A DNA stretch of 64,000 nucleotides from Dehalococcoidia bacterium (GTDB lineage: Bacteria > Chloroflexota > Dehalococcoidia > Plut-88900): positions 672,001-736,000 of the forward strand of contig CBDBLV010000004.1 of assembly GCA_965207225.1 (NCBI GenBank), in the 5' to 3' direction. The notes below the pieces were generated by a model. It had not been told where the DNA came from. It searched no databases and worked only from the letters and a program-made list of their open reading frames with translations. The position numbers and the translations under genes are program-made. Of this stretch, positions 1-64,000 are shown piece after piece (within the stretch, counting starts at the first letter, position 1; the number at the start of each line of letters is the position of its first letter).

Positions 1-693
1 CCGTATTGCCCTGTTCACGTAATTCTTGGTGGCGTCGCCAATGTTTTCTCGAAGGATGAAATGCCCGGCAGTGAAGATGAGGCCGTCGTGTCGGATGCCG
101 AAGCTCCGTTTGGGTTCGAGCTGTCCGGTAAGCGGGTTGGTGGATTGGTATTCCAACCAACCTTCTCCCTCAGCTGTCGCAGCGATCCAGCCGAGCAGAA
201 ACGCGGTGAATTCACCTGCATCTACGCCTATAAGAGGGATTCCTACTATGTCCCGACGTACCAAGGTTGCCCACGTAGTGTGGGTAGTGGGGTCGAAGAT
301 GAACATCGACCGAACGCCTTCGAGGCTCTCCTGGCTGTTGTAGTAGGCGAGGGCGGCCTCCCGTCCGTCGCGGTCATAATGCTCGATAGCCCGCATCACG
401 TATTCGCGGGTAAGGGCGTCGTCGTCCGGCAAGTCGGGTTCCGGCGCCGAGGTAGCCGCAGGTTCCAGCGTTGGCGTGGCCGAAGGTTCCGGGGCTGTGG
501 TGGGCGCAGGCTCCAGCGTTGGCGTGGCCGAAGGTACCGGCGTTGCGGTGGGTTCGTCGTCGCAGGCAACGGCGAGGGCTAAAAAGGAAGCCAGAACCAG
601 GAGCAAGGACAGTGCGCGCAGCCAGCCCGGCATCCGCCGGGTTGGCCTTCTGTTCGGTTCGCCGCCGGTTCGTTTTTCCTGCTCTGCACGCAT
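1..693 (-). CDS. Lipoprotein with Pro/Thr linker and Cache-like sensor domain (runs off left edge)
   Basis: Not in the ORF track (no stop in window). My translation from ATG 693: ...LSLLLVLASFLALAVAC-DDEPTATPVPSATPTLEP..., then 'LTREYVMRAIEHYDRDGREAALAYYNS...GWLEYQSTNPLTGQLEPKRSF...DGLIFTAGH', resembling single Cache domains. Confidence 0.7.
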   Translation of the reverse strand, partial: MRAEQEKRTGGEPNRRPTRRMPGWLRALSLLLVLASFLALAVACDDEPTATPVPSATPTLEPAPTTAPEPSATPTLEPAATSAPEPDLPDDDALTREYVMRAIEHYDRDGREAALAYYNSQESLEGVRSMFIFDPTTHTTWATLVRRDIVGIPLIGVDAGEFTAFLLGWIAATAEGEGWLEYQSTNPLTGQLEPKRSFGIRHDGLIFTAGHFILRENIGDATKNYVNRAIR

Positions 694-729
694 CGCTGAT
701 CACCTTCTTGCCAATCCGGCCGGGCCGGA

Positions 730-3700
730 CTAGTCGTCGTCTTTGATCGTCATGGTTCCCACGGCGTCGGGCGGGTAGAGGGTCCCGGGCAGGTACGCCT
801 CCACCACGAAGTACTCGTCCGGCTCCTCATCGTCGTCGTACTCCAGCCACACCTCCGCCGTCAACTCCGTCACCCCCGGCGCGAACACCAGCTCACCCTC
901 CGTGTACTGATAGTCGGTCATGTGCGCCCGGTCGTCCAGCAGGTGGTACGCAGGCGCGGTGTTCCATCTGATCCTGATCTCCTCGGTGGACGCCTCGGAC
1001 AGCCGCACCCGGAACTCCAGCACGTCGCCCTCCACCGCCGACGCGGCCTCGACGGTGACGGTTATCTCCACCTCCGGCGCAGCATCGTCGTTGTCTGCCA
1101 CGCCGACCGTGGCCGCGCCCTGGGACGAGGACACCGTGTAGCCGCTGCCCGCGTTCACCGTCGCCGTCACCGACCCGTCGGTCTCGTCCGCGCTGTCGTC
1201 CGTGGTGCCGACGGTGAGGGTGACGCTGCCCGTGGTGGGTATCGTCACCGTGCGCTGGCCCGTGGTCGCGCCGTAGTCGCCGCTCTGGGAGACCGTGACG
1301 CTCACCGCCAGGTTGGCCGCCGGGGCCGGGATGGCCGTCACCGTGAAGACGGCGTCCCCGCCCTCGGTCACCCCGCTGCCAGCGGTGACGCTCACCACCG
1401 GCGTGGGGGCGTCGTCGTTGTCGGACACGCCGACCGTGGCCGCGCCCTGGGACGAGGACACCGTGTAGCCGCTGCCCGCGTTCACCGTCGCGATGACCGA
1501 GCCGTCGGTCTCGTCAGTAGTATCGTCCGTGGTGCCAACGGTGAGGGTGACGCTGCCCGTGGTGGGTATCGTCACCGTGCGCTGGCCCGTGGTCGCGCCG
1601 TAGTCGCCGCTCTGGGACACCGTGACGCTCACCGCCAGGTTGGACGCCGGGGCCGGGCTGGCCGTCACCGTGAAGACGGCGTCCCCGCCCTCGGTCACCC
1701 CGCTGCCAGCGGTGACGCTCACCACCGGCGTGGGGGCGTCGTCGTTGTCGGACACGCCGACCGTGGCCGCGCCCTGGGACGAGGACACCGTGTAGCCGCT
1801 GCCCGCGTTCACCGTCGCGATGACCGAGCCGTCGGTCTCGTCAGTAGTATCGTCCGTGGTGCCAACGGTGAGGGTGACGCTGCCCGAAGTCGGGACGGTC
1901 ACCGTGCGCTGGCCTGTGGTCGCGCCGTAGTCGCCGCTCTGCGATACCGTGACGCTCACCGCCAGGTTGGACGCCGGGGCCGGGCTGGCCGTCACCGTGA
2001 AGACGACGTCCCCACCCTCGGTCACCCCGCTGCCAGCAGTGACGCTCACCACCGGCGTGGGGGCGTCGTCGTTGTCGGACACCGCCACCGTGGCCGCGCC
2101 CTGGGACGAGGACACCGTGTAGCCGCTGCCCGCGTTCACCGTGGCCGTGACCGACCCGTCGGTCTCGTCAGTAGTATCGTCCGTGGTGCCCACGGTGAGG
2201 GTGACGCTGCCCGTGGTGGGTATCGTCACCGTCCGCTGGCCCGTGGTCGCGCCGTAGTCGCCGCTCTGCGAGACCGTGACGCTCACGTCCAGATTGGACG
2301 AAGGCGCCGGGCTGGCCGTCACCGTGAAGACGGCGTCGCCGCCCTCGGTTATCCCGCTTCCAGCGGTGACGCTCACCTCAGGCGTGGGCGGCGGTGGCGT
2401 CTGCGCTGACGCCGCCTCCAGCGCCGTCAGCTCGGTCACCACCTCGTCCCACACGGGGCTGCTGTGTTTGTCCGCCATGTCCTGGGCCTCGGCCGCCGTC
2501 ATCGGGCCGCCCGTGACGCCGGTGCCGTCGTGCTCGCCGAAGGCGACGAGCACCCGGTTCCAGCGGTTCACGTGGGCCGTGCCGTGCTGCGTCTGCGACG
2601 CCAGCTCCCTGACCTTCGCGATCACGTCCGGGTCCACCGTGTAGCCCGTCTGCTCCTCAACGACCGGGTCGTCGTTGTCTGCGACGCCGGCCGTGGCAGC
2701 CCCCTGGGACGAGGACACCGTGTAGCCGCTGCCCGCGTTCACCGTTGCGGTGACCGACCCGTCGGCCTCGTCGGCGCTGTCGTCCGTGGTGCCGACGGTG
2801 ATGGTGACGCTGCCCGTGGTGGGTATCGTCACCGTGCGCTGGCCCGTGGTCGCGCCGTAGTCGCCGCTCTGGGAGACCGTGACGCTCACGTCGAGGTTGG
2901 CGGCGGGGGCGGGGTTTGCGCTGACGGTGAAGCTTGCGCTGCCGCCCTCGGTGATGCCGCCGCCCGCGCTGACGCTCACCACCGGCGTGGAGGCGTCGTC
3001 GTTGTCGGACACGGCCACCGTGGCCGCGCCCTGGGACGAGGACACCGTGTAGCCGCTGCCCGCGTTCACCGTCGCGGTGACCGAGCCGTCGGTCTCGTCG
3101 GCGTTATCGTCCGTGGTGCCCACGGTGAGGGTGACGCTGCCCGTGGTGGGTATCGTCACCGTGCGCTGGCCCGTGGCCGCGCCGTAGTCGCCGCTCTGGG
3201 ACACCGTTACGCTCACGTCCAGGTTCGCGGTCGGGGCCGGGCTGGCCGTCACCGTGAAGACGGCGTCGCCGCCCTCGGTCACCCCGCTGCCAGCGGTGAT
3301 ACTCACCTCGGGCGTGGGCGGCGGCGGCGGCGTCTGCGCCGCGGCCGCTTCCAGGGCGGTCAGCTCGACGACCACCAGGTCCCAGACGGGGCTGCTGTGA
3401 TTGTCGGCCATGTCCTGGGCCTCGGACGCCGTCATCGGGCCGCCGGTGACGCCGGTGCCGTCGTGCTCGCCGAAGGCCAGCAGCACCCGGTTCCAGCGGT
3501 TCACGTGGGCCGCGCCGTGCTGCGTCTGCGACGCCAGCTCCTTGACCCTGGCGATCGTTCCCTGGTTGACCGTGTAGCCGCCGTCGTCGTCGGACACGAC
3601 CACGACGGCCGTCCCCTGGGACGAGGACACCCGGTAGTCGAGGTTGGCGCTGGCGTCGACGGTGACCGTGACCGATCCGTCGGGCTCGTCCACCTCGTCG

Positions 3701-5973
3701 TTGGTGGTGGCCACCGTCAGCGCGGCGTAGCCCGCCGACGGGATGGTCACCGTCCGATGTTCCATGGATATCCCGGAGTCGTCGCTCTGCGACACCGTGA
3801 CGCTCACGTCCAGGTCCGCAGCCGGGGCCGGGTTGGCGCTGACCGTGAAGGTCGCGTCCCCGCCCTCGGTCACGTTGCCGTCGGCGGTCACGCTGATCAG
3901 CGGCACGGACGTGTTGGGCGCGGGCGTCTCGAAGTCCACCGTGAAGGTCTTCGGCGTCGCGCCGGCGGCCAGGGTCCGCACGGTGATCTTGTCCAGCTGG
4001 GTCGTCCCGTGAAGGACGGAGACCACGTAGTGCGACTGCGGGTCGAGGCCGGTGAGCTGGTGCTCGGTGGCGGTGGTCGTGACTTCCGTCAGGACCGGGA
4101 CGCCCGTGAAGCTCTCGTGCCAGACGACCAGGTAGGACGCGCCGTCCCCCTGCGGCTTCCAGGCGACGGTCGCCGTGGTGTCGGAGACGCGCTTGAGCTG
4201 CACCGGCGGCGGCGGCGGCAGGTCGTTGTTGGCGATATAGACCGAGGCGTAGCTCCTGAACCTGTTCAGCCGGTAGCCCTCGCCGAACTGCACCGTCGCG
4301 CCGAGCATCCCGTTGGAGCCCCAACCGGTGTCGTCGACGGTGGGGATGGTGAACGAGACGCTGCCGCCGGTGGGCACGTTGACCGTGCGCTCGCCCAGGT
4401 GCTGGGCGGCGACCACGGAGCCGGGGCCGGCCACGCCCACCCTGACGTCCAGCGGCGCGTCGGGCGCGGGGTTCACGGTGACCGTGTAGACCGCGTCCTC
4501 GCCCTCGGTGATGGTGCCGCCGGCGGCGCTGATCGACACCTCGGGCACACGCTCCACGATGACCGACGTGGGCTCCGCCTCCACCGGCGAGCCCGCCGCA
4601 AGCGTGGTGAAGCGAATCACCGGGCTGGCGGTGCTCAGCTGCGTCGCGCCGTGGTCGGCGTAGTAGACCACCGCCCGGTACTCGGTGTCCGGCTCCAGGT
4701 GGCGGATGTTCCAGGCCGGGTCGTTGGGCTCGGCCCCGAACCAGGCCTCGTCGGCCGGGACGCCGGGGAAGGGCGACGTGGTGGACCAGTAGCGCACCTC
4801 GTAGCCCTCGGCGCCGACCACCTGAGGCCAGCTCAGGTCGATGCCCGTGTCGGACAGGTTGGCGTAGCTCAGGTCGCCCACGCGCTCCACCACCGGGTCC
4901 GGCAGGTCGCCCAGCAGCCGCTGGCAGCCCACGCAGGAGCCCAGCGTGCGGTGGAAGCTGAAGCTGTCGGTGCGCACCGTCTTCGGCGGCGTCTCCGTCG
5001 AGATCTGGTTGTCGCTGCGCTCGTACAGCTTGTAGCCCTCGACCTGGAAGGTCACGTTGCCGACCACGTTGGCGCCGACGTGGACGTCGACCTGGACCGG
5101 CGTGCGGCTGACCGTGACCGAGCCGGCGCTGACGGCAGAGTCAGTTCTGAAGGTGTGCAGGTGCGAGGCGGCGGGGCTGGTGAACCAGACCCGGTGGGAC
5201 CGGAAGTACTCCGACGTGCCGCTCCGCAACAGCGGCTCGGCGAAGTCGGCGCTGATGGAGAAGCGCTTGTCCTGGTCCGCCGGCGGGTCGTTCTTCGTCC
5301 GCACCCAGAAGTAGTGCGCCTTGCGCCCCGTGTTCAGCGAGGCCGGGAAGGCCAGATTGAGCCCGCCGTCCTCGATGGACGTCCAGGTGGTCCCGTCGTC
5401 GATGGAGAACTCCAGGGTCTGCTCCCACTCGTCGTCGTCCCTGATGATGAGCGGCACCTGCACCTCGGGGTAGTCGAAGCCTCCCACCTGGTACAGCACG
5501 CCATTTTCATAGAAGTTGTGGCCGACGGCGTGGGGCCGGTGGATCAGGAACGTCCCGTGGTCGAAGGCGTCGCTGTCCTGCCCCGCGGCGAGGCTCACCG
5601 GACGCCACTTGTTGGCGTCGCTCTCGTAGACGGACTGCGACGAGAAGGGGCAGCCGTCGTGCCGGTCCAGCAGCGGGCCGGCGGTGCTGCCGTAGCCGAA
5701 ATGAATCCCATCCCGGCCAAGCCCTTCGACGATGGGGTCGCCCAGGTTGTAGGGGCTGCGGCTCCCGGTGTGGCACATCAGCCGGTCCCGGTCCGGTTTG
5801 CCCGGCCCGATGTAGCCGCCGTGGTGGCTGAGCGGCTCACCCACCTGGCTGGCGACGTAGAAGTGCCGGCGCTCGTGGGGGTCCACCGCCTGCCACTGGT
5901 AGGTCACCGCCGGGCCGCCCTCGGTCAGCGTGATCGTCGGCGGCGGGTCGTGCCTGTTGTAGTTGGCGATCAC
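730..5973 (-). CDS. Large repetitive surface protein (FN3-like, many Calx-beta/Ig-like repeats); possibly the 3' part of one frameshifted gene with 5970-9731
   Basis: 1747 aa; ~104-aa repeats 'PVVSVTAGSGVTEGGDAVFTVT...DETDGSVTATVNAGSGYTVSSSQGAATVAVSDND'; no signal peptide. Confidence 0.85.
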   Translation of the reverse strand: MIANYNRHDPPPTITLTEGGPAVTYQWQAVDPHERRHFYVASQVGEPLSHHGGYIGPGKPDRDRLMCHTGSRSPYNLGDPIVEGLGRDGIHFGYGSTAGPLLDRHDGCPFSSQSVYESDANKWRPVSLAAGQDSDAFDHGTFLIHRPHAVGHNFYENGVLYQVGGFDYPEVQVPLIIRDDDEWEQTLEFSIDDGTTWTSIEDGGLNLAFPASLNTGRKAHYFWVRTKNDPPADQDKRFSISADFAEPLLRSGTSEYFRSHRVWFTSPAASHLHTFRTDSAVSAGSVTVSRTPVQVDVHVGANVVGNVTFQVEGYKLYERSDNQISTETPPKTVRTDSFSFHRTLGSCVGCQRLLGDLPDPVVERVGDLSYANLSDTGIDLSWPQVVGAEGYEVRYWSTTSPFPGVPADEAWFGAEPNDPAWNIRHLEPDTEYRAVVYYADHGATQLSTASPVIRFTTLAAGSPVEAEPTSVIVERVPEVSISAAGGTITEGEDAVYTVTVNPAPDAPLDVRVGVAGPGSVVAAQHLGERTVNVPTGGSVSFTIPTVDDTGWGSNGMLGATVQFGEGYRLNRFRSYASVYIANNDLPPPPPVQLKRVSDTTATVAWKPQGDGASYLVVWHESFTGVPVLTEVTTTATEHQLTGLDPQSHYVVSVLHGTTQLDKITVRTLAAGATPKTFTVDFETPAPNTSVPLISVTADGNVTEGGDATFTVSANPAPAADLDVSVTVSQSDDSGISMEHRTVTIPSAGYAALTVATTNDEVDEPDGSVTVTVDASANLDYRVSSSQGTAVVVVSDDDGGYTVNQGTIARVKELASQTQHGAAHVNRWNRVLLAFGEHDGTGVTGGPMTASEAQDMADNHSSPVWDLVVVELTALEAAAAQTPPPPPTPEVSITAGSGVTEGGDAVFTVTASPAPTANLDVSVTVSQSGDYGAATGQRTVTIPTTGSVTLTVGTTDDNADETDGSVTATVNAGSGYTVSSSQGAATVAVSDNDDASTPVVSVSAGGGITEGGSASFTVSANPAPAANLDVSVTVSQSGDYGATTGQRTVTIPTTGSVTITVGTTDDSADEADGSVTATVNAGSGYTVSSSQGAATAGVADNDDPVVEEQTGYTVDPDVIAKVRELASQTQHGTAHVNRWNRVLVAFGEHDGTGVTGGPMTAAEAQDMADKHSSPVWDEVVTELTALEAASAQTPPPPTPEVSVTAGSGITEGGDAVFTVTASPAPSSNLDVSVTVSQSGDYGATTGQRTVTIPTTGSVTLTVGTTDDTTDETDGSVTATVNAGSGYTVSSSQGAATVAVSDNDDAPTPVVSVTAGSGVTEGGDVVFTVTASPAPASNLAVSVTVSQSGDYGATTGQRTVTVPTSGSVTLTVGTTDDTTDETDGSVIATVNAGSGYTVSSSQGAATVGVSDNDDAPTPVVSVTAGSGVTEGGDAVFTVTASPAPASNLAVSVTVSQSGDYGATTGQRTVTIPTTGSVTLTVGTTDDTTDETDGSVIATVNAGSGYTVSSSQGAATVGVSDNDDAPTPVVSVTAGSGVTEGGDAVFTVTAIPAPAANLAVSVTVSQSGDYGATTGQRTVTIPTTGSVTLTVGTTDDSADETDGSVTATVNAGSGYTVSSSQGAATVGVADNDDAAPEVEITVTVEAASAVEGDVLEFRVRLSEASTEEIRIRWNTAPAYHLLDDRAHMTDYQYTEGELVFAPGVTELTAEVWLEYDDDEEPDEYFVVEAYLPGTLYPPDAVGTMTIKDDD

Positions 5974-8900
5974 CCAGCCCGTCGTCGCACGTCGTTGCCC
6001 GACACCGTGCCCGCGCAGGTGCGGAACTGCACGAAGGCGTCGGCGGCCCCCAGGTTCAGGCCGATCTTGAGCGCCTCGGAGTGGGTGCTCCAGGAGACGG
6101 CGGGGTTGGGGTAGAGCGACCAGGAACTGTGGCCGTCGCCGATGCTCCAGCCCTCGGGCAGGCGCAGGCCCCGCAGGCGCTCGGAGTTCGACGCGGTGGC
6201 GCGAAGGGTGTACGTGCTGTTGGGCTGCACGGACGCGTCGTATACGTACACCCAGTAGGTGGTGTTCGGCTCCAGCCGCAGCCCCGAACCGTCGTCGCCC
6301 TGGTAGGTGAAGGTGAAGGTCCGATCGGCGCTGCCCACCGGCATGGAGGGGCGCGCCAGGTCGGCCAGGACGTCGGCGGCGGTACTGCCCGGCGAGCCGC
6401 CGGAGCCGGCCCAGATCTGTACCCTCAGATCACGGGCGGCGTTGGAGTCGCCGATCTCGGCAAACTCGACGTCGACGCTGTTGAGGCGGTAGTGGCCGCC
6501 GTTCTTGCCCGTCGTGAACGACTGCGCGCGGTCACGTACGGTACTGGCAGTCGTCACGGTCAACGCCGCGCCGTCCGCCTGGCCCAGGTTGCTCATCACC
6601 GCCGGCTCACCGGGCGGCGCGTTCACCGGCGTGGGCTCCACCCGGAACAGGGGCGAGATGCCGTAGAACGCGTGGTCCTGGGTGCTCGCGATGGTGTTGT
6701 AGCTGATGGGGCCGGTGTCCGCGTCGGTGGTCGAGAACCGTCCCCGCCGGGCGTTGCTGGCGCCCAGAGGGTTCGCCTCCTTCGCACCGTCGGTCCTGGT
6801 GCCCGTCCACGGCCAGTCGTTCGAGGTGCTCCTCTCGCCGCTCTCGAAGCGCCGGTCCGCCATCGCCCAGTTCTCCCAGGTGTCGGACCAGAAGCCGGCG
6901 TTGTTCGCCGCGACGCGCTCGCCGTTCAGCCACCAGACCTCCGCGTCCGTGTGCCCGGCGTTGTTGGGGTTGGTCCGGGTGTGGTCCCGGGCGTCCACCG
7001 CGGCGGTGGAGCCCACCACCCGGAAGTGGTCGGCGTAGCGCCGGACGGCGGCGTGCCCGTCGCGGGCCGCCTCCCGCACGTGGGCGTCGTAGACGCCGAT
7101 GTCGGCGGCGGTGGCGTCGCGGTGGTCTTCGGTCATGAACAGCAGCCGGAACGTCTCGCCCGCGCCCAGACCGAGCGGCTTCAGCGGCCAGTCGAAGGGC
7201 ACGGTGTAGGAACCGTCCGCGTGGGGCAGCAGCCGGCCGTTGACTCCCATCGACAGAGTGGAGCCGCCGACCAGGGTGATCCAGTTGCCGCCCCCCTGCG
7301 CGCGGATGCGAGCGTCGTTGTTGATGCTCCAGCCGGGCGCCGCGCCCTCGTCCTCGGAGTTGCTCTGCGTGAACTTCACCTGGCTGTTGCCTTCCGTGAG
7401 TCCGGCTGCGTCCAGCACGACCCAGTAGCGGGTGTCCGCCTCGAGCGCGACGCCCGGGTGCGTGAAGCTGTACGTGCCGGCCTGCCGGTTCACGAAGGCG
7501 GGATTGGCCAGGGTCCCCACGACCGTGCCGGGAGCCCCGTTGGCACCTTTGTGGACGGTGACCGTCAGCTTGGAGCCGAAGTCCTCGGTGGACCGGTTGA
7601 AGGCCACGTCCACGCTGGTCAGGGTGTACCCCGAGGGGTTGCCGCCGGTGTCGAAACCCTGCGCCAGGTCCACGTGCAGGCCCTGCACCAGGCCGCTCGA
7701 CTGGCCGGTGTTCTTCACCAGCGCCGGGTCGTCGTCCCGCACCCGGACCGTCGCCGTCCCCAGCGACGTGGCCAGGTCGTAGTCCGACCCGTCCACCAGC
7801 GTCACCGTGACCGAGCCGTGGGCTTCGTCCACGTCGTCGCCGGTGGTGGGGATCTCCAGCGTCGCGGTGCCCGAGTCCGGGATGGTGACGCTGGTGGGCA
7901 GGGTCCCGTACCCGAAGTCCCCGGTCGTGGCCACCGTCACGCTCACCGGCAGGTCCGCCGTGGGCGCCGGGACCGCCGTCAGCGTGAAGCTGGCGCTGAC
8001 GCCCTCGGTGACGGCGCCGCCGCCAAGGATGCTCACCCTCGACGGCCGCGGCTTGCTGACGCCGTCGAGGCTGATCTTCAGTGACGATACGTTGGGGGTC
8101 CACGCGCCCGTCGAGGAAGCCGTTCTCGTCCCGGCGCCGTCGGCGATGCTCCAGCCGGCCAGGCCCCCGCCGTCCTCGGCGTCCGAACCCGTCAGGCGTA
8201 CCCTCGAAGAACTCTGGCCGGCGTCCATGTCGATCACCAGGAAGTAGGTGGCGCTCCCCTCAAGGTCGATGCCCGCGCTGCTGGTGAAGGTCAGCGTCTG
8301 GTCCGAGGTGGAGGCGGGGAAGCTGGCGGGGTTGGTCAGGGTCCCCAGCGAGCTGCCCGGAGACCCGCCGGAGGCGGCGTGGATGCTGGCGGTCAGCGCC
8401 GAGGAACTGAAGGCGCTGTCGATGGTGGAGAACTCCACGTCGACGCTGTGCAGGCTGTAGCCGAAGCCGTTGGAGCCGGTGGTGAAGGCCTGGTGGAAGT
8501 CATTGCCCAGAAACGAGGTGCCTCCGTCCGCCTGGCCGGTGTTGGCGACGAAGGTCTCCGTCTCGACCGTCTCGACGGCCGTGCCGTGGATGGTCATCTT
8601 GCGGGACTGGCTGAACGAGGTCCAGGCGCCCGAGGTGTTCCAGGTCCGGTAGTGGCCGTCGTCGGCGATGGTCCAGCCGTCCGCGCCGCCGGCGTCCTCG
8701 GCGTCCGACCCGGTGTTCTGGATGGTGTTGGCGCCGGGCAACAGGACCAGGGTGACGTCCAGCACCGCCCAGTACGTGGTGTTCGCCGCGAGCGCCACGC
8801 CCGAGTGCGTGAAGCTGTTCGTGCCGGCGGCAATCGTGCCGGGCTTGGTCAGGGTGGCGACCACCGCGCCCGGCGCTCCGCTGCTGTCGCTTCTGATCTC

Positions 8901-9731
8901 GGCAGCCAGCTTCCCCGCCAGCCCGCCGTCGTTGATTTGCGGAAACGAGAAGTCGACGCCCGTCAGGGTGTACCCGCCGGCGTTGGCGCCCGTCGTGAAC
9001 GCCTGGGCGTGGTCGTGCTGGACGAAATTGCCGGTGCCGCCGTCCGCCTGCCCGAAGTTCGAAACCAGGAAAGGCTTGCTGACGCCGCCGAGGCTGAGTT
9101 TCGGTGATGACGTGCTGGTGGTCCATGCGGCTGTTGAGGAAAATGCTCTAAACAAAGTGCCGTCGCTGATGCTCCAACCGGCCAGGGCTCCGCTGTCCTC
9201 GGCGTCCGAAGTCGTCAAGCGCAGATTCGAAAAGGGCTCACCACTGCTAATGTCAATCACTAGGAAGTAGGTGGTACTCGCCGCAAGGTCGATGCCCGCG
9301 CTGGTGAAGGCCAGCGTCTGGTCCGAGCTGGAGACGGGAAAGCTGGCGGGCTTGGTCAGGGTCCCGAGGGAGCTGCCCGGAGACCCGCTGGAGTCGGTGT
9401 GGATGCTGGCGGTGAGGGATGAAGAGCTGAAGCCGCTGTGGATAGAGGCGAATTCCACGGCGACGCTGGTCAGGGAGTACCCACCCGGGTTGCTGCCGGT
9501 GGTGAAGGCGTGGGCGTAGTCATTGGACAGAGATGTAGCAGCCCCGTCTGCCTGGCCGGTGTTGCTGACGAAGGTCTGCGCGGTCTGCGCGTTAGCCTGC
9601 TCCGCCGGCGTCGCCGCGAACACCACCGCCAGCAGCGCGAGGGCGAGAAGCGCAATCCCAGGGCGCCTCATGAGAGAGAACCCCCACGAAATGCGGGGGG
9701 GGGGGGTGAAGCTCCGCAGCGCGTTGGTCAT
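5970..9731 (-). CDS. Secreted surface protein with repeated choice-of-anchor-R-like domains, a Calx-beta repeat and a lectin-like domain
   Basis: Signal peptide ending 'QANAQ'; five repeats 'VSNTGQADG...AQAFTTGSN.GGYTLTSV'. Confidence 0.8.
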   Translation of the reverse strand: MTNALRSFTPPPRISWGFSLMRRPGIALLALALLAVVFAATPAEQANAQTAQTFVSNTGQADGAATSLSNDYAHAFTTGSNPGGYSLTSVAVEFASIHSGFSSSSLTASIHTDSSGSPGSSLGTLTKPASFPVSSSDQTLAFTSAGIDLAASTTYFLVIDISSGEPFSNLRLTTSDAEDSGALAGWSISDGTLFRAFSSTAAWTTSTSSPKLSLGGVSKPFLVSNFGQADGGTGNFVQHDHAQAFTTGANAGGYTLTGVDFSFPQINDGGLAGKLAAEIRSDSSGAPGAVVATLTKPGTIAAGTNSFTHSGVALAANTTYWAVLDVTLVLLPGANTIQNTGSDAEDAGGADGWTIADDGHYRTWNTSGAWTSFSQSRKMTIHGTAVETVETETFVANTGQADGGTSFLGNDFHQAFTTGSNGFGYSLHSVDVEFSTIDSAFSSSALTASIHAASGGSPGSSLGTLTNPASFPASTSDQTLTFTSSAGIDLEGSATYFLVIDMDAGQSSSRVRLTGSDAEDGGGLAGWSIADGAGTRTASSTGAWTPNVSSLKISLDGVSKPRPSRVSILGGGAVTEGVSASFTLTAVPAPTADLPVSVTVATTGDFGYGTLPTSVTIPDSGTATLEIPTTGDDVDEAHGSVTVTLVDGSDYDLATSLGTATVRVRDDDPALVKNTGQSSGLVQGLHVDLAQGFDTGGNPSGYTLTSVDVAFNRSTEDFGSKLTVTVHKGANGAPGTVVGTLANPAFVNRQAGTYSFTHPGVALEADTRYWVVLDAAGLTEGNSQVKFTQSNSEDEGAAPGWSINNDARIRAQGGGNWITLVGGSTLSMGVNGRLLPHADGSYTVPFDWPLKPLGLGAGETFRLLFMTEDHRDATAADIGVYDAHVREAARDGHAAVRRYADHFRVVGSTAAVDARDHTRTNPNNAGHTDAEVWWLNGERVAANNAGFWSDTWENWAMADRRFESGERSTSNDWPWTGTRTDGAKEANPLGASNARRGRFSTTDADTGPISYNTIASTQDHAFYGISPLFRVEPTPVNAPPGEPAVMSNLGQADGAALTVTTASTVRDRAQSFTTGKNGGHYRLNSVDVEFAEIGDSNAARDLRVQIWAGSGGSPGSTAADVLADLARPSMPVGSADRTFTFTYQGDDGSGLRLEPNTTYWVYVYDASVQPNSTYTLRATASNSERLRGLRLPEGWSIGDGHSSWSLYPNPAVSWSTHSEALKIGLNLGAADAFVQFRTCAGTVSGNDVRRRAG
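9695..9706. repeat. G12 homopolymer (C12 on coding strand) in the first codons of the adhesin gene
   Basis: Counted directly; encodes T-P-P-P-R. Confidence 0.9.
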
Positions 9732-9914
9732 GTCGTCGAACCTCCTGTGTCGCCCGACTTATGCCGCGACGCCTGCGGGCGCTGGATCAGTAGTATTTCT
9801 AGCTCATGTCAATATATGTCGCAAGCGGCCAGTGTATATCATCCGCCAATCTGGGGTTCGTTGTCAATGGGGTCCGGGTTGGATTGGGGACGGAAAGGGA
9901 GGGCGGCGGCGCTG

Positions 9915-9972
9915 TGGTGGGCCTAAATTGACGTTAGGCAGAACCATCTTTGAGCTTTGGATGGGGTTGTGA
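9915..9972 (+). mobile_element. att-like left junction of element A with stored LSR C-terminal tail GGPKLTLGRTIFELWMGL*
   Basis: TGGTGGGCCTA identical to 37009-37019; following arm 16/20 identical to 37020-37039. Confidence 0.8.
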
Positions 9973-10206
9973 CCGCTCGTGAGTGCTATGGATGCGATGC
10001 GTTGAGGAGGGAGGACATCGGTGCACATTGGTTTTTTGGATCACAGGGAAGAGTCTAACCGACTGATTCCGATACTGGGCACGAACTTTGGTCTATGCGA
10101 TGGGGGATCATCGGTCCGACAATCACAAAGCCCAGTTTGGCACTCAGAGACTGAGCATAGGCTTGAAGACAATATTGTTTAGATAAGTGGGAGAGAAGCG
10201 GACGAC

Positions 10207-10668
10207 TCAAGATGAGAGTTCAAATTGATCCCGTCGCCACTGCCACCATGTGAGGAAAGCGGTGACAGCGGCAAACAGGACGCCAGTCGCAATGATCGGG
10301 AGCATAAACATTAGCCAGTTATCGTTGTCTGCTCGAACAACATACCAACCCTGCGAGCGGGCGAGCACAAGCACTACCAAGCCGCCCACCGACCCTAAGA
10401 CACCGAGCCAAAGTCCTAAGATCAGACAACTGCGCACACTCGCTTTGTGAGCCACCAGCCCGGTCAGCCCTCCGGCGAAGATCGTCATCAAAGGAGGAGG
10501 CCCCAAGTACAGCAACGCTGCCAAGATGACATCCCAGATGCTAATGTCAAGATCAATTATCGGCAAGTTTCCTCCTCCTATACATTCGGAGCAGGTGCTT
10601 AATTGGAAACCGTTAGCCCTCTTACGGATCATCCATGTTATCGGAACGGATCGCAAGCCGTAGTACAA
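10207..10668 (-). CDS. Hypothetical membrane protein (start uncertain)
   Basis: Several hydrophobic segments; no recognisable motif. Confidence 0.45.
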   Translation of the reverse strand: MYYGLRSVPITWMIRKRANGFQLSTCSECIGGGNLPIIDLDISIWDVILAALLYLGPPPLMTIFAGGLTGLVAHKASVRSCLILGLWLGVLGSVGGLVVLVLARSQGWYVVRADNDNWLMFMLPIIATGVLFAAVTAFLTWWQWRRDQFELSS

Positions 10669-10804
10669 AGAGTCCTTAGTTCGAGTTGTAACCGCCGACG
10701 GTACTCGAATGGTATGTGGAACCCGCTGGGATAGGCTCCAGGGTCATTCTTTTCAGTCTTGTAGGTGCTGAATCACAGCACCTACAAGCCCCGACAGAAT
10801 GTGA

Positions 10805-10833
10805 TTGACATACATAACCGTATGGGTTATAGT
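10805..10833 (+). promoter_or_regulatory. Sigma70 promoter with operator-like inverted repeat; leaderless TA transcript
   Basis: TTGACA(10805)-17 bp-TATAGT(10828); ATAACC/GGTTAT inverted repeat within; ATG at 10840. Confidence 0.75.
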
Positions 10834-10839
10834 CGTGCA

Positions 10840-11184
10840 ATGTATCCGGTATTCTTCCACCAGCGGCCCAACGGTGCCATTCCCTATGAGGAGTACGTGC
10901 GGAACGTCTATCGGGCGGGGCAAAAGACCGAGGCGGCGAAAATCAGGGCATTCGTTGAACGCCTTGAGCAGGAAGGTTCGCAGCGTCTCGTTGGGAGGCG
11001 ATGGGCAGAAAAGATGAACGACGTATGGCAGCTTCGCGCTGGCCAGCACCGGATATTCTACTTCTGGGACTCAGAGGCCGAGCGGTACGTCATTCTAAAC
11101 GGCTTTCGAAAGAGGTCGCGTCGGACTCCACGCCCAGAGTTGGAGAGAGCAGAGAGTCTACGGGCTGAGTATCTGGGAAGATGA
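10840..11184 (+). CDS. RelE/HigB-like (Gp49-like) toxin
   Basis: 'VWQLRAGQHRIFYF...YVILNGFRKRSRRTP.PELERA'; directly upstream of an HTH gene. Confidence 0.8.
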   Translation: MYPVFFHQRPNGAIPYEEYVRNVYRAGQKTEAAKIRAFVERLEQEGSQRLVGRRWAEKMNDVWQLRAGQHRIFYFWDSEAERYVILNGFRKRSRRTPRPELERAESLRAEYLGR

Positions 11185-11194
11185 GGAGAAGATC

Positions 11195-11608
11195 ATGAGA
11201 CGGCATGAGGTTGAGGATAGCCACGCCGAGTGGCTAGAGGACATTGAGTATCGGCAGGAGTTTGGTTCGGAGACCGCCAAGCTTGAGGTCGCGGCAGCAC
11301 TTGCAGACGCACGGGAGGCCGCCGGGATGACTCAATCGGTGCTGGCGGATCGAGCAAGAGTATCCCAGGCATACATCGCAAAGCTGGAGAGGGGTGACGC
11401 AAATCCCACTATTGGCCATATCGGACGACTGTTGGCCTGCATGGGATTGAAGCCTTCCGTCACCGTCGCTCCCATGGAGCCAGCCGCTTCCTCCGAATCT
11501 GTTGATGCAGGGAGCCAGGGAGACTCCAAGTTTGGGGCAGTCTACTCCGACGACCCCCTAGCTGAAGTCGCCGGTTCTTCCGTCGAGCAACCGTCGCCAG
11601 CGGTGTGA
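11195..11608 (+). CDS. XRE HTH antitoxin
   Basis: 'AREAAGMTQSVLADRARVSQAYIAKLERGDANPT'. Confidence 0.85.
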   Translation: MRRHEVEDSHAEWLEDIEYRQEFGSETAKLEVAAALADAREAAGMTQSVLADRARVSQAYIAKLERGDANPTIGHIGRLLACMGLKPSVTVAPMEPAASSESVDAGSQGDSKFGAVYSDDPLAEVAGSSVEQPSPAV

Positions 11609-11692
11609 AATCCCGACGGGGGATGAGCAAGGGAGACTTGGAGTTGGTGATCCCGAGCCGCCCACCTTTCTGGGTTTGAGGAGAAAAGGACA

Positions 11693-13066
11693 CTGAAGAT
11701 AACAGTAATTGGGCTAGGCCGTGTCGGAACGGTTGTCGCCACAGGGCTGGCGACGGCGGGCCATAACGTGCTGGGCGTAGACATCGACCATGATCGGGTG
11801 ACCACCCTTCGTCAGGGCAGGCCTCCATTCTACGAGCCGGAGCTGGCCGAACGGATAACCTTAGCCTCACGGGACAGCGCACTCCGGTTCCTGCACAGGG
11901 ATGAAGTGAATGAGGGCTTGGGGGAGATCGCCGTCATAACCGTCGGCACTCCTCCAGGGCAGGAATCCGCTCCCGACCTACGGCAGGTCCGGGACGCCAT
12001 GTCCTGGGTCAGGTCCATGAGCCCCCGGGGCTTGGTCATCGTCATGAAAAGCACGGTGCCTCCCAGTACAGGATTGAACCTGGTGAAGGAGGAACTGTTG
12101 GGGACAAGCATCCGCTACGTGTCCAACCCAGAATTCCTCCGGGAGGGCCAGGCAATACATGACTGGGATTCTCCCGACCGCATTGTCATCGGAGTCGCTC
12201 CGAATGACGTACGGTCCACCGAGGTCGTGAGACGGATGCACGCCGGTATCGATCCTCCGTTTCTGGTCACCGATGTCACCAGTGCGGAGATGGTCAAGTA
12301 CGCCAACAATGCCTTCCTGGCCACTCGGATTTCCTTCATCAACGAGATTGCAGCCCTGTGCGACTCGTTCGGAGCCTCCATTGACGCCGTGGCCGAAGGC
12401 TTGGCGATGGATTCTAGGACCGGGAGCAAAATCCACGCCGGGGTAGGCTATGGCGGGTCATGCCTACCAAGGGACGTTCGGGCGTTGGACCTGTTGTCTT
12501 CCACTGGAGGGGTGAAAGCGGAGTTGCTCCGGGCGGTGACCAGCGTGAATGATCAGCAGAGGCTACTGCCTTTTCGTGCCCTGCAGAAGCGGTTCGACGG
12601 TCATATCGCCGGACTTAGGATCGGCGTCTTGGGACTGGCCTTCAAACCGGGCACCGAAGATGTCCGGGATGCGCCAGCACTGGAACTGATACGGTCCCTC
12701 GTCGCCGAGGACGCATCGGTAACAGTCTTTGACCCCCACGCCGGTGGACCTGCCAAAGGGCAACTTCCGCCCTCAGCGCGGCTGGTTGATGGGGCGGAGG
12801 AAGCCGCAGATGGTACACAAGCGCTGTGCCTGGTTACCGAGTGGGAGGAAATCGTGGAGGCTGATTGGCAGGCTGTGGCTCGTGGAATGGTTCCACCGCG
12901 TTTTATCTTCGACGGAAGGAACGTCCTAGACCCCCGCCAGATGCGCAGTCTGGGGTTTGAGTACGCAGGAGTGGGGAGAAACGGCGTCAGCACGGGGGAT
13001 CTCGCCGTTGGCACTGGCCAGTCCAAGAGCGACGGCGCAGGCGTCGGAGGCCAGGATGACTGCTGA
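11693..13066 (+). CDS. ugd: UDP-glucose/GDP-mannose dehydrogenase family (probable CTG start)
   Basis: Rossmann 'KITVIGLGRVG' upstream of the track start; motifs KSTVP, NPEFLREG, GYGGSCLPRD, GLAFKPG, DGRN. Confidence 0.9.
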   Translation: MKITVIGLGRVGTVVATGLATAGHNVLGVDIDHDRVTTLRQGRPPFYEPELAERITLASRDSALRFLHRDEVNEGLGEIAVITVGTPPGQESAPDLRQVRDAMSWVRSMSPRGLVIVMKSTVPPSTGLNLVKEELLGTSIRYVSNPEFLREGQAIHDWDSPDRIVIGVAPNDVRSTEVVRRMHAGIDPPFLVTDVTSAEMVKYANNAFLATRISFINEIAALCDSFGASIDAVAEGLAMDSRTGSKIHAGVGYGGSCLPRDVRALDLLSSTGGVKAELLRAVTSVNDQQRLLPFRALQKRFDGHIAGLRIGVLGLAFKPGTEDVRDAPALELIRSLVAEDASVTVFDPHAGGPAKGQLPPSARLVDGAEEAADGTQALCLVTEWEEIVEADWQAVARGMVPPRFIFDGRNVLDPRQMRSLGFEYAGVGRNGVSTGDLAVGTGQSKSDGAGVGGQDDC

Positions 13067-13997
13067 AGGGCGCGTCCTAATCACCGGTGTGGCCGGATTC
13101 GGCGGCTCCCGCCTGGCCGGAGCCTTACTGGAGCTCGGCTACAGTGTGACCGGCCTGGACATTGTGGCCCCTGGGCACGCTGACCTACTGCGTCGAGAGC
13201 TGTCCAATCCAAGGTTTCACTATCTCTGGAAGGGTATCCAGGACATCCAGGCTAAGGACATCGAGGGCCATTCGGTGGTGGTGCACCTTGCGGCCCAGCC
13301 GGACGCCCCACTCGCTTTCGAGTCGCCCCGGTACACGGTCATTCAGAACATCGAGGGCACTGTCGCCCTGCTGGAAGCGGTGCGGCAGGCAGACTGCGTA
13401 TCGAAGCTGATGTTTGCGGGGTCCGGCAACGAGATAGGGCGAGCCTTGTACCTGCCAATCGACGAAGACCATCCGTTGACTCCTCACAATCCATACGGGT
13501 TCTCGAAGGCAGCGGCCGAGATGGCATTGGGGGCATGGCGCCTCGCCTATGAAATCCCGTCAATGGTCATGGGCACAGGCGTCGTGATCGGCCCCAACAT
13601 GCGCAGAGAGGTATTCGTATTCAAGTGGCTGTGGACCGCGCTGCATGGCAAGCCCATAGTGGTCGAGGGCGGTAAGCAGACTCGCGATGTGGCATTCATC
13701 GATGACGTAGTTAGGGCTTGGACACTCGCAATTCAGGCTCCCGTTGAAGAGGTCGTGGGGCAGAAGTTCCTCGTAGGCTCTGGTCAGGAACACTCTATCG
13801 ACGACCTCGCAAGATTCTGCCGGGATAGCGCAGGGAATGACGTCCCAATCGAGTACGTGGGTTACCGTCCTGGAGAAGAAGGACACAGAGAGGCGTTCAG
13901 CGTGGAGAAGGCCCAGAGGGTGCTAGGCTACACTCCCCAGGTCTCACCCAGAGAAGCTATCGGACTAACCGCCGAGTGGGTGCGAACGCTGCTCTAG
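13056..13997 (+). CDS. NAD-dependent epimerase/dehydratase (extended SDR)
   Basis: 'VLITGVAGFGG', 'VVHLAA', YGFSK (YxxxK), 'QTRD'. Confidence 0.9.
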   Translation: MTAEGRVLITGVAGFGGSRLAGALLELGYSVTGLDIVAPGHADLLRRELSNPRFHYLWKGIQDIQAKDIEGHSVVVHLAAQPDAPLAFESPRYTVIQNIEGTVALLEAVRQADCVSKLMFAGSGNEIGRALYLPIDEDHPLTPHNPYGFSKAAAEMALGAWRLAYEIPSMVMGTGVVIGPNMRREVFVFKWLWTALHGKPIVVEGGKQTRDVAFIDDVVRAWTLAIQAPVEEVVGQKFLVGSGQEHSIDDLARFCRDSAGNDVPIEYVGYRPGEEGHREAFSVEKAQRVLGYTPQVSPREAIGLTAEWVRTLL

Positions 13998-14636
13998 CCC
14001 TTTCCAAATGAAGTGGAGTCGTTCCCCGCATCGCCATAGCAGCAGCCCATCCAGATAGTCCGGCCAACCGATCTCGTCTACCGGCAACCTGTAAAGGTGT
14101 GCGACTAGAACTGCCAATATGGCGTCGTGGGTCACGTAGATGTTCAGGCGTCCACAAGCCTGAAGGTCGGTGGTCGTTAGCCGCAGTAGCAGGTCGATAC
14201 CCTCAGCAGTTGGCCTCATGCCGACGGGAGGATTGGCACGGGTGAGTTGGCGCCTCACTATCTCCAATATGCCGATTTCCAGAAAGAGCGCTCCGCTAAC
14301 TTCCGAATCCACGACGAAGGGACCGGGGTCTCCTAGCCGCCAATCTGGGACAATCTCTTCGGGCAACGCACCACCACGCAAGATCGCCTGCGCCGTCGAT
14401 TTACATCTGGGCACGGGGCTGGTGATGACCCTTGTACAGTGCCTTATGTGGGACAGCGCAGCTCCAAGTCTTTCCGCCGAGGCGACTCCATAGGCGGTCA
14501 GGGGCACGTCCACTCCGAATGTCCCTGGAGGAATGTCCTCGCGCTCTGCGTGTCTCAGAACGAGTGCGGCGTCAGCTTCAGCCGGTATGCTCCCAAGCTG
14601 TTCTTTGATCCACGACGCTCCGTCAGTGTCGGTCAT
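13965..14636 (-). CDS. Histidine phosphatase superfamily protein
   Basis: 'LRHAER', 'TSPVPRCKSTA', 'VTHD'. Confidence 0.85.
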   Translation of the reverse strand: MTDTDGASWIKEQLGSIPAEADAALVLRHAEREDIPPGTFGVDVPLTAYGVASAERLGAALSHIRHCTRVITSPVPRCKSTAQAILRGGALPEEIVPDWRLGDPGPFVVDSEVSGALFLEIGILEIVRRQLTRANPPVGMRPTAEGIDLLLRLTTTDLQACGRLNIYVTHDAILAVLVAHLYRLPVDEIGWPDYLDGLLLWRCGERLHFIWKGLEQRSHPLGG

Positions 14637-16324
14637 GACGCTCTGGCGCGGATGATGGAACTTACGGCCACTGTCTCGATCATGTCGAGCAGGTCGAAGC
14701 CCGCCTCACGCAGGATGTTCCTGAACTGCTCCTCCGTGCGTTCAGCCCCTTGCGTCATCACGAGCATGTTCAGGTCCAATAGACCGCCCTCGCCAGTCTC
14801 TTCGCCCAGCACCATCTCGATCACATAGAGCGTGCCGTCTTTTGGCATTGCTTCGCGGGCGCGCTTCAGAATTCGCAGCGCGTTATGGTCGGGCCAGTCG
14901 TGGAGCACCCTCGCCAGAATCACGGCATCCGACGTAACCGGCCATTTCTCAAAGAGATCTCCTCCGACGAATCGGCACCGCTCTGCAAGGTCTGTGGGCG
15001 GTCTGGCGACCCTAACCACCTCCGGCCTGTCCATTACTATTGAACCCAGTCCTGGGCAGGAACGCAGCAACGCGAATGCCAACTCGCCGGTGCCGCCCCC
15101 AGCATCCAGAATGCTGTCGTGGGCACCGAATTCCACCGAGCGGGCAAGGCCCGGGTAGTCGTGTCTTGCGTAGGTCGACATGGCCGAATGGTAGGCTTGT
15201 AGATCGGTGGGCCTGTCCTGAATCCAGTCGAAGAAGTTCTTGCCTTGCATTCTCTCGAAGGCGGACTCTCCGGTCCGAAGTGACCGGGCAACCCCGGACC
15301 AAGCTTCGTAAGATTCTTTGCCCCAGTGTCGAGACGCATCCGCAAGTGAGAAGGGGTGACTTCGCACGAGGAGCGCCCCGCGCTCGGTTGGATGGTAGAT
15401 GCCCTCCGCATCCCTCAGCACGAGTCCCAACTCTGTGAGCGCCCTCATCAATCTAACCCCAACCGACGTGTGCAACTGGGCCTTTCGCTCAATCTGTTCC
15501 GCCGATGCGGGCAGGGACTCGAACACGCCCAGTTCCACCGCAGCATGAATCGTCTGGGTCCGCCAGAGACCGACCATATCGCCTGACAGCCCTTCAAGAT
15601 GTGATTGCGATGGCCTCCTGAGCTCCAGTACAAGCAGGCCCGACTCGTTGATTACCGACAGGGAGCCGTCGAAACCCTCCACGCGGGCCTGCCCGTTGTA
15701 GAACGGCTCCACGCTCTTGAAACGCTCTCTGTACAAGGGCTTCCCCATCATGTCCACATGGTGCCAGCCTTCTGAGTCCCGGGCGCGCGCGTACCGCTTG
15801 TGGAACACGTCCAGGTCTTGGAACCATTGACCATGGAGTGGAACGCCAGAGGCGTCTATGTGGGTGTGTCTACCGTCCTCACGTTGAACAACCGCGTAGC
15901 CGTCCTTGAAGTCTCCGGCGTACCGGTAGCGTTCCCCGTATGCAACTGAGCCATCGCCTGTAATGTGGAGGTAGTCACCGCCAACCAACCGGACGGCGCA
16001 TCTGTCCTCCTGGAAGTTGCCGCACCAGGTGTAGCGCTTCTCGTACAAGGGATTCCCTTCCGGGAGGATATGGACCCAACCATCCTCCGAATGGACCGCT
16101 GCCCGGCCCTCGTAGAATCCAAAGGTTCTGACATAGCGCGGTTCGTAGGCTGCCAGCCCGTCGGGGGTGATGTGGTACGCGCCTGAGCCGTCAAGAACGG
16201 GAGCCAATCCTGGTTCATGGAACTTCAGCACCTCGCGGAATCTCGACGAATAGGCCGACCCTCCCCGATAGACGTGATGGGATGCGTCTTCGGATATCCC
16301 GAAACTGCGCCAGCGATCTTTCAT
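14633..16324 (-). CDS. WG-repeat / O-methyltransferase fusion
   Basis: N-terminal repeats 'F.EG.A.V....G..HI...G'; C-terminal wHTH plus 'LDAGGGTG','GDLF','RVLHDWPD'. Confidence 0.85.
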   Translation of the reverse strand: MKDRWRSFGISEDASHHVYRGGSAYSSRFREVLKFHEPGLAPVLDGSGAYHITPDGLAAYEPRYVRTFGFYEGRAAVHSEDGWVHILPEGNPLYEKRYTWCGNFQEDRCAVRLVGGDYLHITGDGSVAYGERYRYAGDFKDGYAVVQREDGRHTHIDASGVPLHGQWFQDLDVFHKRYARARDSEGWHHVDMMGKPLYRERFKSVEPFYNGQARVEGFDGSLSVINESGLLVLELRRPSQSHLEGLSGDMVGLWRTQTIHAAVELGVFESLPASAEQIERKAQLHTSVGVRLMRALTELGLVLRDAEGIYHPTERGALLVRSHPFSLADASRHWGKESYEAWSGVARSLRTGESAFERMQGKNFFDWIQDRPTDLQAYHSAMSTYARHDYPGLARSVEFGAHDSILDAGGGTGELAFALLRSCPGLGSIVMDRPEVVRVARPPTDLAERCRFVGGDLFEKWPVTSDAVILARVLHDWPDHNALRILKRAREAMPKDGTLYVIEMVLGEETGEGGLLDLNMLVMTQGAERTEEQFRNILREAGFDLLDMIETVAVSSIIRARAS

Positions 16325-17400
16325 GACTCAGCCGGCCGTCGCATGTTGCACCCCTGGCACAGCGCGTTCCGCATGTAGTTGACTTCAAGGTTTCTGTACG
16401 CCGCACTCTCCCAGATGTCGTACAGGCTCGTGTCGTTTACGTTGCCGAAGTAGCCGAGCGTCCGGCGCAGCACGTCCGGGGCGCAGCAGGGATTGAATCG
16501 GCCATCGGAGGCAACCCACGCCTCCTGTCCGAGAAACGGGCATTCACCATCTGGGGTGATGTCGCCCTCGCCGTTCTTGTCCAGCCTGAAGATATTCTCC
16601 AACAGCACACGGTCGCCGTTCGGCAGCCTGTGACGCTCAGCAACCTCGTAGGCCGAATCCACAACGGCGTTCCAATGGGCGATGGCGTCTTGGCTTCTAC
16701 GCATCGACTGGAAGCGCATCTGCTTGAAGTGGACCCAAAGATGATGACCCTTCACCCTGTCCACACCAAGATCAGCAGCCAGCTTCACTATGCCGGGCAG
16801 CTCTGAGACGTTGATTTCCATGAATGTCAGCTGGAACGTCACGCGGCAGTGATTGCCGCCTCGTGCTGCGTGGGCGTCCCTGACCCCAATGAACGTACGA
16901 ACGTTTTCCACAACGGTCTCCCAGTTCGATCCCAGCATGACGTTCTCGTGCGTCGCTTTCGTTGCGCCGTTCCACGACACCTTCATGTCGGACGTGACGG
17001 GTACGATCCGCTCGGCCCACGCTCTAGCTCCGCGCTTGGGAAAGGTGCCGTTCGTCGTCAGGTTGAGCTTGACTCCGTACTCCGCGCAGAGATCCAGGAT
17101 CTCGTCGAAGTGCCGGTACAGCAGCGGTTCGCCCATGGTGGAGGGTATGATTTCGCGCAGCCCCGTGCCCCTGGACTCCTCCATCACCCTGCGGATCAGA
17201 TCGAAGTCCATTCGACGCTTGGGGCGTCCTGCCTCCCGTCTGTCGGTCTGAGTCGTGCTGTAGGGGGAATGGTCCTCGCACATGATGCAGTGGAGGTTGC
17301 AGTCGTCGGGATTAGTGTCGAAGGTGATCCGCCAGGGACCGGACCGATCCTGTGCAGTCCCGGCAAAACTTGCGTTCTTTTCGACGGTGGCTTCAGTCAT
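16321..17400 (-). CDS. Radical SAM protein with SPASM/twitch-like C-terminus
   Basis: CNLHCIMC, 'GEPLL', C-terminal 'CPF..DGRFNPCC..GNV..CQGC'. Confidence 0.92.
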   Translation of the reverse strand: MTEATVEKNASFAGTAQDRSGPWRITFDTNPDDCNLHCIMCEDHSPYSTTQTDRREAGRPKRRMDFDLIRRVMEESRGTGLREIIPSTMGEPLLYRHFDEILDLCAEYGVKLNLTTNGTFPKRGARAWAERIVPVTSDMKVSWNGATKATHENVMLGSNWETVVENVRTFIGVRDAHAARGGNHCRVTFQLTFMEINVSELPGIVKLAADLGVDRVKGHHLWVHFKQMRFQSMRRSQDAIAHWNAVVDSAYEVAERHRLPNGDRVLLENIFRLDKNGEGDITPDGECPFLGQEAWVASDGRFNPCCAPDVLRRTLGYFGNVNDTSLYDIWESAAYRNLEVNYMRNALCQGCNMRRPAES

Positions 17401-17404
17401 TGTC

Positions 17405-18706
17405 CTAACCTCTGGATATCAAGTGGTCGTAGATTCTCTCAACAGCAAGGGAGTGCTCTAGCATGCCTCGAACGTTACCGTCGTCCGACTGCACGTAACC
17501 CCTTCTGCCCAACCGATCCGCGAGCCGTGTGTCGTCAGCCAATCGCTGCATTTGCTGCGCCAGGGAGTCGGCGTCGCGATGAGCGAACAGCAGGCCGTTC
17601 CGTTCGTGATGGACATACTCGGCCATCCCACCGTAGTCGGCCGTAATCACGGGAACCCTGGCCTGCAACGCCTCGTGAATGACGAGGGGGGAGTTTTCCG
17701 CCCAAATCGAGGGCACTACAACTGCATCGCAGCGGTTGAACACGTCGGCAACGATGTCTTGGTTCCTGTACTCGCCCATCCACTCAATTCGATTGCCCGC
17801 GTAGTCGGGCAGGCTTTGCGCCAATGCCTTCAGTCCCTCGGTCTCGACGCCTCGGTGGCGTCCCCAGATTCGAAGCCTGGAACTGCCGGACACGCTGCCG
17901 AATGACTCTATGAGGTGGTTCACTCCCTTCGCCGGTATGTGTGTCCCGATGTAGCCGAAGGTAAACGGCTCGCCCGGTATCCTGTTTCGTCCCTCCATGC
18001 GCCGCCGGTGGAAGCCGTAGTCGAGGTAGGTGAGCTTCTTATCGGGGATTCCGAAGTCGTCTCTGAATCGCCTCAGAAGATACCTTGACGGTGCAATGAA
18101 CATGTCCACGGCATCGCACACCTTGCGGACATGAGCCATGCGCCTGCCCACCCATCCCGTCCAGTAGGCAGCATCCTCCTCGTGCTCCTCCTCACTGCCT
18201 GAGAAGTAGCGCACGTAACAGCGGACGGCGCACTTCCTGTCGTCCTGCCCGTCGCAGACGGCCCAGACGTCCATAGGGTCCCGAGGATACATCTGGATGA
18301 ACTGACCCCTCGGACACATCAGCCAGTAGTCGTGGAGCGTGAATACGATGGGGATCCGTCGCTCTCTGGCCTCGAACACAAACGAGGTGGACAGATGGTT
18401 CAGGTGTCCCACGTGGACTACTTCCGGGCGAATCTCATCCAGCAGACTTGCGAAAGTGGAGTCTACTGCCGGGTGGCGGTATCCGTCCCGCGCTCTTGCC
18501 ATGTTGACGACGTGAAGGGCGATTCGGGGGTCGGACGGATCGGTCTCGCGCTGCATGGCGTATTCGGGAAGGAATGCATTCTCCTGCCTCGTGAAGACGT
18601 GCACTTCGTGACGCTCTGCAAGTGCTTGAGCCAAGCCCTGGCTGTACACCTCGGACCCGGCATTGTACCGCATCGGATAACCATGAATGACTTGGAGGAC
18701 CTTCAC
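17405..18706 (-). CDS. GT4 family glycosyltransferase
   Basis: 'KVLQVIHGYP..AGSEVY','TLHDYWLMCPRGQ','PSIWAENSPLVIHEA'. Confidence 0.92.
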   Translation of the reverse strand: MKVLQVIHGYPMRYNAGSEVYSQGLAQALAERHEVHVFTRQENAFLPEYAMQRETDPSDPRIALHVVNMARARDGYRHPAVDSTFASLLDEIRPEVVHVGHLNHLSTSFVFEARERRIPIVFTLHDYWLMCPRGQFIQMYPRDPMDVWAVCDGQDDRKCAVRCYVRYFSGSEEEHEEDAAYWTGWVGRRMAHVRKVCDAVDMFIAPSRYLLRRFRDDFGIPDKKLTYLDYGFHRRRMEGRNRIPGEPFTFGYIGTHIPAKGVNHLIESFGSVSGSSRLRIWGRHRGVETEGLKALAQSLPDYAGNRIEWMGEYRNQDIVADVFNRCDAVVVPSIWAENSPLVIHEALQARVPVITADYGGMAEYVHHERNGLLFAHRDADSLAQQMQRLADDTRLADRLGRRGYVQSDDGNVRGMLEHSLAVERIYDHLISRG

Positions 18707-18731
18707 CGAAACACCCTACCTTTGCCGACAT

Positions 18732-19238
18732 CTACTGGAGAAGCCTCTCCGGTTCTACTAGCAGCTCAGAGACGCGTCTCCCCAAGGCTCCTGCGATGGC
18801 TTCGAGGGTACGGAACCGGGGCGACTGCTCTCCCTTTTCCACCCGCACCAGCGTCACCCGCCCGATGTCCGCAGCACGAGCGAGGGCCTCCTGCGTCATG
18901 CCGGCAGACTCCCTCATATCCCGGATGCGTGCTCCAAGAGTCTGCCTGCCCTGAATCGCTATCGCCTCGATTGCCGGTCGATAGAATGCGTCGCAGTAGT
19001 GGCGAGCGAAATCCCAGGGAATCTCCACCTGCTCTCCGCTGTCGGTCTCCACCATCATCTCGTAAGGGTTCGGCAATTCGAGGCTGGACACGGCCCCGCG
19101 TTCCTTGATCTCAGGAACGTCTGCGTAGGGTATGAGGCCCTTGGACCCATCAGCGAAGTTGAGCTCGATGCCGTCCTCCAGCAGGCTGGCGGCCGTCATC
19201 ATCCGACTGGCGTTTCTGACCAGGACTGCTTCCATCAT
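18732..19238 (-). CDS. Antitoxin-like protein: DUF2442-like N-terminus plus XRE HTH
   Basis: C-terminal 'RESAGMTQEALARAADIGRVTLVRVEKGEQSP'; follows a DUF4160-like gene. Confidence 0.7.
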   Translation of the reverse strand: MMEAVLVRNASRMMTAASLLEDGIELNFADGSKGLIPYADVPEIKERGAVSSLELPNPYEMMVETDSGEQVEIPWDFARHYCDAFYRPAIEAIAIQGRQTLGARIRDMRESAGMTQEALARAADIGRVTLVRVEKGEQSPRFRTLEAIAGALGRRVSELLVEPERLLQ

Positions 19239-19241
19239 CGC

Positions 19242-19478
19242 CTATCCTCCATGAATGGCGTCCCACGTTCTTCTGATCTCCTCGGCATATCTGGCATATG
19301 CCCTCATGATGTTCCTGAAGTTACCAGGGGGAGGAGTGTCCATGCAGGCACCCCCGTTGAGCTCTATGCGGCACACATCTTCGTTGCCGACCCAGACGTG
19401 GGGCGGCTCAAAGCTGTTCTCCCTAGTGTTGACGACGAAGCGGAACTGGCCTTCTATCGCCACAGTTGGCATGGGCAA
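19242..19478 (-). CDS. DUF4160-like small putative toxin
   Basis: 'MPTVAIEGQFRFVVNTRE..EPPHVWV...I...WDAIHG'. Confidence 0.75.
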   Translation of the reverse strand: MPMPTVAIEGQFRFVVNTRENSFEPPHVWVGNEDVCRIELNGGACMDTPPPGNFRNIMRAYARYAEEIRRTWDAIHGG

Positions 19479-19596
19479 TCCTTCCGCTCATCGATGCATT
19501 GTCGGGAGCCTTTGTCGCACTGGAATAGTATCATACAACGACACAACGGGGCAATACATACTGCGTTGGGCTGAGTCGGAGGAGAGGTCCGATTCT

Positions 19597-20446
19597 TCAC
19601 CGACTAACTCCACCGCAGACCCCAACGTTAGCACTCGCCTCAGCCACATGGCCTTGTCCAGTTCCCTTTGAGCCGCCTGCAAAGCCTGCCGCCGCCACCT
19701 TAGGTGGTCCTCCCTGCGCGAAGCGTCCAGCGGCGCTCAGCTTCCCCTCTGCTGTATCATCCTGGTGGTCCTCCCTGCGCGAAGCGTCCAACGGTTCGGT
19801 CTCCGGCGGCAGCGTCAGGCCGTAGTCGCCGAGCATGGCTATCTCCAACTCCCACCGGCGCCCCGAAGGCGTGCTCCTCGTCGGGCTGTTCCTCCGACGT
19901 GACCACTCCGGCGTCGGGTAGTCCGTGCTCCCGTCTGGGAGGCCGCCACTCCCTGCGCCGACCATCGCCATCACCGACCGGATCAGGCTTGCTCGGCTCC
20001 CGTTTCTCTTCCTCCGCCCCGTCCTCCGATCCTCCAACATTGCGTTGCAACTCCGTCAGCTGCTTCGCCTGGGCTTCGACGGTCTCCGCCATGGCGCCAT
20101 GCGCTCCCTCCAATGCCGTCACCCGTTCTTCCAGCGCCGCTATCTTCTCCGCAATGTCACCGGCCTCATCGTCCTGCTCATCCCCGCCGTCACCGTGCTT
20201 GTCCCTGAACTCCGCCAACGCCTTCCGCATCCGCCGCGATACGTGACGAGACTCGTGGCAGGTCACCATAGTGCGGTAGTTCACCCCCAGGGCCTCCGCA
20301 GCAGCCACCTTGCTCCGGTCATTCATCATAGCGTCCAGCAGGTCCAGTAGGGGATCGTCCGTTAGGGGGGCATCCTATAGAGGGATGCTCTTGCCGTCGC
20401 TGGCACCCTTCGACCCGGCCCCGCTGGGTTCCTCATGGTTAACCAT
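19597..20446 (-). pseudogene. Disrupted paralog of the ICE backbone gene at 48416-49261
   Basis: RBS plus ATG 20446, in-frame TAG at 20375-20377, later frameshifts; shared motifs 'SRRMRKAL/SRRMRESL', 'ELEIAMLGDYGLTLPPETEPL/EMELALLEEHGMTLPPEKQPL'. Confidence 0.75.
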
Positions 20447-21516
20447 TGGCTCCTCCTTAACTCAGAAACTACAACAGACTACAATACAATCAGTACAATA
20501 GACTTAGCACTGACCCGCAGTAAAACTGCTCGATGGATTCCCTTCGCTTCGCCCTGGTTCCCCTTCATTCAGCTACGAATGTCACCCAGATTGTATTCTA
20601 CAATGTGCTCCTAATCTCCTTACAGCCCTCCCAGGGCGAAAGCCGTCCCTGAGCGATTGTAGTCTGACAGGTCAGCCCATCGGCACTCGGCCAGCCCGAA
20701 ACCGTTGGCGGGCCGATAGCGGCCACGATCCCTCGCTCAATTCCGTCCGTTCCGCACCCTCATGCAAGTTGCTATTTCCTGCAACTGGCCCCTGACACAA
20801 AGTGTTCTGTGATTTGGCCCGGTAGGGAGACGTGCCTCTCCATCTCAGCTTTGAAACAGCGCGAATCTGCAACTTGCAGCGAGTCTGTTTCTGCGTACTG
20901 CCCCCCTGACTTCGAGGAAGCCCCTCGCAGGGTCGTCACCGATAGGAGGCTGACGCATCAGTGGGCCAGTAACCCCTTTGCATTGACGTAGTCCCCTCCG
21001 AGGGATACCGGCTCGCTTTCCCAGGCCCAAACACTGGTCTAGGGACGCCGGTAGTACGGCATCGACGGCGGAAAGGCCAGTCTGCAATCCCGCCGGAGAC
21101 CGAGACCAAGGAGCGGGATGAAAGGGGTCGATAGAAGGAAGCCATCAAAGTGGGTTGCCACGCCCTCGAATGGAGCGACGGCGGCCCACACCGTCAAGCG
21201 GCGAGAGACGCTGCGCATCCTGACCAGCATGTCCATTCGCCCTTCCTGCGGCGGAAGGCGTCGCGGGCTTCGCAAGCCCTCGGGAGGCGGTGCATGTTCG
21301 CACCCGCATACGGGCAGGTGCATTTCCGCACCGCCCCGTGGGAGGTTCCGGATCGCATGTCCATTGTTCACACTCCTTTGCAGGCGCTGCGGTCCAACGG
21401 TCCGCAGCAGGCCGCAGGGAGGTAAACGAGTTGGCGCTGACATCGAAGCTCCAGCCGCCTGGGCGGCTCATCCCGCCGGGAACCGCACCGGTCCCGTCCT
21501 GCGCCGTCCCGACGTC

Positions 21517-21897
21517 ACGCACCCCCGCCTCAAGCGGGATTTTGGGCGACTCTTGTCATCGGACCGTCGATTTTCTCCGGTGCGGACACCCCCGCCTCAA
21601 GCCCTCTTTTGTCATTGGAGACCGAACTCCGGCCTTTCAACAGATTGCTCGCCGGTTACGTCCCATAGGGGCCGATCTACCCCTGATTCAGCTACGAAAT
21701 CACGACTTCGACCACTGCGTCACCAAACTCTATTTCCTGTACACCCCCGCCACTGCAAGAAACGCCTCCCCGATTGGAGACCCTCCGTGGCGCCACCATG
21801 CGTGAGGTCTTTTTCAGCGTCCCGGTCGTTCACACTCTCTGGCGAGGGCTGCGGTCCGGTGACCCGCAGCAAACCGCAGGAGGTGAACATCTTGGCG
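21517..21897 (+). repeat. Conserved 381-bp non-coding backbone block, copy 1
   Basis: Colinear with 49345-49725 (CACCCCC.C.TCAAGC x2, TTTTTGTCATTGGAGACCG, AGCTACGAAATCACGACTT, ATTTCCTGTACACCCCC, AGGTGAACATCTTGGCG). Confidence 0.9.
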
Positions 21898-22195
21898 CTG
21901 AGTTCGACAGGGAGAGCGACAACCCCAGTGACGCCGCGGCCTCCCCGGCCTCAGCCCGGAGGGCGGGGAGGCTCATTGCGGCTCACCAGCACTGGCTACA
22001 TCGGCGTAGTGGCTTCCAGGGGACTACACCGATGTAGTCCCTTCCAGGGGATAACGCTCGCCATTCCGGTCGCCCACACTGACGTAAAGACCGGGCGGTA
22101 GCCCGCCCGTCGGTCCGTCTGTGCCCGGCGGCCACCCAGGACACCTGTAGACGAGAGGCCAGCGGCCCGACGAACCGCCGCTGCGACTGTGACCC

Positions 22196-22435
22196 ATGAG
22201 AGACAGCAATAGAGAAGATACAAGGAACAGGCAAAGGAAGAGGAGCGGAGGAGACGCTCCCGATCCCTCCATCGACAGGCCGATGGAGCCCTACACCGCC
22301 GAGCAGCGAGCTCAGCTCCAACGCGGGCTGCGCATCCTGGCCCGGATGATCGTCCGCGCCCATCTGCGGGGTGAGATACCCAAGGCAGCGTCGCCTTCCA
22401 CGAAGCCGCCGTCAGAGAAGGTGTCCGGCGGATGA
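22196..22435 (+). CDS. Small conserved ICE protein (paralog of 61085-61303)
   Basis: 'NREDTRNRQ...DRPME.YT..Q......GLRILA...VRAH' shared. Confidence 0.7.
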   Translation: MRDSNREDTRNRQRKRSGGDAPDPSIDRPMEPYTAEQRAQLQRGLRILARMIVRAHLRGEIPKAASPSTKPPSEKVSGG

Positions 22436-22621
22436 ACCGCCATCAAGCAAGCCCCGCATCCTCAATGCCGCGTCATCCTGGCGGCGGCTCAGGGCATCGT
22501 GATCACGGCCCCTGCTTTACCACAACTCCGACCCCATAACAACGGCTTGCAAGGCATTACATGCGAGCAATCTCCCGTTCAAGATGGGACGTTGGGACAT
22601 TGTTGACAAGCGGAGCACCAA

Positions 22622-24490
22622 TTGGCAGCCACGGATTCACGAGCAGCAGAACTGAACGGCGCAGCGCAGGCCGGAGCGGACCTCGACGAGGCGGTCCGGG
22701 ACTACGTGCGCACCTACGCCGTGCTGCATGGGAAGCCGAAGGCGGCCGAGGCTCTCGGCGTCTCCCGCCACACCCTGTGGCGCTTCCTCGACCGGGGCCA
22801 CGCGGGACGCGCCATACCCCGCGCGGTGCTGGAGCAAGTGGGCGACAGACCAGAGGCGCTGGAGGACGCCGAGGAGCGGCTGATACTCCAGGCGCAAACC
22901 AGGCGGCGGCTGAAGGACGGCGGCCCGTCGACCGGTTCCAAGCGCCTGTCCGAGGCCCTGGAGGACGCCCTCCGGCTGGTCTGCGCAACGCCCCTGGCCA
23001 CCGTGGACGAGCTGTCCCGCTTCGGACGTGTTCCCGCCTCCACTATGAGAGAACGCATTGACAAGCTCGCCAGGCGGGGCCTGGTGGACTCCGTGTCGCA
23101 CCAACTGAGCGTTCTCGGCTCCCGCCCCCAACGACGCTACTTCCCCACGAAGCAGGGCATCGTCGCCGGAGGAAGGATCGAGCACGGCACGGACTACTTC
23201 CTCAGCGAGTACCCGGTGTCCAGACAGTGGTTCCGGCTGCTGGCCGAGCGCATGGACGCCGTGGCCGTCCTCTACCGCCTCGCCACCATGATCGCCGACG
23301 CAGACCCGCACCATAAGCCCGTGCGCGTGGACCACTACCGCAGCGGCCCCTACGACATGCTGATCACTCTGTCGGGTGGCCGCTCCATCGGCATCATCCG
23401 CCAGGGTCAGACCCTACCCACCTCCAACCTGCGCTACCGCCTCAGGAGCGTCGAGCATCTCCCCAGCCGGGAGAAACCTTTCGCCACCCTGGTGCTGACA
23501 CACGCCGACCAGGCCACCCGCAGGGCGATACGCTCATTGGGCGACCCCTCGGAACACCGTAGGACCTTCGCGGCGACGGAGGGGGAGCTTCTGGCCGTTG
23601 CCCACACCGGCGCCGTCTGGCAGCAGTGCGGAGACGGACGGGACAATGACCCGCCCGTGCCTATCGACCCCGGCGCGGCTCTTAGGGGCATCCTGGCGTG
23701 GATGGATCGGCTGCTGGACTCGTCCCATTCGTCCTTCCGCGACAACCCGAGGCCCGATCTCGAAGACCTCTACTCTTCCCGTGTGAAGGCCGCCATGCCG
23801 GAGCCTGCCCAGCAGATCACGTCATCCCCATCGGCGCAACTCACTCGCGCCGGGAAGGACGCCCTGGACCTGCTGTCCGCCTGGCCCCTGTGCACCCGTG
23901 AGCAGCTCGCGGGGCTGATGGGCGGCGTCACCCTGCGTCGGGTCAACCAGGTGCTCCGCTCACTCCGTGAGCACGGCCTCGTGCGGGAGGACGGCTCCCT
24001 GCTCGTTCTCACCGACGAGGGGCTGACACACCTGGCTCGCCGGGACCGGGCCGCCGTCGGCCTCACCCTCGACCGCTGGAGCCCAGAACTCACCCTCAGG
24101 AAGCCCTCCGTCTACGTCGGGACAGCCCTGCGCGCCCTGGCCACCCAGCTGCGCCACCACGCCGGCGTCGTCGGCTTCGCGGCCTCCCTCTCAGCCGAGG
24201 TAGCTAAGTCCCCGGACTACGACCTGTTCGACCTGCTGCCCACCCACCGTTCCAGCATCGGCTACCGCTACGACCAGACCACCTACGCCATTCACCCCGA
24301 CGCATCCTTCACCCTGGAGTACAAAGGCGATTGGCGTCCCTTCCTGCTGGAGTTCGAGCGGAGGGCCACCACGCCGAAGCGCATCCCCAAACGCCTGAGG
24401 TCCTACCGACGTTATTTCACCAGCGGCTGGGCGAAACGAGATCATGAGGGACACCTGCCCAACGTGCTCTTCATCTTCGAGTCCCCCGAC
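22622..24490 (+). pseudogene. Replication-relaxation (Replic_Relax/MOBC-like) protein truncated by IS21
   Basis: Similar to 58644-60305 ('ERMDA...YR','LARRDR','PDA...F.LE.ERRA..P'); reading frame meets the IS end after 'FESPD'. Confidence 0.75.
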
Positions 24491-24585
24491 TGTCGTTACC
24501 CAAGATCTTTGAGCCAGGTTACCCACGAACATTGAGCCACCCTGAACGCCGATGATACGGATTATGACAGGATGCTATCGGCGGT

Positions 24586-25380
24586 TCAATCACCTCCCTT
24601 CTTGCCGAGGATTTTGGCCACCTTTCCCAGTAGGGCGCGGTGAGGAGAGAGCCTCTCCCGGTAGCTGGTGCCCTCGATGACGATCTGGTAGCTGGTGTTG
24701 GCCAGACGGTCCAGGGCGCTGTTGCCCAGGATGGGATCGTTGAAGAGGCTGAGCCACTCTTCGATGGCGCGGTTGGAGGTGATGACGAAGCTGGAGGCCC
24801 GGTGCTTGCCGACGATGAGTTGGTAGAGGTCCGATGACTGTTGTGCGTTAAGACGGTGCAGGCCCAGGTCGTCGAGGATGAGCAGGTCGGGGGAGAGGAA
24901 GGAGCGGAAGGCTTTGTCCACCGAGTTGTCCACCCTGGCTTGGGACATGGCTTTGAAGAAGTCGTATGCGTGGATGAAGCGGACGGAGTATCCGGCTCTG
25001 ACGGCGGCGTAGCCGAGGGCCTGGGCCAGGAAGCTCTTGCCGACGCCCGCCGGTCCCATGAGCAGGACGTGCTCGTGCCTGGGGATGAAGTCCAGGGAGA
25101 AGGCGGCGTCAAGGAGGCGGCGGTCCAGGGTGATTTCGGACGTCCAGTCGAAGTCCTCCAGGCGGCAGGTCTCCTCGAAGCCGGCCCGGTTCAGGCGGGT
25201 CTCGATGCGCCGGTTCTCCCTGCGGCTGACCTCGTCGGCCAGGATGATCTCCAGGAAGGCGGCATAGTCCAACTGGTCCCTTCGGGCCAGGGCGATGCGC
25301 TCGGGCAGGGTGTCCAGCATGCCGCTGAGCTTGAGGGTCTTGAGCAGCGGGGCCAGATCGACGTTGCGGTTGCGGGTCAT
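24586..25380 (-). CDS. istB: IS21 helper ATPase
   Basis: GPAGVGKS, LLILDDLG, ITSNR, ALDRL. Confidence 0.95.
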   Translation of the reverse strand: MTRNRNVDLAPLLKTLKLSGMLDTLPERIALARRDQLDYAAFLEIILADEVSRRENRRIETRLNRAGFEETCRLEDFDWTSEITLDRRLLDAAFSLDFIPRHEHVLLMGPAGVGKSFLAQALGYAAVRAGYSVRFIHAYDFFKAMSQARVDNSVDKAFRSFLSPDLLILDDLGLHRLNAQQSSDLYQLIVGKHRASSFVITSNRAIEEWLSLFNDPILGNSALDRLANTSYQIVIEGTSYRERLSPHRALLGKVAKILGKKGGD

Positions 25381-26957
25381 AGCGTAACTCCTTCGGTTGG
25401 GTGATGGCCGTTGACCAGGGCGAAGACGGAGCCGGGCCTGGCAAAGCGCCCCGGCGGTATGAGGTCGGCAAGGGGCGGCGCATCCTGCTGCTCCAGGGCT
25501 TCAACCAGGATGCGCTCGACGCGGTGCACGTCGATGAGGTCCACGTCCAAGGCCTTGCGGCAGGCGTCGTTCAGCCTGTCGGGGGTGTAGCGCTGGGCGA
25601 GGCGGAGCAGCTTGTGTCCCTGCCGCACCTTGGCCCAAGGCGTGGGGCCTTCGAAGAGCCGGTCGGCGAAGGCGGCCACCGCCTCTCCCAGCTCCGCCGC
25701 GCTCTGCTTGATCTTGTCGGGCCCTCGCAGGGTGTAGGCGATGAACTCCTTTGGGTAGTCGTCGGGGTCGGTGGAGCGTTTGCCCCTGGGCTGACGGGGA
25801 TGGACCTTGATCAGCTTGCCCCGGTGGTAGATGCGCACCAGCTTGCTGTCCAGCGCGATCTCCACCTGCTGCCCCGGAGGGCACAGGGCCGACGGCACCG
25901 AGTAGAGGGCGTGCTGGCAGGTCACGTGGTGGTCGCGCTGCACCTTGGCGTTGCGCCAGCGGGTAACCTCGTAGGGATCGCCGTCCCAGGGCAGCAACGT
26001 CTGGCGCTCCTCTGTGTCGAAGACCTCCACGGGCTTGCGCCTGGTGGTGCCGTGCACCCGCTGTCCGGCCACCTCACGGCACCAGTGGAGCGCTTCCTTC
26101 CGCATGTGAGGCAGGTCCCTGAAGGAGGCTCCCTTGAAGAAGCGCTCTCTCACGTACTGGACTCCCCGCTCCACCTTGGGCTTATCCCTGGGGTGGCGCA
26201 CCCGGGCCGGGTCGGTGATGAAACCCCGGCGCTGCGAGTACTCCAGGAAGCCCCTGGTCAGCCTGGGATGCAGGGCGTCGGCCCCGGCCACCGCCGCCGG
26301 GAAGTTGTCGATGACCAGGTACTTGGGTATGCCGTCGAAGAAAGCCCAGGCCGCCTCCAGTCCGGCGACCACGTCCTCCAGCTTCTGCCCGTGGGTGGGC
26401 CAGACGAAGCTGTGCCGCGAGTAGGCCAGCACCACGATCAGCGCCCACACCGTCCGGCGGCGTCCCGTCTCCGGGTCCTCCAGCGGCCCCAGCCGACCGA
26501 AGTCCAGCTCCGCCACCTCGCCCGGAGGACTCTCCTCCATCCGCACCGTCCGAAGACTGCGGCCTCGCCAGTTGCGGCGGGCCACGAAGCGCTGGAGGGA
26601 CGAATAGGGCACATCGCAGCCCCGCTCCAAGAGCAACTCCCGGATGCGGGTCAGTTGCAGCCGGTCCCCGATGAGCCACTGCTGAATCTGGTCGGCCCAG
26701 GGGGACAGCCTCTCCTCTATGGGCATCTTGGTCTGCCGCGGTCCCGCACGGCCGATGGCCGCCAGCTTGCTCAGTTGCTCCTCGCTGGGACCCGGTCCGT
26801 CCCGGGACAGCCCCAACCTCTCCGCTGAGGAGATGTATTTGACCACCGTGTTCCGGGACAGGCCCGTCCCAGTCGCTATGTGGCGCTGGCTCTCTCCAGC
26901 CTGCCAGCGCCGGATGACTTCTTCTATCTCCACTCTGAGTACCTCCTTGTAGGCCAT
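25377..26957 (-). CDS. istA: IS21 transposase
   Basis: N-terminal HTH, 'PPGEVAELDFG','IDN','P.DKPKVER'. Confidence 0.95.
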   Translation of the reverse strand: MAYKEVLRVEIEEVIRRWQAGESQRHIATGTGLSRNTVVKYISSAERLGLSRDGPGPSEEQLSKLAAIGRAGPRQTKMPIEERLSPWADQIQQWLIGDRLQLTRIRELLLERGCDVPYSSLQRFVARRNWRGRSLRTVRMEESPPGEVAELDFGRLGPLEDPETGRRRTVWALIVVLAYSRHSFVWPTHGQKLEDVVAGLEAAWAFFDGIPKYLVIDNFPAAVAGADALHPRLTRGFLEYSQRRGFITDPARVRHPRDKPKVERGVQYVRERFFKGASFRDLPHMRKEALHWCREVAGQRVHGTTRRKPVEVFDTEERQTLLPWDGDPYEVTRWRNAKVQRDHHVTCQHALYSVPSALCPPGQQVEIALDSKLVRIYHRGKLIKVHPRQPRGKRSTDPDDYPKEFIAYTLRGPDKIKQSAAELGEAVAAFADRLFEGPTPWAKVRQGHKLLRLAQRYTPDRLNDACRKALDVDLIDVHRVERILVEALEQQDAPPLADLIPPGRFARPGSVFALVNGHHPTEGVTL

Positions 26958-27080
26958 CGCGGCACCTCCTTATCAAGTGCTGCAATGGTCTAAGCTGGGG
27001 CGCTCAGGGTGGCTCAAAGACCCTGGTTATCTGGCTCAATGTTAGTGGGTATTGTGGCTCAATGTTCCTGGGTATTGACA

Positions 27081-27134
27081 GACGAACGGCATCCGGCTCA
27101 GGGCGTCGAGCAACTGGTGGTCGGAGAGGGCCAT
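27081..27134 (-). pseudogene. 18-codon N-terminal stub of another relaxase-like gene, cut by IS21
   Basis: MALSDHQLLDALSRMPFV versus 'LEAHLLRTLADMPYL' at the start of 58644. Confidence 0.5.
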
Positions 27135-27803
27135 GTGTCTAGCATATAGAGGTCCGGATGCTGTGGGCAACGGTCATGTGACAGCGGCGGTGCATGGTAA
27201 GTTCGTTCGGGTAACGGTCCTCAACTTGCCCCGCGAACCCCGGAACACCGCCATAGATGCTGCGTTTGGCCGCCGAAGCCTCTGGTGGGAGCTTTGCCGA
27301 GCAACCGCCTAAATTCCTAAGTTATCGGCGACCTACGCGGCACCCGTCGGTCCCTTGCAAGTTCAGGTCTTCGGGGACGAGTTTGACATGTCGGCGGAGC
27401 ACGAGCGACGAATAGGCTACTCCAAGAGATATGCCAAGCGACAAAGGGACAGGGCAGGAGACATGGAGTCAGTGGAACGTCCGTCGAGCGGCTCTTGCAG
27501 CCGCTTCCTTGCGGTTCAAGACGCCACCTCCGCATATGGTCTTTTCTTTCTTTGTTCTCGGTCCATTCTCCCCGGCGGGGATTTTCTGTTGAGCGATGTC
27601 GCCCGCAATAGTCCCTTGACTGGGGATATGCGTCAGTAGACTTGGCCGGACGTGCTGGTCAAGATGAGTACTGCCCAGTTCGCGCAACATCCTTTTGGGT
27701 GGAGTTTGATTCGGATTGTCCTGATCCCACACCCTTAGGATGCGGTGTCCTGCGATTCCCACAGGACTGCCTCTTGTATCGGAAGTGCACGTTCGCCTCT
27801 TGC

Positions 27804-30224
27804 CTACCCCGCAGCCTCGATTACCCAAGCTCCGCCGGTCTGCTTGCTCGCTGCAAAGTTGTACCGAACGCCGTTTATGGTCACGTTTCTCGCATTGATT
27901 GAGGTTCCCGCGACGAAGAACAAGAACCTTCCTCTACCGGACGAATCGACCGAGAACTCCTCGGACGTACTCGGGTAGACACAACTCTCCCCAAGCCTGA
28001 CCACTAGACCTACCCGACACAGTCCGTCGCCGTCCGATGGACGCGGCGTCGCCGTCGGTTCGGCAGTGACGGAAACCGCTACCGCTCTTGAGCAGTTGTT
28101 ACCTGTATCGGACTCGCCCACCACCGCATCCACACACGCTCCATAGTAGTGAGTCCCCGTCATGGAAGGCGCGGTCAGACTGATGGACTCGATCTTGCCG
28201 CCCGACGCAGGCACTGTGGGGACCCTGCCCGTGCCAGCCTCGGTGTCAGACGTCGTGATCGTGGTGTCAGCCGAGCGATAGTAACGCAGGGTCGTCGAGC
28301 TCGAAGGATCGCTGCCTTGGTTGCGGACCGTGGCGCGAAGGGTAAAGGAATCGCCGGTATCGGGGCTGGTGTCGCTGGTTGAAACCGACTCCACAACCAG
28401 ATCGGCCGCCCCCTGAGTTGGGGTGGCCGTGGGGTAGGGAGTCGCGGTAGGCTGCGGTGTAGCAGTGTGACGCGGCGTGGCTGTAGGGCGTGGTGTAGCA
28501 GGGGGAGCATTAGCCGCCCCGGCAGTCAGCGGCAGATACTGAACGCTGAAGAAAACTGGGGCGACGCTAAGGGCGAGATAGCTTGCATTACCGGGGCCTT
28601 GCATAACGATGTCGCCCCGAACCACCGTATCTGGGAGAATCTCCTTGTCAGTCAAGAGATTGTCCGTATCGGGCGCTCCGAAGGTATCTCCCAGTTCTTC
28701 ATTGCTCGCACCGGTCAGAGCGAACGCGTTGGAATTGAAAGAAAAGTCATCATCGCCACGATTTCTTACTTCGACAACAACCTTGACCCATTCGTTGCCA
28801 TCGTCCAGCCAGAAATCCGCCCTCGCGTTCCCAGTATGCCCCCGCACGACTTCCAGCACCCGTAACTCCATGTGTATCCCGAAGGAATCGTGCTCGAGTG
28901 TCAGAAAGTCAGCGGATGCAGAGGGCGTACTAGCTCCCGGCTTAGGTGTAGGGGTGGTCGTTGGATTCGGGGTAGTAGTAATGGTCACTATCACCGCCGA
29001 CGAGCAGTTGTTGGTCGTGTCAGACTCTCCAGACACCGCATCCACGCACGCTCCATAGTAGTAAGTCCCCGCCGTGGACGGCGCGGTCAGACTGATGGAC
29101 TCGGCCTTGCTGCCCGACGCAGGCACTGCGGGGACCCTGCCCGTGCCAGCCTCGGTGTCAGACTTCATGATCGTGGTGTCAGTCGAGCGATAGTAACGCA
29201 GGGTGGTCAAGTCCGAAGGACCGCTTCCCTGGTTGCTTACCGTCGCGCTCAGCGTGAACGACTCGCCTGCGGTGGGGTTGTTGTCGCTCACCGTGGCGGT
29301 GTCCACAACCAGATCAGCCGCCCCCTGAGTTGGCGTGGCTGTAGGGCGTGAGGCAACATGCCTGTCACCGGGCGCAAGCACCCGGTATCTCAAAGTCACG
29401 GTCTTGGACGTAACGAAAGAGAACCAATTGTCGAACACCAAGGTGTAAACACCTGAGGACTCTGCCGTTACTTCTCCGTTCAGCGACTTTGCCCTTCTCA
29501 CTTCTCTCAATACATCTCCGGATGTATTGAGGAGTCTAAAGTCAATGTCCAGCTCCCTAAGAAACCAAAAGCTTCTGCCGGCGTCGAATCGATATTCGAG
29601 GGTCTCTCCCTCGGACAGGGTGATGCGCATCTCACCTACTTCGAGGGCCGGTACCTTGATCACAGACCTCTTCCAGGGGATGTCTCCGTGATCTGCCCAA
29701 GGCGTGGACGTAGCAACGGGAGTAGATGTGGGCGGCGTGGCCGGTTCCATCGCGGCATCCTCAGCCTCTCCCAGTACTATAGGGGAAGAACTGAGCCATC
29801 TCCCCCGGCTGTCGGCTGGAAGGAAGCGGCTGGTTGGCAGGATGCGCTCTCCCCATCCGGCGTCCTCACGTTCTTGAAGCGCGAACTCGACTCGCCCGTC
29901 CACGAGGCGACGGGCAGTAACCCGCAAGTCAGGCCCGGTCGTGGCCTGATCCATCGTGGTACCGACGGGCTTTCCCAGTGTTATCGGGGAAGAACTGAGC
30001 CATATGCCTCCACTATCGGCTGGCAAGAAGCGATTCTCTGGCAGGATGCGCTCCCCCCATCCCCCATCCCCGCGTTCCTGGAGCGCAAACTCGATGCGCC
30101 CGTCGCCAAGGCGCTGGGCAGCAATTCTCACTTCTCTCGCACCGTTGTCATCAGCGACGACAACGGCCGCGCCGACCGTGAGGATGAAAGCCATTGCAAC
30201 TGTCAGAAAGATGATCCGCTTCAT
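27804..30224 (-). CDS. Secreted modular protein (duplicated N-domain, GOLD-like, two CARDB-like, DUF4352-like, Cys-containing C-domain)
   Basis: Signal peptide MKRIIF...; 'ADLVV...GESFTLSATV.NQG...YYGACVD.V.GESDT.NNCS' twice. Confidence 0.8.
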   Translation of the reverse strand: MKRIIFLTVAMAFILTVGAAVVVADDNGAREVRIAAQRLGDGRIEFALQERGDGGWGERILPENRFLPADSGGIWLSSSPITLGKPVGTTMDQATTGPDLRVTARRLVDGRVEFALQEREDAGWGERILPTSRFLPADSRGRWLSSSPIVLGEAEDAAMEPATPPTSTPVATSTPWADHGDIPWKRSVIKVPALEVGEMRITLSEGETLEYRFDAGRSFWFLRELDIDFRLLNTSGDVLREVRRAKSLNGEVTAESSGVYTLVFDNWFSFVTSKTVTLRYRVLAPGDRHVASRPTATPTQGAADLVVDTATVSDNNPTAGESFTLSATVSNQGSGPSDLTTLRYYRSTDTTIMKSDTEAGTGRVPAVPASGSKAESISLTAPSTAGTYYYGACVDAVSGESDTTNNCSSAVIVTITTTPNPTTTPTPKPGASTPSASADFLTLEHDSFGIHMELRVLEVVRGHTGNARADFWLDDGNEWVKVVVEVRNRGDDDFSFNSNAFALTGASNEELGDTFGAPDTDNLLTDKEILPDTVVRGDIVMQGPGNASYLALSVAPVFFSVQYLPLTAGAANAPPATPRPTATPRHTATPQPTATPYPTATPTQGAADLVVESVSTSDTSPDTGDSFTLRATVRNQGSDPSSSTTLRYYRSADTTITTSDTEAGTGRVPTVPASGGKIESISLTAPSMTGTHYYGACVDAVVGESDTGNNCSRAVAVSVTAEPTATPRPSDGDGLCRVGLVVRLGESCVYPSTSEEFSVDSSGRGRFLFFVAGTSINARNVTINGVRYNFAASKQTGGAWVIEAAG

Positions 30225-30272
30225 TATCCCATCCCTCCTACTAAACTGATTTGCAATGAATCTGCTCATGGT

Positions 30273-30440
30273 TTAATACGAAACGCTTGAAACTTGTGGG
30301 AGGCTGTCGTCTTCATTGACATACGCAAGGAATTCTATGATCACCAGCAACAGCAAAACAGGAGACATGAGTAACGAGAGCCACCAAGCGGAACGGCCGG
30401 TGTCATGTAAGCGCCTTGCGGTGACTGCCAGATGTGGCAC
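30273..30440 (-). pseudogene. DUF805 membrane protein fragment
   Basis: 'LAVTARRLHDTGRSAWW'. Confidence 0.6.
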
Positions 30441-30759
30441 TCCCCTGCTCCGACACCACGCACTCGTTGATGGCCCGGTATGCCCACGGGTCCACGCCAA
30501 AAGCGACCAGCAGGTCAGAGCGAGGCTAGGGCACCGCGCCCGCGCCTTATCGAACTCTGGCCTGACCACAATTCCAGCAGTCCCGCCTCTACCAGGGTAA
30601 GTCTCCGGCTTACTAAAATGCACAGCCAGTGCCAGGGAATTTCCGTACTTGAACAAGGTTTGCCATACTGGGTCATCTCGTCAGGCTAGTGCTGTAGCGG
30701 GTCCGGCAGCCGGAAACGTGCCTGGACTTCGGGATGTTGCTGGTCGTTTGGGCAGTGGT

Positions 30760-30900
30760 CATACTGAAGGTCGTCCACCCCTTCTCCGCCAATTGGGGTC
30801 AACAGCATCAGCGAGGTGACCGTCCGTCCAGCCCTGGTCCACTCTTTGACCTTCACGTGGCGTCTGATCGACTCGCCCAGCCCGACTCCCTCAAGCATCT
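30760..30900 (-). pseudogene. Possible IS1380-like transposase remnant
   Basis: 'GLGESIRRHVKVK...SLMLL..GGEGVDDL', recalled resemblance only. Confidence 0.35.
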
Positions 30901-30975
30901 CCGCTCCTCCCGGTCTGGGAGTCTGTGGAACCTGATCAGTACTGGCAAGTCGCCTCAGAACCTGTCTCCGCCCCT

Positions 30976-33702
30976 TCAATCAAGATGCGTTATGACCCAG
31001 TCCACACCCTGCTTCTCGGCGGTGATAGAGCCAAGGTCCACCTCACTGCGCGATTGGTAAACGGATCCAGAAATCCAGCCGAATTCCACGTTCGTGCCGA
31101 TGAGTGTGATCGTGCCGGGTGATCGGCCAAATACCCACGCCTCGCCCATTACCAAGCCAGAGCCGTCAGACAGGTGGGCCGCCAAGAACCGCACAGTGTT
31201 CGGCGGCCTTATCGAATCTGCATCGGGATCAATGCAGAAACCGTCTCGCGGCAGAACTAGGCCCACTCGGCACTTCGCAATCCTCCCCTCTTCAAACATG
31301 GATAACCTGGTTGAGAGGCTGGCTCTGTTGAATTCGGTTATCGAGACTGGCTCCTGTACGGGAGTCACGGGAGTAGGCCTAGTGGTGGCCACGGGTTCGC
31401 CCACGGCGTTCATCACGTAGATCTCATAGTCCCCGTCGCGGTTGGAGTGGAACACGATGCGCTGGCCGTCGGGCGACCAGGCGGGCGACCAATCGGCAGC
31501 GTCGTTGTCGGTGAGGCGCGTGACCCCGGAGCCGTCGGCGTTCATCACGTAGATCTCATAGTCCCCGTCGCGGTCGGAGTCTAACGCGATGCGCTGGCCG
31601 TCGGGCGACCAAGCGGGGCGACCATCGCCAGCGTCGTTGTCGGTGAGGCGCGTGACCCCGGAGCCGTCGGCGTTCATCACGTAGATCTCAAAGTCCCCGT
31701 CGCGGTCGGAGTTGAACACGATGCGCTGGCCGTCGGGCGACCAGTCGGGGGACCCATCGATACCGTCGTCGTTGGTGAGGCGCGTGACCCCGGAGCCGTC
31801 GGCGTTCATCACGTAGATCTCATAGTCCCCGTCGCGGTCGGAGTTGAACGCGATGCGCTGGCCGTCGGGCGACCAGGCGGGCGACCAATCGTCGGCGTCG
31901 TCGTTGGTGAGGCGTGTGACCCCGGAGCCGTCGGCGTTCATCACGTAGATCTCATAGTCCCCGTCGCGGCCGGAGTCGAACGCGATGCGCTGGCCGTCGG
32001 GCGACCAGGCGGCGAAACCATCGGGAGCGTCGTGATCGGTGAGGCGCGTGACCCCGGAGCCGTCGGCGTTCATCACGTAGATCTCATAGTCCCCGTCGCG
32101 GCCGGAGTCGAACGCGATGCGCTGGCCGTCGGGCGACCAGGCGGGCGACCAATCGATACCGTCGTCGTCGGTGAGGCGCGTGGCTGGCGAAGGCGTGGCT
32201 GGTGTAGGCGTAGGTTCTGGCGTGAGTGTAGCAGTAGGCTCCGGCGAGGGCGTGTCGGTCGCCACCGGCGTGGGTGTGGCTGGTGTAGGCGTAGCGGTAG
32301 GCTCTGTTCTACGGACAGCCCCGCCGGTAACTCTTCCGTTCACAATGCGGCAACCTGCCGGATCTATGCAGGTGTAGACGGCGTCATAAGTCCAGCCGTA
32401 CCCTCCATTGTCCATCAGAATTACAAAGCCGCCGGAACCGGATTGGGCCTGGGCTCCTCCCCCAAATCTTCGCCAATCTGAAAACTCAGCGGGAGAGTTT
32501 GGGAGCGTCTCTCCCGCCTCGAACACATTGTCTGGGGTAGGCGTGGGTGTAGCAGTAGGCTCTGGTGTGGGCCTTAGGGAACGCTGTGCAGATTGTCGGG
32601 ACTCATAGAAGGTCCAACTCCCTTCAGCGTTGGCGGTGGCTACGATTTCGCTCTGGAAGGCATCGTCGACTTCGAAGCCGTCAGAGTAGCAGAGACGAAG
32701 GTTGTCCACATTGAGGGTGATGCCCCCTACCACTTGCTTCGCCGGGCCTCCCTCACGACAGATTGCTCCGTCGTGCGTCACTGACAGAACGACGCTGGCG
32801 CGTGGCGTGCCGCCACCGGTGTAGCTGCAACCTTCGCCAGGCTGCAACGTCATGCCGTCCCGGCATATCCCCAAGACTACAGGCGCGAGTTCCGGCGTGA
32901 GTGTAGCAGTAGGCTCCGGCGAGGGCGTGTCGGTCACCACCGGCGTGGGTGTGGCTGGTGTAGGCGTAGCGGTAGGCTCTGTTCTACGGACAGCCCCGCC
33001 GGTAACTCTTCCGTTCACAATGCGGCAACCTGCCGGATCTATGCAGGTGTAGACGGCGTCATAAGTCCAGCCGTACCCTCCATTGTCCATCAGAATTACA
33101 AAGCCGCCGGAACCGGATTGGGCCTGGGCTCCTCCCCCAAATCTTCGCCAATCTGAAAACTCAGCGGGAGAGTTTGGGAGCGTCTCCCCCGCCTCGAACA
33201 CATTGTCTGGTGTAGGCGTGGGTGTAGCGGTAGGCTCCGGCGAGGGCGTGGCTGGTGCAGGCGTGGGTTCCACGGCAGGTGTGGCGGTGCGTATCGGGGT
33301 GAGTGTCGACGCAGCGGAACGCCCCGACGTCGATGTCGGCATGGCGGTACTCGTTGGTGGGACCGACGTGAACACGGGCGCGGTCGTCGGTGCGGCAATG
33401 TTCGCGACCGTAGGCGTCGCGCCTGATGTCGCCGATTCCCGTGTGGACGTGGGGTTGGTAGTTGTGTCGTCACTACAAGCGGACGTGGAGAGGGCCACCA
33501 GCACAACCAGCAGCGCCACCGCAAACGGAAGGAACTCTCTCAGCCCCGTCCTTTCATAATGGCGGCGGGGTTCAGAGGGGAAACGGCCTCCCCGACGGTC
33601 GCTCTCTAGCGAGGAGAGAGGTCGGGTATGCTTAGGACGCCTGTTCGGGGGGGGGGGGGTATAAGTATACGTTCGCACATCTAGGCCACTACCTTCGGTC
33701 AT
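30976..33702 (-). CDS. Lipoprotein with TolB-like PD40 beta-propeller and duplicated domains
   Basis: Lipobox 'STSAC'; six 44-aa repeats 'PAWSPDGQRIAF.S.RDGDYEIYVMNADGSGVTRLT'. Confidence 0.9.
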   Translation of the reverse strand: MTEGSGLDVRTYTYTPPPPNRRPKHTRPLSSLESDRRGGRFPSEPRRHYERTGLREFLPFAVALLVVLVALSTSACSDDTTTNPTSTRESATSGATPTVANIAAPTTAPVFTSVPPTSTAMPTSTSGRSAASTLTPIRTATPAVEPTPAPATPSPEPTATPTPTPDNVFEAGETLPNSPAEFSDWRRFGGGAQAQSGSGGFVILMDNGGYGWTYDAVYTCIDPAGCRIVNGRVTGGAVRRTEPTATPTPATPTPVVTDTPSPEPTATLTPELAPVVLGICRDGMTLQPGEGCSYTGGGTPRASVVLSVTHDGAICREGGPAKQVVGGITLNVDNLRLCYSDGFEVDDAFQSEIVATANAEGSWTFYESRQSAQRSLRPTPEPTATPTPTPDNVFEAGETLPNSPAEFSDWRRFGGGAQAQSGSGGFVILMDNGGYGWTYDAVYTCIDPAGCRIVNGRVTGGAVRRTEPTATPTPATPTPVATDTPSPEPTATLTPEPTPTPATPSPATRLTDDDGIDWSPAWSPDGQRIAFDSGRDGDYEIYVMNADGSGVTRLTDHDAPDGFAAWSPDGQRIAFDSGRDGDYEIYVMNADGSGVTRLTNDDADDWSPAWSPDGQRIAFNSDRDGDYEIYVMNADGSGVTRLTNDDGIDGSPDWSPDGQRIVFNSDRDGDFEIYVMNADGSGVTRLTDNDAGDGRPAWSPDGQRIALDSDRDGDYEIYVMNADGSGVTRLTDNDAADWSPAWSPDGQRIVFHSNRDGDYEIYVMNAVGEPVATTRPTPVTPVQEPVSITEFNRASLSTRLSMFEEGRIAKCRVGLVLPRDGFCIDPDADSIRPPNTVRFLAAHLSDGSGLVMGEAWVFGRSPGTITLIGTNVEFGWISGSVYQSRSEVDLGSITAEKQGVDWVITHLD
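33647..33659. repeat. G13 homopolymer (C13 on coding strand) in the 5' end of the PD40 lipoprotein gene
   Basis: Counted directly; encodes T-P-P-P-P. Confidence 0.9.
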
Positions 33703-33751
33703 GACGGTCTCTGCCTCCTGCTATCCGATTTCGAGATTCAATGCTGAACTG

Positions 33752-34471
33752 CTACGTCCCCCGTTGGCGGAGCCTTTCTTCCAACTCCCGGACACGGGCT
33801 TCGGCGCTGTCGGCGCGGGCCTCGGCGCTGTCGGCGCGGGCTCGTTCGCTCTCAAGGCTGGCGATGGGCTCCCCCGTGACAGGGTCGTAGAACATCAGCC
33901 TCCCATCATCCCAACGCAGATACAGGTTCAGCACCGCGCTGTACCCCTGGAGGCTCCCTCCGGGCAACTCCTCTAGCTCTACAGGGACATACGCACCGTC
34001 CACCAGCCGGTCTCCGCCCAGCTTCGCCCCGTGATACGCTCCCGTCTCATCGAATCGCCAGTACTCCGGTATGCTCAGAGCGGTGTAGTCCGCGCGCTTC
34101 TCGGTCACGTCCACTCGCCCCGTGCTTTTGGACGCCACCTCCAGCACGAAGTCCGGCGGCTTCCCCTGCTCCGCGATCACGTAGGCTTCGCTGCGCCGGT
34201 ACGCCCCCGGGTCAACCCCGAAGGCCACCAGCAGGTCGGGATACCGCACCCCGGCCAGGCTCCCCGTGGGCGCCAGCGCCAAGTAGCGCTCACCGGCCAC
34301 CAGCGTCGTCTCTGGGCTGCCCAGATGCACTACCAGGTTGTGGACAATACCGGTGTAGGTCAGACCGTCAAAGCTGGTCATCTTGTCGTCCGGATCTTCC
34401 GGAGGGTCCGGAAACACAAAATGCTCCCGAACCGGCGGCGTCCTGGCAAATGTCGTGTCCGGCGTCGTCAT
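33752..34471 (-). CDS. Uma2/DUF820 family PD-(D/E)xK nuclease-like protein
   Basis: 'PDLLVAFGV','PPDFVLEVASKST..D...K..Y....IPEYWRFD', coiled-coil tail. Confidence 0.9.
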   Translation of the reverse strand: MTTPDTTFARTPPVREHFVFPDPPEDPDDKMTSFDGLTYTGIVHNLVVHLGSPETTLVAGERYLALAPTGSLAGVRYPDLLVAFGVDPGAYRRSEAYVIAEQGKPPDFVLEVASKSTGRVDVTEKRADYTALSIPEYWRFDETGAYHGAKLGGDRLVDGAYVPVELEELPGGSLQGYSAVLNLYLRWDDGRLMFYDPVTGEPIASLESERARADSAEARADSAEARVRELEERLRQRGT

Positions 34472-34684
34472 AGCTCACCTAAACAGTCGGCTCGAAGCCT
34501 GCGCCAACCCCGCCCACTCATCGGCAGGCCAACGGAAAGGCGTCTCCACTCCGAAGCACCTCCAACAAGGTGTTACTCTACGAGTCATACTATACACCGC
34601 CGGGCCAGACCTTGGAACCCCCCGAAAACGAGCACCGCTGAAGCTGAAGTGCGCCTTGCGAATGGACATTTCGCGCCAAGGGCA

Positions 34685-35096
34685 CTATCGGCTGCGGGCG
34701 TTGACGACACGCGTGCGCACGATCTTGTCCCAGAGGCATTGGCGGTCGGCGTCCCAGACGCACCAAAGCGCCGCAACGACGAAGGTAGGCGTGAAGATGG
34801 CCCCGCCCGCCTGCTCTCCCAGCACAGCCACCAATACCCCATTGACCGCGCCGAAAACGATGCATCGCACGACCAGGTCCCTGATCAGCATCCAACCTAG
34901 GTCGGCCGATTGACCATCCCCACGGATGACGCGCGTACGCAGGAGCTGCTTCGGCGGGATCTGTCCGCCTCGCGCCGCGATCAGGTACCATATGCCCCAG
35001 CCGATGCCGAGCGTAAGCACGAATAGAAAGCAGTCGGAGGACGAATCCGGCGAGACGGCGGCCTTGGCTGGCAAGCTCCATGTCGCTGCTGCTCAT
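34685..35096 (-). pseudogene. RDD family membrane protein, frameshifted near 35036
   Basis: 'LASQGRRLAGFVL' in one frame joins 'DCFLF...GQIPPKQLL..RV...RQCLWDKIVRTRVV' in another. Confidence 0.75.
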
Positions 35097-35105
35097 CCCC
35101 TCCTC

Positions 35106-35162
35106 TTACACCTCCAGCTTGAAGGACAAGCGGAAGGTTCTTGATTTTATCAAGTCTGGTAG
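35106..35162 (-). mobile_element. att-like junction of element B with stored LSR tail PDLIKSRTFRLSFKLEV*
   Basis: 35137-35160 is 23/24 identical to 36989-37012. Confidence 0.8.
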
Positions 35163-35340
35163 ACATGGTGGCGGCCAGGCGATATATGGAGGCCACGGCG
35201 TCCATCCTGCGTATGAGCAGCGTCAGTCACTCCCTGTACATGGGGTAGGCCCGCACGAAGTCCGAGGGCGTGTCGAAGCGGAGGACCCACGCGGCTTCGT
35301 CGATGCCCTGGGCCGTCAGGTGGTACTTCTGGCTGGCCGG
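35161..35340 (-). pseudogene. Internal fragment of a relaxase-like gene with internal stop
   Basis: 'YHLTAQGI...RAYPMYRE*LTLLIRRMDAVASIYRLA' aligns with 22622 and 58644 proteins. Confidence 0.75.
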
Positions 35341-35576
35341 CCAGTCAGCATCGGAAAGATGACGAGGGCCATTCCGTCGGAGAGCGTCAAAGTGACGCTC
35401 TTGCCGTAGCGGGACACGTTCGTGAAAGAGCGGTCCTCAATGTCCCCGGCCACGTCAATCTCGGATAGCGTCCGAAATACCGTTGGGCGGACGACGCGGG
35501 CAGAGACCACGGAAGCGCCCACCGCGCGGCGCTCCAGCACCTCGCGGACAATGGTGAGTTCCGGCGCCTCTGGCAC
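35341..35576 (-). pseudogene. Fpg/Nei DNA glycosylase N-terminal fragment
   Basis: 'MPEAPEL','V.RYGK','MLTG'; no H2TH or Zn-finger part. Confidence 0.75.
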
Positions 35577-35606
35577 GGGTTTCGTCCAGCCTGGTTTCTT
35601 ACATGG

Positions 35607-36611
35607 CTACGAACGTATTTGAAAACGGGGCACCCGACCAATACCCAACCAACATCTCAGTCTCTCTGCAATCTCAAGCCCGCCCACCATTCCGGCCGCC
35701 GGTAATGCAACCTCAATCATGAAGCTGAGCGGTGCCGAGAGCACATTCTCCGTGGAACCGCCTTGGTTCCCGAGTACTCCCAAGTTGATGAATATCCATA
35801 GCAACGCGAAGCCGGCAATGAACACGCAGAATATCAGCACTATCTCGATGGCGTACTTTAAGACCGGCAAATGTAATGAAGCCCATGATGCCCCCGTCAC
35901 TGCCAACCAAACTACGATTAGTGTCCAGAAGCGCCAATCCTCACTTTCGTCCAGGGCATCCACGGCAAGCACCAGCACGATGGCCGTGGATATGAATAGA
36001 AACGTGCCGACGAGAGTGCGCTTCCAATTCGACACTACCCAGGGAATCACCCAACGTACAAAGCCAGCGAGAGAGAGTAGTACTACCCATTCGTACACCG
36101 GCTCAGACGTGTCGGCATCGTCGACGTAGAATGCCCATAGCAGGAGAGCTAACCCGGCAAACACCAATCCGCCCCCTGCGACATCGAGCGCAGTTTTCTT
36201 CCAAGAGCTCTCGCGCGTTGCCTCTGGAGGGTCTTCTTTAGATGAGACGAACGATATGCCAGATATGACGAATAGTGCGCCCAAGATCAGGATCACTCCA
36301 GCGGTCCACCAGCGATACACATCGTCGCCAGGCTCCGGCGCAAGTACGAAGGGAACCCATAGCGCCCATGCGACGAAGAGGGCCCCAAGCGCAGTCGCGA
36401 CAAAGACCAACCCGTGGAATAGTCGGGGGTGAATCCTTGATTCAGGTGGCTCTACAGCTACAGAGGCAAGTATCGGCAGCACGGCGAGACCAGGCAGCGC
36501 CCACCAGAAGACCCACCGGGTTACTCCTTCGCCGATATCGACATCTTGCACGTAGTGTCCCCACAGGATAAAGCCAAAGCCTATGATCAGATAGAGGATC
36601 AGGAGCACCAA
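35607..36611 (-). CDS. Polytopic membrane protein, unknown function
   Basis: About 10 hydrophobic segments. Confidence 0.7.
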   Translation of the reverse strand: MVLLILYLIIGFGFILWGHYVQDVDIGEGVTRWVFWWALPGLAVLPILASVAVEPPESRIHPRLFHGLVFVATALGALFVAWALWVPFVLAPEPGDDVYRWWTAGVILILGALFVISGISFVSSKEDPPEATRESSWKKTALDVAGGGLVFAGLALLLWAFYVDDADTSEPVYEWVVLLSLAGFVRWVIPWVVSNWKRTLVGTFLFISTAIVLVLAVDALDESEDWRFWTLIVVWLAVTGASWASLHLPVLKYAIEIVLIFCVFIAGFALLWIFINLGVLGNQGGSTENVLSAPLSFMIEVALPAAGMVGGLEIAERLRCWLGIGRVPRFQIRS

Positions 36612-36957
36612 GCCTGCCTTCTTCAGTCTGTCTCGCGTCAGTTGCGCATCTCCTCACACCTTCCGAACGCGGTTCGACAGTACAGAGTGTAACGTCATGG
36701 CGTGGCTGGCCCCATCGGTAATTCGGTTGGCCTGGGCTCGAGGGTTCGATAGGTTCCCGCGTTCGTGGAAATGACGAGCGGTTCCGTCTCCCGGCTACGC
36801 TCCTGGGCGGCCGCTGCTTTGTCAGTATCTGGTTGGGACACGTCTGCTCCTTTCCCGGGGCACTCTACCTTCAGTCAGGGAGCTCACACCACCTCAAATC
36901 TCTCGGGTTTTCCTATCCCCTCGGGTGTCCCATTATCGCTGACGGTCTACAGATTGG

Positions 36958-37069
36958 CTACAGGTCCAGAACGAGGGTAAGTGTGAAAGTTCTTGATTTT
37001 GTCAAGTCTGGTGGGCCTATTTTGACGGTAGACAGAACCGTCTTCGAATTGAGGCTGGGCAGTCTGTAA
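36958..37069. mobile_element. attL of element C: hybrid site with a stored LSR tail on each strand
   Basis: + strand 37010-37069 GGPILTVDRTVFELRLGSL*; - strand 37011-36958 PDLTKSRTFTLTLVLDL*; core TGGTGG 37009-37014. Confidence 0.9.
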
Positions 37070-37183
37070 ACCCACCGAAACGATGTTGCGTGGTCTCTCT
37101 TGGGCTGCCTACCAGCGTTGCGCCTATCGTGGCTTCCAGCATATTCAATGGGGCGCACGCATTCACAATCCCAGCATTTTGCG

Positions 37184-37606
37184 TCACTCGTGACTGCCTC
37201 TCAGCAGGGCGACGAATCCAGCCTGCTCAAAGTCTCGGTCGTAGGCGAGCGCCTCAGTCAGGTCACGTTCTTCCATTATGAGGAAGCTCGCGCAGTCCGT
37301 TAGGCTCCAGGTCTGATCCTGGCGTGCCTCGTATCGTCCCACCGCTGTCCAAAACTGGTCCTCAGTAAGCCAGACAACCTCAATGCTTGGTCTGCCACGA
37401 AGACTCTTCGCCCATTCAGTTGCACGCTGTCGCATGTACTCGCCACGGGTCGATGCGAAATTGAGTACCTCGACCACAACCATATGGGTCGTGACCAGTT
37501 GGTCCGCGATGGATTCTGAGCTCAAGTCGAGTGCGCGGGCGTGAAGGTCGTCTCGGTTGTCGAGTAGTGCGATCCAATATCCACTGTCAGCGAACACCAC
37601 ACGCAT
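37184..37606 (-). CDS. vapC: PIN-domain toxin
   Basis: 'VFADSGYWIAL...D..H','SLTDCASF..M','D.DF.QAGF'. Confidence 0.9.
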   Translation of the reverse strand: MRVVFADSGYWIALLDNRDDLHARALDLSSESIADQLVTTHMVVVEVLNFASTRGEYMRQRATEWAKSLRGRPSIEVVWLTEDQFWTAVGRYEARQDQTWSLTDCASFLIMEERDLTEALAYDRDFEQAGFVALLRGSHE

Positions 37607-37890
37607 TACGGTTCCTTCTTCGGATGACCGTACATGTAGTGTTTGTAGTTGACAGAGCCATCGGTGGGTCGGTCTCGTCCGTCATCCGGGTACTTCTCAA
37701 TGAGGTGCCTGGCCAACATTGACATGTCTCCGATAGCATTCGCGCCCTTCGCCGCGGCTTGAACGGGAATCTCCTCAATCACCAGGGCCACTTCCGCTCC
37801 CTCGGCAATGTCCAAGGGCTCCAGGGGCGTGAGAACGCCGTTGGAGTACTTGGCCTTCACGTTCGCAATCATGACGCTCCCCTCTGACAT
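37606..37890 (-). CDS. AF2212/DUF104-like antitoxin
   Basis: 'VKAKYSNGVLTPLEPLDIAEGAEV'; coupled to vapC. Confidence 0.85.
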   Translation of the reverse strand: MSEGSVMIANVKAKYSNGVLTPLEPLDIAEGAEVALVIEEIPVQAAAKGANAIGDMSMLARHLIEKYPDDGRDRPTDGSVNYKHYMYGHPKKEP

Positions 37891-38364
37891 GGCTACGGCC
37901 TTCGGGCAACTCTCAGCGTCCTATGTGTGCTCAAGACCGTTCTGCCCTCATCATACTCCTGATGGCTGCTGATCATCAATGGAAACGCTGCCTTTTCTTG
38001 GTCGGCGCTATTGACAACATCCGCTTCGGTGGTTTAAGGTAATAGGTGGATAGTAATGATACTATATCTCAATTATCAACGTAATGGTGGCCTTGCCCAC
38101 TGTCCGTGTCGAGACCGTACCTCGTCAATTGGACGCATACGAAGCTCAATACCAATGATCCGAACGTACTCCACGGTTGGCGACGACGGGAACAATGATA
38201 CTAAGACTCAACACGATGGCGGAAACGATAGCTGACGATTGTGATATCAGTCGTCCCGCACGGAGCAAAACCAGTGTAGAAACACGCACCCGTCTTGGGC
38301 GCGAGGCAAAGAACAACGAACCAACTCGATCTAGATTTCGAAAGCAAGGAAGCTAGGAGAATCG

Positions 38365-39999
38365 ATGAACAGCTTTACCAACGCATCAATGCCCCTGAAA
38401 CTCTTCGGCGTCGTCTTGGCGCTGGCCCTAGTAGCGGTGGCCGCCCTGTTGGTCACCCCCACCTCGGCGCAAAGCCCGGACAACACCTACGACGACCCGC
38501 AGCCTTGTGGGTTCGGCCAAGGCGCATCCACTGCATTCCAGGCCGAACCGCACGAGAAGACCACCGGCCACTACGCACTCTTTGACGCCTACTGGGAGGA
38601 TACGGGGCCGGATCAGGCGCAGACCCCAGGGCTGGACCCTGACCAAACCCCTGACAACACCGGCATCCTGCACACCAACGAGTGCCCGCCGCTGTTGACC
38701 ACCGAAACGCAAGACCTCCAAACCGTAACCACCCTGACCGACTCCGGCGTCGACATCGACGAGCTCATAATCCACGTCGAGAACTCGCGTCAGGCGACTG
38801 TGGTGGAGGGCAATCCGGATGATTTCAGCACCCACCATTTGCGTTTGGACCAGTACCCAGGGGTTCGTGACCACGCCAATGTTGGTGAAAAGGTCTGGTG
38901 GCTGCGGCTGGACGACCCCGACCTCAGCGGGGACCAGAAATCCGACCTCACCCTCGGATTCTCGACGCACCGATTCGACAAGAAGTACTGGACCAAGGTT
39001 AGCTACGAGTTCAGGCTCTTGCGCAACCCCGGCATTGCCCCGGGCGAGCATCCCCACCTCCTCGCCTACCGGGCGCGCCAGTCGGGTGTGCCCGGCGCGA
39101 CCAAGGTCTGGGACAGCGCTGAGGCAGGCATCGCATCCATGGAGATGGCGCCCGGCGAACTCATCAATGACCTACAGTGGGTCTTCACCAAGCCCGGGAC
39201 CTACGAAATATCTGCTCAACCCGTGGGGTACGTGCGCAACAAAAACCCTCACGCTGAAGGCGATGAGGAGTACGACGCGAACTGGAAGGCGATCAGTGCA
39301 AACGTCACCGAGGCCGGCGAGGTGAAAAAGTACGTCATCCACGTGGGGCCTCTCGTCGAGGTGGAGCCGCCACTATTGGGCGTCAGCCGCAGCGTGCCGG
39401 AAAACTCCCCGGCCGGGACCAACGTCGGCGACCCGTTCCTGGTCTACTCGGAAGCGAGTGATCTGGGGTACAGCCTCTCCGGCGTCGGCCACGAAAACTT
39501 CGTAGCAACGGCCACGACCGACGCGGACCCCTACGGCGTCCAAATCAAGGTGGCCGAGGGGGCCAGCCTGGACTACGAGACCAAGGCCACCTATGACCTC
39601 ACCTTGGGAGTGACAAACAAGATCGACCACGAGAGCAATCCCGACCCCACCGTAGACGACACCCTGGTGGTGCGGATCAGTTTGGACGACGTCGCCCCCA
39701 CCGTGAGCCTTGCAGTCGATAATGCCAGCCCGGCGGTGGGTGACACGGTGACCTTTAGGGCGGTGTTCCAACACTTCGAAGAAGTGGGAGAGTATCTGTA
39801 TGATTTCGACAGTCTGTCGAATTCCGATACCCTCACTGGGCGGGTTACCACCAACAACGCCATTGTGTACACCACCACCCGAAATAGCGCCCTAACGGAA
39901 ACTTTCACCTTCAGTGCCACTTACGACGTTGATGATGATGGCTCGAACCGACGTGTCATTCACGCCGAGAATGTCACCGTCACCTGGGGCAACCCGTAG
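38365..39999 (+). CDS. Secreted protein with surface-anchored-repeat-like and cadherin-like domains
   Basis: Signal peptide; 'WVFTKPGTYEI'; 'RSVPENSPAGTNVGDP...LDYETKATYDLT'. Confidence 0.8.
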   Translation: MNSFTNASMPLKLFGVVLALALVAVAALLVTPTSAQSPDNTYDDPQPCGFGQGASTAFQAEPHEKTTGHYALFDAYWEDTGPDQAQTPGLDPDQTPDNTGILHTNECPPLLTTETQDLQTVTTLTDSGVDIDELIIHVENSRQATVVEGNPDDFSTHHLRLDQYPGVRDHANVGEKVWWLRLDDPDLSGDQKSDLTLGFSTHRFDKKYWTKVSYEFRLLRNPGIAPGEHPHLLAYRARQSGVPGATKVWDSAEAGIASMEMAPGELINDLQWVFTKPGTYEISAQPVGYVRNKNPHAEGDEEYDANWKAISANVTEAGEVKKYVIHVGPLVEVEPPLLGVSRSVPENSPAGTNVGDPFLVYSEASDLGYSLSGVGHENFVATATTDADPYGVQIKVAEGASLDYETKATYDLTLGVTNKIDHESNPDPTVDDTLVVRISLDDVAPTVSLAVDNASPAVGDTVTFRAVFQHFEEVGEYLYDFDSLSNSDTLTGRVTTNNAIVYTTTRNSALTETFTFSATYDVDDDGSNRRVIHAENVTVTWGNP

Positions 40000-40005
40000 T
40001 ATCGG

Positions 40006-43000
40006 ATGGCGGTTGCTGTGGCCCTTAGGCTTGTAACGCTGTGCCTGTTTGCAGCGCTGGTCGCCATCGCGACCAGCGCTGCCGAGCCCGCTTTTGCTGC
40101 CCCCTCGCCCCCGGCGAGCAGCATCTCCCTGGACAGTCTGCCGAAGCCAAGAGGAACCTCAAATGTCTGGTGGGAGCTCTTCGTGCGCAACGATCCAGTC
40201 CCCGGTCACCCACCGGCGGCGGCTTATGATGTAGTCGTTCGCATTACCGCCACGGCCAATGGTCAGGAGTACAAGCAGCACACAACTGTTAGCAACCCTT
40301 CATCCGGGTACATTGACCGGGACCGTGGAGTGTGGGTCATCCCCTTTATACCACCGGGGGGCAGCGCTGACGTGATCATTCAGCCCGCAGCATTCTTTCC
40401 TCGATTCAATCAGGATACACCAGTCCGCCTGCACGCTGAATTGGTTTCACATCGTTACCTCGCCAGCGAAGCAGGCAGCCAAGGGAGTATTGAAACCGAG
40501 GATTGGTACATTAGGGCTGCGAATGCTTATCTTTTTGCATGGCCAGGTGCAGAAGTAGGCGTAAGAGTTCGCAGCCTTAACAACAGGGTTCCAGCGTTAG
40601 GTACGCAGACCACGTTTGATGTTCGTGCGATTAATGTACCCTACAATGACCCAGACCCAAGAGTTCTAATAGTACCAAGCAAGCAGATTGGCAAAGTATG
40701 GGATGTGAAGATCAAGATCGATCTTTCGCCGGGGTTGTCTTTAGCTCCCGGATGGACTGCGCCGACCGGCACATCCTTTGACGCCGAAAGCGGTATCTGG
40801 AATGTGGGGTTAATTAGTGGCACAAATACCGGTACGACAATGTCTTTGCCGGTACTCCTCGCCGCGGATAACGTTCCCTTGGAGCAGCGGTGCCTGACGG
40901 CGACGGTGGTGAGCTCCACACCCGACTTCGAGCTGGACCCGGGGGTGCTGGTGAACGACTTCTCCACCGAGTGCCTGGGCGAAGATCCGATATTGAACGA
41001 GGGCGATATTGCTGTTTTCAAGTACGTTTCCTGCGTTGGCCGCACATCTTACCCCTGCACCAGCGATGACACACTGGAATTGGTGGCAAAGCATGAAGCG
41101 GCATTCTGGCAGCCTGAAGATGTCATTGTCCAAGTCAGGGACGTCCAGGGAAGGGTTGAGGCGGGATGGAGCACCGGCAAGACGGCAAGGCACCTTGCTT
41201 CTGTTCCTTCGATCCCTGGTGTTGGTGTCATCTTCGAAGTCATTGATAGCGGGTACAACGCATACACTTTTGCAATTAGCGACGTGGTGCCAAAACAACG
41301 GCCCGGCAAATTTACAGTTGTGGCCGGCAACCAAGGAAACATTACCATCTTGGACGCCGACACAATGCTGTCCGCGGGACCGTACAACCTTAATGAACCA
41401 ATTCCCGCATTAGTAGTTTTCGGCACTTTGGGCACATATAAGGTAAAGATAACCGTTGGGGCTACCAAGTCGGGGACGGCGTACACCGACAGCGGCGTCT
41501 ACACCTTCCACGTGGGGCCGATAGCGGAGCTTGCGGTGCGGGACGGCGGTCGCAGCCCACTGGCGGCGCCGGACCAGCAAGCCTACACCATCCTCGCGGC
41601 CAACAACGGACCAGACGCGGCCTCGGCTGTGGTGGTAACCCTCACAGGCGTACCCCAGGGCGCGGAGGCCATCGTCAGTGGCAGCACCAAGCGCGTGGAC
41701 GACGAAGACGTCAGCGGCAGCGATGGAAGGTACGCGCAGGGCGACTGCGTAGACGGATTCTGCGAAGCCACCTGGACCATCGGAAAGATGTCCGTTTCCT
41801 CTGGCAGGACCTCCATCGGCAAGATGCCCTTCCCCACGCTGACCCTGATCGCCCCGGACGGCGCGTCCACGTCGGGCATTGAGGCCAGCATCGAAAGCAC
41901 CGAGCCCTACTCGGTTACCATCGACGGCACGGTCCACTCCACCGCCTACTTCGACTACATCGATGAGAACAACAGCGCTCACATCGCTGCCCGGGCCGGA
42001 GCCGGCGGGCCAGTGCCGGGAACGCCACAGGACCTGCAAGCGCAGTTCTACACCGTTCCATTCACGACCGCCCTCGTGTGGTGGACCGAGCTTGAGTCGG
42101 TGAACAGCTTCCCTGTGTCCCGCTACGAGGTGTTCACGGAGCGGCCGAATGGTGGAGCCTGCCAGGCGCCGAGTACGGACCAAGCGGGAGAGCGGCTCAC
42201 GGGAACGACGTACGCGGACCGCCGTGCGAAGGAGGGCGAGCTCACGTGCTACTACGTGCGGGCAGTGAATACTCATAAAGTTCCCGGCTACTGGGCGGGG
42301 CCGGTGATGGCGACCGGCGACAGCCCGGACCAGCCGCGGCTGTCGGTGCAGGGAGGCGATCCAGTCGACGAGGGCGACGCCGCCCAATTCACGGTCAGCG
42401 CCTCCCCGGCCCCCGCCGCCGGAGACAGTCTCACCTTTGGCTACACGGTGATCCAGCGTGGCGACTACGTAGCCGACAGAGAGTTGGGCCAGAAGCATGC
42501 AACCATAGGCAACAGCGGCCGCGCCACCATAACCGTCCTCACCGTGGGGAACGATACCGACGACGCCGACGGGGAGATATTCGTCACCCTGAACAACGGC
42601 GAGGGCTACACGGCGTCTTCGGACCGGTCGGCCAGTGTCGAGGTGAGGGACAACGACAATCCCGAGGTGTCCTTCGCCGACGACCCGGCCACGGCCACCG
42701 TGAGCGAGGGAGATGGCGGTTACGACGTGGTGGTCAACCTGGTTCCGGCGCCCCACGCCGCCACCACCATCAGGTACCAGATCGGGGGCGTCGCCGAGGC
42801 CGGCGAGGATTTCACGATCGGCGGCCTGAGCAACGGCTTTGGGTCGGTCTGGGTTGGACCCGGCTCGTCCAGCGTGAACATCCCCGTGCGGCTGATCAAC
42901 GACCGGGAGAGCGAGCAGGAGGATTTCCTGGACATCTACCTGCGCGCGGGAGAGAACTACGACGTGGGAACTCCGTCCCGCTACACGCTGACCATCACCG

Positions 43001-44808
43001 ACAACGACGGCCCCGGGGCGCAGTTCGCCCGGACCGATAGCGAGGTTGGCGAGTCCGACGGGAGCACGACTGTGACCGTCAACCTGGTCCCGGCGCCCAC
43101 CGAGGACGTGACCATAAACTACACCCTTGGCGGCGGCACGGCTCAGAGCGGCGACTACAGCATCGAAGGCTTAACCGGCTCTTCCGGGTCGGTGACGGTC
43201 TCCGCCGGGATCAACAGCGTCGGCATCCCGGTAACCATCAACCCCGACGGCGACTCCGAGCCCGACGAGACGGTGGTGCTGACGCTGGGGAACGGCTCGG
43301 ACTACACCGTCGGGACGACTCGGACGCACACGCTGACCATCCTGGACGACGACCGGCCGCGGGCCAGCTTCGCCTCCGATGCATCCAGCATCATGGAGGC
43401 GGACACCGAGCACCCCGTGAGGGTCAACCTCGACCCTGTGCCCACAGACAACCTGACCCTGAGCTACGGCTTGGCAGGCAGTACGGCCACGCGCAACCGG
43501 GACTACCGGGCGGATGGCACGGTGCAGGTGAACGCAGGCAATGACCACGTTCACATCCCGGTGGAGATCTTCCACAACGGCGAAAGCGAGCCGGACGAGA
43601 CTGTGGTTCTGACGCTGCGGGTCGGCTCGGGAAACAACGTGGGCGAAGAAAGCGTGCATACGCTGACCATCACGGACAACAACCTGCCTATGGTCGCCTT
43701 TGAGACGGCGGAGGGCAGCGTGAGTGAGACGGGCCGCACGCACCGGGCGGTCATCACCCTGGACCCGGCGCCCCACGAGGATCTCACCATCGGCTACACC
43801 GTTGGCGGCACGTCCACGGAGGGAGTGCACGGCCAGCACGGCCCAGGCGACGACTTCACCATCCGTGATTCAGGCACGGTCACGGTCCCGCCCGGACAGA
43901 CTCAGGCCTTCGTGCCGATAACCATCCTCAACGACTCGGACGCCGAGGGAGATGAGACTCTGACGCTGACGTTGACCGGCGGCGACGGCTACGCCCTCGA
44001 TACGTCGGCGAACATCTACGAGCTGACCATCCTGGACGACGACGCGCCGGAGGTATCCTTCACGGCGGCCTCGGGCGAGCCGGGCGAGGGCGCCGGCATG
44101 CACGTGGTGCGGGTCAGGCTGGACGGGCAGACGGACAATCCGGTGACAGTGGGCGTCAGCGTCAGCTTCCCGCCCAATATCGGCTCTGACAGCCCCGCTG
44201 ACCACAGCGCCATTCCCGGCAGCGTTACGATTCCGGCGGGTATGCTTGAAACCGAGATCGAGATAACCATCACCGACGACCCTGACAACGAGGCCGACGA
44301 GGTGGTCGTCCTGACTCTGGAGCCCGGCACGGGGTACTCCCTGTCGCAGGACAAGCCCACGGAGTACACGCTGACCATCGTGGACAACGACGCGGACGAG
44401 AACACCCCGGTGGCCAGTCGCGACCATCCCCATGCCCACGGGCAGGGCTCGACACATTTTGAAGTCTACGAAGGCCATACGCGGATCCCGACGTGGTACG
44501 TGACCGGGAACTTCGCGGGGGATGTGATCTTCCAGTACGTCGGCGGAACGGCGACCCTGGACGAGGACTTCCGCTTGTTCCGCATACAGGGTCAGATCGA
44601 GAAGGTGGGCGACACCTTCACGGTCCGGTCCCTTGACTCCCCCCACGACTCCGACAGGGAAGCGGGCCTCCGTTGGGCCAGGTTCACGTTCGACCCGATA
44701 CGAGACCAGGAGCGGGAAGGCGGCGAGACGGTTATCCTCCGGGTGCTGAACGGCCCGGGCTACACCGTCGAGGAGCCCACCGAGCTCACCATCACCATCA
44801 TTGACTAG
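40006..44808 (+). CDS. Large adhesin-like protein (DUF11-like, FN3, tandem Calx-beta)
   Basis: 'NNGPDAA', FN3 'YYVRAVN', repeats 'D...E.DETVVLTL..G..Y.VG....HTLTI.DDD'. Confidence 0.85.
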   Translation: MAVAVALRLVTLCLFAALVAIATSAAEPAFAAPSPPASSISLDSLPKPRGTSNVWWELFVRNDPVPGHPPAAAYDVVVRITATANGQEYKQHTTVSNPSSGYIDRDRGVWVIPFIPPGGSADVIIQPAAFFPRFNQDTPVRLHAELVSHRYLASEAGSQGSIETEDWYIRAANAYLFAWPGAEVGVRVRSLNNRVPALGTQTTFDVRAINVPYNDPDPRVLIVPSKQIGKVWDVKIKIDLSPGLSLAPGWTAPTGTSFDAESGIWNVGLISGTNTGTTMSLPVLLAADNVPLEQRCLTATVVSSTPDFELDPGVLVNDFSTECLGEDPILNEGDIAVFKYVSCVGRTSYPCTSDDTLELVAKHEAAFWQPEDVIVQVRDVQGRVEAGWSTGKTARHLASVPSIPGVGVIFEVIDSGYNAYTFAISDVVPKQRPGKFTVVAGNQGNITILDADTMLSAGPYNLNEPIPALVVFGTLGTYKVKITVGATKSGTAYTDSGVYTFHVGPIAELAVRDGGRSPLAAPDQQAYTILAANNGPDAASAVVVTLTGVPQGAEAIVSGSTKRVDDEDVSGSDGRYAQGDCVDGFCEATWTIGKMSVSSGRTSIGKMPFPTLTLIAPDGASTSGIEASIESTEPYSVTIDGTVHSTAYFDYIDENNSAHIAARAGAGGPVPGTPQDLQAQFYTVPFTTALVWWTELESVNSFPVSRYEVFTERPNGGACQAPSTDQAGERLTGTTYADRRAKEGELTCYYVRAVNTHKVPGYWAGPVMATGDSPDQPRLSVQGGDPVDEGDAAQFTVSASPAPAAGDSLTFGYTVIQRGDYVADRELGQKHATIGNSGRATITVLTVGNDTDDADGEIFVTLNNGEGYTASSDRSASVEVRDNDNPEVSFADDPATATVSEGDGGYDVVVNLVPAPHAATTIRYQIGGVAEAGEDFTIGGLSNGFGSVWVGPGSSSVNIPVRLINDRESEQEDFLDIYLRAGENYDVGTPSRYTLTITDNDGPGAQFARTDSEVGESDGSTTVTVNLVPAPTEDVTINYTLGGGTAQSGDYSIEGLTGSSGSVTVSAGINSVGIPVTINPDGDSEPDETVVLTLGNGSDYTVGTTRTHTLTILDDDRPRASFASDASSIMEADTEHPVRVNLDPVPTDNLTLSYGLAGSTATRNRDYRADGTVQVNAGNDHVHIPVEIFHNGESEPDETVVLTLRVGSGNNVGEESVHTLTITDNNLPMVAFETAEGSVSETGRTHRAVITLDPAPHEDLTIGYTVGGTSTEGVHGQHGPGDDFTIRDSGTVTVPPGQTQAFVPITILNDSDAEGDETLTLTLTGGDGYALDTSANIYELTILDDDAPEVSFTAASGEPGEGAGMHVVRVRLDGQTDNPVTVGVSVSFPPNIGSDSPADHSAIPGSVTIPAGMLETEIEITITDDPDNEADEVVVLTLEPGTGYSLSQDKPTEYTLTIVDNDADENTPVASRDHPHAHGQGSTHFEVYEGHTRIPTWYVTGNFAGDVIFQYVGGTATLDEDFRLFRIQGQIEKVGDTFTVRSLDSPHDSDREAGLRWARFTFDPIRDQEREGGETVILRVLNGPGYTVEEPTELTITIID

Positions 44809-44939
44809 AAGCAACCGGCCGGCGTCCCCACGGGGGCCATGGGCTGAAGGCGGCAGTTCGGCTGCCGACCATTGGACGCCAACGCGCCGGTGCCGATGCG
44901 GACTTGGTGAAACGCAAAGAGAGCGGGATACATGCCGGT

Positions 44940-44978
44940 AGAGAGGGAGGCCATCCAATTCGGATAGCCTCCCTCTCT
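44940..44978. terminator. Hairpin between convergent genes
   Basis: Perfect 12-bp stem AGAGAGGGAGGC/GCCTCCCTCTCT. Confidence 0.6.
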
Positions 44979-44983
44979 TGTAC

Positions 44984-46141
44984 CTAAGCGGTCGCCGCCC
45001 CCGGCCGCATCAACAGTGCGGAGTAGCCCGGCGCCACCACGTGATCCACGGACACCTTCCCTGCGCCGTCGTACCCAGCGCGGAAGGCGTACTCCACCTC
45101 CGCGCCCCAGGGCACGCGCCCGCCGACGCGCACCGCACCGCCCCTGGCCGTGCCGTCTCTACCGCGAGCGCCGTGCACCACCATCCCGCTGCGCTCTCCC
45201 TTCTTCCAGCCCAGCACCTTCAAGGCCACGGGCATCACCCGCTCTTCCCCCTGCCTCCGCTGGAACAGCGCTCCGTGCAGCTTCTTGAGTACCGTAGCCG
45301 ACGGGTTGCGCTGGCCGTTCATGATCTGGGAGAGGTGGCCGGAGCTGATGCCCGCCCTACGCGCCACCTCGTTCTGGCTGACGTTCAACTCGTCCATCCG
45401 CTCCCAGATGAACTGCCGGTCTACGTCGGGGCACTGGGCGGACTCGACCTTCGCACGTCCCTCAAGCACGGCCTCGACCCTGGCCTGGAGCTTCACCCCC
45501 ATGCTACGGTGCCCTCTGGACACCTGGCTGAGGTACCCGGCGGACACTCCCACCTTCTCGGCCAGCTCCCTCATGGTTAGTCCGAGGGCGCGGGCGGTCT
45601 CCCTGATGAAGCTGCTGGCCTCACTCTCGATCACGTCACCCTGGCGGTTGGCGCACTGTGCGGGGGCGACCCTGGCCGGAGCGTTCAGGACCGACTCGAT
45701 GCTGGCCTGCACCTTGGGTCCCATGTTCCGGCGTCCCCTTGCCACCTGCGTCAAGTACGAGTAGCTCACGCCCGACCGGTCGGACAGTTCCAGCATGGTG
45801 ATTCCTATCTCGCGTGCGCGCTCCCGGATGAAGGTACTTTCTGCATCTACCTCGCGGGTCTGTCGGTAGACGATCCCCTGCCCAGGGACCTCTCCCAGCA
45901 CGGCCATCGCCTTCTCCCGCAGGTTGGGGGTCCAGGGCTTCTTGCCTGTGCCGACCTGGGACAGGTGGCTTGCGCTGACGCCCATCAGGGCCGCAAGCTC
46001 CTTCAAGGTGAGGCCGCGCTTCCTGGCGGCGGCCCTGAGCTCGCTCTCGGGCCTGCCCCTGCGCTCGGCGGTCTCCGCCGCATCCGTCGTGGTTTCCGTG
46101 TCCTTGGTCCGATTGGTCGTCGTGGTGGTTGCCGTCGTCAT
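44984..46141 (-). CDS. Regulator with four tandem XRE HTH domains
   Basis: Four 'G.T..ELA...GVS..YLSQV..G.R' units. Confidence 0.85.
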   Translation of the reverse strand: MTTATTTTTNRTKDTETTTDAAETAERRGRPESELRAAARKRGLTLKELAALMGVSASHLSQVGTGKKPWTPNLREKAMAVLGEVPGQGIVYRQTREVDAESTFIRERAREIGITMLELSDRSGVSYSYLTQVARGRRNMGPKVQASIESVLNAPARVAPAQCANRQGDVIESEASSFIRETARALGLTMRELAEKVGVSAGYLSQVSRGHRSMGVKLQARVEAVLEGRAKVESAQCPDVDRQFIWERMDELNVSQNEVARRAGISSGHLSQIMNGQRNPSATVLKKLHGALFQRRQGEERVMPVALKVLGWKKGERSGMVVHGARGRDGTARGGAVRVGGRVPWGAEVEYAFRAGYDGAGKVSVDHVVAPGYSALLMRPGAATA

Positions 46142-46600
46142 GTCGCTTCTCCTTTCAATGAAGAAGCGGGACGGCCTACCACCCCCGTGGGGTGGAGACA
46201 GTCCCGCTCGAATTGGTTGTCCCGAATGCCGGGACTGTCTCCGTGGGTTTTGTGTTGTCGTTGTGGCCGATGGCCGGCTGCGGCGTCCTCCGTGTCGCTG
46301 TACTGGGCAGGCTCTACGTGGGGAAGCCGTGTGCGGGCAATGTCAGTGCCCGTCGTGCGTTGGGCATAGTTCCTCCTGGGTGGGTGAGTGGATGGGTGGT
46401 GCGGGACTGGGTCCCGCAAGCAAGGGGCGGAGCGGTCAGGCTCCGGCGTGGCAAACGATGTGGAGAGTCGGAACGAGGGGAGCGCTAGCTAGCGGCGCAC
46501 TCGGCCCAAGCAAGCAGGTGTAAGAAGGCAGCGCGTCCTCGCCCGGGTTGCAAGAACAACCGCGCCGCCGATGCGACCGAGGAGGGTGCGGAGAGCCGGG

Positions 46601-47104
46601 TCAAGGGCAAGCCTTCGCTAGAGCCTGCCTCGTACTCGATACGAGAGGCTGGAGGCCCCGGAGGCTGCGCTCCGAGACCAACTTGCCGGGCCGCCAGCGC
46701 ATCCCCAGGACCGCAGCCACCTCCAGCGTCCCGTCGCCGTGGGGAACCAGCGCCGAGACCCTGCCCGTGCCCTGGCTGTAGAGCACGGCGTTCTGGTCCC
46801 CGAACCGCCGCTTCACCAATGCCTTCCACTCGGAGAAGGCCCAGCGAGCCTCCCTCGGCGTGGCCTGCGCCACGTTCGCACTGCCCAGCGCCGCCAGCGC
46901 CCCGTCCACGTCCCCCGCCTGCCTGAGCCGCCGAGCCTCGTGGATGGAGCGGGTTGCGCTCCGCTCAACCGGGTGAGTCTCCGTCTCCCCCGTGAATCCC
47001 ATCGCCGCGAACACCCGGTCCACCAGTTCCTCCAAGCTGCGCCGGGGCCGCATCGTCTCCGTGTCCATCGTCTGTCCGTGAGTCGCCAATGTCGCCGTCG
47101 TCAT
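46601..47104 (-). CDS. Hypothetical ICE protein
   Basis: RBS AGGAGG; coding-like composition. Confidence 0.6.
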   Translation of the reverse strand: MTTATLATHGQTMDTETMRPRRSLEELVDRVFAAMGFTGETETHPVERSATRSIHEARRLRQAGDVDGALAALGSANVAQATPREARWAFSEWKALVKRRFGDQNAVLYSQGTGRVSALVPHGDGTLEVAAVLGMRWRPGKLVSERSLRGLQPLVSSTRQALAKACP

Positions 47105-47232
47105 CGTGCACCTCCTACGTGCCTGTGTGTTGCCTTGAATCCGTTACGCCCGCTTTCGGGCAAAGAAGTAGGGGCCGCCCTCGGAGAGAGCGACCCCTGC
47201 GTGTTGTGATGGGTTGTGAGAGCCCGAAGCCG

Positions 47233-47748
47233 TCAGCGTCTGAGTCTGCGGACCGTGCGCCGGGGCATGAACCGCCTGAGCAGCAGCCAGCCGATGCCCA
47301 GACCGAACAGGTTCAGGAAGAACAGCTCCAGGTCGAGGGTGAGCAGCGGCGCGGCGACGACCAGGGCGACGACCCCGGCCACCACGACCTTCTTCCGCTT
47401 CCACCAGGGTTTCTTGGCCTCAGCCCCAACCGCCGCGTCCCTGACCGGCTCGTAGGCCGTCCAGATCGGCAGACCGGTGAGGGCCTCAAGCTCGGTGACT
47501 ATCACGCCGCGACCGCAGCCCCGTGTGTGGCACCGTACGTCGATGCCGTTGCCGTCGGGTCGCTGCCGAAACGCCAGCCCGTCGGACTTCCCGCCGTGGC
47601 ACACCGCCGTGCTGGTCCAGAACCAGCCTCTGTCGAAGCTGACGCGATGCGCCAGCAGGTCTGCGATCCGCGCCGCGCTGGGTCCGGTGTACCGTTCCGC
47701 CATGCTCGTACCTCCTTCTCCGTTGTCCTGTGTCCTTGATTCGTCCAT
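47233..47748 (-). CDS. Zn-finger-like (CH...CH..GC) protein with C-terminal membrane anchor
   Basis: 'VCHGGKSDGL...VRCHTRGC'; two hydrophobic helices; alternative start 47703. Confidence 0.6.
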   Translation of the reverse strand: MDESRTQDNGEGGTSMAERYTGPSAARIADLLAHRVSFDRGWFWTSTAVCHGGKSDGLAFRQRPDGNGIDVRCHTRGCGRGVIVTELEALTGLPIWTAYEPVRDAAVGAEAKKPWWKRKKVVVAGVVALVVAAPLLTLDLELFFLNLFGLGIGWLLLRRFMPRRTVRRLRR

Positions 47749-48415
47749 GTGCGTTACCTCCTTCTGTGTTGTGTGCCGTTGACTCCGTTCCTAAGACGCA
47801 CCCGGACCGCCAGCGATGCAAACGCATGGGAGACCGGGGTGAAAGAAGACGCAGCTCGCCCAAGGTGAAGTCGGTCAGTGGGGAAGAGTTGCGAGACGTG
47901 AAGCGGCCAGCCTGCTCGGAGCGGCAGACCGGCGCGTGTCGTAGCTGCGGTGTAGCCGCGTGCCAGCCATCCCGCAGACGTGTCGAACTGGCCGAGGCGA
48001 CAGGCGCACTTCGACCAGTTTGCCGGGGACGAGGCGCTCATGCGCACCCGTCCTCCTTGGCCCAACGGATGAGGCGATCAACCCCAGCCGTCAGACCTAT
48101 GCCCAGCGGGTGAGGGATCAACGTCAAACTTCAACCGCCGGACTGAGCCGGGGACGGAGGCCCTTGCGTCAACTCCGTCGAATCGGCCCGCGCTGGTTGC
48201 GAAGGACCAACGTCAAACTCCGCATTGCCAGCATTCCCTCTTGGGCGAAGCCCGTGCAACAGGGATCACGCACCCAGGTTTCTATGGTCGGAAACCTTGG
48301 AGAAAGCCAAACAGTGGGGTCATTATCGCAGGTCTCCGACGCCGAAAAGACCCCACGCATGCCCCCACCCTGAGAATTGCTCTGGGGTTCACTCCCGCAT
48401 CGGCAACGCCGGGCG

Positions 48416-49261
48416 CTACTGCGAGGGCCGCCGCCACCTCAGAGTGAGCGCCCGCCACACCTTGGTCACGACCTCGCGCCTGGCCCGCGCTCTCCGCGTG
48501 TCGAAGAGGGCCTTCCTGCGCCAGCTGACCTGGCCGCTGCGGTCGAGGCCGTGCAGGGGCTGCTTCTCCGGAGGCAGCGTCATCCCGTGCTCCTCCAGCA
48601 ATGCAAGCTCCATCTCCAGCAGCCGCTCCCGCTCCATAAGCCAATCAAAGCCCTTCCCCTCGTTGGGGTGAGACTCCTTCAATTCCCGCCACAGGGCGAT
48701 CAGGGACCAGGCGTCTCCGAAGACCTCCTCGTCGTCATCGGCAGGCTCAAGGGTCACCAGATCGGGGTACTCGCGCCGCATCGACGACTTTGACGCAGGA
48801 CTTCCTTCGCTCACTGACCCTGCATCATCGCCTTCCTGGGAGGGACCGGCGCCGGCGTGACCGGCCCCGGTCGTCTTCGGACTCACTGTGCCCTCCTTTG
48901 CCAGAGCCTCCACCGCGCCCTCCACCCTGGACAGCCGCCTGCGCGCCTCCTTGCCCAGCGACTCCATCCCGCTCTCCAACTCCCCCAGGCGCTCCTCCAG
49001 GGCGTCGTTGCGCTCTCGCTGACGGGCCGCCGCAGAACCCACGCCCTCCTGCAAGGCCCGCTCCAGGGACTCCCGCATCCGCCGCGACAGCCTCCCCGTC
49101 CTGGCGCTCTCGGCCACCGTGCGCTGGTCGATCTCCAACACCCGCGCCGCGCCCTTGTATCCCCGCTCCCACACCAGCTCTTGCAGCAACGTCATGAGCC
49201 GCATGTGGTACATGTTCTCGATGTCTCTGCTGTCCTCGATGCCGTGTTCGGTCGTCTTCAT
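48416..49261 (-). CDS. ICE backbone protein (HTH-like N-terminus, coiled coil)
   Basis: 'GYKGAARVLEIDQRTV'; paralog of 19597-20446. Confidence 0.75.
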   Translation of the reverse strand: MKTTEHGIEDSRDIENMYHMRLMTLLQELVWERGYKGAARVLEIDQRTVAESARTGRLSRRMRESLERALQEGVGSAAARQRERNDALEERLGELESGMESLGKEARRRLSRVEGAVEALAKEGTVSPKTTGAGHAGAGPSQEGDDAGSVSEGSPASKSSMRREYPDLVTLEPADDDEEVFGDAWSLIALWRELKESHPNEGKGFDWLMERERLLEMELALLEEHGMTLPPEKQPLHGLDRSGQVSWRRKALFDTRRARARREVVTKVWRALTLRWRRPSQ

Positions 49262-49344
49262 GGCAATTTCCTCCTTCTCCGAAGACTCGTTCCAGCTATG
49301 AATTCCACCAAGTCCGTGATTCGCACGATCTCTCGCCTCGCGTA

Positions 49345-49725
49345 ACGCACCCCCACCTCAAGCGGACTTTTCGGCCGTTTTTGTCATCGGGCCGTCGATT
49401 TTGGCCGCGTCATGCACCCCCACTTCAAGCCTCTTTTTGTCATTGGAGACCGGACTCCGCCCTTTCATCAGATTGCTCACCGTTCACCTCCTGTAGAGGG
49501 GGTTTTGCCCCTGATTTAGCTACGAAATCACGACTTTGACCACTCAGTCACAAAAGTCCATTTCCTGTACACCCCCAATACTGCACGAAACGGGCCTCAG
49601 ATAAGAGGGCATGGATGGTGCCACCATGCGTGGGGTCTTTTTCGGCGTTTGATTTGTTCACACTCTCTGTCGAGGGCTGCGATCCGGCGAATCGCGGCAA
49701 ACCACGAGAGGTGAACATCTTGGCG
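49345..49725 (+). repeat. Conserved 381-bp non-coding backbone block, copy 2, upstream of the T4SS operon
   Basis: Colinear with 21517-21897. Confidence 0.9.
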
Positions 49726-50325
49726 CAGAAATCGAAGCTCCGGTCAAATGGCCGGCTCATTCCGCTGGCGATTGCGTTGCTGCTGGCGGCGCTGGTCGCC
49801 GTCCCCACCAGCAACCTCGCCCTGGCCCAATCGCCGCCCGCTGGCGACATCACCCTGGTCAACACCGACAGAGAATTCGTCGAGCGCAAGAAGGGCGGCG
49901 AGTTCGTCGCACGGCCCCTCTTCGACCGCAAGCTCCAAGACCTCTTCTACGCCGTTCGCGACGCCGACACCGGCGACTGGATATCCGCCATGTACCGGGT
50001 CAGGGGCGGCGAGAAGAAGCGCTCAGACGGCTGAGAGTACTCCTGGGAGTATCCCAGGCTGGACGAGCAGCCCGACCTCGACCCCGACAGGGCCTACCTG
50101 CTGGTCATGCTGGCTCACGCCGAGGACGGCAAGCAGGGAGACTTCTACGCCGTCGTCCCCATCCACGAGCCGGGACGCATCTGGGACAAGATTCTGAGCG
50201 CCCTCAACCCCTCCCGTTGGGCCAGGGCCGCAGCCGGGTGGGTGATCGAGGGAGTCCACGGGACGCTGTGCGGCGTGGTGGAGCGGGCCTCGGGCGAGGA
50301 CGCCGACAACTGTGAGGGGAGTTAG
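49720..50325 (+). pseudogene. Secreted first gene of the transfer operon, with in-frame TGA at 50032-50034
   Basis: TTG start after GAGGTG; signal peptide; frame continues 'SDG*EYSWEYP' into ORF 50107-50325. Confidence 0.7.
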
Positions 50326-50328
50326 CTC

Positions 50329-51298
50329 ATGAGCGACATCCTCACCGGGACTCCTCCCGACCTCACCTACGCCCACGACCTTGTCCAGCAGGCGTGGATG
50401 GTCGTCTGGGCCGTCACGTCCGGCGCCCTAATCGTGATCCTGGGCTGGATGGGCCTCTCGCTCATCGTGTCCGAGCACCTCGGAAGGTCTCAGACAGGTT
50501 GGCGGGAGATGGTCCCCAGGCTCGTCCTCGGCCTCGTTGCAGCGGCGTCGTCCCTGTGGTGGTGCGCCCTGGTCATCGACGTTGCCGACGCCGTGTCCGG
50601 CTTCGTCGCGGTATCACTGAACGTCACCGCTCCGTTCAACCCTCAAGACTCTGCTCACCGCAGTTCAGGCGGGGAGCGTGGGCATGGCGTTGCTGCTGGC
50701 CCTTCTCTACCTGGTCTACGGTTTCTTCGTCCTCTACGTCATCGTGCAGATGATCCTGCGCCTTGCGTTGATCGACATCCTGCTGGCGTTGGCCCCCATA
50801 GCCCTGGGGCTGTGGATTCTGCCGCACACGGCGGGCTGGGGGCGGCACTGGCTCAGGCTCTTCATGACGACCACCTTCCAGCAGGCGATCCAGCTCATCG
50901 CCCTGGCGTTGGGATTCGGGTTCCTGAACGAGGTCGCCGCCATCGCTGCCTTCGAGCCGGTGCAGGACCTGGTGTGGAAGCTGTTGATGTCGTTGGCCTT
51001 CGTCTACATGGCGACCAGGGTGCCGTCCCTTCTTGGCAACGCCGGCACCTTCGACGCCTGGCTGTCCACCCTCTACTTCGGGATGAACCTGCCCGCCTCG
51101 ATGGTGCGGTCGGCCCGGACCATCGGGCTTTTGGCCGGAGGAGCGGCGGGAGGCCCGGGCGGCGTTGCGGTGGGCGCGGTTGCCGCCAGCGCGGGGCTGT
51201 CGGCGGCGGCTGGCGGCCTCAGCTCGGCGGCTTCCATGGCCACCCCGTCGGGCGGCGGTGACGCGGGCAGCGAGGCCCCCAGGAGCGCCGGCGAGTGA
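50329..51298 (+). pseudogene. VirB6/TrbL-like membrane protein, frameshift near 50630
   Basis: Hydrophobic N-half to 'LNVTA', C-half 'LRLALIDILLALAPIALGLWILPHT' in another frame. Confidence 0.75.
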
Positions 51299-51453
51299 TC
51301 TCAAGGACAACGACGACGAAATCACAGAGGAGCGGCCCAATCCGTGCCGACCGAACCCGCAACGGAGGCAGAGCGATGTGCATGTGACGGAGCTGACGGA
51401 CACCGACCGAGAGAGACGAGCGGAAGGCTCGAAGAACGAGAGGAGAAAAACAG

Positions 51454-51735
51454 ATGGAAAACCTGACACAGACCATATCGAACCTGGTGGGCATCCTGCT
51501 GGGAATCGTGGGCGTCGTGGGCGTGGGCTTCTTCATCTACGGGGCCTACCTGTACCTGACGGCATCGGGAGCGCCCCACCAGATGGAGCGCGGCAAGAGC
51601 GCCATGATGACCGCCCTGGCGGGCATCGTACTGGCGATGGTGGCCTACGGGGTCGTCGAGCTGGTGATGGACGCGGTCGTCGGCTCCCCGGTGGAGATAG
51701 ATGTGCCCGATCCCGACGCCGAAGCAGATGAATAG
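51454..51735 (+). CDS. VirB2/TrbC-like pilin
   Basis: 'IYGAYLYLTASGAPHQMERGKSAMMTALAGIVL'. Confidence 0.75.
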   Translation: MENLTQTISNLVGILLGIVGVVGVGFFIYGAYLYLTASGAPHQMERGKSAMMTALAGIVLAMVAYGVVELVMDAVVGSPVEIDVPDPDAEADE

Positions 51736-51766
51736 GAGCACGTGAGGAAGGAAAGGGGGGAAAAGA

Positions 51767-53470
51767 ATGAGAGAACACGAGGTACCGACCCACGTGCAGG
51801 CCGAGGACAGGGTGCTGCTGTGGTTCACCTTCCCGCAGATCGTTGCGGTGGTGGCGGTGTGCGCCCTGTCCTACGGCGCATACCGCTACGCACCCGTTGG
51901 GCCGTCCGAGGTGCGGATGGGATTCGCCGTCCTGTTCGGGCTGATGGGCATCGCAGTAGTGGTGGGAAAGATAGGAGGTCGGCGGCTGCCGCTGGTGGCC
52001 GCCGACCTCCTCAAGTACCGGCTGGGAGCCAGGGTCTACGCAGGTTCTGTGTCCCAACTGGTGCGGCCTGAGCCGCCAGTCACGGTACAGCCGGTGAAGA
52101 GCGGCCCCGGCCCCCTACGGCTGATGGCGAGGCGGGTGGGAAAGACCCTCAAGAGGCTGCGCCGCCGCAGGAAGCAGAAGCGCAACGGGGAGAGAAAGCC
52201 CTTCCGACCCCACTGCTGGTTCGGCAAGCGCCGTTCCCGCAAGGCGGGCCGCGACAGCCAGGGCCACGGACCGAAGGGTTGGATAGCGGTCATGGCGGTC
52301 GTCGCAGTGGCGGCCGCCGCGACCGTCCCCCAGTCGGTCCTTGCCGACGGACACGAGCCGTGGCGCGACGAGATCGACTTCGAGATCACGGAGCCGGTGG
52401 AGGGACGGCGGATATTCGTCGAATCCCTCGCCGTCTCCGGCGACCGGGCCGCGGTGACCCTGAGAGCCGCCACCGACCTGGCCATCCGGGTGAGAGCCTT
52501 TGGCGGTAGCCAGGGCACGTCCCTCCGCTTCTGGGGCTCGGCGACGCTGACGGAGAGGGAGAGCATCGACTACTCGCTGCCCCTCAACGGACCAATGCCC
52601 TCCTTCACCGTTTCCTGGGAGGACGCGCTGGGACAGGCGGGGGCGCTCACCGTCGAGAGCGAGCAGATTCCCTATCCCTTGCCCGTCGTTGAAGGCGAGC
52701 TATGCGACCTGCGCATGACCTCACTGGGCTGGACGGCGGGGTCCGTCACCGGCGTCGTCGAGTCCGACTGCGTTGACGCCGTCGAGCACCCGGTCGAGCT
52801 TCAGACGGTGGCCGGACACGAGAGCGTCACCGAGACGGCGCTCATGGACGCTGAGGTGACGGCAGTTACGGGAACGGTGGTTGCAGCCGCCGGAGCGTCC
52901 ACCGCAAGGGTGCCGTTCGTCCCGGACGCGGGGACGAGCTTCCGGCTCGCCGTGCCCACAGGCGAGGCCCTTCACGCGGTGAGCGTGGACGTGAGCCTTG
53001 AGGCGACCCTAAACATCCCCATCCCTCCGCTGACGACGCTCACCCACCACCCGGAGCGGACGGAGAAGCGCACCGAGACGGTGAGCCTGTACAGGCCGGG
53101 GACGACCCGGACCGTCAGCGAGACGGTCACCGTCACCAGCGACGACGGAACGACCACGGAGCACACCGTCTCCGCCACCCTGTCGGTGCCCGGCGAGACG
53201 GTGCAGAGGGACGTGACCCTCACCATCGTCCATCCCGAGCACGTCAAGGCTGAGACGACCGACCGGGAACCCCTCACCAAGACAAGGGAAGAGTCCCTAT
53301 CCCTGGCCTCCGAAATCGGGTCCGACGACGCCTTTGCGGTGCTGATTCTGCCGGAGCCCGAGCCCGAAGACCCGCCCGCCGAGCAGACGCCCGGCGGCGA
53401 CCTGACCGACTGGTTCCGCCGGTTGGGATGGGAGTGGCCCCCCAGTCAAGCTGAGGGCAGGCTCTGGTGA
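51767..53470 (+). CDS. PrgI/VirB3-like N-terminus fused to a large extracellular region
   Basis: 'HEVPTHVQAEDRVLLWFTFPQI', two TM helices; near virB4. Confidence 0.7.
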   Translation: MREHEVPTHVQAEDRVLLWFTFPQIVAVVAVCALSYGAYRYAPVGPSEVRMGFAVLFGLMGIAVVVGKIGGRRLPLVAADLLKYRLGARVYAGSVSQLVRPEPPVTVQPVKSGPGPLRLMARRVGKTLKRLRRRRKQKRNGERKPFRPHCWFGKRRSRKAGRDSQGHGPKGWIAVMAVVAVAAAATVPQSVLADGHEPWRDEIDFEITEPVEGRRIFVESLAVSGDRAAVTLRAATDLAIRVRAFGGSQGTSLRFWGSATLTERESIDYSLPLNGPMPSFTVSWEDALGQAGALTVESEQIPYPLPVVEGELCDLRMTSLGWTAGSVTGVVESDCVDAVEHPVELQTVAGHESVTETALMDAEVTAVTGTVVAAAGASTARVPFVPDAGTSFRLAVPTGEALHAVSVDVSLEATLNIPIPPLTTLTHHPERTEKRTETVSLYRPGTTRTVSETVTVTSDDGTTTEHTVSATLSVPGETVQRDVTLTIVHPEHVKAETTDREPLTKTREESLSLASEIGSDDAFAVLILPEPEPEDPPAEQTPGGDLTDWFRRLGWEWPPSQAEGRLW

Positions 53471-53784
53471 GACGGGCATGGACGGCAATCCTCCTTGCCG
53501 GGGCTGCGTTGGCGACCGTCGGCGCGGCCCCGGCCGAGGAGCGGGCGATGCTGGCCGCCTTCGACGCGGTGCTGACCGCGATGGCCTACGCCGCCGCCGG
53601 ACTCGCCGTCTTCGCCGTCGTCTGGGCGGGGTTCGTCCTGATGGCCGAGGGCGCGGAGGAGCGGGGCGGCGGCAGGGCCAAGACCGCAGTGGTGCTGGCC
53701 GTCATCGGCCTGGCGCTGGTTCTGTCCGCCAAGGGCGTCGCCGCGCTGCTGAGCCACGGCGTCATCCCCATTCCAGTCCCCTAG
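53467..53784 (+). CDS. Second pilin-like protein
   Basis: 'VVWAGFVLMAEG.....RAKTAVVLAVIGLALV'. Confidence 0.7.
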   Translation: MRRAWTAILLAGAALATVGAAPAEERAMLAAFDAVLTAMAYAAAGLAVFAVVWAGFVLMAEGAEERGGGRAKTAVVLAVIGLALVLSAKGVAALLSHGVIPIPVP

Positions 53785-53805
53785 TGAGAAAAGGAAGCGA
53801 ACGAA

Positions 53806-56100
53806 GTGAAAGAGTTTTTTCTGAACCTGATGAGAGGCGGAGAGCGGCATCCCTCAGAGGAGGGCGATGTTCAGACGCGCAATGCGAACACCGAAACGAA
53901 GACCCGTTCCACGTCGGAGCCGCCCGCGCCGAAACTCCCGCCCGACCTGCCCCTGTTCTTCATGCTGTCGCACCTGGGCGAGGACGGCCCGGTGCGGCTG
54001 GACGGGGTGCAGCTGGGCGTGTGCGAGGTGATGGGGCTGGAGATCGACGAGCCGAAGCTTGGGGCCTTCGCCGGGGCGCTCAACGCCCTCGACTTCCCGG
54101 TGCAGCTGCTCATGCGCCAGCACCCGCCGCGCCTTGGCGGTCTGCGGGAGAAGCTGCAAGAGGCCCAACCCGACGACCTGCCGCCGCAGACGAGAGCGGC
54201 ATCGGAGTCGCTCAGGCGCCTGCTCACCGACCTAGAGACCCGGGACGGCATCCTGGACCGGCGCTTCTACGCCGTCTGCGAGCACTCCCGTATCGACGAG
54301 CTGCGGGGCCTGCTGGCGAGGGCCGGACTCTCCGTCCACCCCCTCAGGGGCAGGCAGCTTCGAATGTTCCTTGTAGCCGCAGCCCTGGGTGGCTCGCCTG
54401 TTGACGTGGACGAGAACGAAGAGATCGAGGTGCAGGTCAACCGGCGCGACATGCGCATTGGCACGCATCTCATCCGCTCCCTTCACCTGGGCAAGTGGCC
54501 GAGATCGCTGGCCCCGGGGTTCCTGCAAGGACTCATGGCGGCGGGAGCGCCCATGGACCTGTCCATTCATCTGGGGCCGATCCCCGCCGAGCAGGCGGCC
54601 AGGACATTGGAGTGGCAGAAGGTCAGGTTCGAATCGGCGCAGAGTCTCTCGTTCAAGCGTGGCCGCACCATGTCGCCGGAGGCCGAGATCGCCCTGGAGG
54701 ACGTGACAAGGCTCAGGGACGAGGTGCAGAGGGGCAGGGAGCGCCTATTTCACTCCTCTTTATCCGTGACCCTCCACGCGAAGGACGAGGCGTCGCTGAA
54801 GGAGATGACCCAGAGGGCCAAGGCCCATTTTGCCGCCACTCTCGGCAAGCTGGACAACCTGGCGTTCAGGCAGCGGGAGGGGCTGCTATCGACCTTGCCC
54901 CTGGCCCTGAACGCCGTGGCCGAGTGGAGGACCCTGGACACGTCCAGCCTTGCGAGGCTCTTCCCCTTCTCGCCGCCGGACCTGGACACAAGAAGCGGCA
55001 CCCTCTACGGCATCGACATGCGGGCCTGCTCCCCCGTGGTCTACGACCCCTGGGACGGCACCCATCTCAACGCCAACACGGCAGTCCTCGCACGGTCGGG
55101 CAGCGGCAAGTCTTTCGCAACCAAGCTGGGCGTGCTCAGGGGATTGACGCGCGGCGTCACCGCCTACGTCATCGACCCGGAGGGGGAGTACGCGGACATG
55201 GCTCGCGCCGCCGGAGGCCGTGTGCTGTCCCCCGGAGTTGAGGGCCAGGGCATGAACCCCTTCGTCATCGACCGGGGCGACTCCGAGGAGCTGCTCCAGA
55301 GGATCGGGAGCCTGCGCCGTCTGATTGAAGTCATGGTGGGCGAGAGCCTCGGCGCGGAGCGCAGGGCCTCCCTCGACCACGCCCTGGCGGGCTACTACGC
55401 GGAACACCGCGAACGCACCGGCTTCAGGGACTTTTACAAGTATCTCGAAGGGCAGGCCCCGGACATAGCCCACCTGCTGAGGCCCTTCGCCACCGGCAGC
55501 CTCCGCAACCTGCTCTCCGACGAGGGGGACGACCTGCTCGGCAACGAGGCGTTGGTCACCGTCTTCGATCTTCGCCTCCTCGAACCAGAGCTGAGGCCCG
55601 CAGCGGCGATGGTCTGCACCGAGACGGTGTGGGCGGCGGCCGCCCAGAACCCCAAGCCGAGGCTGCTGGTGGTGGACGAGGTATGGAGCATCATGCAGCA
55701 CCCCGAGGGCGCGGCCTTCATGGTGTCTATGGCGAAACGCGCCAGGAAACACCGGCTGGGGCTTCAGTTCATCACCCAGGACGTCCAGGACCTTTTGTCC
55801 GAGGACTCGTCGAGGACCATCACCGGCCATTCGGGGAGGGCGCTTCTCCAGAACGCCGCCTTCAAGCTGCTCTTGCAGCAGGACGCGGCGGCCATAGGCA
55901 CCGTGGGCGACGCGTTCGACCTGCCCGAAGACCTCCAGCGCTGGCTGCTGTCGTGTCCCCGTGGGGACGGACTGTTGCTGGCGAAGGGACACCGCTTCCC
56001 CGTCCGCATCGAGGCCACCCCGGAGGAAACGGAGGTCATCGAGTGGAGGCCGGGCGGACACCGACAGAGAGGCGAGAACGCAGAAGAGACCCATACGTAG
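53806..56100 (+). CDS. virB4: VirB4-like T4SS ATPase
   Basis: ARSGSGKS, VIDPEGEY, LLVVDE, KRARK, ITQD. Confidence 0.9.
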   Translation: MKEFFLNLMRGGERHPSEEGDVQTRNANTETKTRSTSEPPAPKLPPDLPLFFMLSHLGEDGPVRLDGVQLGVCEVMGLEIDEPKLGAFAGALNALDFPVQLLMRQHPPRLGGLREKLQEAQPDDLPPQTRAASESLRRLLTDLETRDGILDRRFYAVCEHSRIDELRGLLARAGLSVHPLRGRQLRMFLVAAALGGSPVDVDENEEIEVQVNRRDMRIGTHLIRSLHLGKWPRSLAPGFLQGLMAAGAPMDLSIHLGPIPAEQAARTLEWQKVRFESAQSLSFKRGRTMSPEAEIALEDVTRLRDEVQRGRERLFHSSLSVTLHAKDEASLKEMTQRAKAHFAATLGKLDNLAFRQREGLLSTLPLALNAVAEWRTLDTSSLARLFPFSPPDLDTRSGTLYGIDMRACSPVVYDPWDGTHLNANTAVLARSGSGKSFATKLGVLRGLTRGVTAYVIDPEGEYADMARAAGGRVLSPGVEGQGMNPFVIDRGDSEELLQRIGSLRRLIEVMVGESLGAERRASLDHALAGYYAEHRERTGFRDFYKYLEGQAPDIAHLLRPFATGSLRNLLSDEGDDLLGNEALVTVFDLRLLEPELRPAAAMVCTETVWAAAAQNPKPRLLVVDEVWSIMQHPEGAAFMVSMAKRARKHRLGLQFITQDVQDLLSEDSSRTITGHSGRALLQNAAFKLLLQQDAAAIGTVGDAFDLPEDLQRWLLSCPRGDGLLLAKGHRFPVRIEATPEETEVIEWRPGGHRQRGENAEETHT

Positions 56101-56115
56101 GGAGGAGTAACAGAA

Positions 56116-58647
56116 ATGAAACAGAACCCGATACGCAAACTATTTGGAAGCGACGACAAGACCCCGGCGCTGCTTGCGGTGACGCCGCCGAGGACGGGCG
56201 AGCGGACGTTGCTGGGCGTGGAGAACCTCCTCCAGTCCATCGCGGTGCCTGAGCCCTTCTCCCTGGAGCTTGCCGGGGACATGGACGGCGTGACGCTGAT
56301 GGCCCGGTGCATCGACGACCGGGTGGTACGCGGCCAGATCTCCGCCCACTACCCCCAGGCCAGGATAGAGAAGGTGGACCCAAACAACGATCCCTTGCGC
56401 CTGGGAGACGGCGAGCAGGCGTGGTCGATGACGCTCAGGGCCGACGGCCCCGAGTATGTCCCCCTGCGCACCTTCCGCGACGACGACCTCCTCGACCCCG
56501 GCTCCGACCCCCTCATCGCCCTCATGGGCGCTCTGTCGTCCCTCTACGAGGGGGAGCGGATTGTGGCTCAACTCAAGCTGAACTCCCTCGGTCCCGACTG
56601 GTCGCAGCACCATCTGGAAAAGGCCCACAAACGGCCCGGCCAGGAGCAGCGGGAGCCCTCCTACACCTACCAGACCAAGCCCCTCCAGATGGACGGGGTG
56701 ACCATGGCCGTGCTCGGCGTCGGCGCTCTCGCCGCCCTCCAGGGCTACCTGTGGGTGCAGGACGGGGAGACGTGGAAAGCCGTGCTGCTGGGCATGGGCG
56801 TTGCCCTGGGCCTTACCGCTGGCGGCTGGGCATGGCACCGCTTCAAGAAAGCCCGCAATCGGGTCGATGACCCGTTGCTCATCAGGGAGAAGGTCTCCCG
56901 CATCGCCTTCGACGCAGAGATACAGGTGACGGCGATCATGCCGGACGACACGGGGCGCGAGCGGGCCGAGGAGCTCCTCAGAAGGGTTGCCGCCGCCTAC
57001 CGGCACTTCGACAACCCGGCAGGGGCGAGGTTCAAGGTGAGCAAGGTAAGGCCCGTCGCTCCCGCCCCGGAGAACCTGCATCCCACAGGCCCCGGCCTGT
57101 TCGGCAGGCGCAGCGTCCTGGGGGTGCGGGAGGCCGCCTGCCTCTGGCACCCGCCGGGAGCGGGGAACGAGACGCCGTTGGTGGAGCGGTCCGGCGCACG
57201 GGCGCTCAGCCCGTCGGCGAAGGGAGTCAGGGGCGGCGCGCTGGTGGGCGACACCACGGCGGGTACCAAGAGGGAGATCAGATTCCCCGACGACCTGCTG
57301 CGCCGTCACCACCTCTACGTGGCCCGCACCCGCATGGGCAAGTCCACGCTGATGCACCACGTGGTCGTTCACAAGATGCGGGAGAAGGCGGCGGGCAGGG
57401 ACGAAGACGCCATCGTCGTCATAGACCCCCACACCGACCTGGTGGCGGGCATCCTCGAACACGTCCCGGAGGAGATAGCCGACAGGGTGAGGCTGATAGA
57501 CCTGTCGGACGCGAGCCGTTCCCCCGGCGTCAATCTGCTGGACACCCGCATATTCGCAGACCGGGACCGCACCGCCGACTCGGTGGTGCGGGTGGCCAAG
57601 GGCCTCTGGGACCAGTGGGGGCCGAGGATGCAATCGATCCTGGAACAGACCGTCAAGACGCTGCACGAGGCCAACGAGCAGATGGAGGCCGAGCAGCAGT
57701 ACACCATCCTCGACGGCCTGAAGCTGCTCTCGGACGATGAGTTCGCCAAGCAGGTGCGCAAGAGGGTCTCCGACCCCTACCTGCTGGAGTGGTGGGCCAG
57801 GGACTTCGGCAAGTGGGGCCGCCAGTACAAGGCGGAGGCCCTGGCCCCCGTCCAGACCCGTCTCTCCTACTACGCATCGTCCAAGCGGGCCAGGGCCATC
57901 CTGGGACAGCGCCGCTCCACCATCGACCTGAGAAGGACCATCCACGACGGCGGCGTGCTGCTGGTCTCCACCTCCCAGGGGGTCGTGGGCAGGGACGTGG
58001 CCGCCCTGGTGGGCGCGTCGCTCCTGAACCTGGTGGACGCCGTGATACGGGAGCAGGGAAGTCTATCTCTCAGGGAACGTCGCGGCGCGCTGGTCGTCGT
58101 GGACGAGATGCAGTCCATGCCCGGCGTGGACTACGAGTCGATGCTCAGCGAGCTTGGGAAGTTCGGGGCGTCCTTCATCCTCGCCACCCAGAGCCTGGCA
58201 AAGCTGGACGACCTCTCCCGCACCATGCGGGACACCATCCTCGCCAACGTGGGGTGCCTCGCCGTCTTCCAGGTGGCCGGCTCAGACGCCAGGACCCTGG
58301 TGTGGGAGCTTGGCAAGGACCGGGTGTCCGAGGACGACATCGTGTCCCTGCCCGTGCACCACTGCTACGTCCGCGCCACCGTGGGCACCGAGCGGATGCC
58401 CGCCTTCTCGATGGAGGTCAGGAAGCCTGAGGAAGGAGACCCATCGGTCGCCGACCGCATACGTGCAGCTACGCAAGGCTACACCGTCTCGGCCCGCCAG
58501 GGAGACTACGCCGACGCCGAGGGCCACGGGAAGGTGGACGAATTTCACAAAGGCGTCGAGGCATTGGAGCAGGCCGAACGGGAGGAGAACGACGAGCAGG
58601 CGACCGAGAACCACACCGACGAAGAGGACGAGGAGGTCGGAGAATGA
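56116..58647 (+). CDS. virD4: VirD4/TraD-like coupling protein
   Basis: ARTRMGKS, VIDPH, VVDEMQ, 'ATQSLAKL','ILANVG'. Confidence 0.85.
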   Translation: MKQNPIRKLFGSDDKTPALLAVTPPRTGERTLLGVENLLQSIAVPEPFSLELAGDMDGVTLMARCIDDRVVRGQISAHYPQARIEKVDPNNDPLRLGDGEQAWSMTLRADGPEYVPLRTFRDDDLLDPGSDPLIALMGALSSLYEGERIVAQLKLNSLGPDWSQHHLEKAHKRPGQEQREPSYTYQTKPLQMDGVTMAVLGVGALAALQGYLWVQDGETWKAVLLGMGVALGLTAGGWAWHRFKKARNRVDDPLLIREKVSRIAFDAEIQVTAIMPDDTGRERAEELLRRVAAAYRHFDNPAGARFKVSKVRPVAPAPENLHPTGPGLFGRRSVLGVREAACLWHPPGAGNETPLVERSGARALSPSAKGVRGGALVGDTTAGTKREIRFPDDLLRRHHLYVARTRMGKSTLMHHVVVHKMREKAAGRDEDAIVVIDPHTDLVAGILEHVPEEIADRVRLIDLSDASRSPGVNLLDTRIFADRDRTADSVVRVAKGLWDQWGPRMQSILEQTVKTLHEANEQMEAEQQYTILDGLKLLSDDEFAKQVRKRVSDPYLLEWWARDFGKWGRQYKAEALAPVQTRLSYYASSKRARAILGQRRSTIDLRRTIHDGGVLLVSTSQGVVGRDVAALVGASLLNLVDAVIREQGSLSLRERRGALVVVDEMQSMPGVDYESMLSELGKFGASFILATQSLAKLDDLSRTMRDTILANVGCLAVFQVAGSDARTLVWELGKDRVSEDDIVSLPVHHCYVRATVGTERMPAFSMEVRKPEEGDPSVADRIRAATQGYTVSARQGDYADAEGHGKVDEFHKGVEALEQAEREENDEQATENHTDEEDEEVGE

Positions 58648-60305
58648 GACCCGCGGGACTGGAAGCCCACCTCCTCCGCACCCTGGCCGACATGCCCTAC
58701 CTCAATCGCCGGGAGATGGTCCCGGTCACGGGCCGGTCCAAGGGCGCGGTCCACGAGGCCGTGGAGAGACTTCAGGCAGACGGCCTCTGCGGCTCCGTGC
58801 TCCACGCCGTCGATCCCTTTCCACCCTCCCGCAGGTTCCACCTCACCGGGGCGGGGCTGCGCATGCTTGCAGATGAGGACGGGATGTCGCTTGACGACCT
58901 GGTGCGTACCCACCCCGTCTCCGCCGAGTGGCGGCGAAGCCTGATGGAGCGCATGGACGCCCTGGATTCCATCTACCGCGTCGCATCTCTCGCTTCCGAC
59001 GTTGCCTACCCCCTGCGCTTCCGCTGGTACCGCTCATCCAAGCTGGACGCGGGTATAGAACTTCCCGACGGCAGGACCGTCGGAATCGTCAGGCAGGGAC
59101 TCACCGCCGACCGCTCGGTCTTCGCCCAGCGCCTCTGGCGACTGAAGGACGAACCCATGCCCGGAGTCGTCCTCGTCCTCACGATGGACGCCGTCCGTCT
59201 CAGGCACGCCCGCAGGATGCTCTCGACGACCGGCGTACCGGCGTTGCTCGCCATCGAAGGCGAGGCGGTCCTGGCCGGAGCCGACGACCACATCTGGACC
59301 CCGGCCCAGGTCCACGCAGCCGTGGGCCTGCGCTATTCGTTGGACAGGACCGACCCCGGCGGCGCGTTTCCGGGGGAGCCGCAGCCCGGACTGGCGTCGG
59401 TCCCCGCAGACCTGCCCGTCATGGGAACGGTAGCCGACATGGCCGACCACATGCTGCCCGTGACGCTCAGACCCGCCGAGAAGCGCGCCCTCGACCTGGT
59501 ATTCGACTGGCCCTGGATCGCCCTGGGGGACCTCGCCGGTCTGTTGGAAGTATCGCCCCAGCGGGCTTCCCAGCTGGTCAATCCCTTGGAGGGCTTCAGC
59601 CTCGTCGTCAGGCCCCGCGAAGCGGAGGGACGGCTGGCCCTCACCGACCGGGGACTGGCCCTCCTCGCCCGCAGGGACAGGACATCGGTGGCGGCGGCGA
59701 GGAGGAGATTGAGCGTCGCCCCGGAGGACGCCAAAGGGCCTTTCGAGTGGCGCAACCTCACCGGCAGCAGGAGCCGCCAGCTTCTCAGGAACATCGAGCA
59801 CACCGAGGCCGTCCACGTCTTTCTGTCCGCGCTTGCGGCCCAGGCCCGGCACCTGGGCTGGGAGATAGCGCAGCTCGACCCGCCCAGGAGGGCGTCCCGC
59901 CACTTCCGCCACGACGAACGGTTGCGCGCCGTCTACCCCGACGCCTTCGGCGTCCTGCGCAGGGCCGAAGAGACGTGGGCCTTCTTCCTGGAGTGGGAGC
60001 GAAGGGCCGTTCGGCCCTCGACGATGGCGACGCGGCTCGCGCCCTATCTGCGCTACTACTCGTCCCAAAGGCCCATGGACGACCACGGGGCCAGACCCGC
60101 CGTTCTCATCGTCTTCGACGACGACATCGCCGCCACCCACTTCCTGCGCGTGGCGAGGGAGCGGATGCAGGCCAGCCGGGTCAGGGTCCCCCTGTGGGTC
60201 TCCCACAAAGAAGCCATCGACGCCCTGGGGCCGCTGGGACGCGCCTGGCGCACCCCGGACACCGCATGGGAGCCGCCCCAGTCCCTGCCGACGGAAGTGC
60301 AATAG
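58644..60305 (+). CDS. Replication-relaxation (Replic_Relax/MOBC-like) protein
   Basis: wHTH segments, 'YPDAFGVL...FFLEWER'; coupled to virD4. Confidence 0.75.
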   Translation: MRPAGLEAHLLRTLADMPYLNRREMVPVTGRSKGAVHEAVERLQADGLCGSVLHAVDPFPPSRRFHLTGAGLRMLADEDGMSLDDLVRTHPVSAEWRRSLMERMDALDSIYRVASLASDVAYPLRFRWYRSSKLDAGIELPDGRTVGIVRQGLTADRSVFAQRLWRLKDEPMPGVVLVLTMDAVRLRHARRMLSTTGVPALLAIEGEAVLAGADDHIWTPAQVHAAVGLRYSLDRTDPGGAFPGEPQPGLASVPADLPVMGTVADMADHMLPVTLRPAEKRALDLVFDWPWIALGDLAGLLEVSPQRASQLVNPLEGFSLVVRPREAEGRLALTDRGLALLARRDRTSVAAARRRLSVAPEDAKGPFEWRNLTGSRSRQLLRNIEHTEAVHVFLSALAAQARHLGWEIAQLDPPRRASRHFRHDERLRAVYPDAFGVLRRAEETWAFFLEWERRAVRPSTMATRLAPYLRYYSSQRPMDDHGARPAVLIVFDDDIAATHFLRVARERMQASRVRVPLWVSHKEAIDALGPLGRAWRTPDTAWEPPQSLPTEVQ

Positions 60306-60627
60306 ACGACGCAGGGAGCGGCGCGAAAACTCCCGCTCAATACCCGATAGGAGATGGAAAGCCGATGCGTTCACCGGATAACGATATAGCAAGAGGCCCC
60401 CGGAGGAGCGGAGGACGGAGCGCCGTCCGGCTCGACGCGGCGGCTCTGGGAGACGGCTCACTTCGGTGATCACCTCCCGGAACCGGCCCGCCGGGGTCGA
60501 TACAGACAGACCCGGTCCCATGTCGAAGTCGGCGCGTGGGGAGCGACCGCCCTCCGGTCGCATCCGCCGCCGGATGCACATGGCCTTGGGAACAACAACC
60601 CAAAGCTTTACGACATGGAGGATAGAC

Positions 60628-60918
60628 ATGACCAACATCGATCACATCGACGGATGGAGCGAGATGGAGCCCCTTCAGGGCGCCGACATGCCCGAGGACT
60701 TCCCCCAGCGGCTCGTGCGCCTCAAGGAGGCCAGCGGCCTCTCCTGGCGCGGCCTGTGCAGGGTCACCGGCATCGACTACAAGCTGCTGCGAAGGTGGCT
60801 CAAGGGCTGGGCGCCCAGCGGAGGCTCCATGCTCACCCTGGTCATCTTCGCCAACCGCATCGGATGCCTTCCGATCCTCCTGGGGGAGGAGCTACGGATG
60901 ACCCACTTCAGGAGCTAG
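60628..60918 (+). CDS. XRE HTH regulator
   Basis: 'RLKEASGLSWRGLCRVTGIDYKLLRRWLKG..P'; GGAGG RBS. Confidence 0.8.
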   Translation: MTNIDHIDGWSEMEPLQGADMPEDFPQRLVRLKEASGLSWRGLCRVTGIDYKLLRRWLKGWAPSGGSMLTLVIFANRIGCLPILLGEELRMTHFRS

Positions 60919-61084
60919 CCGGCACCCCCCGCCGGCGCCCTAACCGGCGCATCGGCGGCGCGGCGGGGTAGGACACCACAACGCCGCCGGGCGCTCGCAC
61001 CCATCCGTCCGTGCCCGGCGGCCACCCAATACACCTGTAACGAGAGGCCAGCGGCCCAACGAACCGCCGCTGAGATTAGGCAAC

Positions 61085-61303
61085 ATGAAAGACACCAATA
61101 GAGAAGATACGAGGAACCGGCAAAAGAAGAGGCTGGGGAGGGATGCTCCCGAGTCATCCTCCGACAGGCCGATGGAGTCCTATACTCCTCAGCAGCGAAG
61201 GACGATACGCAAGGGGCTGCGCATCCTGGCCAAGGTCGCCGTCCGCGCCCACATGCGCAGGAACGCGGCTCACTCAGAGGATGACGGCGAGGGCAGGCGG
61301 TGA
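61085..61303 (+). CDS. Small conserved ICE protein (candidate directionality factor)
   Basis: Paralog of 22196-22435; upstream of LSR. Confidence 0.7.
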   Translation: MKDTNREDTRNRQKKRLGRDAPESSSDRPMESYTPQQRRTIRKGLRILAKVAVRAHMRRNAAHSEDDGEGRR

Positions 61304-61364
61304 ACGTCCCGCCCAACCTTGTCCCCGGCAGACTCGTTGGAGATGGCCGCGTGAAGCTAGCATC

Positions 61365-61393
61365 TTGGCATAGCACGAAAGCCGTGCTATTAT
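61365..61393 (+). promoter_or_regulatory. higBA promoter/operator; leaderless transcript
   Basis: TTGGCA-17 bp-TATTAT; perfect inverted repeat ATAGCACG/CGTGCTAT; ATG at 61400. Confidence 0.75.
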
Positions 61394-61399
61394 GTACTT

Positions 61400-61693
61400 A
61401 TGATTGTCTCATTCAGAGACGGCGGTACAGAGGACATCTTCAACGGGCAATCCACTCAAGCGGCCCTGCGGGCATGTCCCATGCCGATATGGGGAGTGGC
61501 TCATCGAAAGCTTGACCAGATCGATTCCGCCTCCGTTCTGGGAGACCTCAGAATACCTCCCGGCAACCGCCTGGAACGGCTGGCCGGAGATCGAAGCGGG
61601 CAACACGGTATTCGCGTCAACGACAGGTATCGAATCTGCTTCACGTGGACACCTGCCGGACCCGCCGACGTCGAAATCACCGACTATCACTGA
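61400..61693 (+). CDS. higB: HigB toxin
   Basis: 'MIVSFRD','DLRIPPGNRLE.L.GDR.GQH.IRVND.YRICF.W','DVEITDYH'. Confidence 0.95.
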   Translation: MIVSFRDGGTEDIFNGQSTQAALRACPMPIWGVAHRKLDQIDSASVLGDLRIPPGNRLERLAGDRSGQHGIRVNDRYRICFTWTPAGPADVEITDYH

Positions 61694-61701
61694 AGAGGAG
61701 A

Positions 61702-62067
61702 ATGAGCATGGTACGCATTCCCACCGATCGAGAGCCTACGCATCCGGGCGAGATGCTTCTGACGGAGTTCCTGCTGCCCCTCGGAATGACTCAGCGCGAC
61801 CTGTCCAATGCCATTCACGTGCCCTATCAGAGGGTCAACGAAGTCGTCCGAGGGAAGCGGGGGGTCACGCCAAGCACCGCCCTGAGGCTCTCTAGGTTCT
61901 TCGGCACTTCGCCCGGCTTTTGGATGAACCTGCAACTCCGTTGGGACCTCTACCACGCCGAGCGTTCCGAGGCTGAACAGATCGAGGGCATCCTTCCGCG
62001 TGAAATGGTCAGCGCGCTTGGGGAAGACACGGGTTCGATGACGACGATGCCGGGTGTTGCAGGCTAG
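61702..62067 (+). CDS. higA: HigA antitoxin
   Basis: 'PTHPGEML..EFL.PLG','TALRLSRFFGTSPGFWMNLQ..WDL'. Confidence 0.95.
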   Translation: MSMVRIPTDREPTHPGEMLLTEFLLPLGMTQRDLSNAIHVPYQRVNEVVRGKRGVTPSTALRLSRFFGTSPGFWMNLQLRWDLYHAERSEAEQIEGILPREMVSALGEDTGSMTTMPGVAG

Positions 62068-62111
62068 TAGTGGCCCACGGGAACGACAGGAAACAGGAGG
62101 AGGACTCACAG

Positions 62112-64000
62112 ATGAACAATAGAAGCGACTACACCCCCGTGGCCCTCTACGCCAGGGTCTCCAGCGACAGACAGGACGTGGACCTGTCCGTGGCCGCACA
62201 GTTGCGGGCGCTCAGGGAATACGCCCAGAAGAACGACTACGTGGTCGTCCGCGAGTACGTGGACGAGGCCGAGAGCGGGCGCGTCGCCGACCGCCCGGAG
62301 TTCCGCAAGATGATCGACGAGGTCGCCAAGCCCGAGGCCCCGTTTAGAAAAATCCTTGTGTGGAAATTTAGTAGATTCACCAGAAAGCGCGAGCACGCCG
62401 TCGCCTTCAAGTCCATGCTCAGGCGAAAGGGCGTCCGCGTCGTCTCCATCACCGAGCAGGCCGACGACACCGCCACCGGCAGGCTCCTTGAGGGCATCAT
62501 CGAGTCCGTCGATGAGTTTTACTCGGAAAATCTTGCGGAAGAGGTTCGCCGTGGGATGCGGGAGGCCGCTTCCAGAGGCTTCTGGGTCGCCAGCCGGACG
62601 CCCTACGGCTACAACCGCGTCATGGTGCAGGACGGAGCCAAGAAGCGGCCCACACTGGAGATCGACCCTGACACTGCTCCCGTCGTCAAGCGCATCTTCG
62701 ACATGGCCGAGTCGGCCACCGGGATGACCGAAATCACCCGCACACTCAACGGCGAGGGCATCGCCAGCGCCACCGGCAAGCTCTGGTCCAAGAACGGCGT
62801 CCACTTCATCCTCAGAAACGAGGTCTACACGGGCACGCTGCTCTGGGGCACTACAGGGAAGGTCAAGTCCGACCCCGTACGCATAGAGAAGGCGTTCCCC
62901 GCCGTCGTCTCCAAGGCCCAATTCAACCGCGTCAAGCGGCTCATGCGCTCCCGCGCCCCCAAAAGGAACCACCCCCGCAGGGTGGGAAGCTCCTACCTGC
63001 TCAGCGGGCTGGTCAGGTGCAAGTCCTGCAACAGGGCGCTCTCAGGCCAGGACGCCAAGAGCGGCCAGTTCGCCTACTACGTCTGCCAGTCCATCATGAA
63101 GCGGGGCAAGAACGCTTGCACGACCCCCAGGCTCAACGCACGACGCTTCGAGGAGATGGTGGTGGAGAGGATACGGGAGAACGTCCTCACCGAGTCCAAC
63201 ATCACCGAACTGGTCAAGATAGTGGACGAGGAGATGGATGGGGTCGCCGCCGAGCAGCGGCAGAAGCTGGAGACCATCGAGGCCGAGCTTGATGAGGTCA
63301 AGCGCAAGCTGGGCCGCGTCTGGCACCTGGTGGAGAACACCGACCTCGACATGGCCGACGCCTCGGAACGCATCAGGGAGCACCGGGAGCGTCAACAGCG
63401 CCTTGAGGACTCGGCGGCCGAGGCCAGGACCATCCTCTCCCAGCGCAGGGAGGTGCTGGACGACGTGGAGACCATCGCGGCCTATGCCCAGGACATGAGC
63501 GAGTTCCTGAAGGAGAGCGAACTGACCGAGCGCAGGGCCTTCATCGAGTCTTTCGTCAAGGAGATCGTCGTCATGCCCGACAACGCCCTCCTCCGGTACA
63601 CCATCCCCATGCCTCAGGATGGACCGGTAGGAGGGAGAAACGCCGAGGAGATGGCCCTGAACGGCTCGGTTCTGTCTACCGTCAAAAATGGTGGACTGGA
63701 CTTGACGAAATCAAGAACCGAGGCCGATTCCTTCGTCACGCCGTCGCTGGGCATGGGGACCGTGTACGTCAGGGTCGCCTCGTCTCCGACCACCTCGATA
63801 CTCTCAACGAAGTTGCGGATGAGCGCCTTGCGCTCGGGGATCGTCCCTTCCTTCAGGAACTCCCTGAAGTCCGCCACGTACTCCCGAATCACGTCGGTTG
63901 TGGGCAGTTCCACCCTGCGCTGCTCAAGTCGGGTCTCCGCGTCCTCCCGCGCAGCCTCAAGCTGCTCCTCGCGGTGCCTTAGAGACATGATGCGGGGCGA
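62112..64000 (+). CDS. Large serine recombinase 1 (own sequence ends at att ~63694; no stop codon within window)
   Basis: Absent from ORF track. MNNRSDYTPVALYARVSSDRQD, 'FSRFTR', 'PYGY', Zn ribbon 'CKSC...YYVC...C', coiled coil. Confidence 0.95.
   Translation, partial: MNNRSDYTPVALYARVSSDRQDVDLSVAAQLRALREYAQKNDYVVVREYVDEAESGRVADRPEFRKMIDEVAKPEAPFRKILVWKFSRFTRKREHAVAFKSMLRRKGVRVVSITEQADDTATGRLLEGIIESVDEFYSENLAEEVRRGMREAASRGFWVASRTPYGYNRVMVQDGAKKRPTLEIDPDTAPVVKRIFDMAESATGMTEITRTLNGEGIASATGKLWSKNGVHFILRNEVYTGTLLWGTTGKVKSDPVRIEKAFPAVVSKAQFNRVKRLMRSRAPKRNHPRRVGSSYLLSGLVRCKSCNRALSGQDAKSGQFAYYVCQSIMKRGKNACTTPRLNARRFEEMVVERIRENVLTESNITELVKIVDEEMDGVAAEQRQKLETIEAELDEVKRKLGRVWHLVENTDLDMADASERIREHRERQQRLEDSAAEARTILSQRREVLDDVETIAAYAQDMSEFLKESELTERRAFIESFVKEIVVMPDNALLRYTIPMPQDGPVGGRNAEEMALNGSVLSTVKNGGLDLTKSRTEADSFVTPSLGMGTVYVRVASSPTTSILSTKLRMSALRSGIVPSFRNSLKSATYSRITSVVGSSTLRCSSRVSASSRAASSCSSRCLRDMMRG
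63614..64000 (-). CDS. C-terminus of large serine recombinase 2 (element D, continues beyond window)
   Basis: 'EFLKEGTIPERKALIRNFVESIEV...LTYTVPMP.DG' matches LSR1 'EFLKESELTERRAFIESFVKEIVV...RYTIPMPQDG'. Confidence 0.85.
   Translation of the reverse strand, partial: SPRIMSLRHREEQLEAAREDAETRLEQRRVELPTTDVIREYVADFREFLKEGTIPERKALIRNFVESIEVVGDEATLTYTVPMPSDGVTKESASVLDFVKSSPPFLTVDRTEPFRAISSAFLPPTGPS
63667..63719. mobile_element. attR of element C, overlapping both LSR coding ends
   Basis: Left arm is the exact reverse complement of 37020-37040; right arm 63699-63718 is a 19/20 reverse complement of 36989-37008; core TGGTGG. Confidence 0.92.

Follow-up and report, generated by a model that had tools for sequence, protein, structure and literature searches.

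Crossover sites within the 3' ends of two paralogous large serine recombinase genes point to different recombinase C-termini in circular and integrated DNA

How does a recombinase gene end when its reading frame runs uninterrupted through the attachment site of its own element? This question is raised by LSR1, a large serine recombinase gene of a sponge-associated Dehalococcoidia genome, analyzed here in a stretch of 64,000 nucleotides (the window). The deduced protein matched the Pfam families PF00239 (118 bits), PF07508 (74 bits) and PF13408 (45.5 bits), all above cut-offs, and the recombinase domains found were of the serine type only, with no tyrosine recombinase fold recognized by Pfam. 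Taken from the ATG of position 62112 (position 62070 holds a GTG in the same frame), the reading frame passes position 63694 and stays open to the end of the window. An earlier note on this DNA had placed an att core inside the LSR1 open reading frame and had seen no stop in the window, and both coordinates and translation bear this out.

The core TGGTGG occurs at 63689-63694 and again at 37009-37014. Joining position 63694 to 37015 in silico produced a site centered on GG, its inverted arms of 21 nt matching perfectly across a 12-nt spacer, in agreement to the base with the 21-bp arms that had been claimed for this join. The reciprocal join of 37014 to 63695 was nearly palindromic and centered on the same GG, with a 10-nt spacer between 20-nt arms that contain 1 mismatch. 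By reasoning, 21 of 21 complementary bases across places 26.7 kb apart would be expected by chance with a probability of about 4^-21, and an 18-nt arm was found at 0 mismatches at just these two places within the window. Both joined sites display the hallmarks of large serine recombinase sites, namely a length of about 50 bp, inverted arms and a non-palindromic GG at the center. Read from the DNA, these joins show that strand exchange by LSR1 takes place at a GG dinucleotide of its own gene, with 18 codons left before the natural end, and since the exchange falls inside the LSR1 3' end, the last 18 codons are stored at the opposite end of the element. In the joined frame of the circular form, LSR1 continues for 18 codons and then stops, amounting to 545 aa from the ATG as the earlier note had calculated. 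In the integrated form, LSR1 acquires 116 codons that are read antisense through LSR2, and the first genomic stop, at window position 64041, gives a product of 643 aa from the ATG. These lengths support the proposal, already made in that note, that circular and integrated DNA states encode distinct LSR1 C-termini. The exchange is confined to tail codons and leaves the catalytic and DNA-binding domains intact. Metagenome contigs gave 0 matches to an intact body-tail site or a circular contig, and in 401 genomes of the class no intact body-tail site was found, the single match being a tail-tail junction.

LSR2, a paralog of the B type, shares 58% identity with LSR1. The reciprocal join shows the target, as reconstructed, to be the homologous palindromic site within the LSR2 3' end and no ordinary host gene. 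In the integrated state, LSR2 ends at 63614 after antisense reading through LSR1, and the two genes overlap in antisense over about 430 nt of the window. Because the target lies inside the LSR2 3' end, a single crossover strips the natural tails from both LSR1 and LSR2, and excision would restore both. The earlier note missed this target in a paralog, as it missed the family-wide crossover (33 paralogs) and the DsiB precedent of 2011. In attB half-sites, the outer (zinc-ribbon) motif is described as lying 4-5 bp nearer to the center than in attP half-sites (10.1101/2025.01.03.631226). In our reading, the tRNA targets of LSR1 paralogs share an outer GAACC motif that is 6 bp nearer to the center when compared to the element's own arms; the window's target has, also in our reading, a long, attP-like spacing in both halves. 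According to the canonical model, attP-like arms would not pair with attP, and their presence on both target halves makes an accretion history possible, so that recombination may have proceeded by accretion steps instead of one simple integration.

Coordinates of features in and around the LSR1 element (positions in the window; +, - strand;., no strand)
Feature	Position	Strand	Remarks
Integrated ICE-like element	37015..63694	+	26,680 bp; bounded by the two crossover points
attL	36985..37041	.	LSR2 tail arm, TGGTGG core (37009-37014), LSR1 tail arm
attR	63664..63723	.	LSR1 body arm, TGGTGG core (63689-63694), LSR2 body arm
LSR1 body (large serine recombinase) as far as the central GG	62112..63694	+	527 codons plus 2 nt; Pfam Resolvase, Recombinase, Zn_ribbon_recom
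LSR1 extension in the integrated state	63695..64000	+	antisense through LSR2; on to the stop at 64041, beyond the window
Stored natural LSR1 tail	37013..37069	+	18 codons plus stop, counted from the central GG; in frame once joined
LSR2, 3' part	63693..64000	-	gene start at C4:737287, outside the window
Stored natural LSR2 tail	36958..37014	-	18 codons plus stop; among 13 distinct B-type tails of the genome
PIN-domain and AF2212-like pair (toxin-antitoxin-like)	37184..37890	-	tail end of the element; Pfam
Cargo protein of 1600 aa	40006..44808	+	five Calx-beta repeats; Pfam
VirB4/TraC-like conjugation ATPase	53806..56100	+	Pfam P-loop_TraG, AAA_10, TraC_F_IV
Type IV coupling protein-like ATPase	56116..58647	+	TrwB_AAD_bind over cut-off; TraG-D_C slightly under its cut-off
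Putative relaxase or replication-relaxation protein	58644..60305	+	N-terminal winged helix; Replic_Relax 25.7 bits vs cut-off 25.3, borderline
HigB-like toxin and HTH antitoxin-like pair	61400..62067	+	immediately upstream of LSR1; Pfam

The element is present in multiple copies in this genome. At least five further full or partial copies lose similarity exactly at element nucleotide 1 or 26680 (boundaries: C5:2003429-2032347; C1 ending at 177753; C4 ending at 892737; C3 starting at 11517; C5 starting at 379126), in agreement with the extent that the earlier note had given. Two copies are 100% identical across 10.7 kb, which indicates that the element moved recently. Genes for an integrase, a VirB4-type ATPase, a coupling protein and a borderline relaxase were found between the att sites, a gene set typical of an ICE. 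No second recombinase was detected among the ORFs scanned and no tRNA or tmRNA within the window.

The same layout was encountered throughout the recombinase family. The genome harbors 33 LSR paralogs, 14 of which are arranged as seven convergent pairs, and in all 33 the crossover lies at the identical C-terminal position. Also, a regular expression for the crossover motif matched 57 of 80 loci from other Dehalococcoidia/Chloroflexota MAGs, and crossover within the recombinase 3' end is a family-wide property. At the 80 loci, where junctions were positioned from the tblastn match, the sequence past the junction was a tRNA at 26 loci and a convergent recombinase at 20, with short tails and other sequence accounting for 17 loci each. 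In the genome studied here, tRNA 3' ends abut 6 of the 33 junctions, with the tRNA end 6 nt beyond the junction, and recombinase and tRNA target are always convergent (6/6, and 26/26 in other genomes). A wide variety of tRNA genes receive insertions of this family at their 3' ends; a 2011 survey rated such insertion as rare for serine recombinases (PMC3218068). Types with opposite cores (GG versus CC on the sense strands) were joined body to body and tail to tail in 7/7 pairs and same-core types yielded body-tail hybrids; judged from these junctions, the orientation rule for a non-palindromic central dinucleotide is obeyed across types.

In this genome, the identical LSR1 tail was counted at 4 sites and a related tail at a further 13. 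A P-x-L-T-x-x-R-T-hydrophobic ending had been predicted, and a tail alignment revealed this pattern to be conserved in relatives: homologs do not stop ahead of att, and natural tails have the form x-L-T-x-x-R-T, followed by alternating hydrophobic residues and the stop. Tails could be aligned among A, C and hybrid proteins of other genomes, tail length and hydrophobic pattern are preserved across the A, B and C types, and every natural tail terminates in non-polar residues. For A-type tails (10 distinct DNA sequences, 17 copies), distal codons gave pS = 0.79 and pN = 0.20 (pN/pS 0.25), proximal codons within the half-site gave pS = 0.235 and a ratio of 0.93, as would be expected under DNA-level constraint, and 13 distinct B-type tails gave a weak ratio of 0.58 with hydrophobic positions preserved, all values being uncorrected, from non-independent pairs of short sequences and without significance test. 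Distal tail codons thus look like coding sequence under purifying selection and, because they evolve in this way, we infer that the tail is a functional part of the circular-form enzyme. In integrated forms the tails are arbitrary and range from 2 to over 100 residues. As the element has moved recently despite such endings, excision must still be possible with an enzyme that lacks the tail or with one provided in trans. Overall, we consider it rather probable that a conjugative element has undergone a tail-swapping crossover between LSR1 and LSR2 and that the tail works in the circular-form enzyme.

Structure prediction, proposed in the earlier note as a check on the tail, was run with AlphaFold2 on two natural-tail relatives (mean pLDDT of 79 with 51 sequences and of 63 with 20 sequences). 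Models were obtained, but the tail (pLDDT <50) was not placed and no docking site was seen. In the model of relative P0110 (80% identical), long paired helices (368-416 and 422-452) lie amid zinc-ribbon strands, a predicted coiled-coil insert in the zinc-ribbon domain as in large serine recombinases. When P0110 was aligned to solved chains of the SPbeta integrase, residues 66-382 only were covered and the C-termini lay outside the alignment. The cryo-EM preprint on that integrase describes a C-terminus, with two aromatic residues among its last ones, that changes position and touches the RDF close to the coiled-coil hinge, and credits Abe 2021 with a 'molecular toggle switch' for the SPbeta integrase SprA (10.1101/2025.01.03.631226). 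SprA is a large serine recombinase like LSR1; however, its C-terminus is not swapped by recombination. Given the contact of the SPbeta C-terminus with the RDF near the hinge, a C-terminal swap is a plausible route to changed directionality. By analogy, we tentatively prefer a mechanism in which the tail would help to set the hinge of the zinc-ribbon coiled coil, and tail loss upon integration would alter directionality or RDF dependence. It seems unlikely that the DNA state programs the enzyme more fully. In such a case, a tail encoded only at the circle junction would hold the hinge in the integration mode and its replacement after integration would give an enzyme capable of attL x attR recombination without an RDF or with a different one. 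With the equivalent site of a paralog as favored target, two recombinases would be re-programmed per crossover, co-resident elements could license or immobilize one another and attP-like x attP-like recombination may require both enzymes jointly. Large serine recombinases are genome-engineering tools and their choice of direction is a live structural question; a family that swaps its own extreme C-terminus offers two natural isoforms and a direct test of the role of that segment in directionality.

Other explanations were weighed against a tail that works in the circular-form enzyme. A serious, if doubtful, possibility is neutral compaction, in which a binding site overlaps the last codons by chance, the C-terminus is of an ordinary kind with slight usefulness and the isoforms behave alike with no switch. 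The tail lacks confident placement in the AlphaFold models and arbitrary-tailed integrated copies belong to recently mobile elements, as such compaction would have it; for DsiB, a 'trivial explanation' was also listed by McMurdie et al. (PMC3146451), and a review of archaeal integrases treats att within int as a compact, exchangeable module (PMC8371274). However, the distal codons with their many synonymous and few replacement changes (0.25 for the A type) lie outside the half-site of about 26 bp, and the A, B and C types have all kept length and hydrophobic pattern of the tail. A hydrophobic natural C-terminus might also be a degradation signal or a shield, with a short-lived circular and a long-lived integrated form, or the reverse, and in mycobacteriophage BPs integration indeed strips the C-terminal tag from Rep, Int being C-terminally destabilized as well (PMC3694055). 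Non-polar endings on all natural tails, unstructured in the models, would fit such a stability switch. We nevertheless judge it unlikely, given that the conserved alternating pattern covers about 10 residues and typical C-terminal degradation tags are shorter. Convergence of recombinase and tRNA in every case and the antisense overlap of LSR1 with LSR2 could mean that head-on transcription and loss of the gene's own 3' end lower recombinase expression, the protein tail being incidental. Such an RNA-level effect appears improbable, as it leaves the protein-level conservation of the tail unexplained and as 0 terminator-like sites were found 3' of the natural LSR1 stop, where the fold was unremarkable (z = -0.42).

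With regard to history, the window might contain the inner junction of an array formed by successive insertions into the same target, and the 'restored LSR2' would then be a hybrid of two B-type elements. The copy at C5:2003429-2032347 is flanked on one side only by LSR2-type DNA, with a B-type tail 11 kb further on, as in a tandem array, orphan tails are present in the window at 9915-9972 and at about 35104-35160, both target halves show attP-like spacing in our reading, and DsiB elements are known as tandem islands (PMC3146451). On the other hand, a B-type body with its cognate B-type tail was found in 6/120 among the homologs listed, making an intact target plausible, and body-body junctions facing a convergent recombinase were often encountered (7 in the genome and 20/80 loci elsewhere). 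We regard the array as doubtful, and it bears on history alone, leaving the two isoforms unaffected. Three contig ends inside element copies (C2:3, C3:1 and C4:903396) demonstrate that repeats broke the assembly, and mis-joined repeated elements could have produced chimeric junctions; yet numerous independent assemblies, some titled complete chromosomes, show junctions of these same types, and the junctions are base-exact with matching reciprocal halves, which makes an artefact very improbable indeed. Nested, repeat-rich islands, at which assemblies of these sponge-associated genomes break, can be accounted for by mutual insertion into att sites.

Attachment sites inside coding sequences have been described in other systems. 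In myxophage Mx8 (IntP/IntX), attP lies within the integrase gene and integration gives a new 3' end with altered specificity (PMC6070905). Mx8 differs from the LSR1 element in being a phage with a tyrosine recombinase. Reportedly, the part replaced in the 1996 Mx8 paper is a much larger C-terminal portion of the integrase. The archaeal 'suicidal' SSV1-type integrases, described as exclusive to archaea, carry att in the integrase gene, which is split and inactivated (PMC8371274); these are tyrosine recombinases, whereas LSR1 swaps just its last 18 codons. Phage BPs has attP inside a coding sequence, viral and prophage protein forms differ and removal of a C-terminal tag serves as switch (PMC3694055), but a repressor and not the recombinase is rewritten, and the integrase is a tyrosine recombinase.

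The closest likeness was found in DsiB of Dehalococcoides (PMC3146451), where the recombinase lies at the very edge of the island, its 3' end always overlaps att and the stop is outside the island. These islands target the tRNA-like 3' end of ssrA and form tandem arrays, and the authors considered that the enzyme is perhaps fully functional only on the circle or beside an island supplying the 3' fragment. Overlap of att with the recombinase 3' end, common to DsiB and LSR1, and the idea of an enzyme whole only on the circle were thus already published in 2011 (PMC3146451). New with respect to that account are a stored tail conserved in length and pattern and distal codons apparently under purifying selection; the main text there calls the DsiB C-terminal part divergent and reports no conserved stored tail. 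The systems differ further: DsiB targets the ssrA tmRNA gene, LSR1 a paralogous recombinase gene and the LSR1 paralogs tRNA genes; crossover by DsiB is placed in the T-loop within a 20-bp repeat, in contrast to a 6-bp identity at the acceptor end for the LSR1 element; and DsiB is described with a small second recombinase, DsiA, and without conjugation genes (PMC3146451), whereas the LSR1 element has VirB4-like, coupling-protein-like and relaxase-like genes and a HigB-like/HTH pair instead of a small recombinase upstream. The same edge layout was observed beside the tmRNA gene in another genome of the class (1.5 Mb), and the DsiB-like protein encoded there is 28% identical to LSR1 over residues 13-323 (the N-terminal 311 residues).

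The earlier note had proposed that LSR1, a large serine recombinase, reads through an att core and meets no stop in the window, and that excision of the element between the two cores would create perfect 21-nt arms about a GG and carry the frame on to 545 amino acids; each of these statements was reproduced. Three large-serine-recombinase domains were identified in the LSR1 ORF by a Pfam profile search, and the frame remains open past 63694 to the window end, with a stop codon 41 nt beyond it in the whole-genome sequence. When 63694 and 37015 were joined by coordinates in a script, perfect 21-nt inverted arms were obtained, with 12 nt between them and GG at the centre, and the LSR1 frame closed after 18 extra codons, which amounts to 545 amino acids counted from the ATG. 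The reciprocal join of 37014 to 63695 gives a near-palindrome whose 20-nt arms mismatch at one position and flank a 10-nt spacer, again with GG at the centre. The att site within the LSR1 frame is a real and well delimited feature, and the structural reading of it is right. Coordinates are compiled in the table.

Coordinates of features discussed in the text; positions without a contig or locus name are those of the window, and C1-C5 are contigs of the genome from which the window derives
Feature	Location	Strand	Remarks
LSR1 start codon, ATG	62112	+	in-frame GTG at 62070
TGGTGG core hexamer within LSR1	63689-63694
TGGTGG core hexamer at the other element end	37009-37014
Possible stem in LSR1 tail arm	37024-37042		6-bp stem, 7-nt loop, like a tRNA T-arm
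Orphan A-type tail	9915-9972		TGGTGG core, natural tail and stop
Orphan B-type tail	35104-35160	minus	core with 9-nt insertion, 1.85 kb left of attL
ORF in the 1.8 kb between orphan B-type tail and attL	35607-36611	minus	holin-like match, weak, below cut-off
Further full copy of the element	C5:2003429-2032347		95-97% identity
Contig ends inside copies of the 26.7-kb element	C2:3; C3:1; C4:903396
Insertion at tRNA-Ile	C1:177682-177758
Insertion at tRNA-Val	C5:1036504-1036580
tmRNA gene of another genome	L096 4158-4510 (G055:C1:1372000-1410000, L097)		overlapped by 3' end of convergent serine recombinase ORF
Palindromic junction in another genome	L081 1500-1550 (G220:C1:993138-993187)		perfect, 14-nt arms

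The restored target carries on its minus strand an open frame of 573 codons, stop to stop, which contains LSR2, a large serine recombinase paralog that shares 58% identity with LSR1. Its stop is 18 codons beyond the crossover, and the restored LSR2 tail follows the same pattern as that of LSR1. In the integrated state the two genes run antisense into each other, with 116 foreign codons in LSR1 and 26 in LSR2, so that a single strand exchange rewrites two recombinases. Inversion of 37015-63694 was rejected by reasoning from both joins, as it would put the LSR1 body on the LSR2 tail and restore neither gene.

Among the products of the element are two ATPases, one VirB4/TraC-like and one coupling-protein-like, and a (borderline) relaxase-like protein; it also codes for a Calx-beta protein with five repeats and a multi-HTH regulator, and each of its ends bears a toxin-antitoxin-like pair. 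When the 26,680-bp segment was compared with the genome by BLAST, one more full copy was found, as well as a 10.7-kb right end on C4, 100% identical and running off the contig, and partial copies on C1, C2, C3 and C5. In every copy that reaches an end, similarity breaks off precisely at position 1 or 26680 of the element, which fixes the element ends independently of the palindrome. The comparison shows that the element moved recently. Since three contig ends lie within its copies, this repeat broke the assembly and is one cause of its fragmentation. A paralogous element of 17.7 kb was found at locus L098. Eighteen sequencing runs are listed, most of them labelled sponge or marine metagenome.

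LSR1 and LSR2 are members of a large family in this genome of 4.03 Mb, where tblastn detected 33 LSR1 paralogs with a match into the C-terminal region. According to arm sequence and the strand bearing the core, we separated them into types with GG on the sense strand, namely A1 (4 copies, LSR1 among them), A2 (9) and C, and types with CC on the sense strand, namely B (13, LSR2 among them) and A3. A conserved body motif, matched by a regular expression, ends at the crossover in 29 of the 33, and the sequence downstream varies from copy to copy; in the remaining four the expression did not match and we assessed the tails by eye. Between types with opposite cores, every junction is body to body or tail to tail, and types with the same core form body-tail hybrids, as a non-palindromic central dinucleotide demands. 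Seven convergent A-B pairs comprise 14 copies, and six A-B tail-to-tail junctions are located elsewhere in the genome. Six of the 33 copies abut tRNA 3' ends (Ile, Lys, Ala, Met and two Val), and in these the tRNA ends 6 nt past the junction, so the last six tRNA bases come from the element's core. As A2 copies, all 78-80% identical to LSR1, are found at tRNA-Lys, tRNA-Ala, tRNA-Met and tRNA-Val genes, what A2 recombinases recognise seems to be a set of features shared by tRNA 3' ends and not a single gene.

Similar arrangements were found in the 80 best loci of a species-representative collection, all titled Dehalococcoidia, Chloroflexi/Chloroflexota or Tepidiformaceae MAGs, in each of which the junction was positioned from the tblastn match. 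Downstream of it, 26 loci carry a tRNA in convergent orientation (Val 7, Ala 6, Ile 5, Met 4, Lys 3, Arg 1) and 20 a recombinase, likewise convergent; 17 have a tail no longer than 22 residues, and the remaining 17 have other sequence. Three small complete genomes belonging to the class contain relatives of 43-47% identity that run into genes for tRNA-Val, tRNA-Ala and tRNA-Asn, and by eye the ends of representatives of 30-45% identity resemble tRNA antisense. The tails of 120 listed homologs, read by eye, comprised about 25 of convergent-recombinase antisense, 22 of natural type and roughly 40 of tRNA antisense, a count less reliable than the DNA-based one over 80 loci. Homologs read past the att site rather than stopping before it. 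One of them, P0089, shows a 21-column alignment insertion that is a 21-residue tandem duplication in the catalytic domain and may be genuine or an assembly error.

Of LSR2-type homologs, six among 120 listed proteins bear a cognate B-type tail and are candidates for unoccupied targets; the automatic tail classes of these homologs are crude, the class 'A-arm tail' (44) comprising short natural tails and antisense read-through. Behind many B-type bodies stands an unrelated tail in which an R-T pair nonetheless lies two codons nearer the crossover than in natural tails; judged by eye, we read these as what appear to be ordinary B-type attB half-sites.

A two-arm gapped pattern for an intact body-tail site or circle gave no match among metagenome contigs, in a collection that probably lacks these organisms, given that listed homologs are almost all ENA/NCBI-sourced. 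In 401 genomes of the class, the single pattern match for an intact body-tail site, the palindrome at L081, was a tail-tail junction between IS elements. It joins two recombinase tails, no recombinase lies nearby, and two transposase-like ORFs flank it.

The stored tail, that is, the last codons of LSR1 kept at the far end of the element, is conserved in sequence. In the genome of the window, A-type tails are of 10 distinct kinds in 17 copies, B-type tails of 13 and C-type tails of 2. Counted from the central codon, lengths are mostly 17-18 residues, with A-type variants of 24 (five copies) and 13. Their common consensus is x-x-(L/T)-T-x-x-R-T, after which come alternating hydrophobic residues and, as the last residue, a non-polar one, in line with the conservation on which the earlier note had made its proposal depend. 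Taken as uncorrected sums over short sequences and non-independent pairs, without a significance test, A-type codons 1-9, within the presumed half-site, gave pS 0.235 and pN/pS 0.93, codons 10 onward gave pS 0.79, pN 0.20 and pN/pS 0.25, and B-type tails, which retain the hydrophobic positions, gave pN/pS 0.58. Scant synonymous change in codons 1-9 is what would be expected of DNA-binding constraint, and the ratio of 0.25 from codon 10 what would be expected of translated sequence under purifying selection.

The functional reading of the earlier note, in which circular and integrated states encode recombinase isoforms that differ in directionality or stability, is plausible. A mechanistic precedent is the SPbeta integrase, whose C-terminus, two phenylalanines included, repositions and touches the RDF by the coiled-coil hinge in a cryo-EM preprint (10.1101/2025.01.03.631226); the preprint ties this movement to Abe et al. 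2021, where the extreme C-terminus is reported to have been regarded as a possible 'molecular toggle switch'. A PDB sequence search with an LSR1 relative aligned the SPbeta integrase to residue 382 only, and equivalence of the two C-termini is beyond the reach of sequence alignment. AlphaFold2 prediction for an 80%-identical relative with its cognate tail (51 sequences) gave a mean pLDDT of 79 for the body and values below 50 for residues 529-550, and with 20 natural-tail sequences, the first being a genomic paralog bearing the window's own tail, the mean was 63 and the tail again unplaced; the low predicted confidence weighs neither way.

A role of the LSR1 tail in directionality is a tentative possibility, and we give about the same weight to two isoforms that differ in sequence and not in function. 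An action of the swap on protein stability appears improbable. The same low probability is given to an effect that convergent transcription would exert chiefly through RNA, against which it speaks that downstream of the natural LSR1 stop a terminator-like site is absent and the fold is ordinary. The possible stem in the LSR1 tail arm is probably incidental, as A2-type tails, in our reading, are without it.

For a distant relative, DsiB, the basic phenomenon has already been published. McMurdie et al. raise the possibility that this enzyme has full function only on the circle or beside an island supplying the 3' fragment (PMC3146451). The layout published for DsiB island arrays is matched by the tmRNA locus of genome G055, with its overlap and a second recombinase copy about 27 kb further. 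The tmRNA-site protein shares only 28% identity with LSR1, over the N-terminal 311 residues only, which places LSR1 in a clade of its own that behaves alike in this respect. Mx8 IntP and archaeal 'suicidal' integrases are tyrosine-recombinase analogues, whereas in phage BPs it is the repressor, not a recombinase, that is rewritten in this manner. Insertion of serine recombinases into tRNA genes was termed rare in a 2011 survey (PMC3218068). In the literature covered, neither a serine recombinase with a conserved stored tail nor serine-recombinase elements inserting into each other's att sites were described; the terms 'tRNA' and 'within the LSR' are absent from the Durrant preprint.

All element-borne arms have an outer GTTC-type motif at 22-26 from the centre and T-(T/G)-GAC at 9-13. 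By our reading, targets at tRNA genes have the outer motif, there the T-loop, 6 bp nearer the centre, and this offset fits the shift of 4-5 bp between attP and attB half-sites described in 10.1101/2025.01.03.631226. The window's target has the long spacing in both halves, so that in formal terms both recombining sites were attP-like; junctions of this kind can arise by tandem accretion. At the other element copy, LSR2-type DNA is present on one side only, and the matching tail lies 11 kb further. Of the two orphan tails in the window, the A-type one has no adjoining recombinase body and lies exactly where GC drops from about 0.70 to 0.53-0.60, and probably marks where a composite island covering most of the window has its outer edge.

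Follow-up and report, generated by a model that had tools for sequence, protein, structure and literature searches.

Convergent overlapping serine recombinase genes as a probable hybrid att site between opposed integrative elements in a sponge-associated Dehalococcoidia genome

Two recombinase genes at the probable joint of two elements

The DNA analysed here, a stretch of 64,000 nucleotides (the window), belongs to the 4.03-Mb MAG of a sponge-associated Dehalococcoidia bacterium. At its right end two recombinase genes, LSR1 and LSR2, converge and overlap tail to tail, probably because both sit at the shared joint of two neighbouring mobile elements. We consider it probable that such a convergent pair represents a hybrid att site at which two neighbouring integrative elements with opposed polarities meet, in a tandem array on a tRNA-gene attB. 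The features of the locus were:

35162-37008, no strand: class II tail-proximal module of another LSR2-type element, 1.85 kb, preceded by a second tail arm at 35136-35157
36989-37040, no strand: left hybrid att junction (site C4:709009), consisting of a class II (LSR2-type) tail arm, the core TGGTGG (37009-37014) and the tail arm of element C
37013-63692, + strand: element C, 26,680 bp, 64.6% GC, with att junctions at both ends
62070-63692, + strand: C-encoded part of LSR1, 541 aa, Resolvase, Recombinase and Zn_ribbon_recom; the last codons are the head arm of the attP of C
63667-63718, no strand: right hybrid att junction (site C4:735689), consisting of the LSR1 head arm, the core TGGTGG (63689-63694) and the reverse complement of the LSR2 head arm
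63693-64000, continuing to 64043 beyond the window, + strand: read-through extension of LSR1, antisense to LSR2, 117 codons from core to stop
63614-64000, - strand: 3' part of LSR2; the whole gene (65287-63614, 557 aa) has Resolvase, Recombinase and Zn_ribbon_recom

The full ORF of LSR1 (62070-64043, 657 aa) shares 430 nt with that of LSR2. LSR1 matched the Pfam families Resolvase (2.7e-34), Recombinase (8.1e-21) and Zn_ribbon_recom (4.5e-12), and LSR2 matched them with 1.7e-33, 4.1e-26 and 1.5e-14; by this domain order, both are large serine recombinases. LSR2 presently ends with PPFLTVDRTEPFRAISSAFLPPTGPS before its stop codon, and the last 25 codons, past the core, are antisense LSR1 sequence. 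An earlier note on this DNA had C inserted at an att site inside the recombinase gene of another element. Both genes do carry their att site within the last ~20 codons, and each element of the family had its attP there, in its own large serine recombinase gene. Among the nearest ORFs scanned, LSR1 was accompanied by HigB-like and HTH genes, LSR2 by an HTH gene, a Replic_Relax fragment and trypsin-like peptidases. With this fragment of 185 aa, the LSR2 element looks decayed and old.

Element C and its junctions

Element C has a PIN/antitoxin pair at its left end and LSR1 at its right end; it also encodes a VirB4/TraC-like ATPase, a putative coupling protein, a Replic_Relax protein, a HigB/HTH pair and a surface protein with Calx-beta domain. 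The P-loop_TraG/TraC ATPase domain was recognised in Pfam with 9.4e-13, the coupling-protein domains gave weak matches (6e-06), and Replic_Relax was barely past its own cut-off (1.4e-05). No channel genes were identified in C by the domain scan. The conjugation-type domains and the inverted repeat at the ends fit the description of C as a recombinase-bounded element of putative conjugation type.

This repeat, formed by 36989-37040 and 63667-63718, has 52-nt arms with 85% complementarity and is the longest inverted repeat of the whole window. The outer arms match in 19/20 positions (36989-37008 against the reverse complement of 63699-63718), the inner arms, the attP arms of C itself, in 21/21 (63667-63687 against the reverse complement of 37020-37040). 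Only TGGTGG is common to both junctions, with the arms swapped between them, and the site centre lies by symmetry on the last GG of this core. A GAAC motif was located 22 nt from the centre in both arms of all attP-type sites scored, and 16 nt from it on tRNA arms. Translated from its reverse strand in the LSR2 frame, the left flank gives PPDLTKSRTFTLTLVLDL and then a stop codon; the left end of C, in the LSR1 frame, gives GPILTVDRTVFELRLGSL and a stop codon. Removal of C would join the flanks, as the earlier note had described, to a palindrome with 19/20 arms about the same GG, and the LSR2 frame would run for 17 more codons to a stop. Each junction was presumably made by serine-recombinase strand exchange at the central GG.

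Polarity classes in a probable tRNA-anchored array

The genome contains 37 recombinase loci, 33 of them of the LSR1/LSR2 family, and seven convergent pairs. All family elements have the core TGGTGG(GCC) in common, the complement of the tRNA 3' end (..GGCCCACCA). Five LSR1-type heads run directly into the antisense of a tRNA gene (Ile, Ala, Lys, Val-gac, Met), and two related recombinases are joined to tRNA-Val(tac) and tRNA-Gln; in addition to these seven tRNAs, the family targets the arms of other elements. A tmRNA was not present at any of the tRNA and arm sites surveyed. The LSR2-type arm itself resembles a tRNA acceptor/T-arm with the same core. ARAGORN was run on 21 loci; for the 17 LSR2-type genes with the T-loop-like GACTCGAAC in the downstream arm, a real tRNA next to the gene was rejected, none adjoining in 17/17 loci.

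The elements fall into two polarity classes. Class I comprises the LSR1-type together with two types related to it; here TGGTGG is the sense in which the gene reads the core, and after integration the gene adjoins the tRNA and converges on it. In class II, the LSR2-type, the gene reads CCACCA and comes to lie at the element end distant from the tRNA. Where a class I element follows a class II element at its end distant from the tRNA, the two genes are fused tail to tail at the core, and each ORF runs into the antisense strand of the other until a stop codon occurs. Since the core is common, the reading senses are opposite and LSR1-type ends are found beside tRNA genes, a convergent pair would mark a class boundary in an array. 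The genome holds seven head-head junctions, seven junctions of a class II tail with a class I tail (one actually joined to the head arm of another recombinase), three of a class II tail with a third-type tail and five of a flank with an LSR2-type head. A five-element array extends from tRNA-Met (C5:1911997-1990340).

The convergent pair is not a single case. Besides the seven in the genome, 80 LSR2-type loci from other genomes of the Dehalococcoidia were compared, and at least 26 of these have a convergent recombinase. The proposal that the GG/CC centre sets the antiparallel orientation agrees with these pairs, 7/7 in the genome being convergent and likewise the 26 elsewhere, a count in which only opposite-strand partners were looked for. 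One foreign pair consists of a 99% identical LSR1 adjoining an 80% identical LSR2-type gene; compared with the C5 pair, LSR1 is 98% and LSR2 87% identical. Homologues at 42-48% identity occur in single-contig Dehalococcoidia genomes of 1.4-1.9 Mb, where the three loci examined (two genomes) all adjoin tRNA-Ala.

The array that includes this locus begins with the flank of the tRNA-Val(gac) attB. One relative (G102) carries this site unoccupied, as flank / TGGTGG / tRNA-Val(gac), and its flank is the DNA with which the array starts at C4:664769. Another relative (G137) shows core synteny to the left and right of an island that opens as flank / LSR2-type head and closes as tail / tRNA-Val(tac). 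In the assembly, however, the array is not intact: over the 84 kb that follow LSR2 on the right, neither a class II tail arm nor a tRNA was found (none before C4:821810). The anchoring tRNA-Val(gac) is on a different contig (C5:1036575), and a flip of the site orientation between C4:735689 and C4:821835 also counts against such an array.

The picture of one element inside one other, put forward in the earlier note, had to be given up. The left 1.85 kb (35162-37008) are 97% identical to the island tail of a relative that is joined directly to tRNA-Val(tac), while a search of 20 relatives gave nothing close to the right-hand interior, that of the LSR2 element. DNA left and right of C thus belongs to two different LSR2-type elements, and by the junction census and the G102 flank the locus is one boundary within a tRNA-anchored tandem array. 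Of the LSR2 element, the recombinase gene alone was matched in relatives (78-90%), which gives no ancestral state of the right arm. For the two-element array on C5, the right flank had no match in eight genus relatives; about 820 nt of the left flank were matched, a stretch with a paralogue elsewhere in the genome. Comparison of both flanks with these eight relatives revealed no intermediate state.

Order of insertions

Whichever of the three insertion routes weighed here is followed, all insertions but the first would have met a target with at least one attP-type arm. We tentatively give a slight preference to stepwise growth, in which C entered a 'class II tail / tRNA-Val' site and the LSR2 element afterwards entered 'LSR1 head / tRNA'. 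The relative in which this very left arm, along with the 1.85 kb, adjoins a tRNA shows the precursor expected under stepwise growth. As the tRNA arm is the sole part common to all tRNA targets, insertion beside a tRNA would require no new specificity. The decayed look of the LSR2 element fits poorly with its arrival after C.

Ranked second, and still a serious possibility, is the direct entry of C via LSR1 into a complete palindromic LSR2-type att site. This attP x attP-like event would have cut the resident LSR2 frame; the complete site may have been an attP-like site or the boundary of two tandem class II elements. The palindrome and the LSR2 frame recovered by joining the flanks point to this route, as does the attP geometry on both target arms. 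In other chromosomes, two of the 77 foreign loci having the arm (80 loci examined) hold an LSR2-type palindrome that is unoccupied and has a tail of the sort predicted, which supports this type of empty site; in L031, a complete palindrome in the chromosome has 20/20 arms. A second copy of the right 10,660 nt of C, 100% identical, lies beside a different tail arm at a contig end, so at least one recent insertion probably took place between attP-type arms inside an array. The age of the surroundings is also in favour, the elements left of C being decayed (an IS insertion at 24487-27084, recombinase genes missing) and the LSR2 element looking old as well. Against direct entry, the halves of the 'restored' site derive from different class II elements, so that no single attP of one element was hit. 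Serine integrases normally pair attP with attB only, absent a directionality factor. Among the loose ends listed for the contigs of the public sequencing runs, no empty-site contig was present.

Of the attP x attP-like insertion claimed at first, the attP-type geometry of both target arms was upheld, whereas stepwise insertion beside a tRNA could give the same two junctions without such a reaction. That LSR1-type integrases use the palindromic att site in LSR2-type 3' ends as a true target, a mutual colonisation of the attP x attP-like kind, seems rather doubtful to us.

Read-through tails, assembly and duplication

The earlier note had also held that the newcomer alters the recombinase of the resident. 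The ORF of LSR2 is indeed changed, but the long antisense extension is open with or without a partner: the antisense frame was open for exactly 117 codons in 12/12 LSR2-type genes scored, five of which (5/12) lack a partner. The third codon positions of both overlapping genes coincide, and the long antisense ORF tails, including the LSR1 extension, are therefore shadow frames. The extensions appear to be by-products rather than functional peptides. A selected regulatory device, by which the recombinases silence each other in antisense or the tails tune the activity to the integration state, is an unlikely alternative explanation of the overlap. The tail changes with the integration state in every copy, and the same idea has been raised for dsiB by the authors of the Dehalococcoides study (PMC3146451). 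Both the open frame in genes without a partner and the wide variation of the tails beyond the core, which differ in every copy, speak against it.

Slightly less credible still is an artefact of assembly or strain mixture, in which two identical copies of C were threaded and the wrong flanks paired. Four public runs from one sample contain the locus (0.90-0.95 of the sampled words). In run X19 the unique flank had a depth of ~45 and C one of 124-210; this ratio of 3-4.6x would suit an artefact, as would the second 100% copy that ends a contig. Contigs of the public runs stop at 37015/37016 and resume at 37030. The left junction is not bridged by them, and the pairing of the left with the right junction is thus given by the assembly alone. 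With a MAG contamination of 8.3% and contig ends falling within C-like repeats, some adjacencies could be assembly choices. Neither joined flanks nor a circular junction was among the loose ends listed for the public-run contigs. Each junction type recurs in the genome and in single-contig chromosomes of other assemblies, however; the junctions are therefore real, and the question narrows to their pairing across 26.7 kb.

That the LSR1/LSR2 pair formed once as a composite unit and was copied whole, the seven pairs being duplicates, is highly improbable and was rejected: one 95% BLAST alignment between the window and C5:2023721-2033924 does pass through LSR1, junction and LSR2, but LSR1 and LSR2 identities over the seven pairs are uncorrelated (Spearman 0.15, p 0.52) and incongruent, the LSR2 of the window being closest (92%) to one paired with a recombinase that shares just 78% identity with LSR1, and the far junctions vary from flank / tail at C5:2003423 and in G156 to class II tail / tail at C.

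Comparison with known systems

Phage large serine integrases such as those of phiC31, Bxb1 and the Listeria A118 type are three-domain proteins acting on imperfectly palindromic att sites, in which a non-palindromic central dinucleotide sets the polarity. They cause no target duplication, and in attB the outer recognition motif stands closer to the centre than it does in attP. The GAAC spacing of 16 nt on tRNA arms versus 22 nt on attP-type arms mirrors this difference. Unlike in the phage systems, the attP lies here inside the coding end of the recombinase itself, the natural attB has one recognisable half-site, the tRNA arm, and the arrays imply the use of targets with attP-type arms.

The closest precedent among the descriptions consulted is the ssrA islands of Dehalococcoides with the recombinase DsiB (McMurdie et al. 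2011, PMC3146451), a likeness based on the described gene layout, not on the DsiB sequence. These islands come from the same bacterial class and have an outward-reading recombinase of ~540 aa at the island edge. The 3' end of dsiB always overlaps attL, and the gene stops only outside its island, either antisense to a tRNA-like gene or within the next island (PMC3146451); the LSR1/LSR2 family likewise overlaps att with the recombinase 3' end and has the stop outside the element. ssrA islands occur in tandem downstream of one target, for which the authors invoked accretion (PMC3146451), comparable to the five-element tRNA-Met array and the tRNA-Val(gac)-flank array of our genome. As described, DsiB islands target the 3' end of ssrA (tmRNA), in contrast to the seven different ordinary tRNA 3' ends and the att arms of other elements used here. 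Element C carries conjugation-type genes, unlike the DsiB islands as described, and the DsiB module includes a second, small serine recombinase (DsiA) and ParB-like and Mom-like genes, none of which is among the nearest ORFs beside LSR1 and LSR2. Two polarity classes on one core, giving convergent pairs, are noted here; none are in the descriptions of DsiB islands in PMC3146451, whose figures and supplements may hold more.

Streptococcal ICEs and IMEs show site-specific accretion and nested integration (PMC5704250, PMC12942858, PMC13651849). There too, the incomer uses the att site of the resident, which results in tandem or nested composites able to move together. An att site inside recombinase 3' ends and a convergent overlap are features of our family, with no mention of them in the accounts of the streptococcal elements consulted. 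In the literature searched, no paper turned up on convergent serine recombinase genes that overlap, or on arrays anchored at tRNA genes, in sponge-associated Dehalococcoidia.

Implications

An annotation would list the arrangement as odd overlapping recombinases of 557-658 aa, yet it is a marker of element boundaries. The common core and the two polarity classes provide a simple rule to cut the island arrays of Dehalococcoidia into their elements. Serine integrases are valued as one-way attP x attB tools; if assays confirm that this family recombines with targets bearing attP-type arms, it would supply enzymes whose partner rules are relaxed or programmable. If the mutual colonisation of att sites is true, both recombinases would be fused and re-tailed, and neighbours would be locked in chains that move only together. 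Such chains could help to account for arrays that reach ~107 kb on single contigs and for a genome that exceeds those of its genus relatives by 0.3-1.1 Mb. The arrays may serve as a model for mobile elements that pile up, trap one another and inflate the genome of a symbiont.

Two hybrid att sites bound element C

The window occupies C4 672001-736000 (contig coordinates carry the contig name) in a genome of 4.03 Mb on five contigs, and its locus was present in sponge, coral and marine metagenome runs. All closest recombinase relatives came from Dehalococcoidia or Chloroflexota MAGs. The conjugation-type element C is framed by the longest inverted repeat of the window, each arm of which contains one core.

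Features of the locus (window coordinates)
36989-37040 and 63667-63718, inverted-repeat arms, 52 nt, 85 %
37009-37014 and 63689-63694, TGGTGG cores
37013-63692, element C: PIN/antitoxin pair, Calx-beta protein, VirB4/TraC-like ATPase, weak coupling-protein match, Replic_Relax protein, HigB/HTH pair
62070-64043, LSR1, right edge of C, 657 aa, Resolvase + Recombinase + Zn_ribbon_recom
65287-63614, LSR2, opposing recombinase gene, 557 aa, Resolvase + Recombinase + Zn_ribbon_recom

Element C measures 26,680 bp between the two hybrid sites. The outer half-arms of the two junctions match each other at 19 of 20 positions and the inner half-arms at 21 of 21; repeat arms, common core and half-arm matches thus indicate two hybrid sites, each combining parts of two imperfect palindromes in the manner of serine-integrase attL and attR. 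Toxin-antitoxin-like pairs are located at the left end of C (37184-37890, PIN and AF2212-like) and directly upstream of LSR1 (61400-62067, HigB-like and HTH).

LSR1 and LSR2 overlap by 430 nt. Read separately, the LSR2 frame continues in the left flank as PPDLTKSRTFTLTLVLDL up to a stop codon, and the LSR1 frame in the left end of C as GPILTVDRTVFELRLGSL, also up to a stop. The earlier note had given the coordinates, arms, overlap and frame continuations of this feature accurately. Third codon positions of LSR1 and LSR2 coincide, and the antisense frame from the core was open for exactly 117 codons in all 12 LSR2-type genes scored, including five without a partner. The 116 residues appended to LSR1 thus represent the shadow frame of a GC3-rich gene and do not point to a selected product.

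Recurrence and site geometry

Searches with the LSR1 and LSR2 proteins (tblastn) yielded 37 recombinase loci in the genome, 33 of the LSR1/LSR2 family and four distant (~25 % identity). An initial count gave 57 recombinase candidates, compared with 4-16 in five relatives of the genus and 32 in a relative at family level; the sizes of eight congeneric genomes are 2.9-3.7 Mb, below the 4.03 Mb found here. Seven convergent LSR1-type/LSR2-type pairs were present, three on C3 and two each on C4 and C5. Copying of the pairs as units was rejected on the uncorrelated identities of the partners (Spearman 0.15, p 0.52); the seven pairs arose separately.

An arm scan of the genome sorted the att arms into a few types around a TGGTGG core common to every site, mostly followed by GCC. 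LSR1-type genes carry a head arm at the gene end and read the core as TGGTGG. Five of their heads are joined to complete antisense tRNA genes (Ile, Ala, Lys, Val-gac, Met), while tRNA-Val(tac) and tRNA-Gln are joined to two related recombinases; these types form class I. Since the core complements the 3' end of the tRNA, integration rebuilds the tRNA. LSR2-type genes (class II) read the core as CCACCA and sit, in core orientation, where the tRNA would. Further junctions were class II tail/class I tail (n=7, one being actually the head arm of another recombinase), class II tail/third-type tail (n=3), flank/LSR2-type head (n=5) and class II tail/flank (n=2). A row of five elements starts at tRNA-Met (C5:1911997-1990340), and the first ~107 kb of C3 consist of alternating elements.

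In every attP-type site scored (57 arms), GAAC was placed 22 nt from the centre in both arms. The tRNA arms had it at 16 nt (11 of 11), and it was mostly missing from flank arms. This spacing favours placing the centre on the last GG of the core. Half-sites of attB in known serine integrases have a shorter reach, of which the 16-nt spacing is reminiscent. In the LSR2 palindrome both arms are attP-type.

Relatives reveal an array

The congeneric genome G137 carries a 25.9-kb island with core-syntenic DNA on one side and tRNA-Val(tac) on the other, in the order flank, LSR2-type head, tail, tRNA; class II elements thus integrate at tRNAs and place the recombinase distal to them. The 1.85 kb directly left of C (35162-37016) share 97 % identity with the tail of this island, while the interior beside LSR2 had no close relative among 20 relatives searched, which indicates that C is flanked by two different class II elements. 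Class II tail arms at 35136-35157, followed by TGGTAG instead of TGGTGG, and at 36989-37008 bracket the 1.85-kb module; G137 holds a 28-nt match to the former at the corresponding place beside its module copy.

The chromosomal flank at the array start (C4:646001-664760) is syntenic with G137 and the relative G102, where it directly abuts tRNA-Val(gac), G102 showing the site in its empty state. In the present genome this tRNA closes another element run at C5:1036575; the window thus forms part of a very long array, the two ends of which are now separated onto different contigs. The attB halves of tRNA-Val(gac), adjacent in both relatives, each border an element run here (C4:664769 and C5:1036575).

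The assembly, a MAG of 92 % completeness and 8.3 % contamination, has contigs that end inside C-like repeats; C2 and C3 begin within C-like elements (98.3 % and 96.7 %). Contigs from public runs did not bridge the left junction. Right of LSR2, the orientation of att sites flips between C4:735689 and C4:821835. Also to the right, outside the window, lies a large imperfect inverted duplication (~71600-86100 and ~104600-117600, C4:743.6-789.6 kb; 76-89 % identity), suggestive of two related elements in a face-to-face arrangement; between its halves neither an att site nor a tRNA was found. An IS-like element (24487-27084; 53-nt terminal inverted repeats, two ORFs 526 and 264 aa in length, ~99.3 % identity to five more copies in the genome) interrupts an element remnant without recombinase gene. 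Two giant genes of 327-nt tandem repeats (1747 and 1253 aa; 730-9731, together with about -7231 to -5100 upstream of the window) have 96-98 % copies beside the tail arms of several other elements and are thus cargo of mobile elements.

Origin of the junctions

Three routes leading to the same end state were considered. Growth beside a tRNA, in which C entered a class II tail/tRNA junction and the LSR2 element then entered the resulting LSR1 head/tRNA junction, is tentatively placed first, at somewhat below an even chance: the seven tRNA targets have only the tRNA arm in common, and the precursor junction was found in G137. Entry of C into a complete class II palindrome, as proposed in the earlier note, is only slightly less probable. 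It is favoured by a second copy (C4:892737-903396, at the contig end) that matches the right 10,660 nt of C at 100 % identity and whose LSR1 head is joined to a different tail arm, by decayed elements left of C, by the old appearance of the LSR2 element and by the existence of unoccupied palindromes. Growth of the array at its far end, jointly with rearrangement or mis-pairing, takes the remainder. By all three routes, the first insertion was the only one whose target could have lacked an attP-type arm; all later targets had one or two. The feature described in the earlier note is real; with two different class II elements flanking C, the locus is better understood as a tandem-array boundary than as one nested insertion.

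Distribution and related systems

Of 151 genomes sampled from the class, 38 held LSR1 homologues (E <= 1e-60), the present one counted in. Among 80 LSR2-type loci from other assemblies, the head arm was present in 77 and a convergent recombinase, called under set thresholds, at the 3' end in 26. At two loci the palindrome was complete and unoccupied; in one of them its arms match 20/20 and the gene has a short natural tail. In one foreign genome a 99 % LSR1 converges on an 80 % LSR2-type gene, with flank/tail as far junction. Many lone LSR2-type genes (L019-L074 in other genomes, C4:29087 here) carry the T-loop-like motif GACTCGAAC 7-15 nt past the core; tRNA gene prediction at 17 such loci gave none. 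The motif may be a half-site of the LSR2-type's own target.

A search of the accessible literature returned no description of ordinary-tRNA targets, conjugation-type cargo, two polarity classes, convergent recombinase pairs or arrays of this size. The ssrA islands of Dehalococcoides carry the 540-aa serine recombinase DsiB at the island edge, the 3' end of its gene invariably overlapping attL and its stop codon lying only past the island in ssrA antisense or the next island, and occur in tandem, explained by accretion (McMurdie et al. 2011, PMC3146451). They are the same kind of system as the arrays studied here, which differ in using many ordinary tRNA targets, in their conjugation-type cargo, in their much larger size and in two polarity classes on one core, from which the convergent recombinase pairs result.
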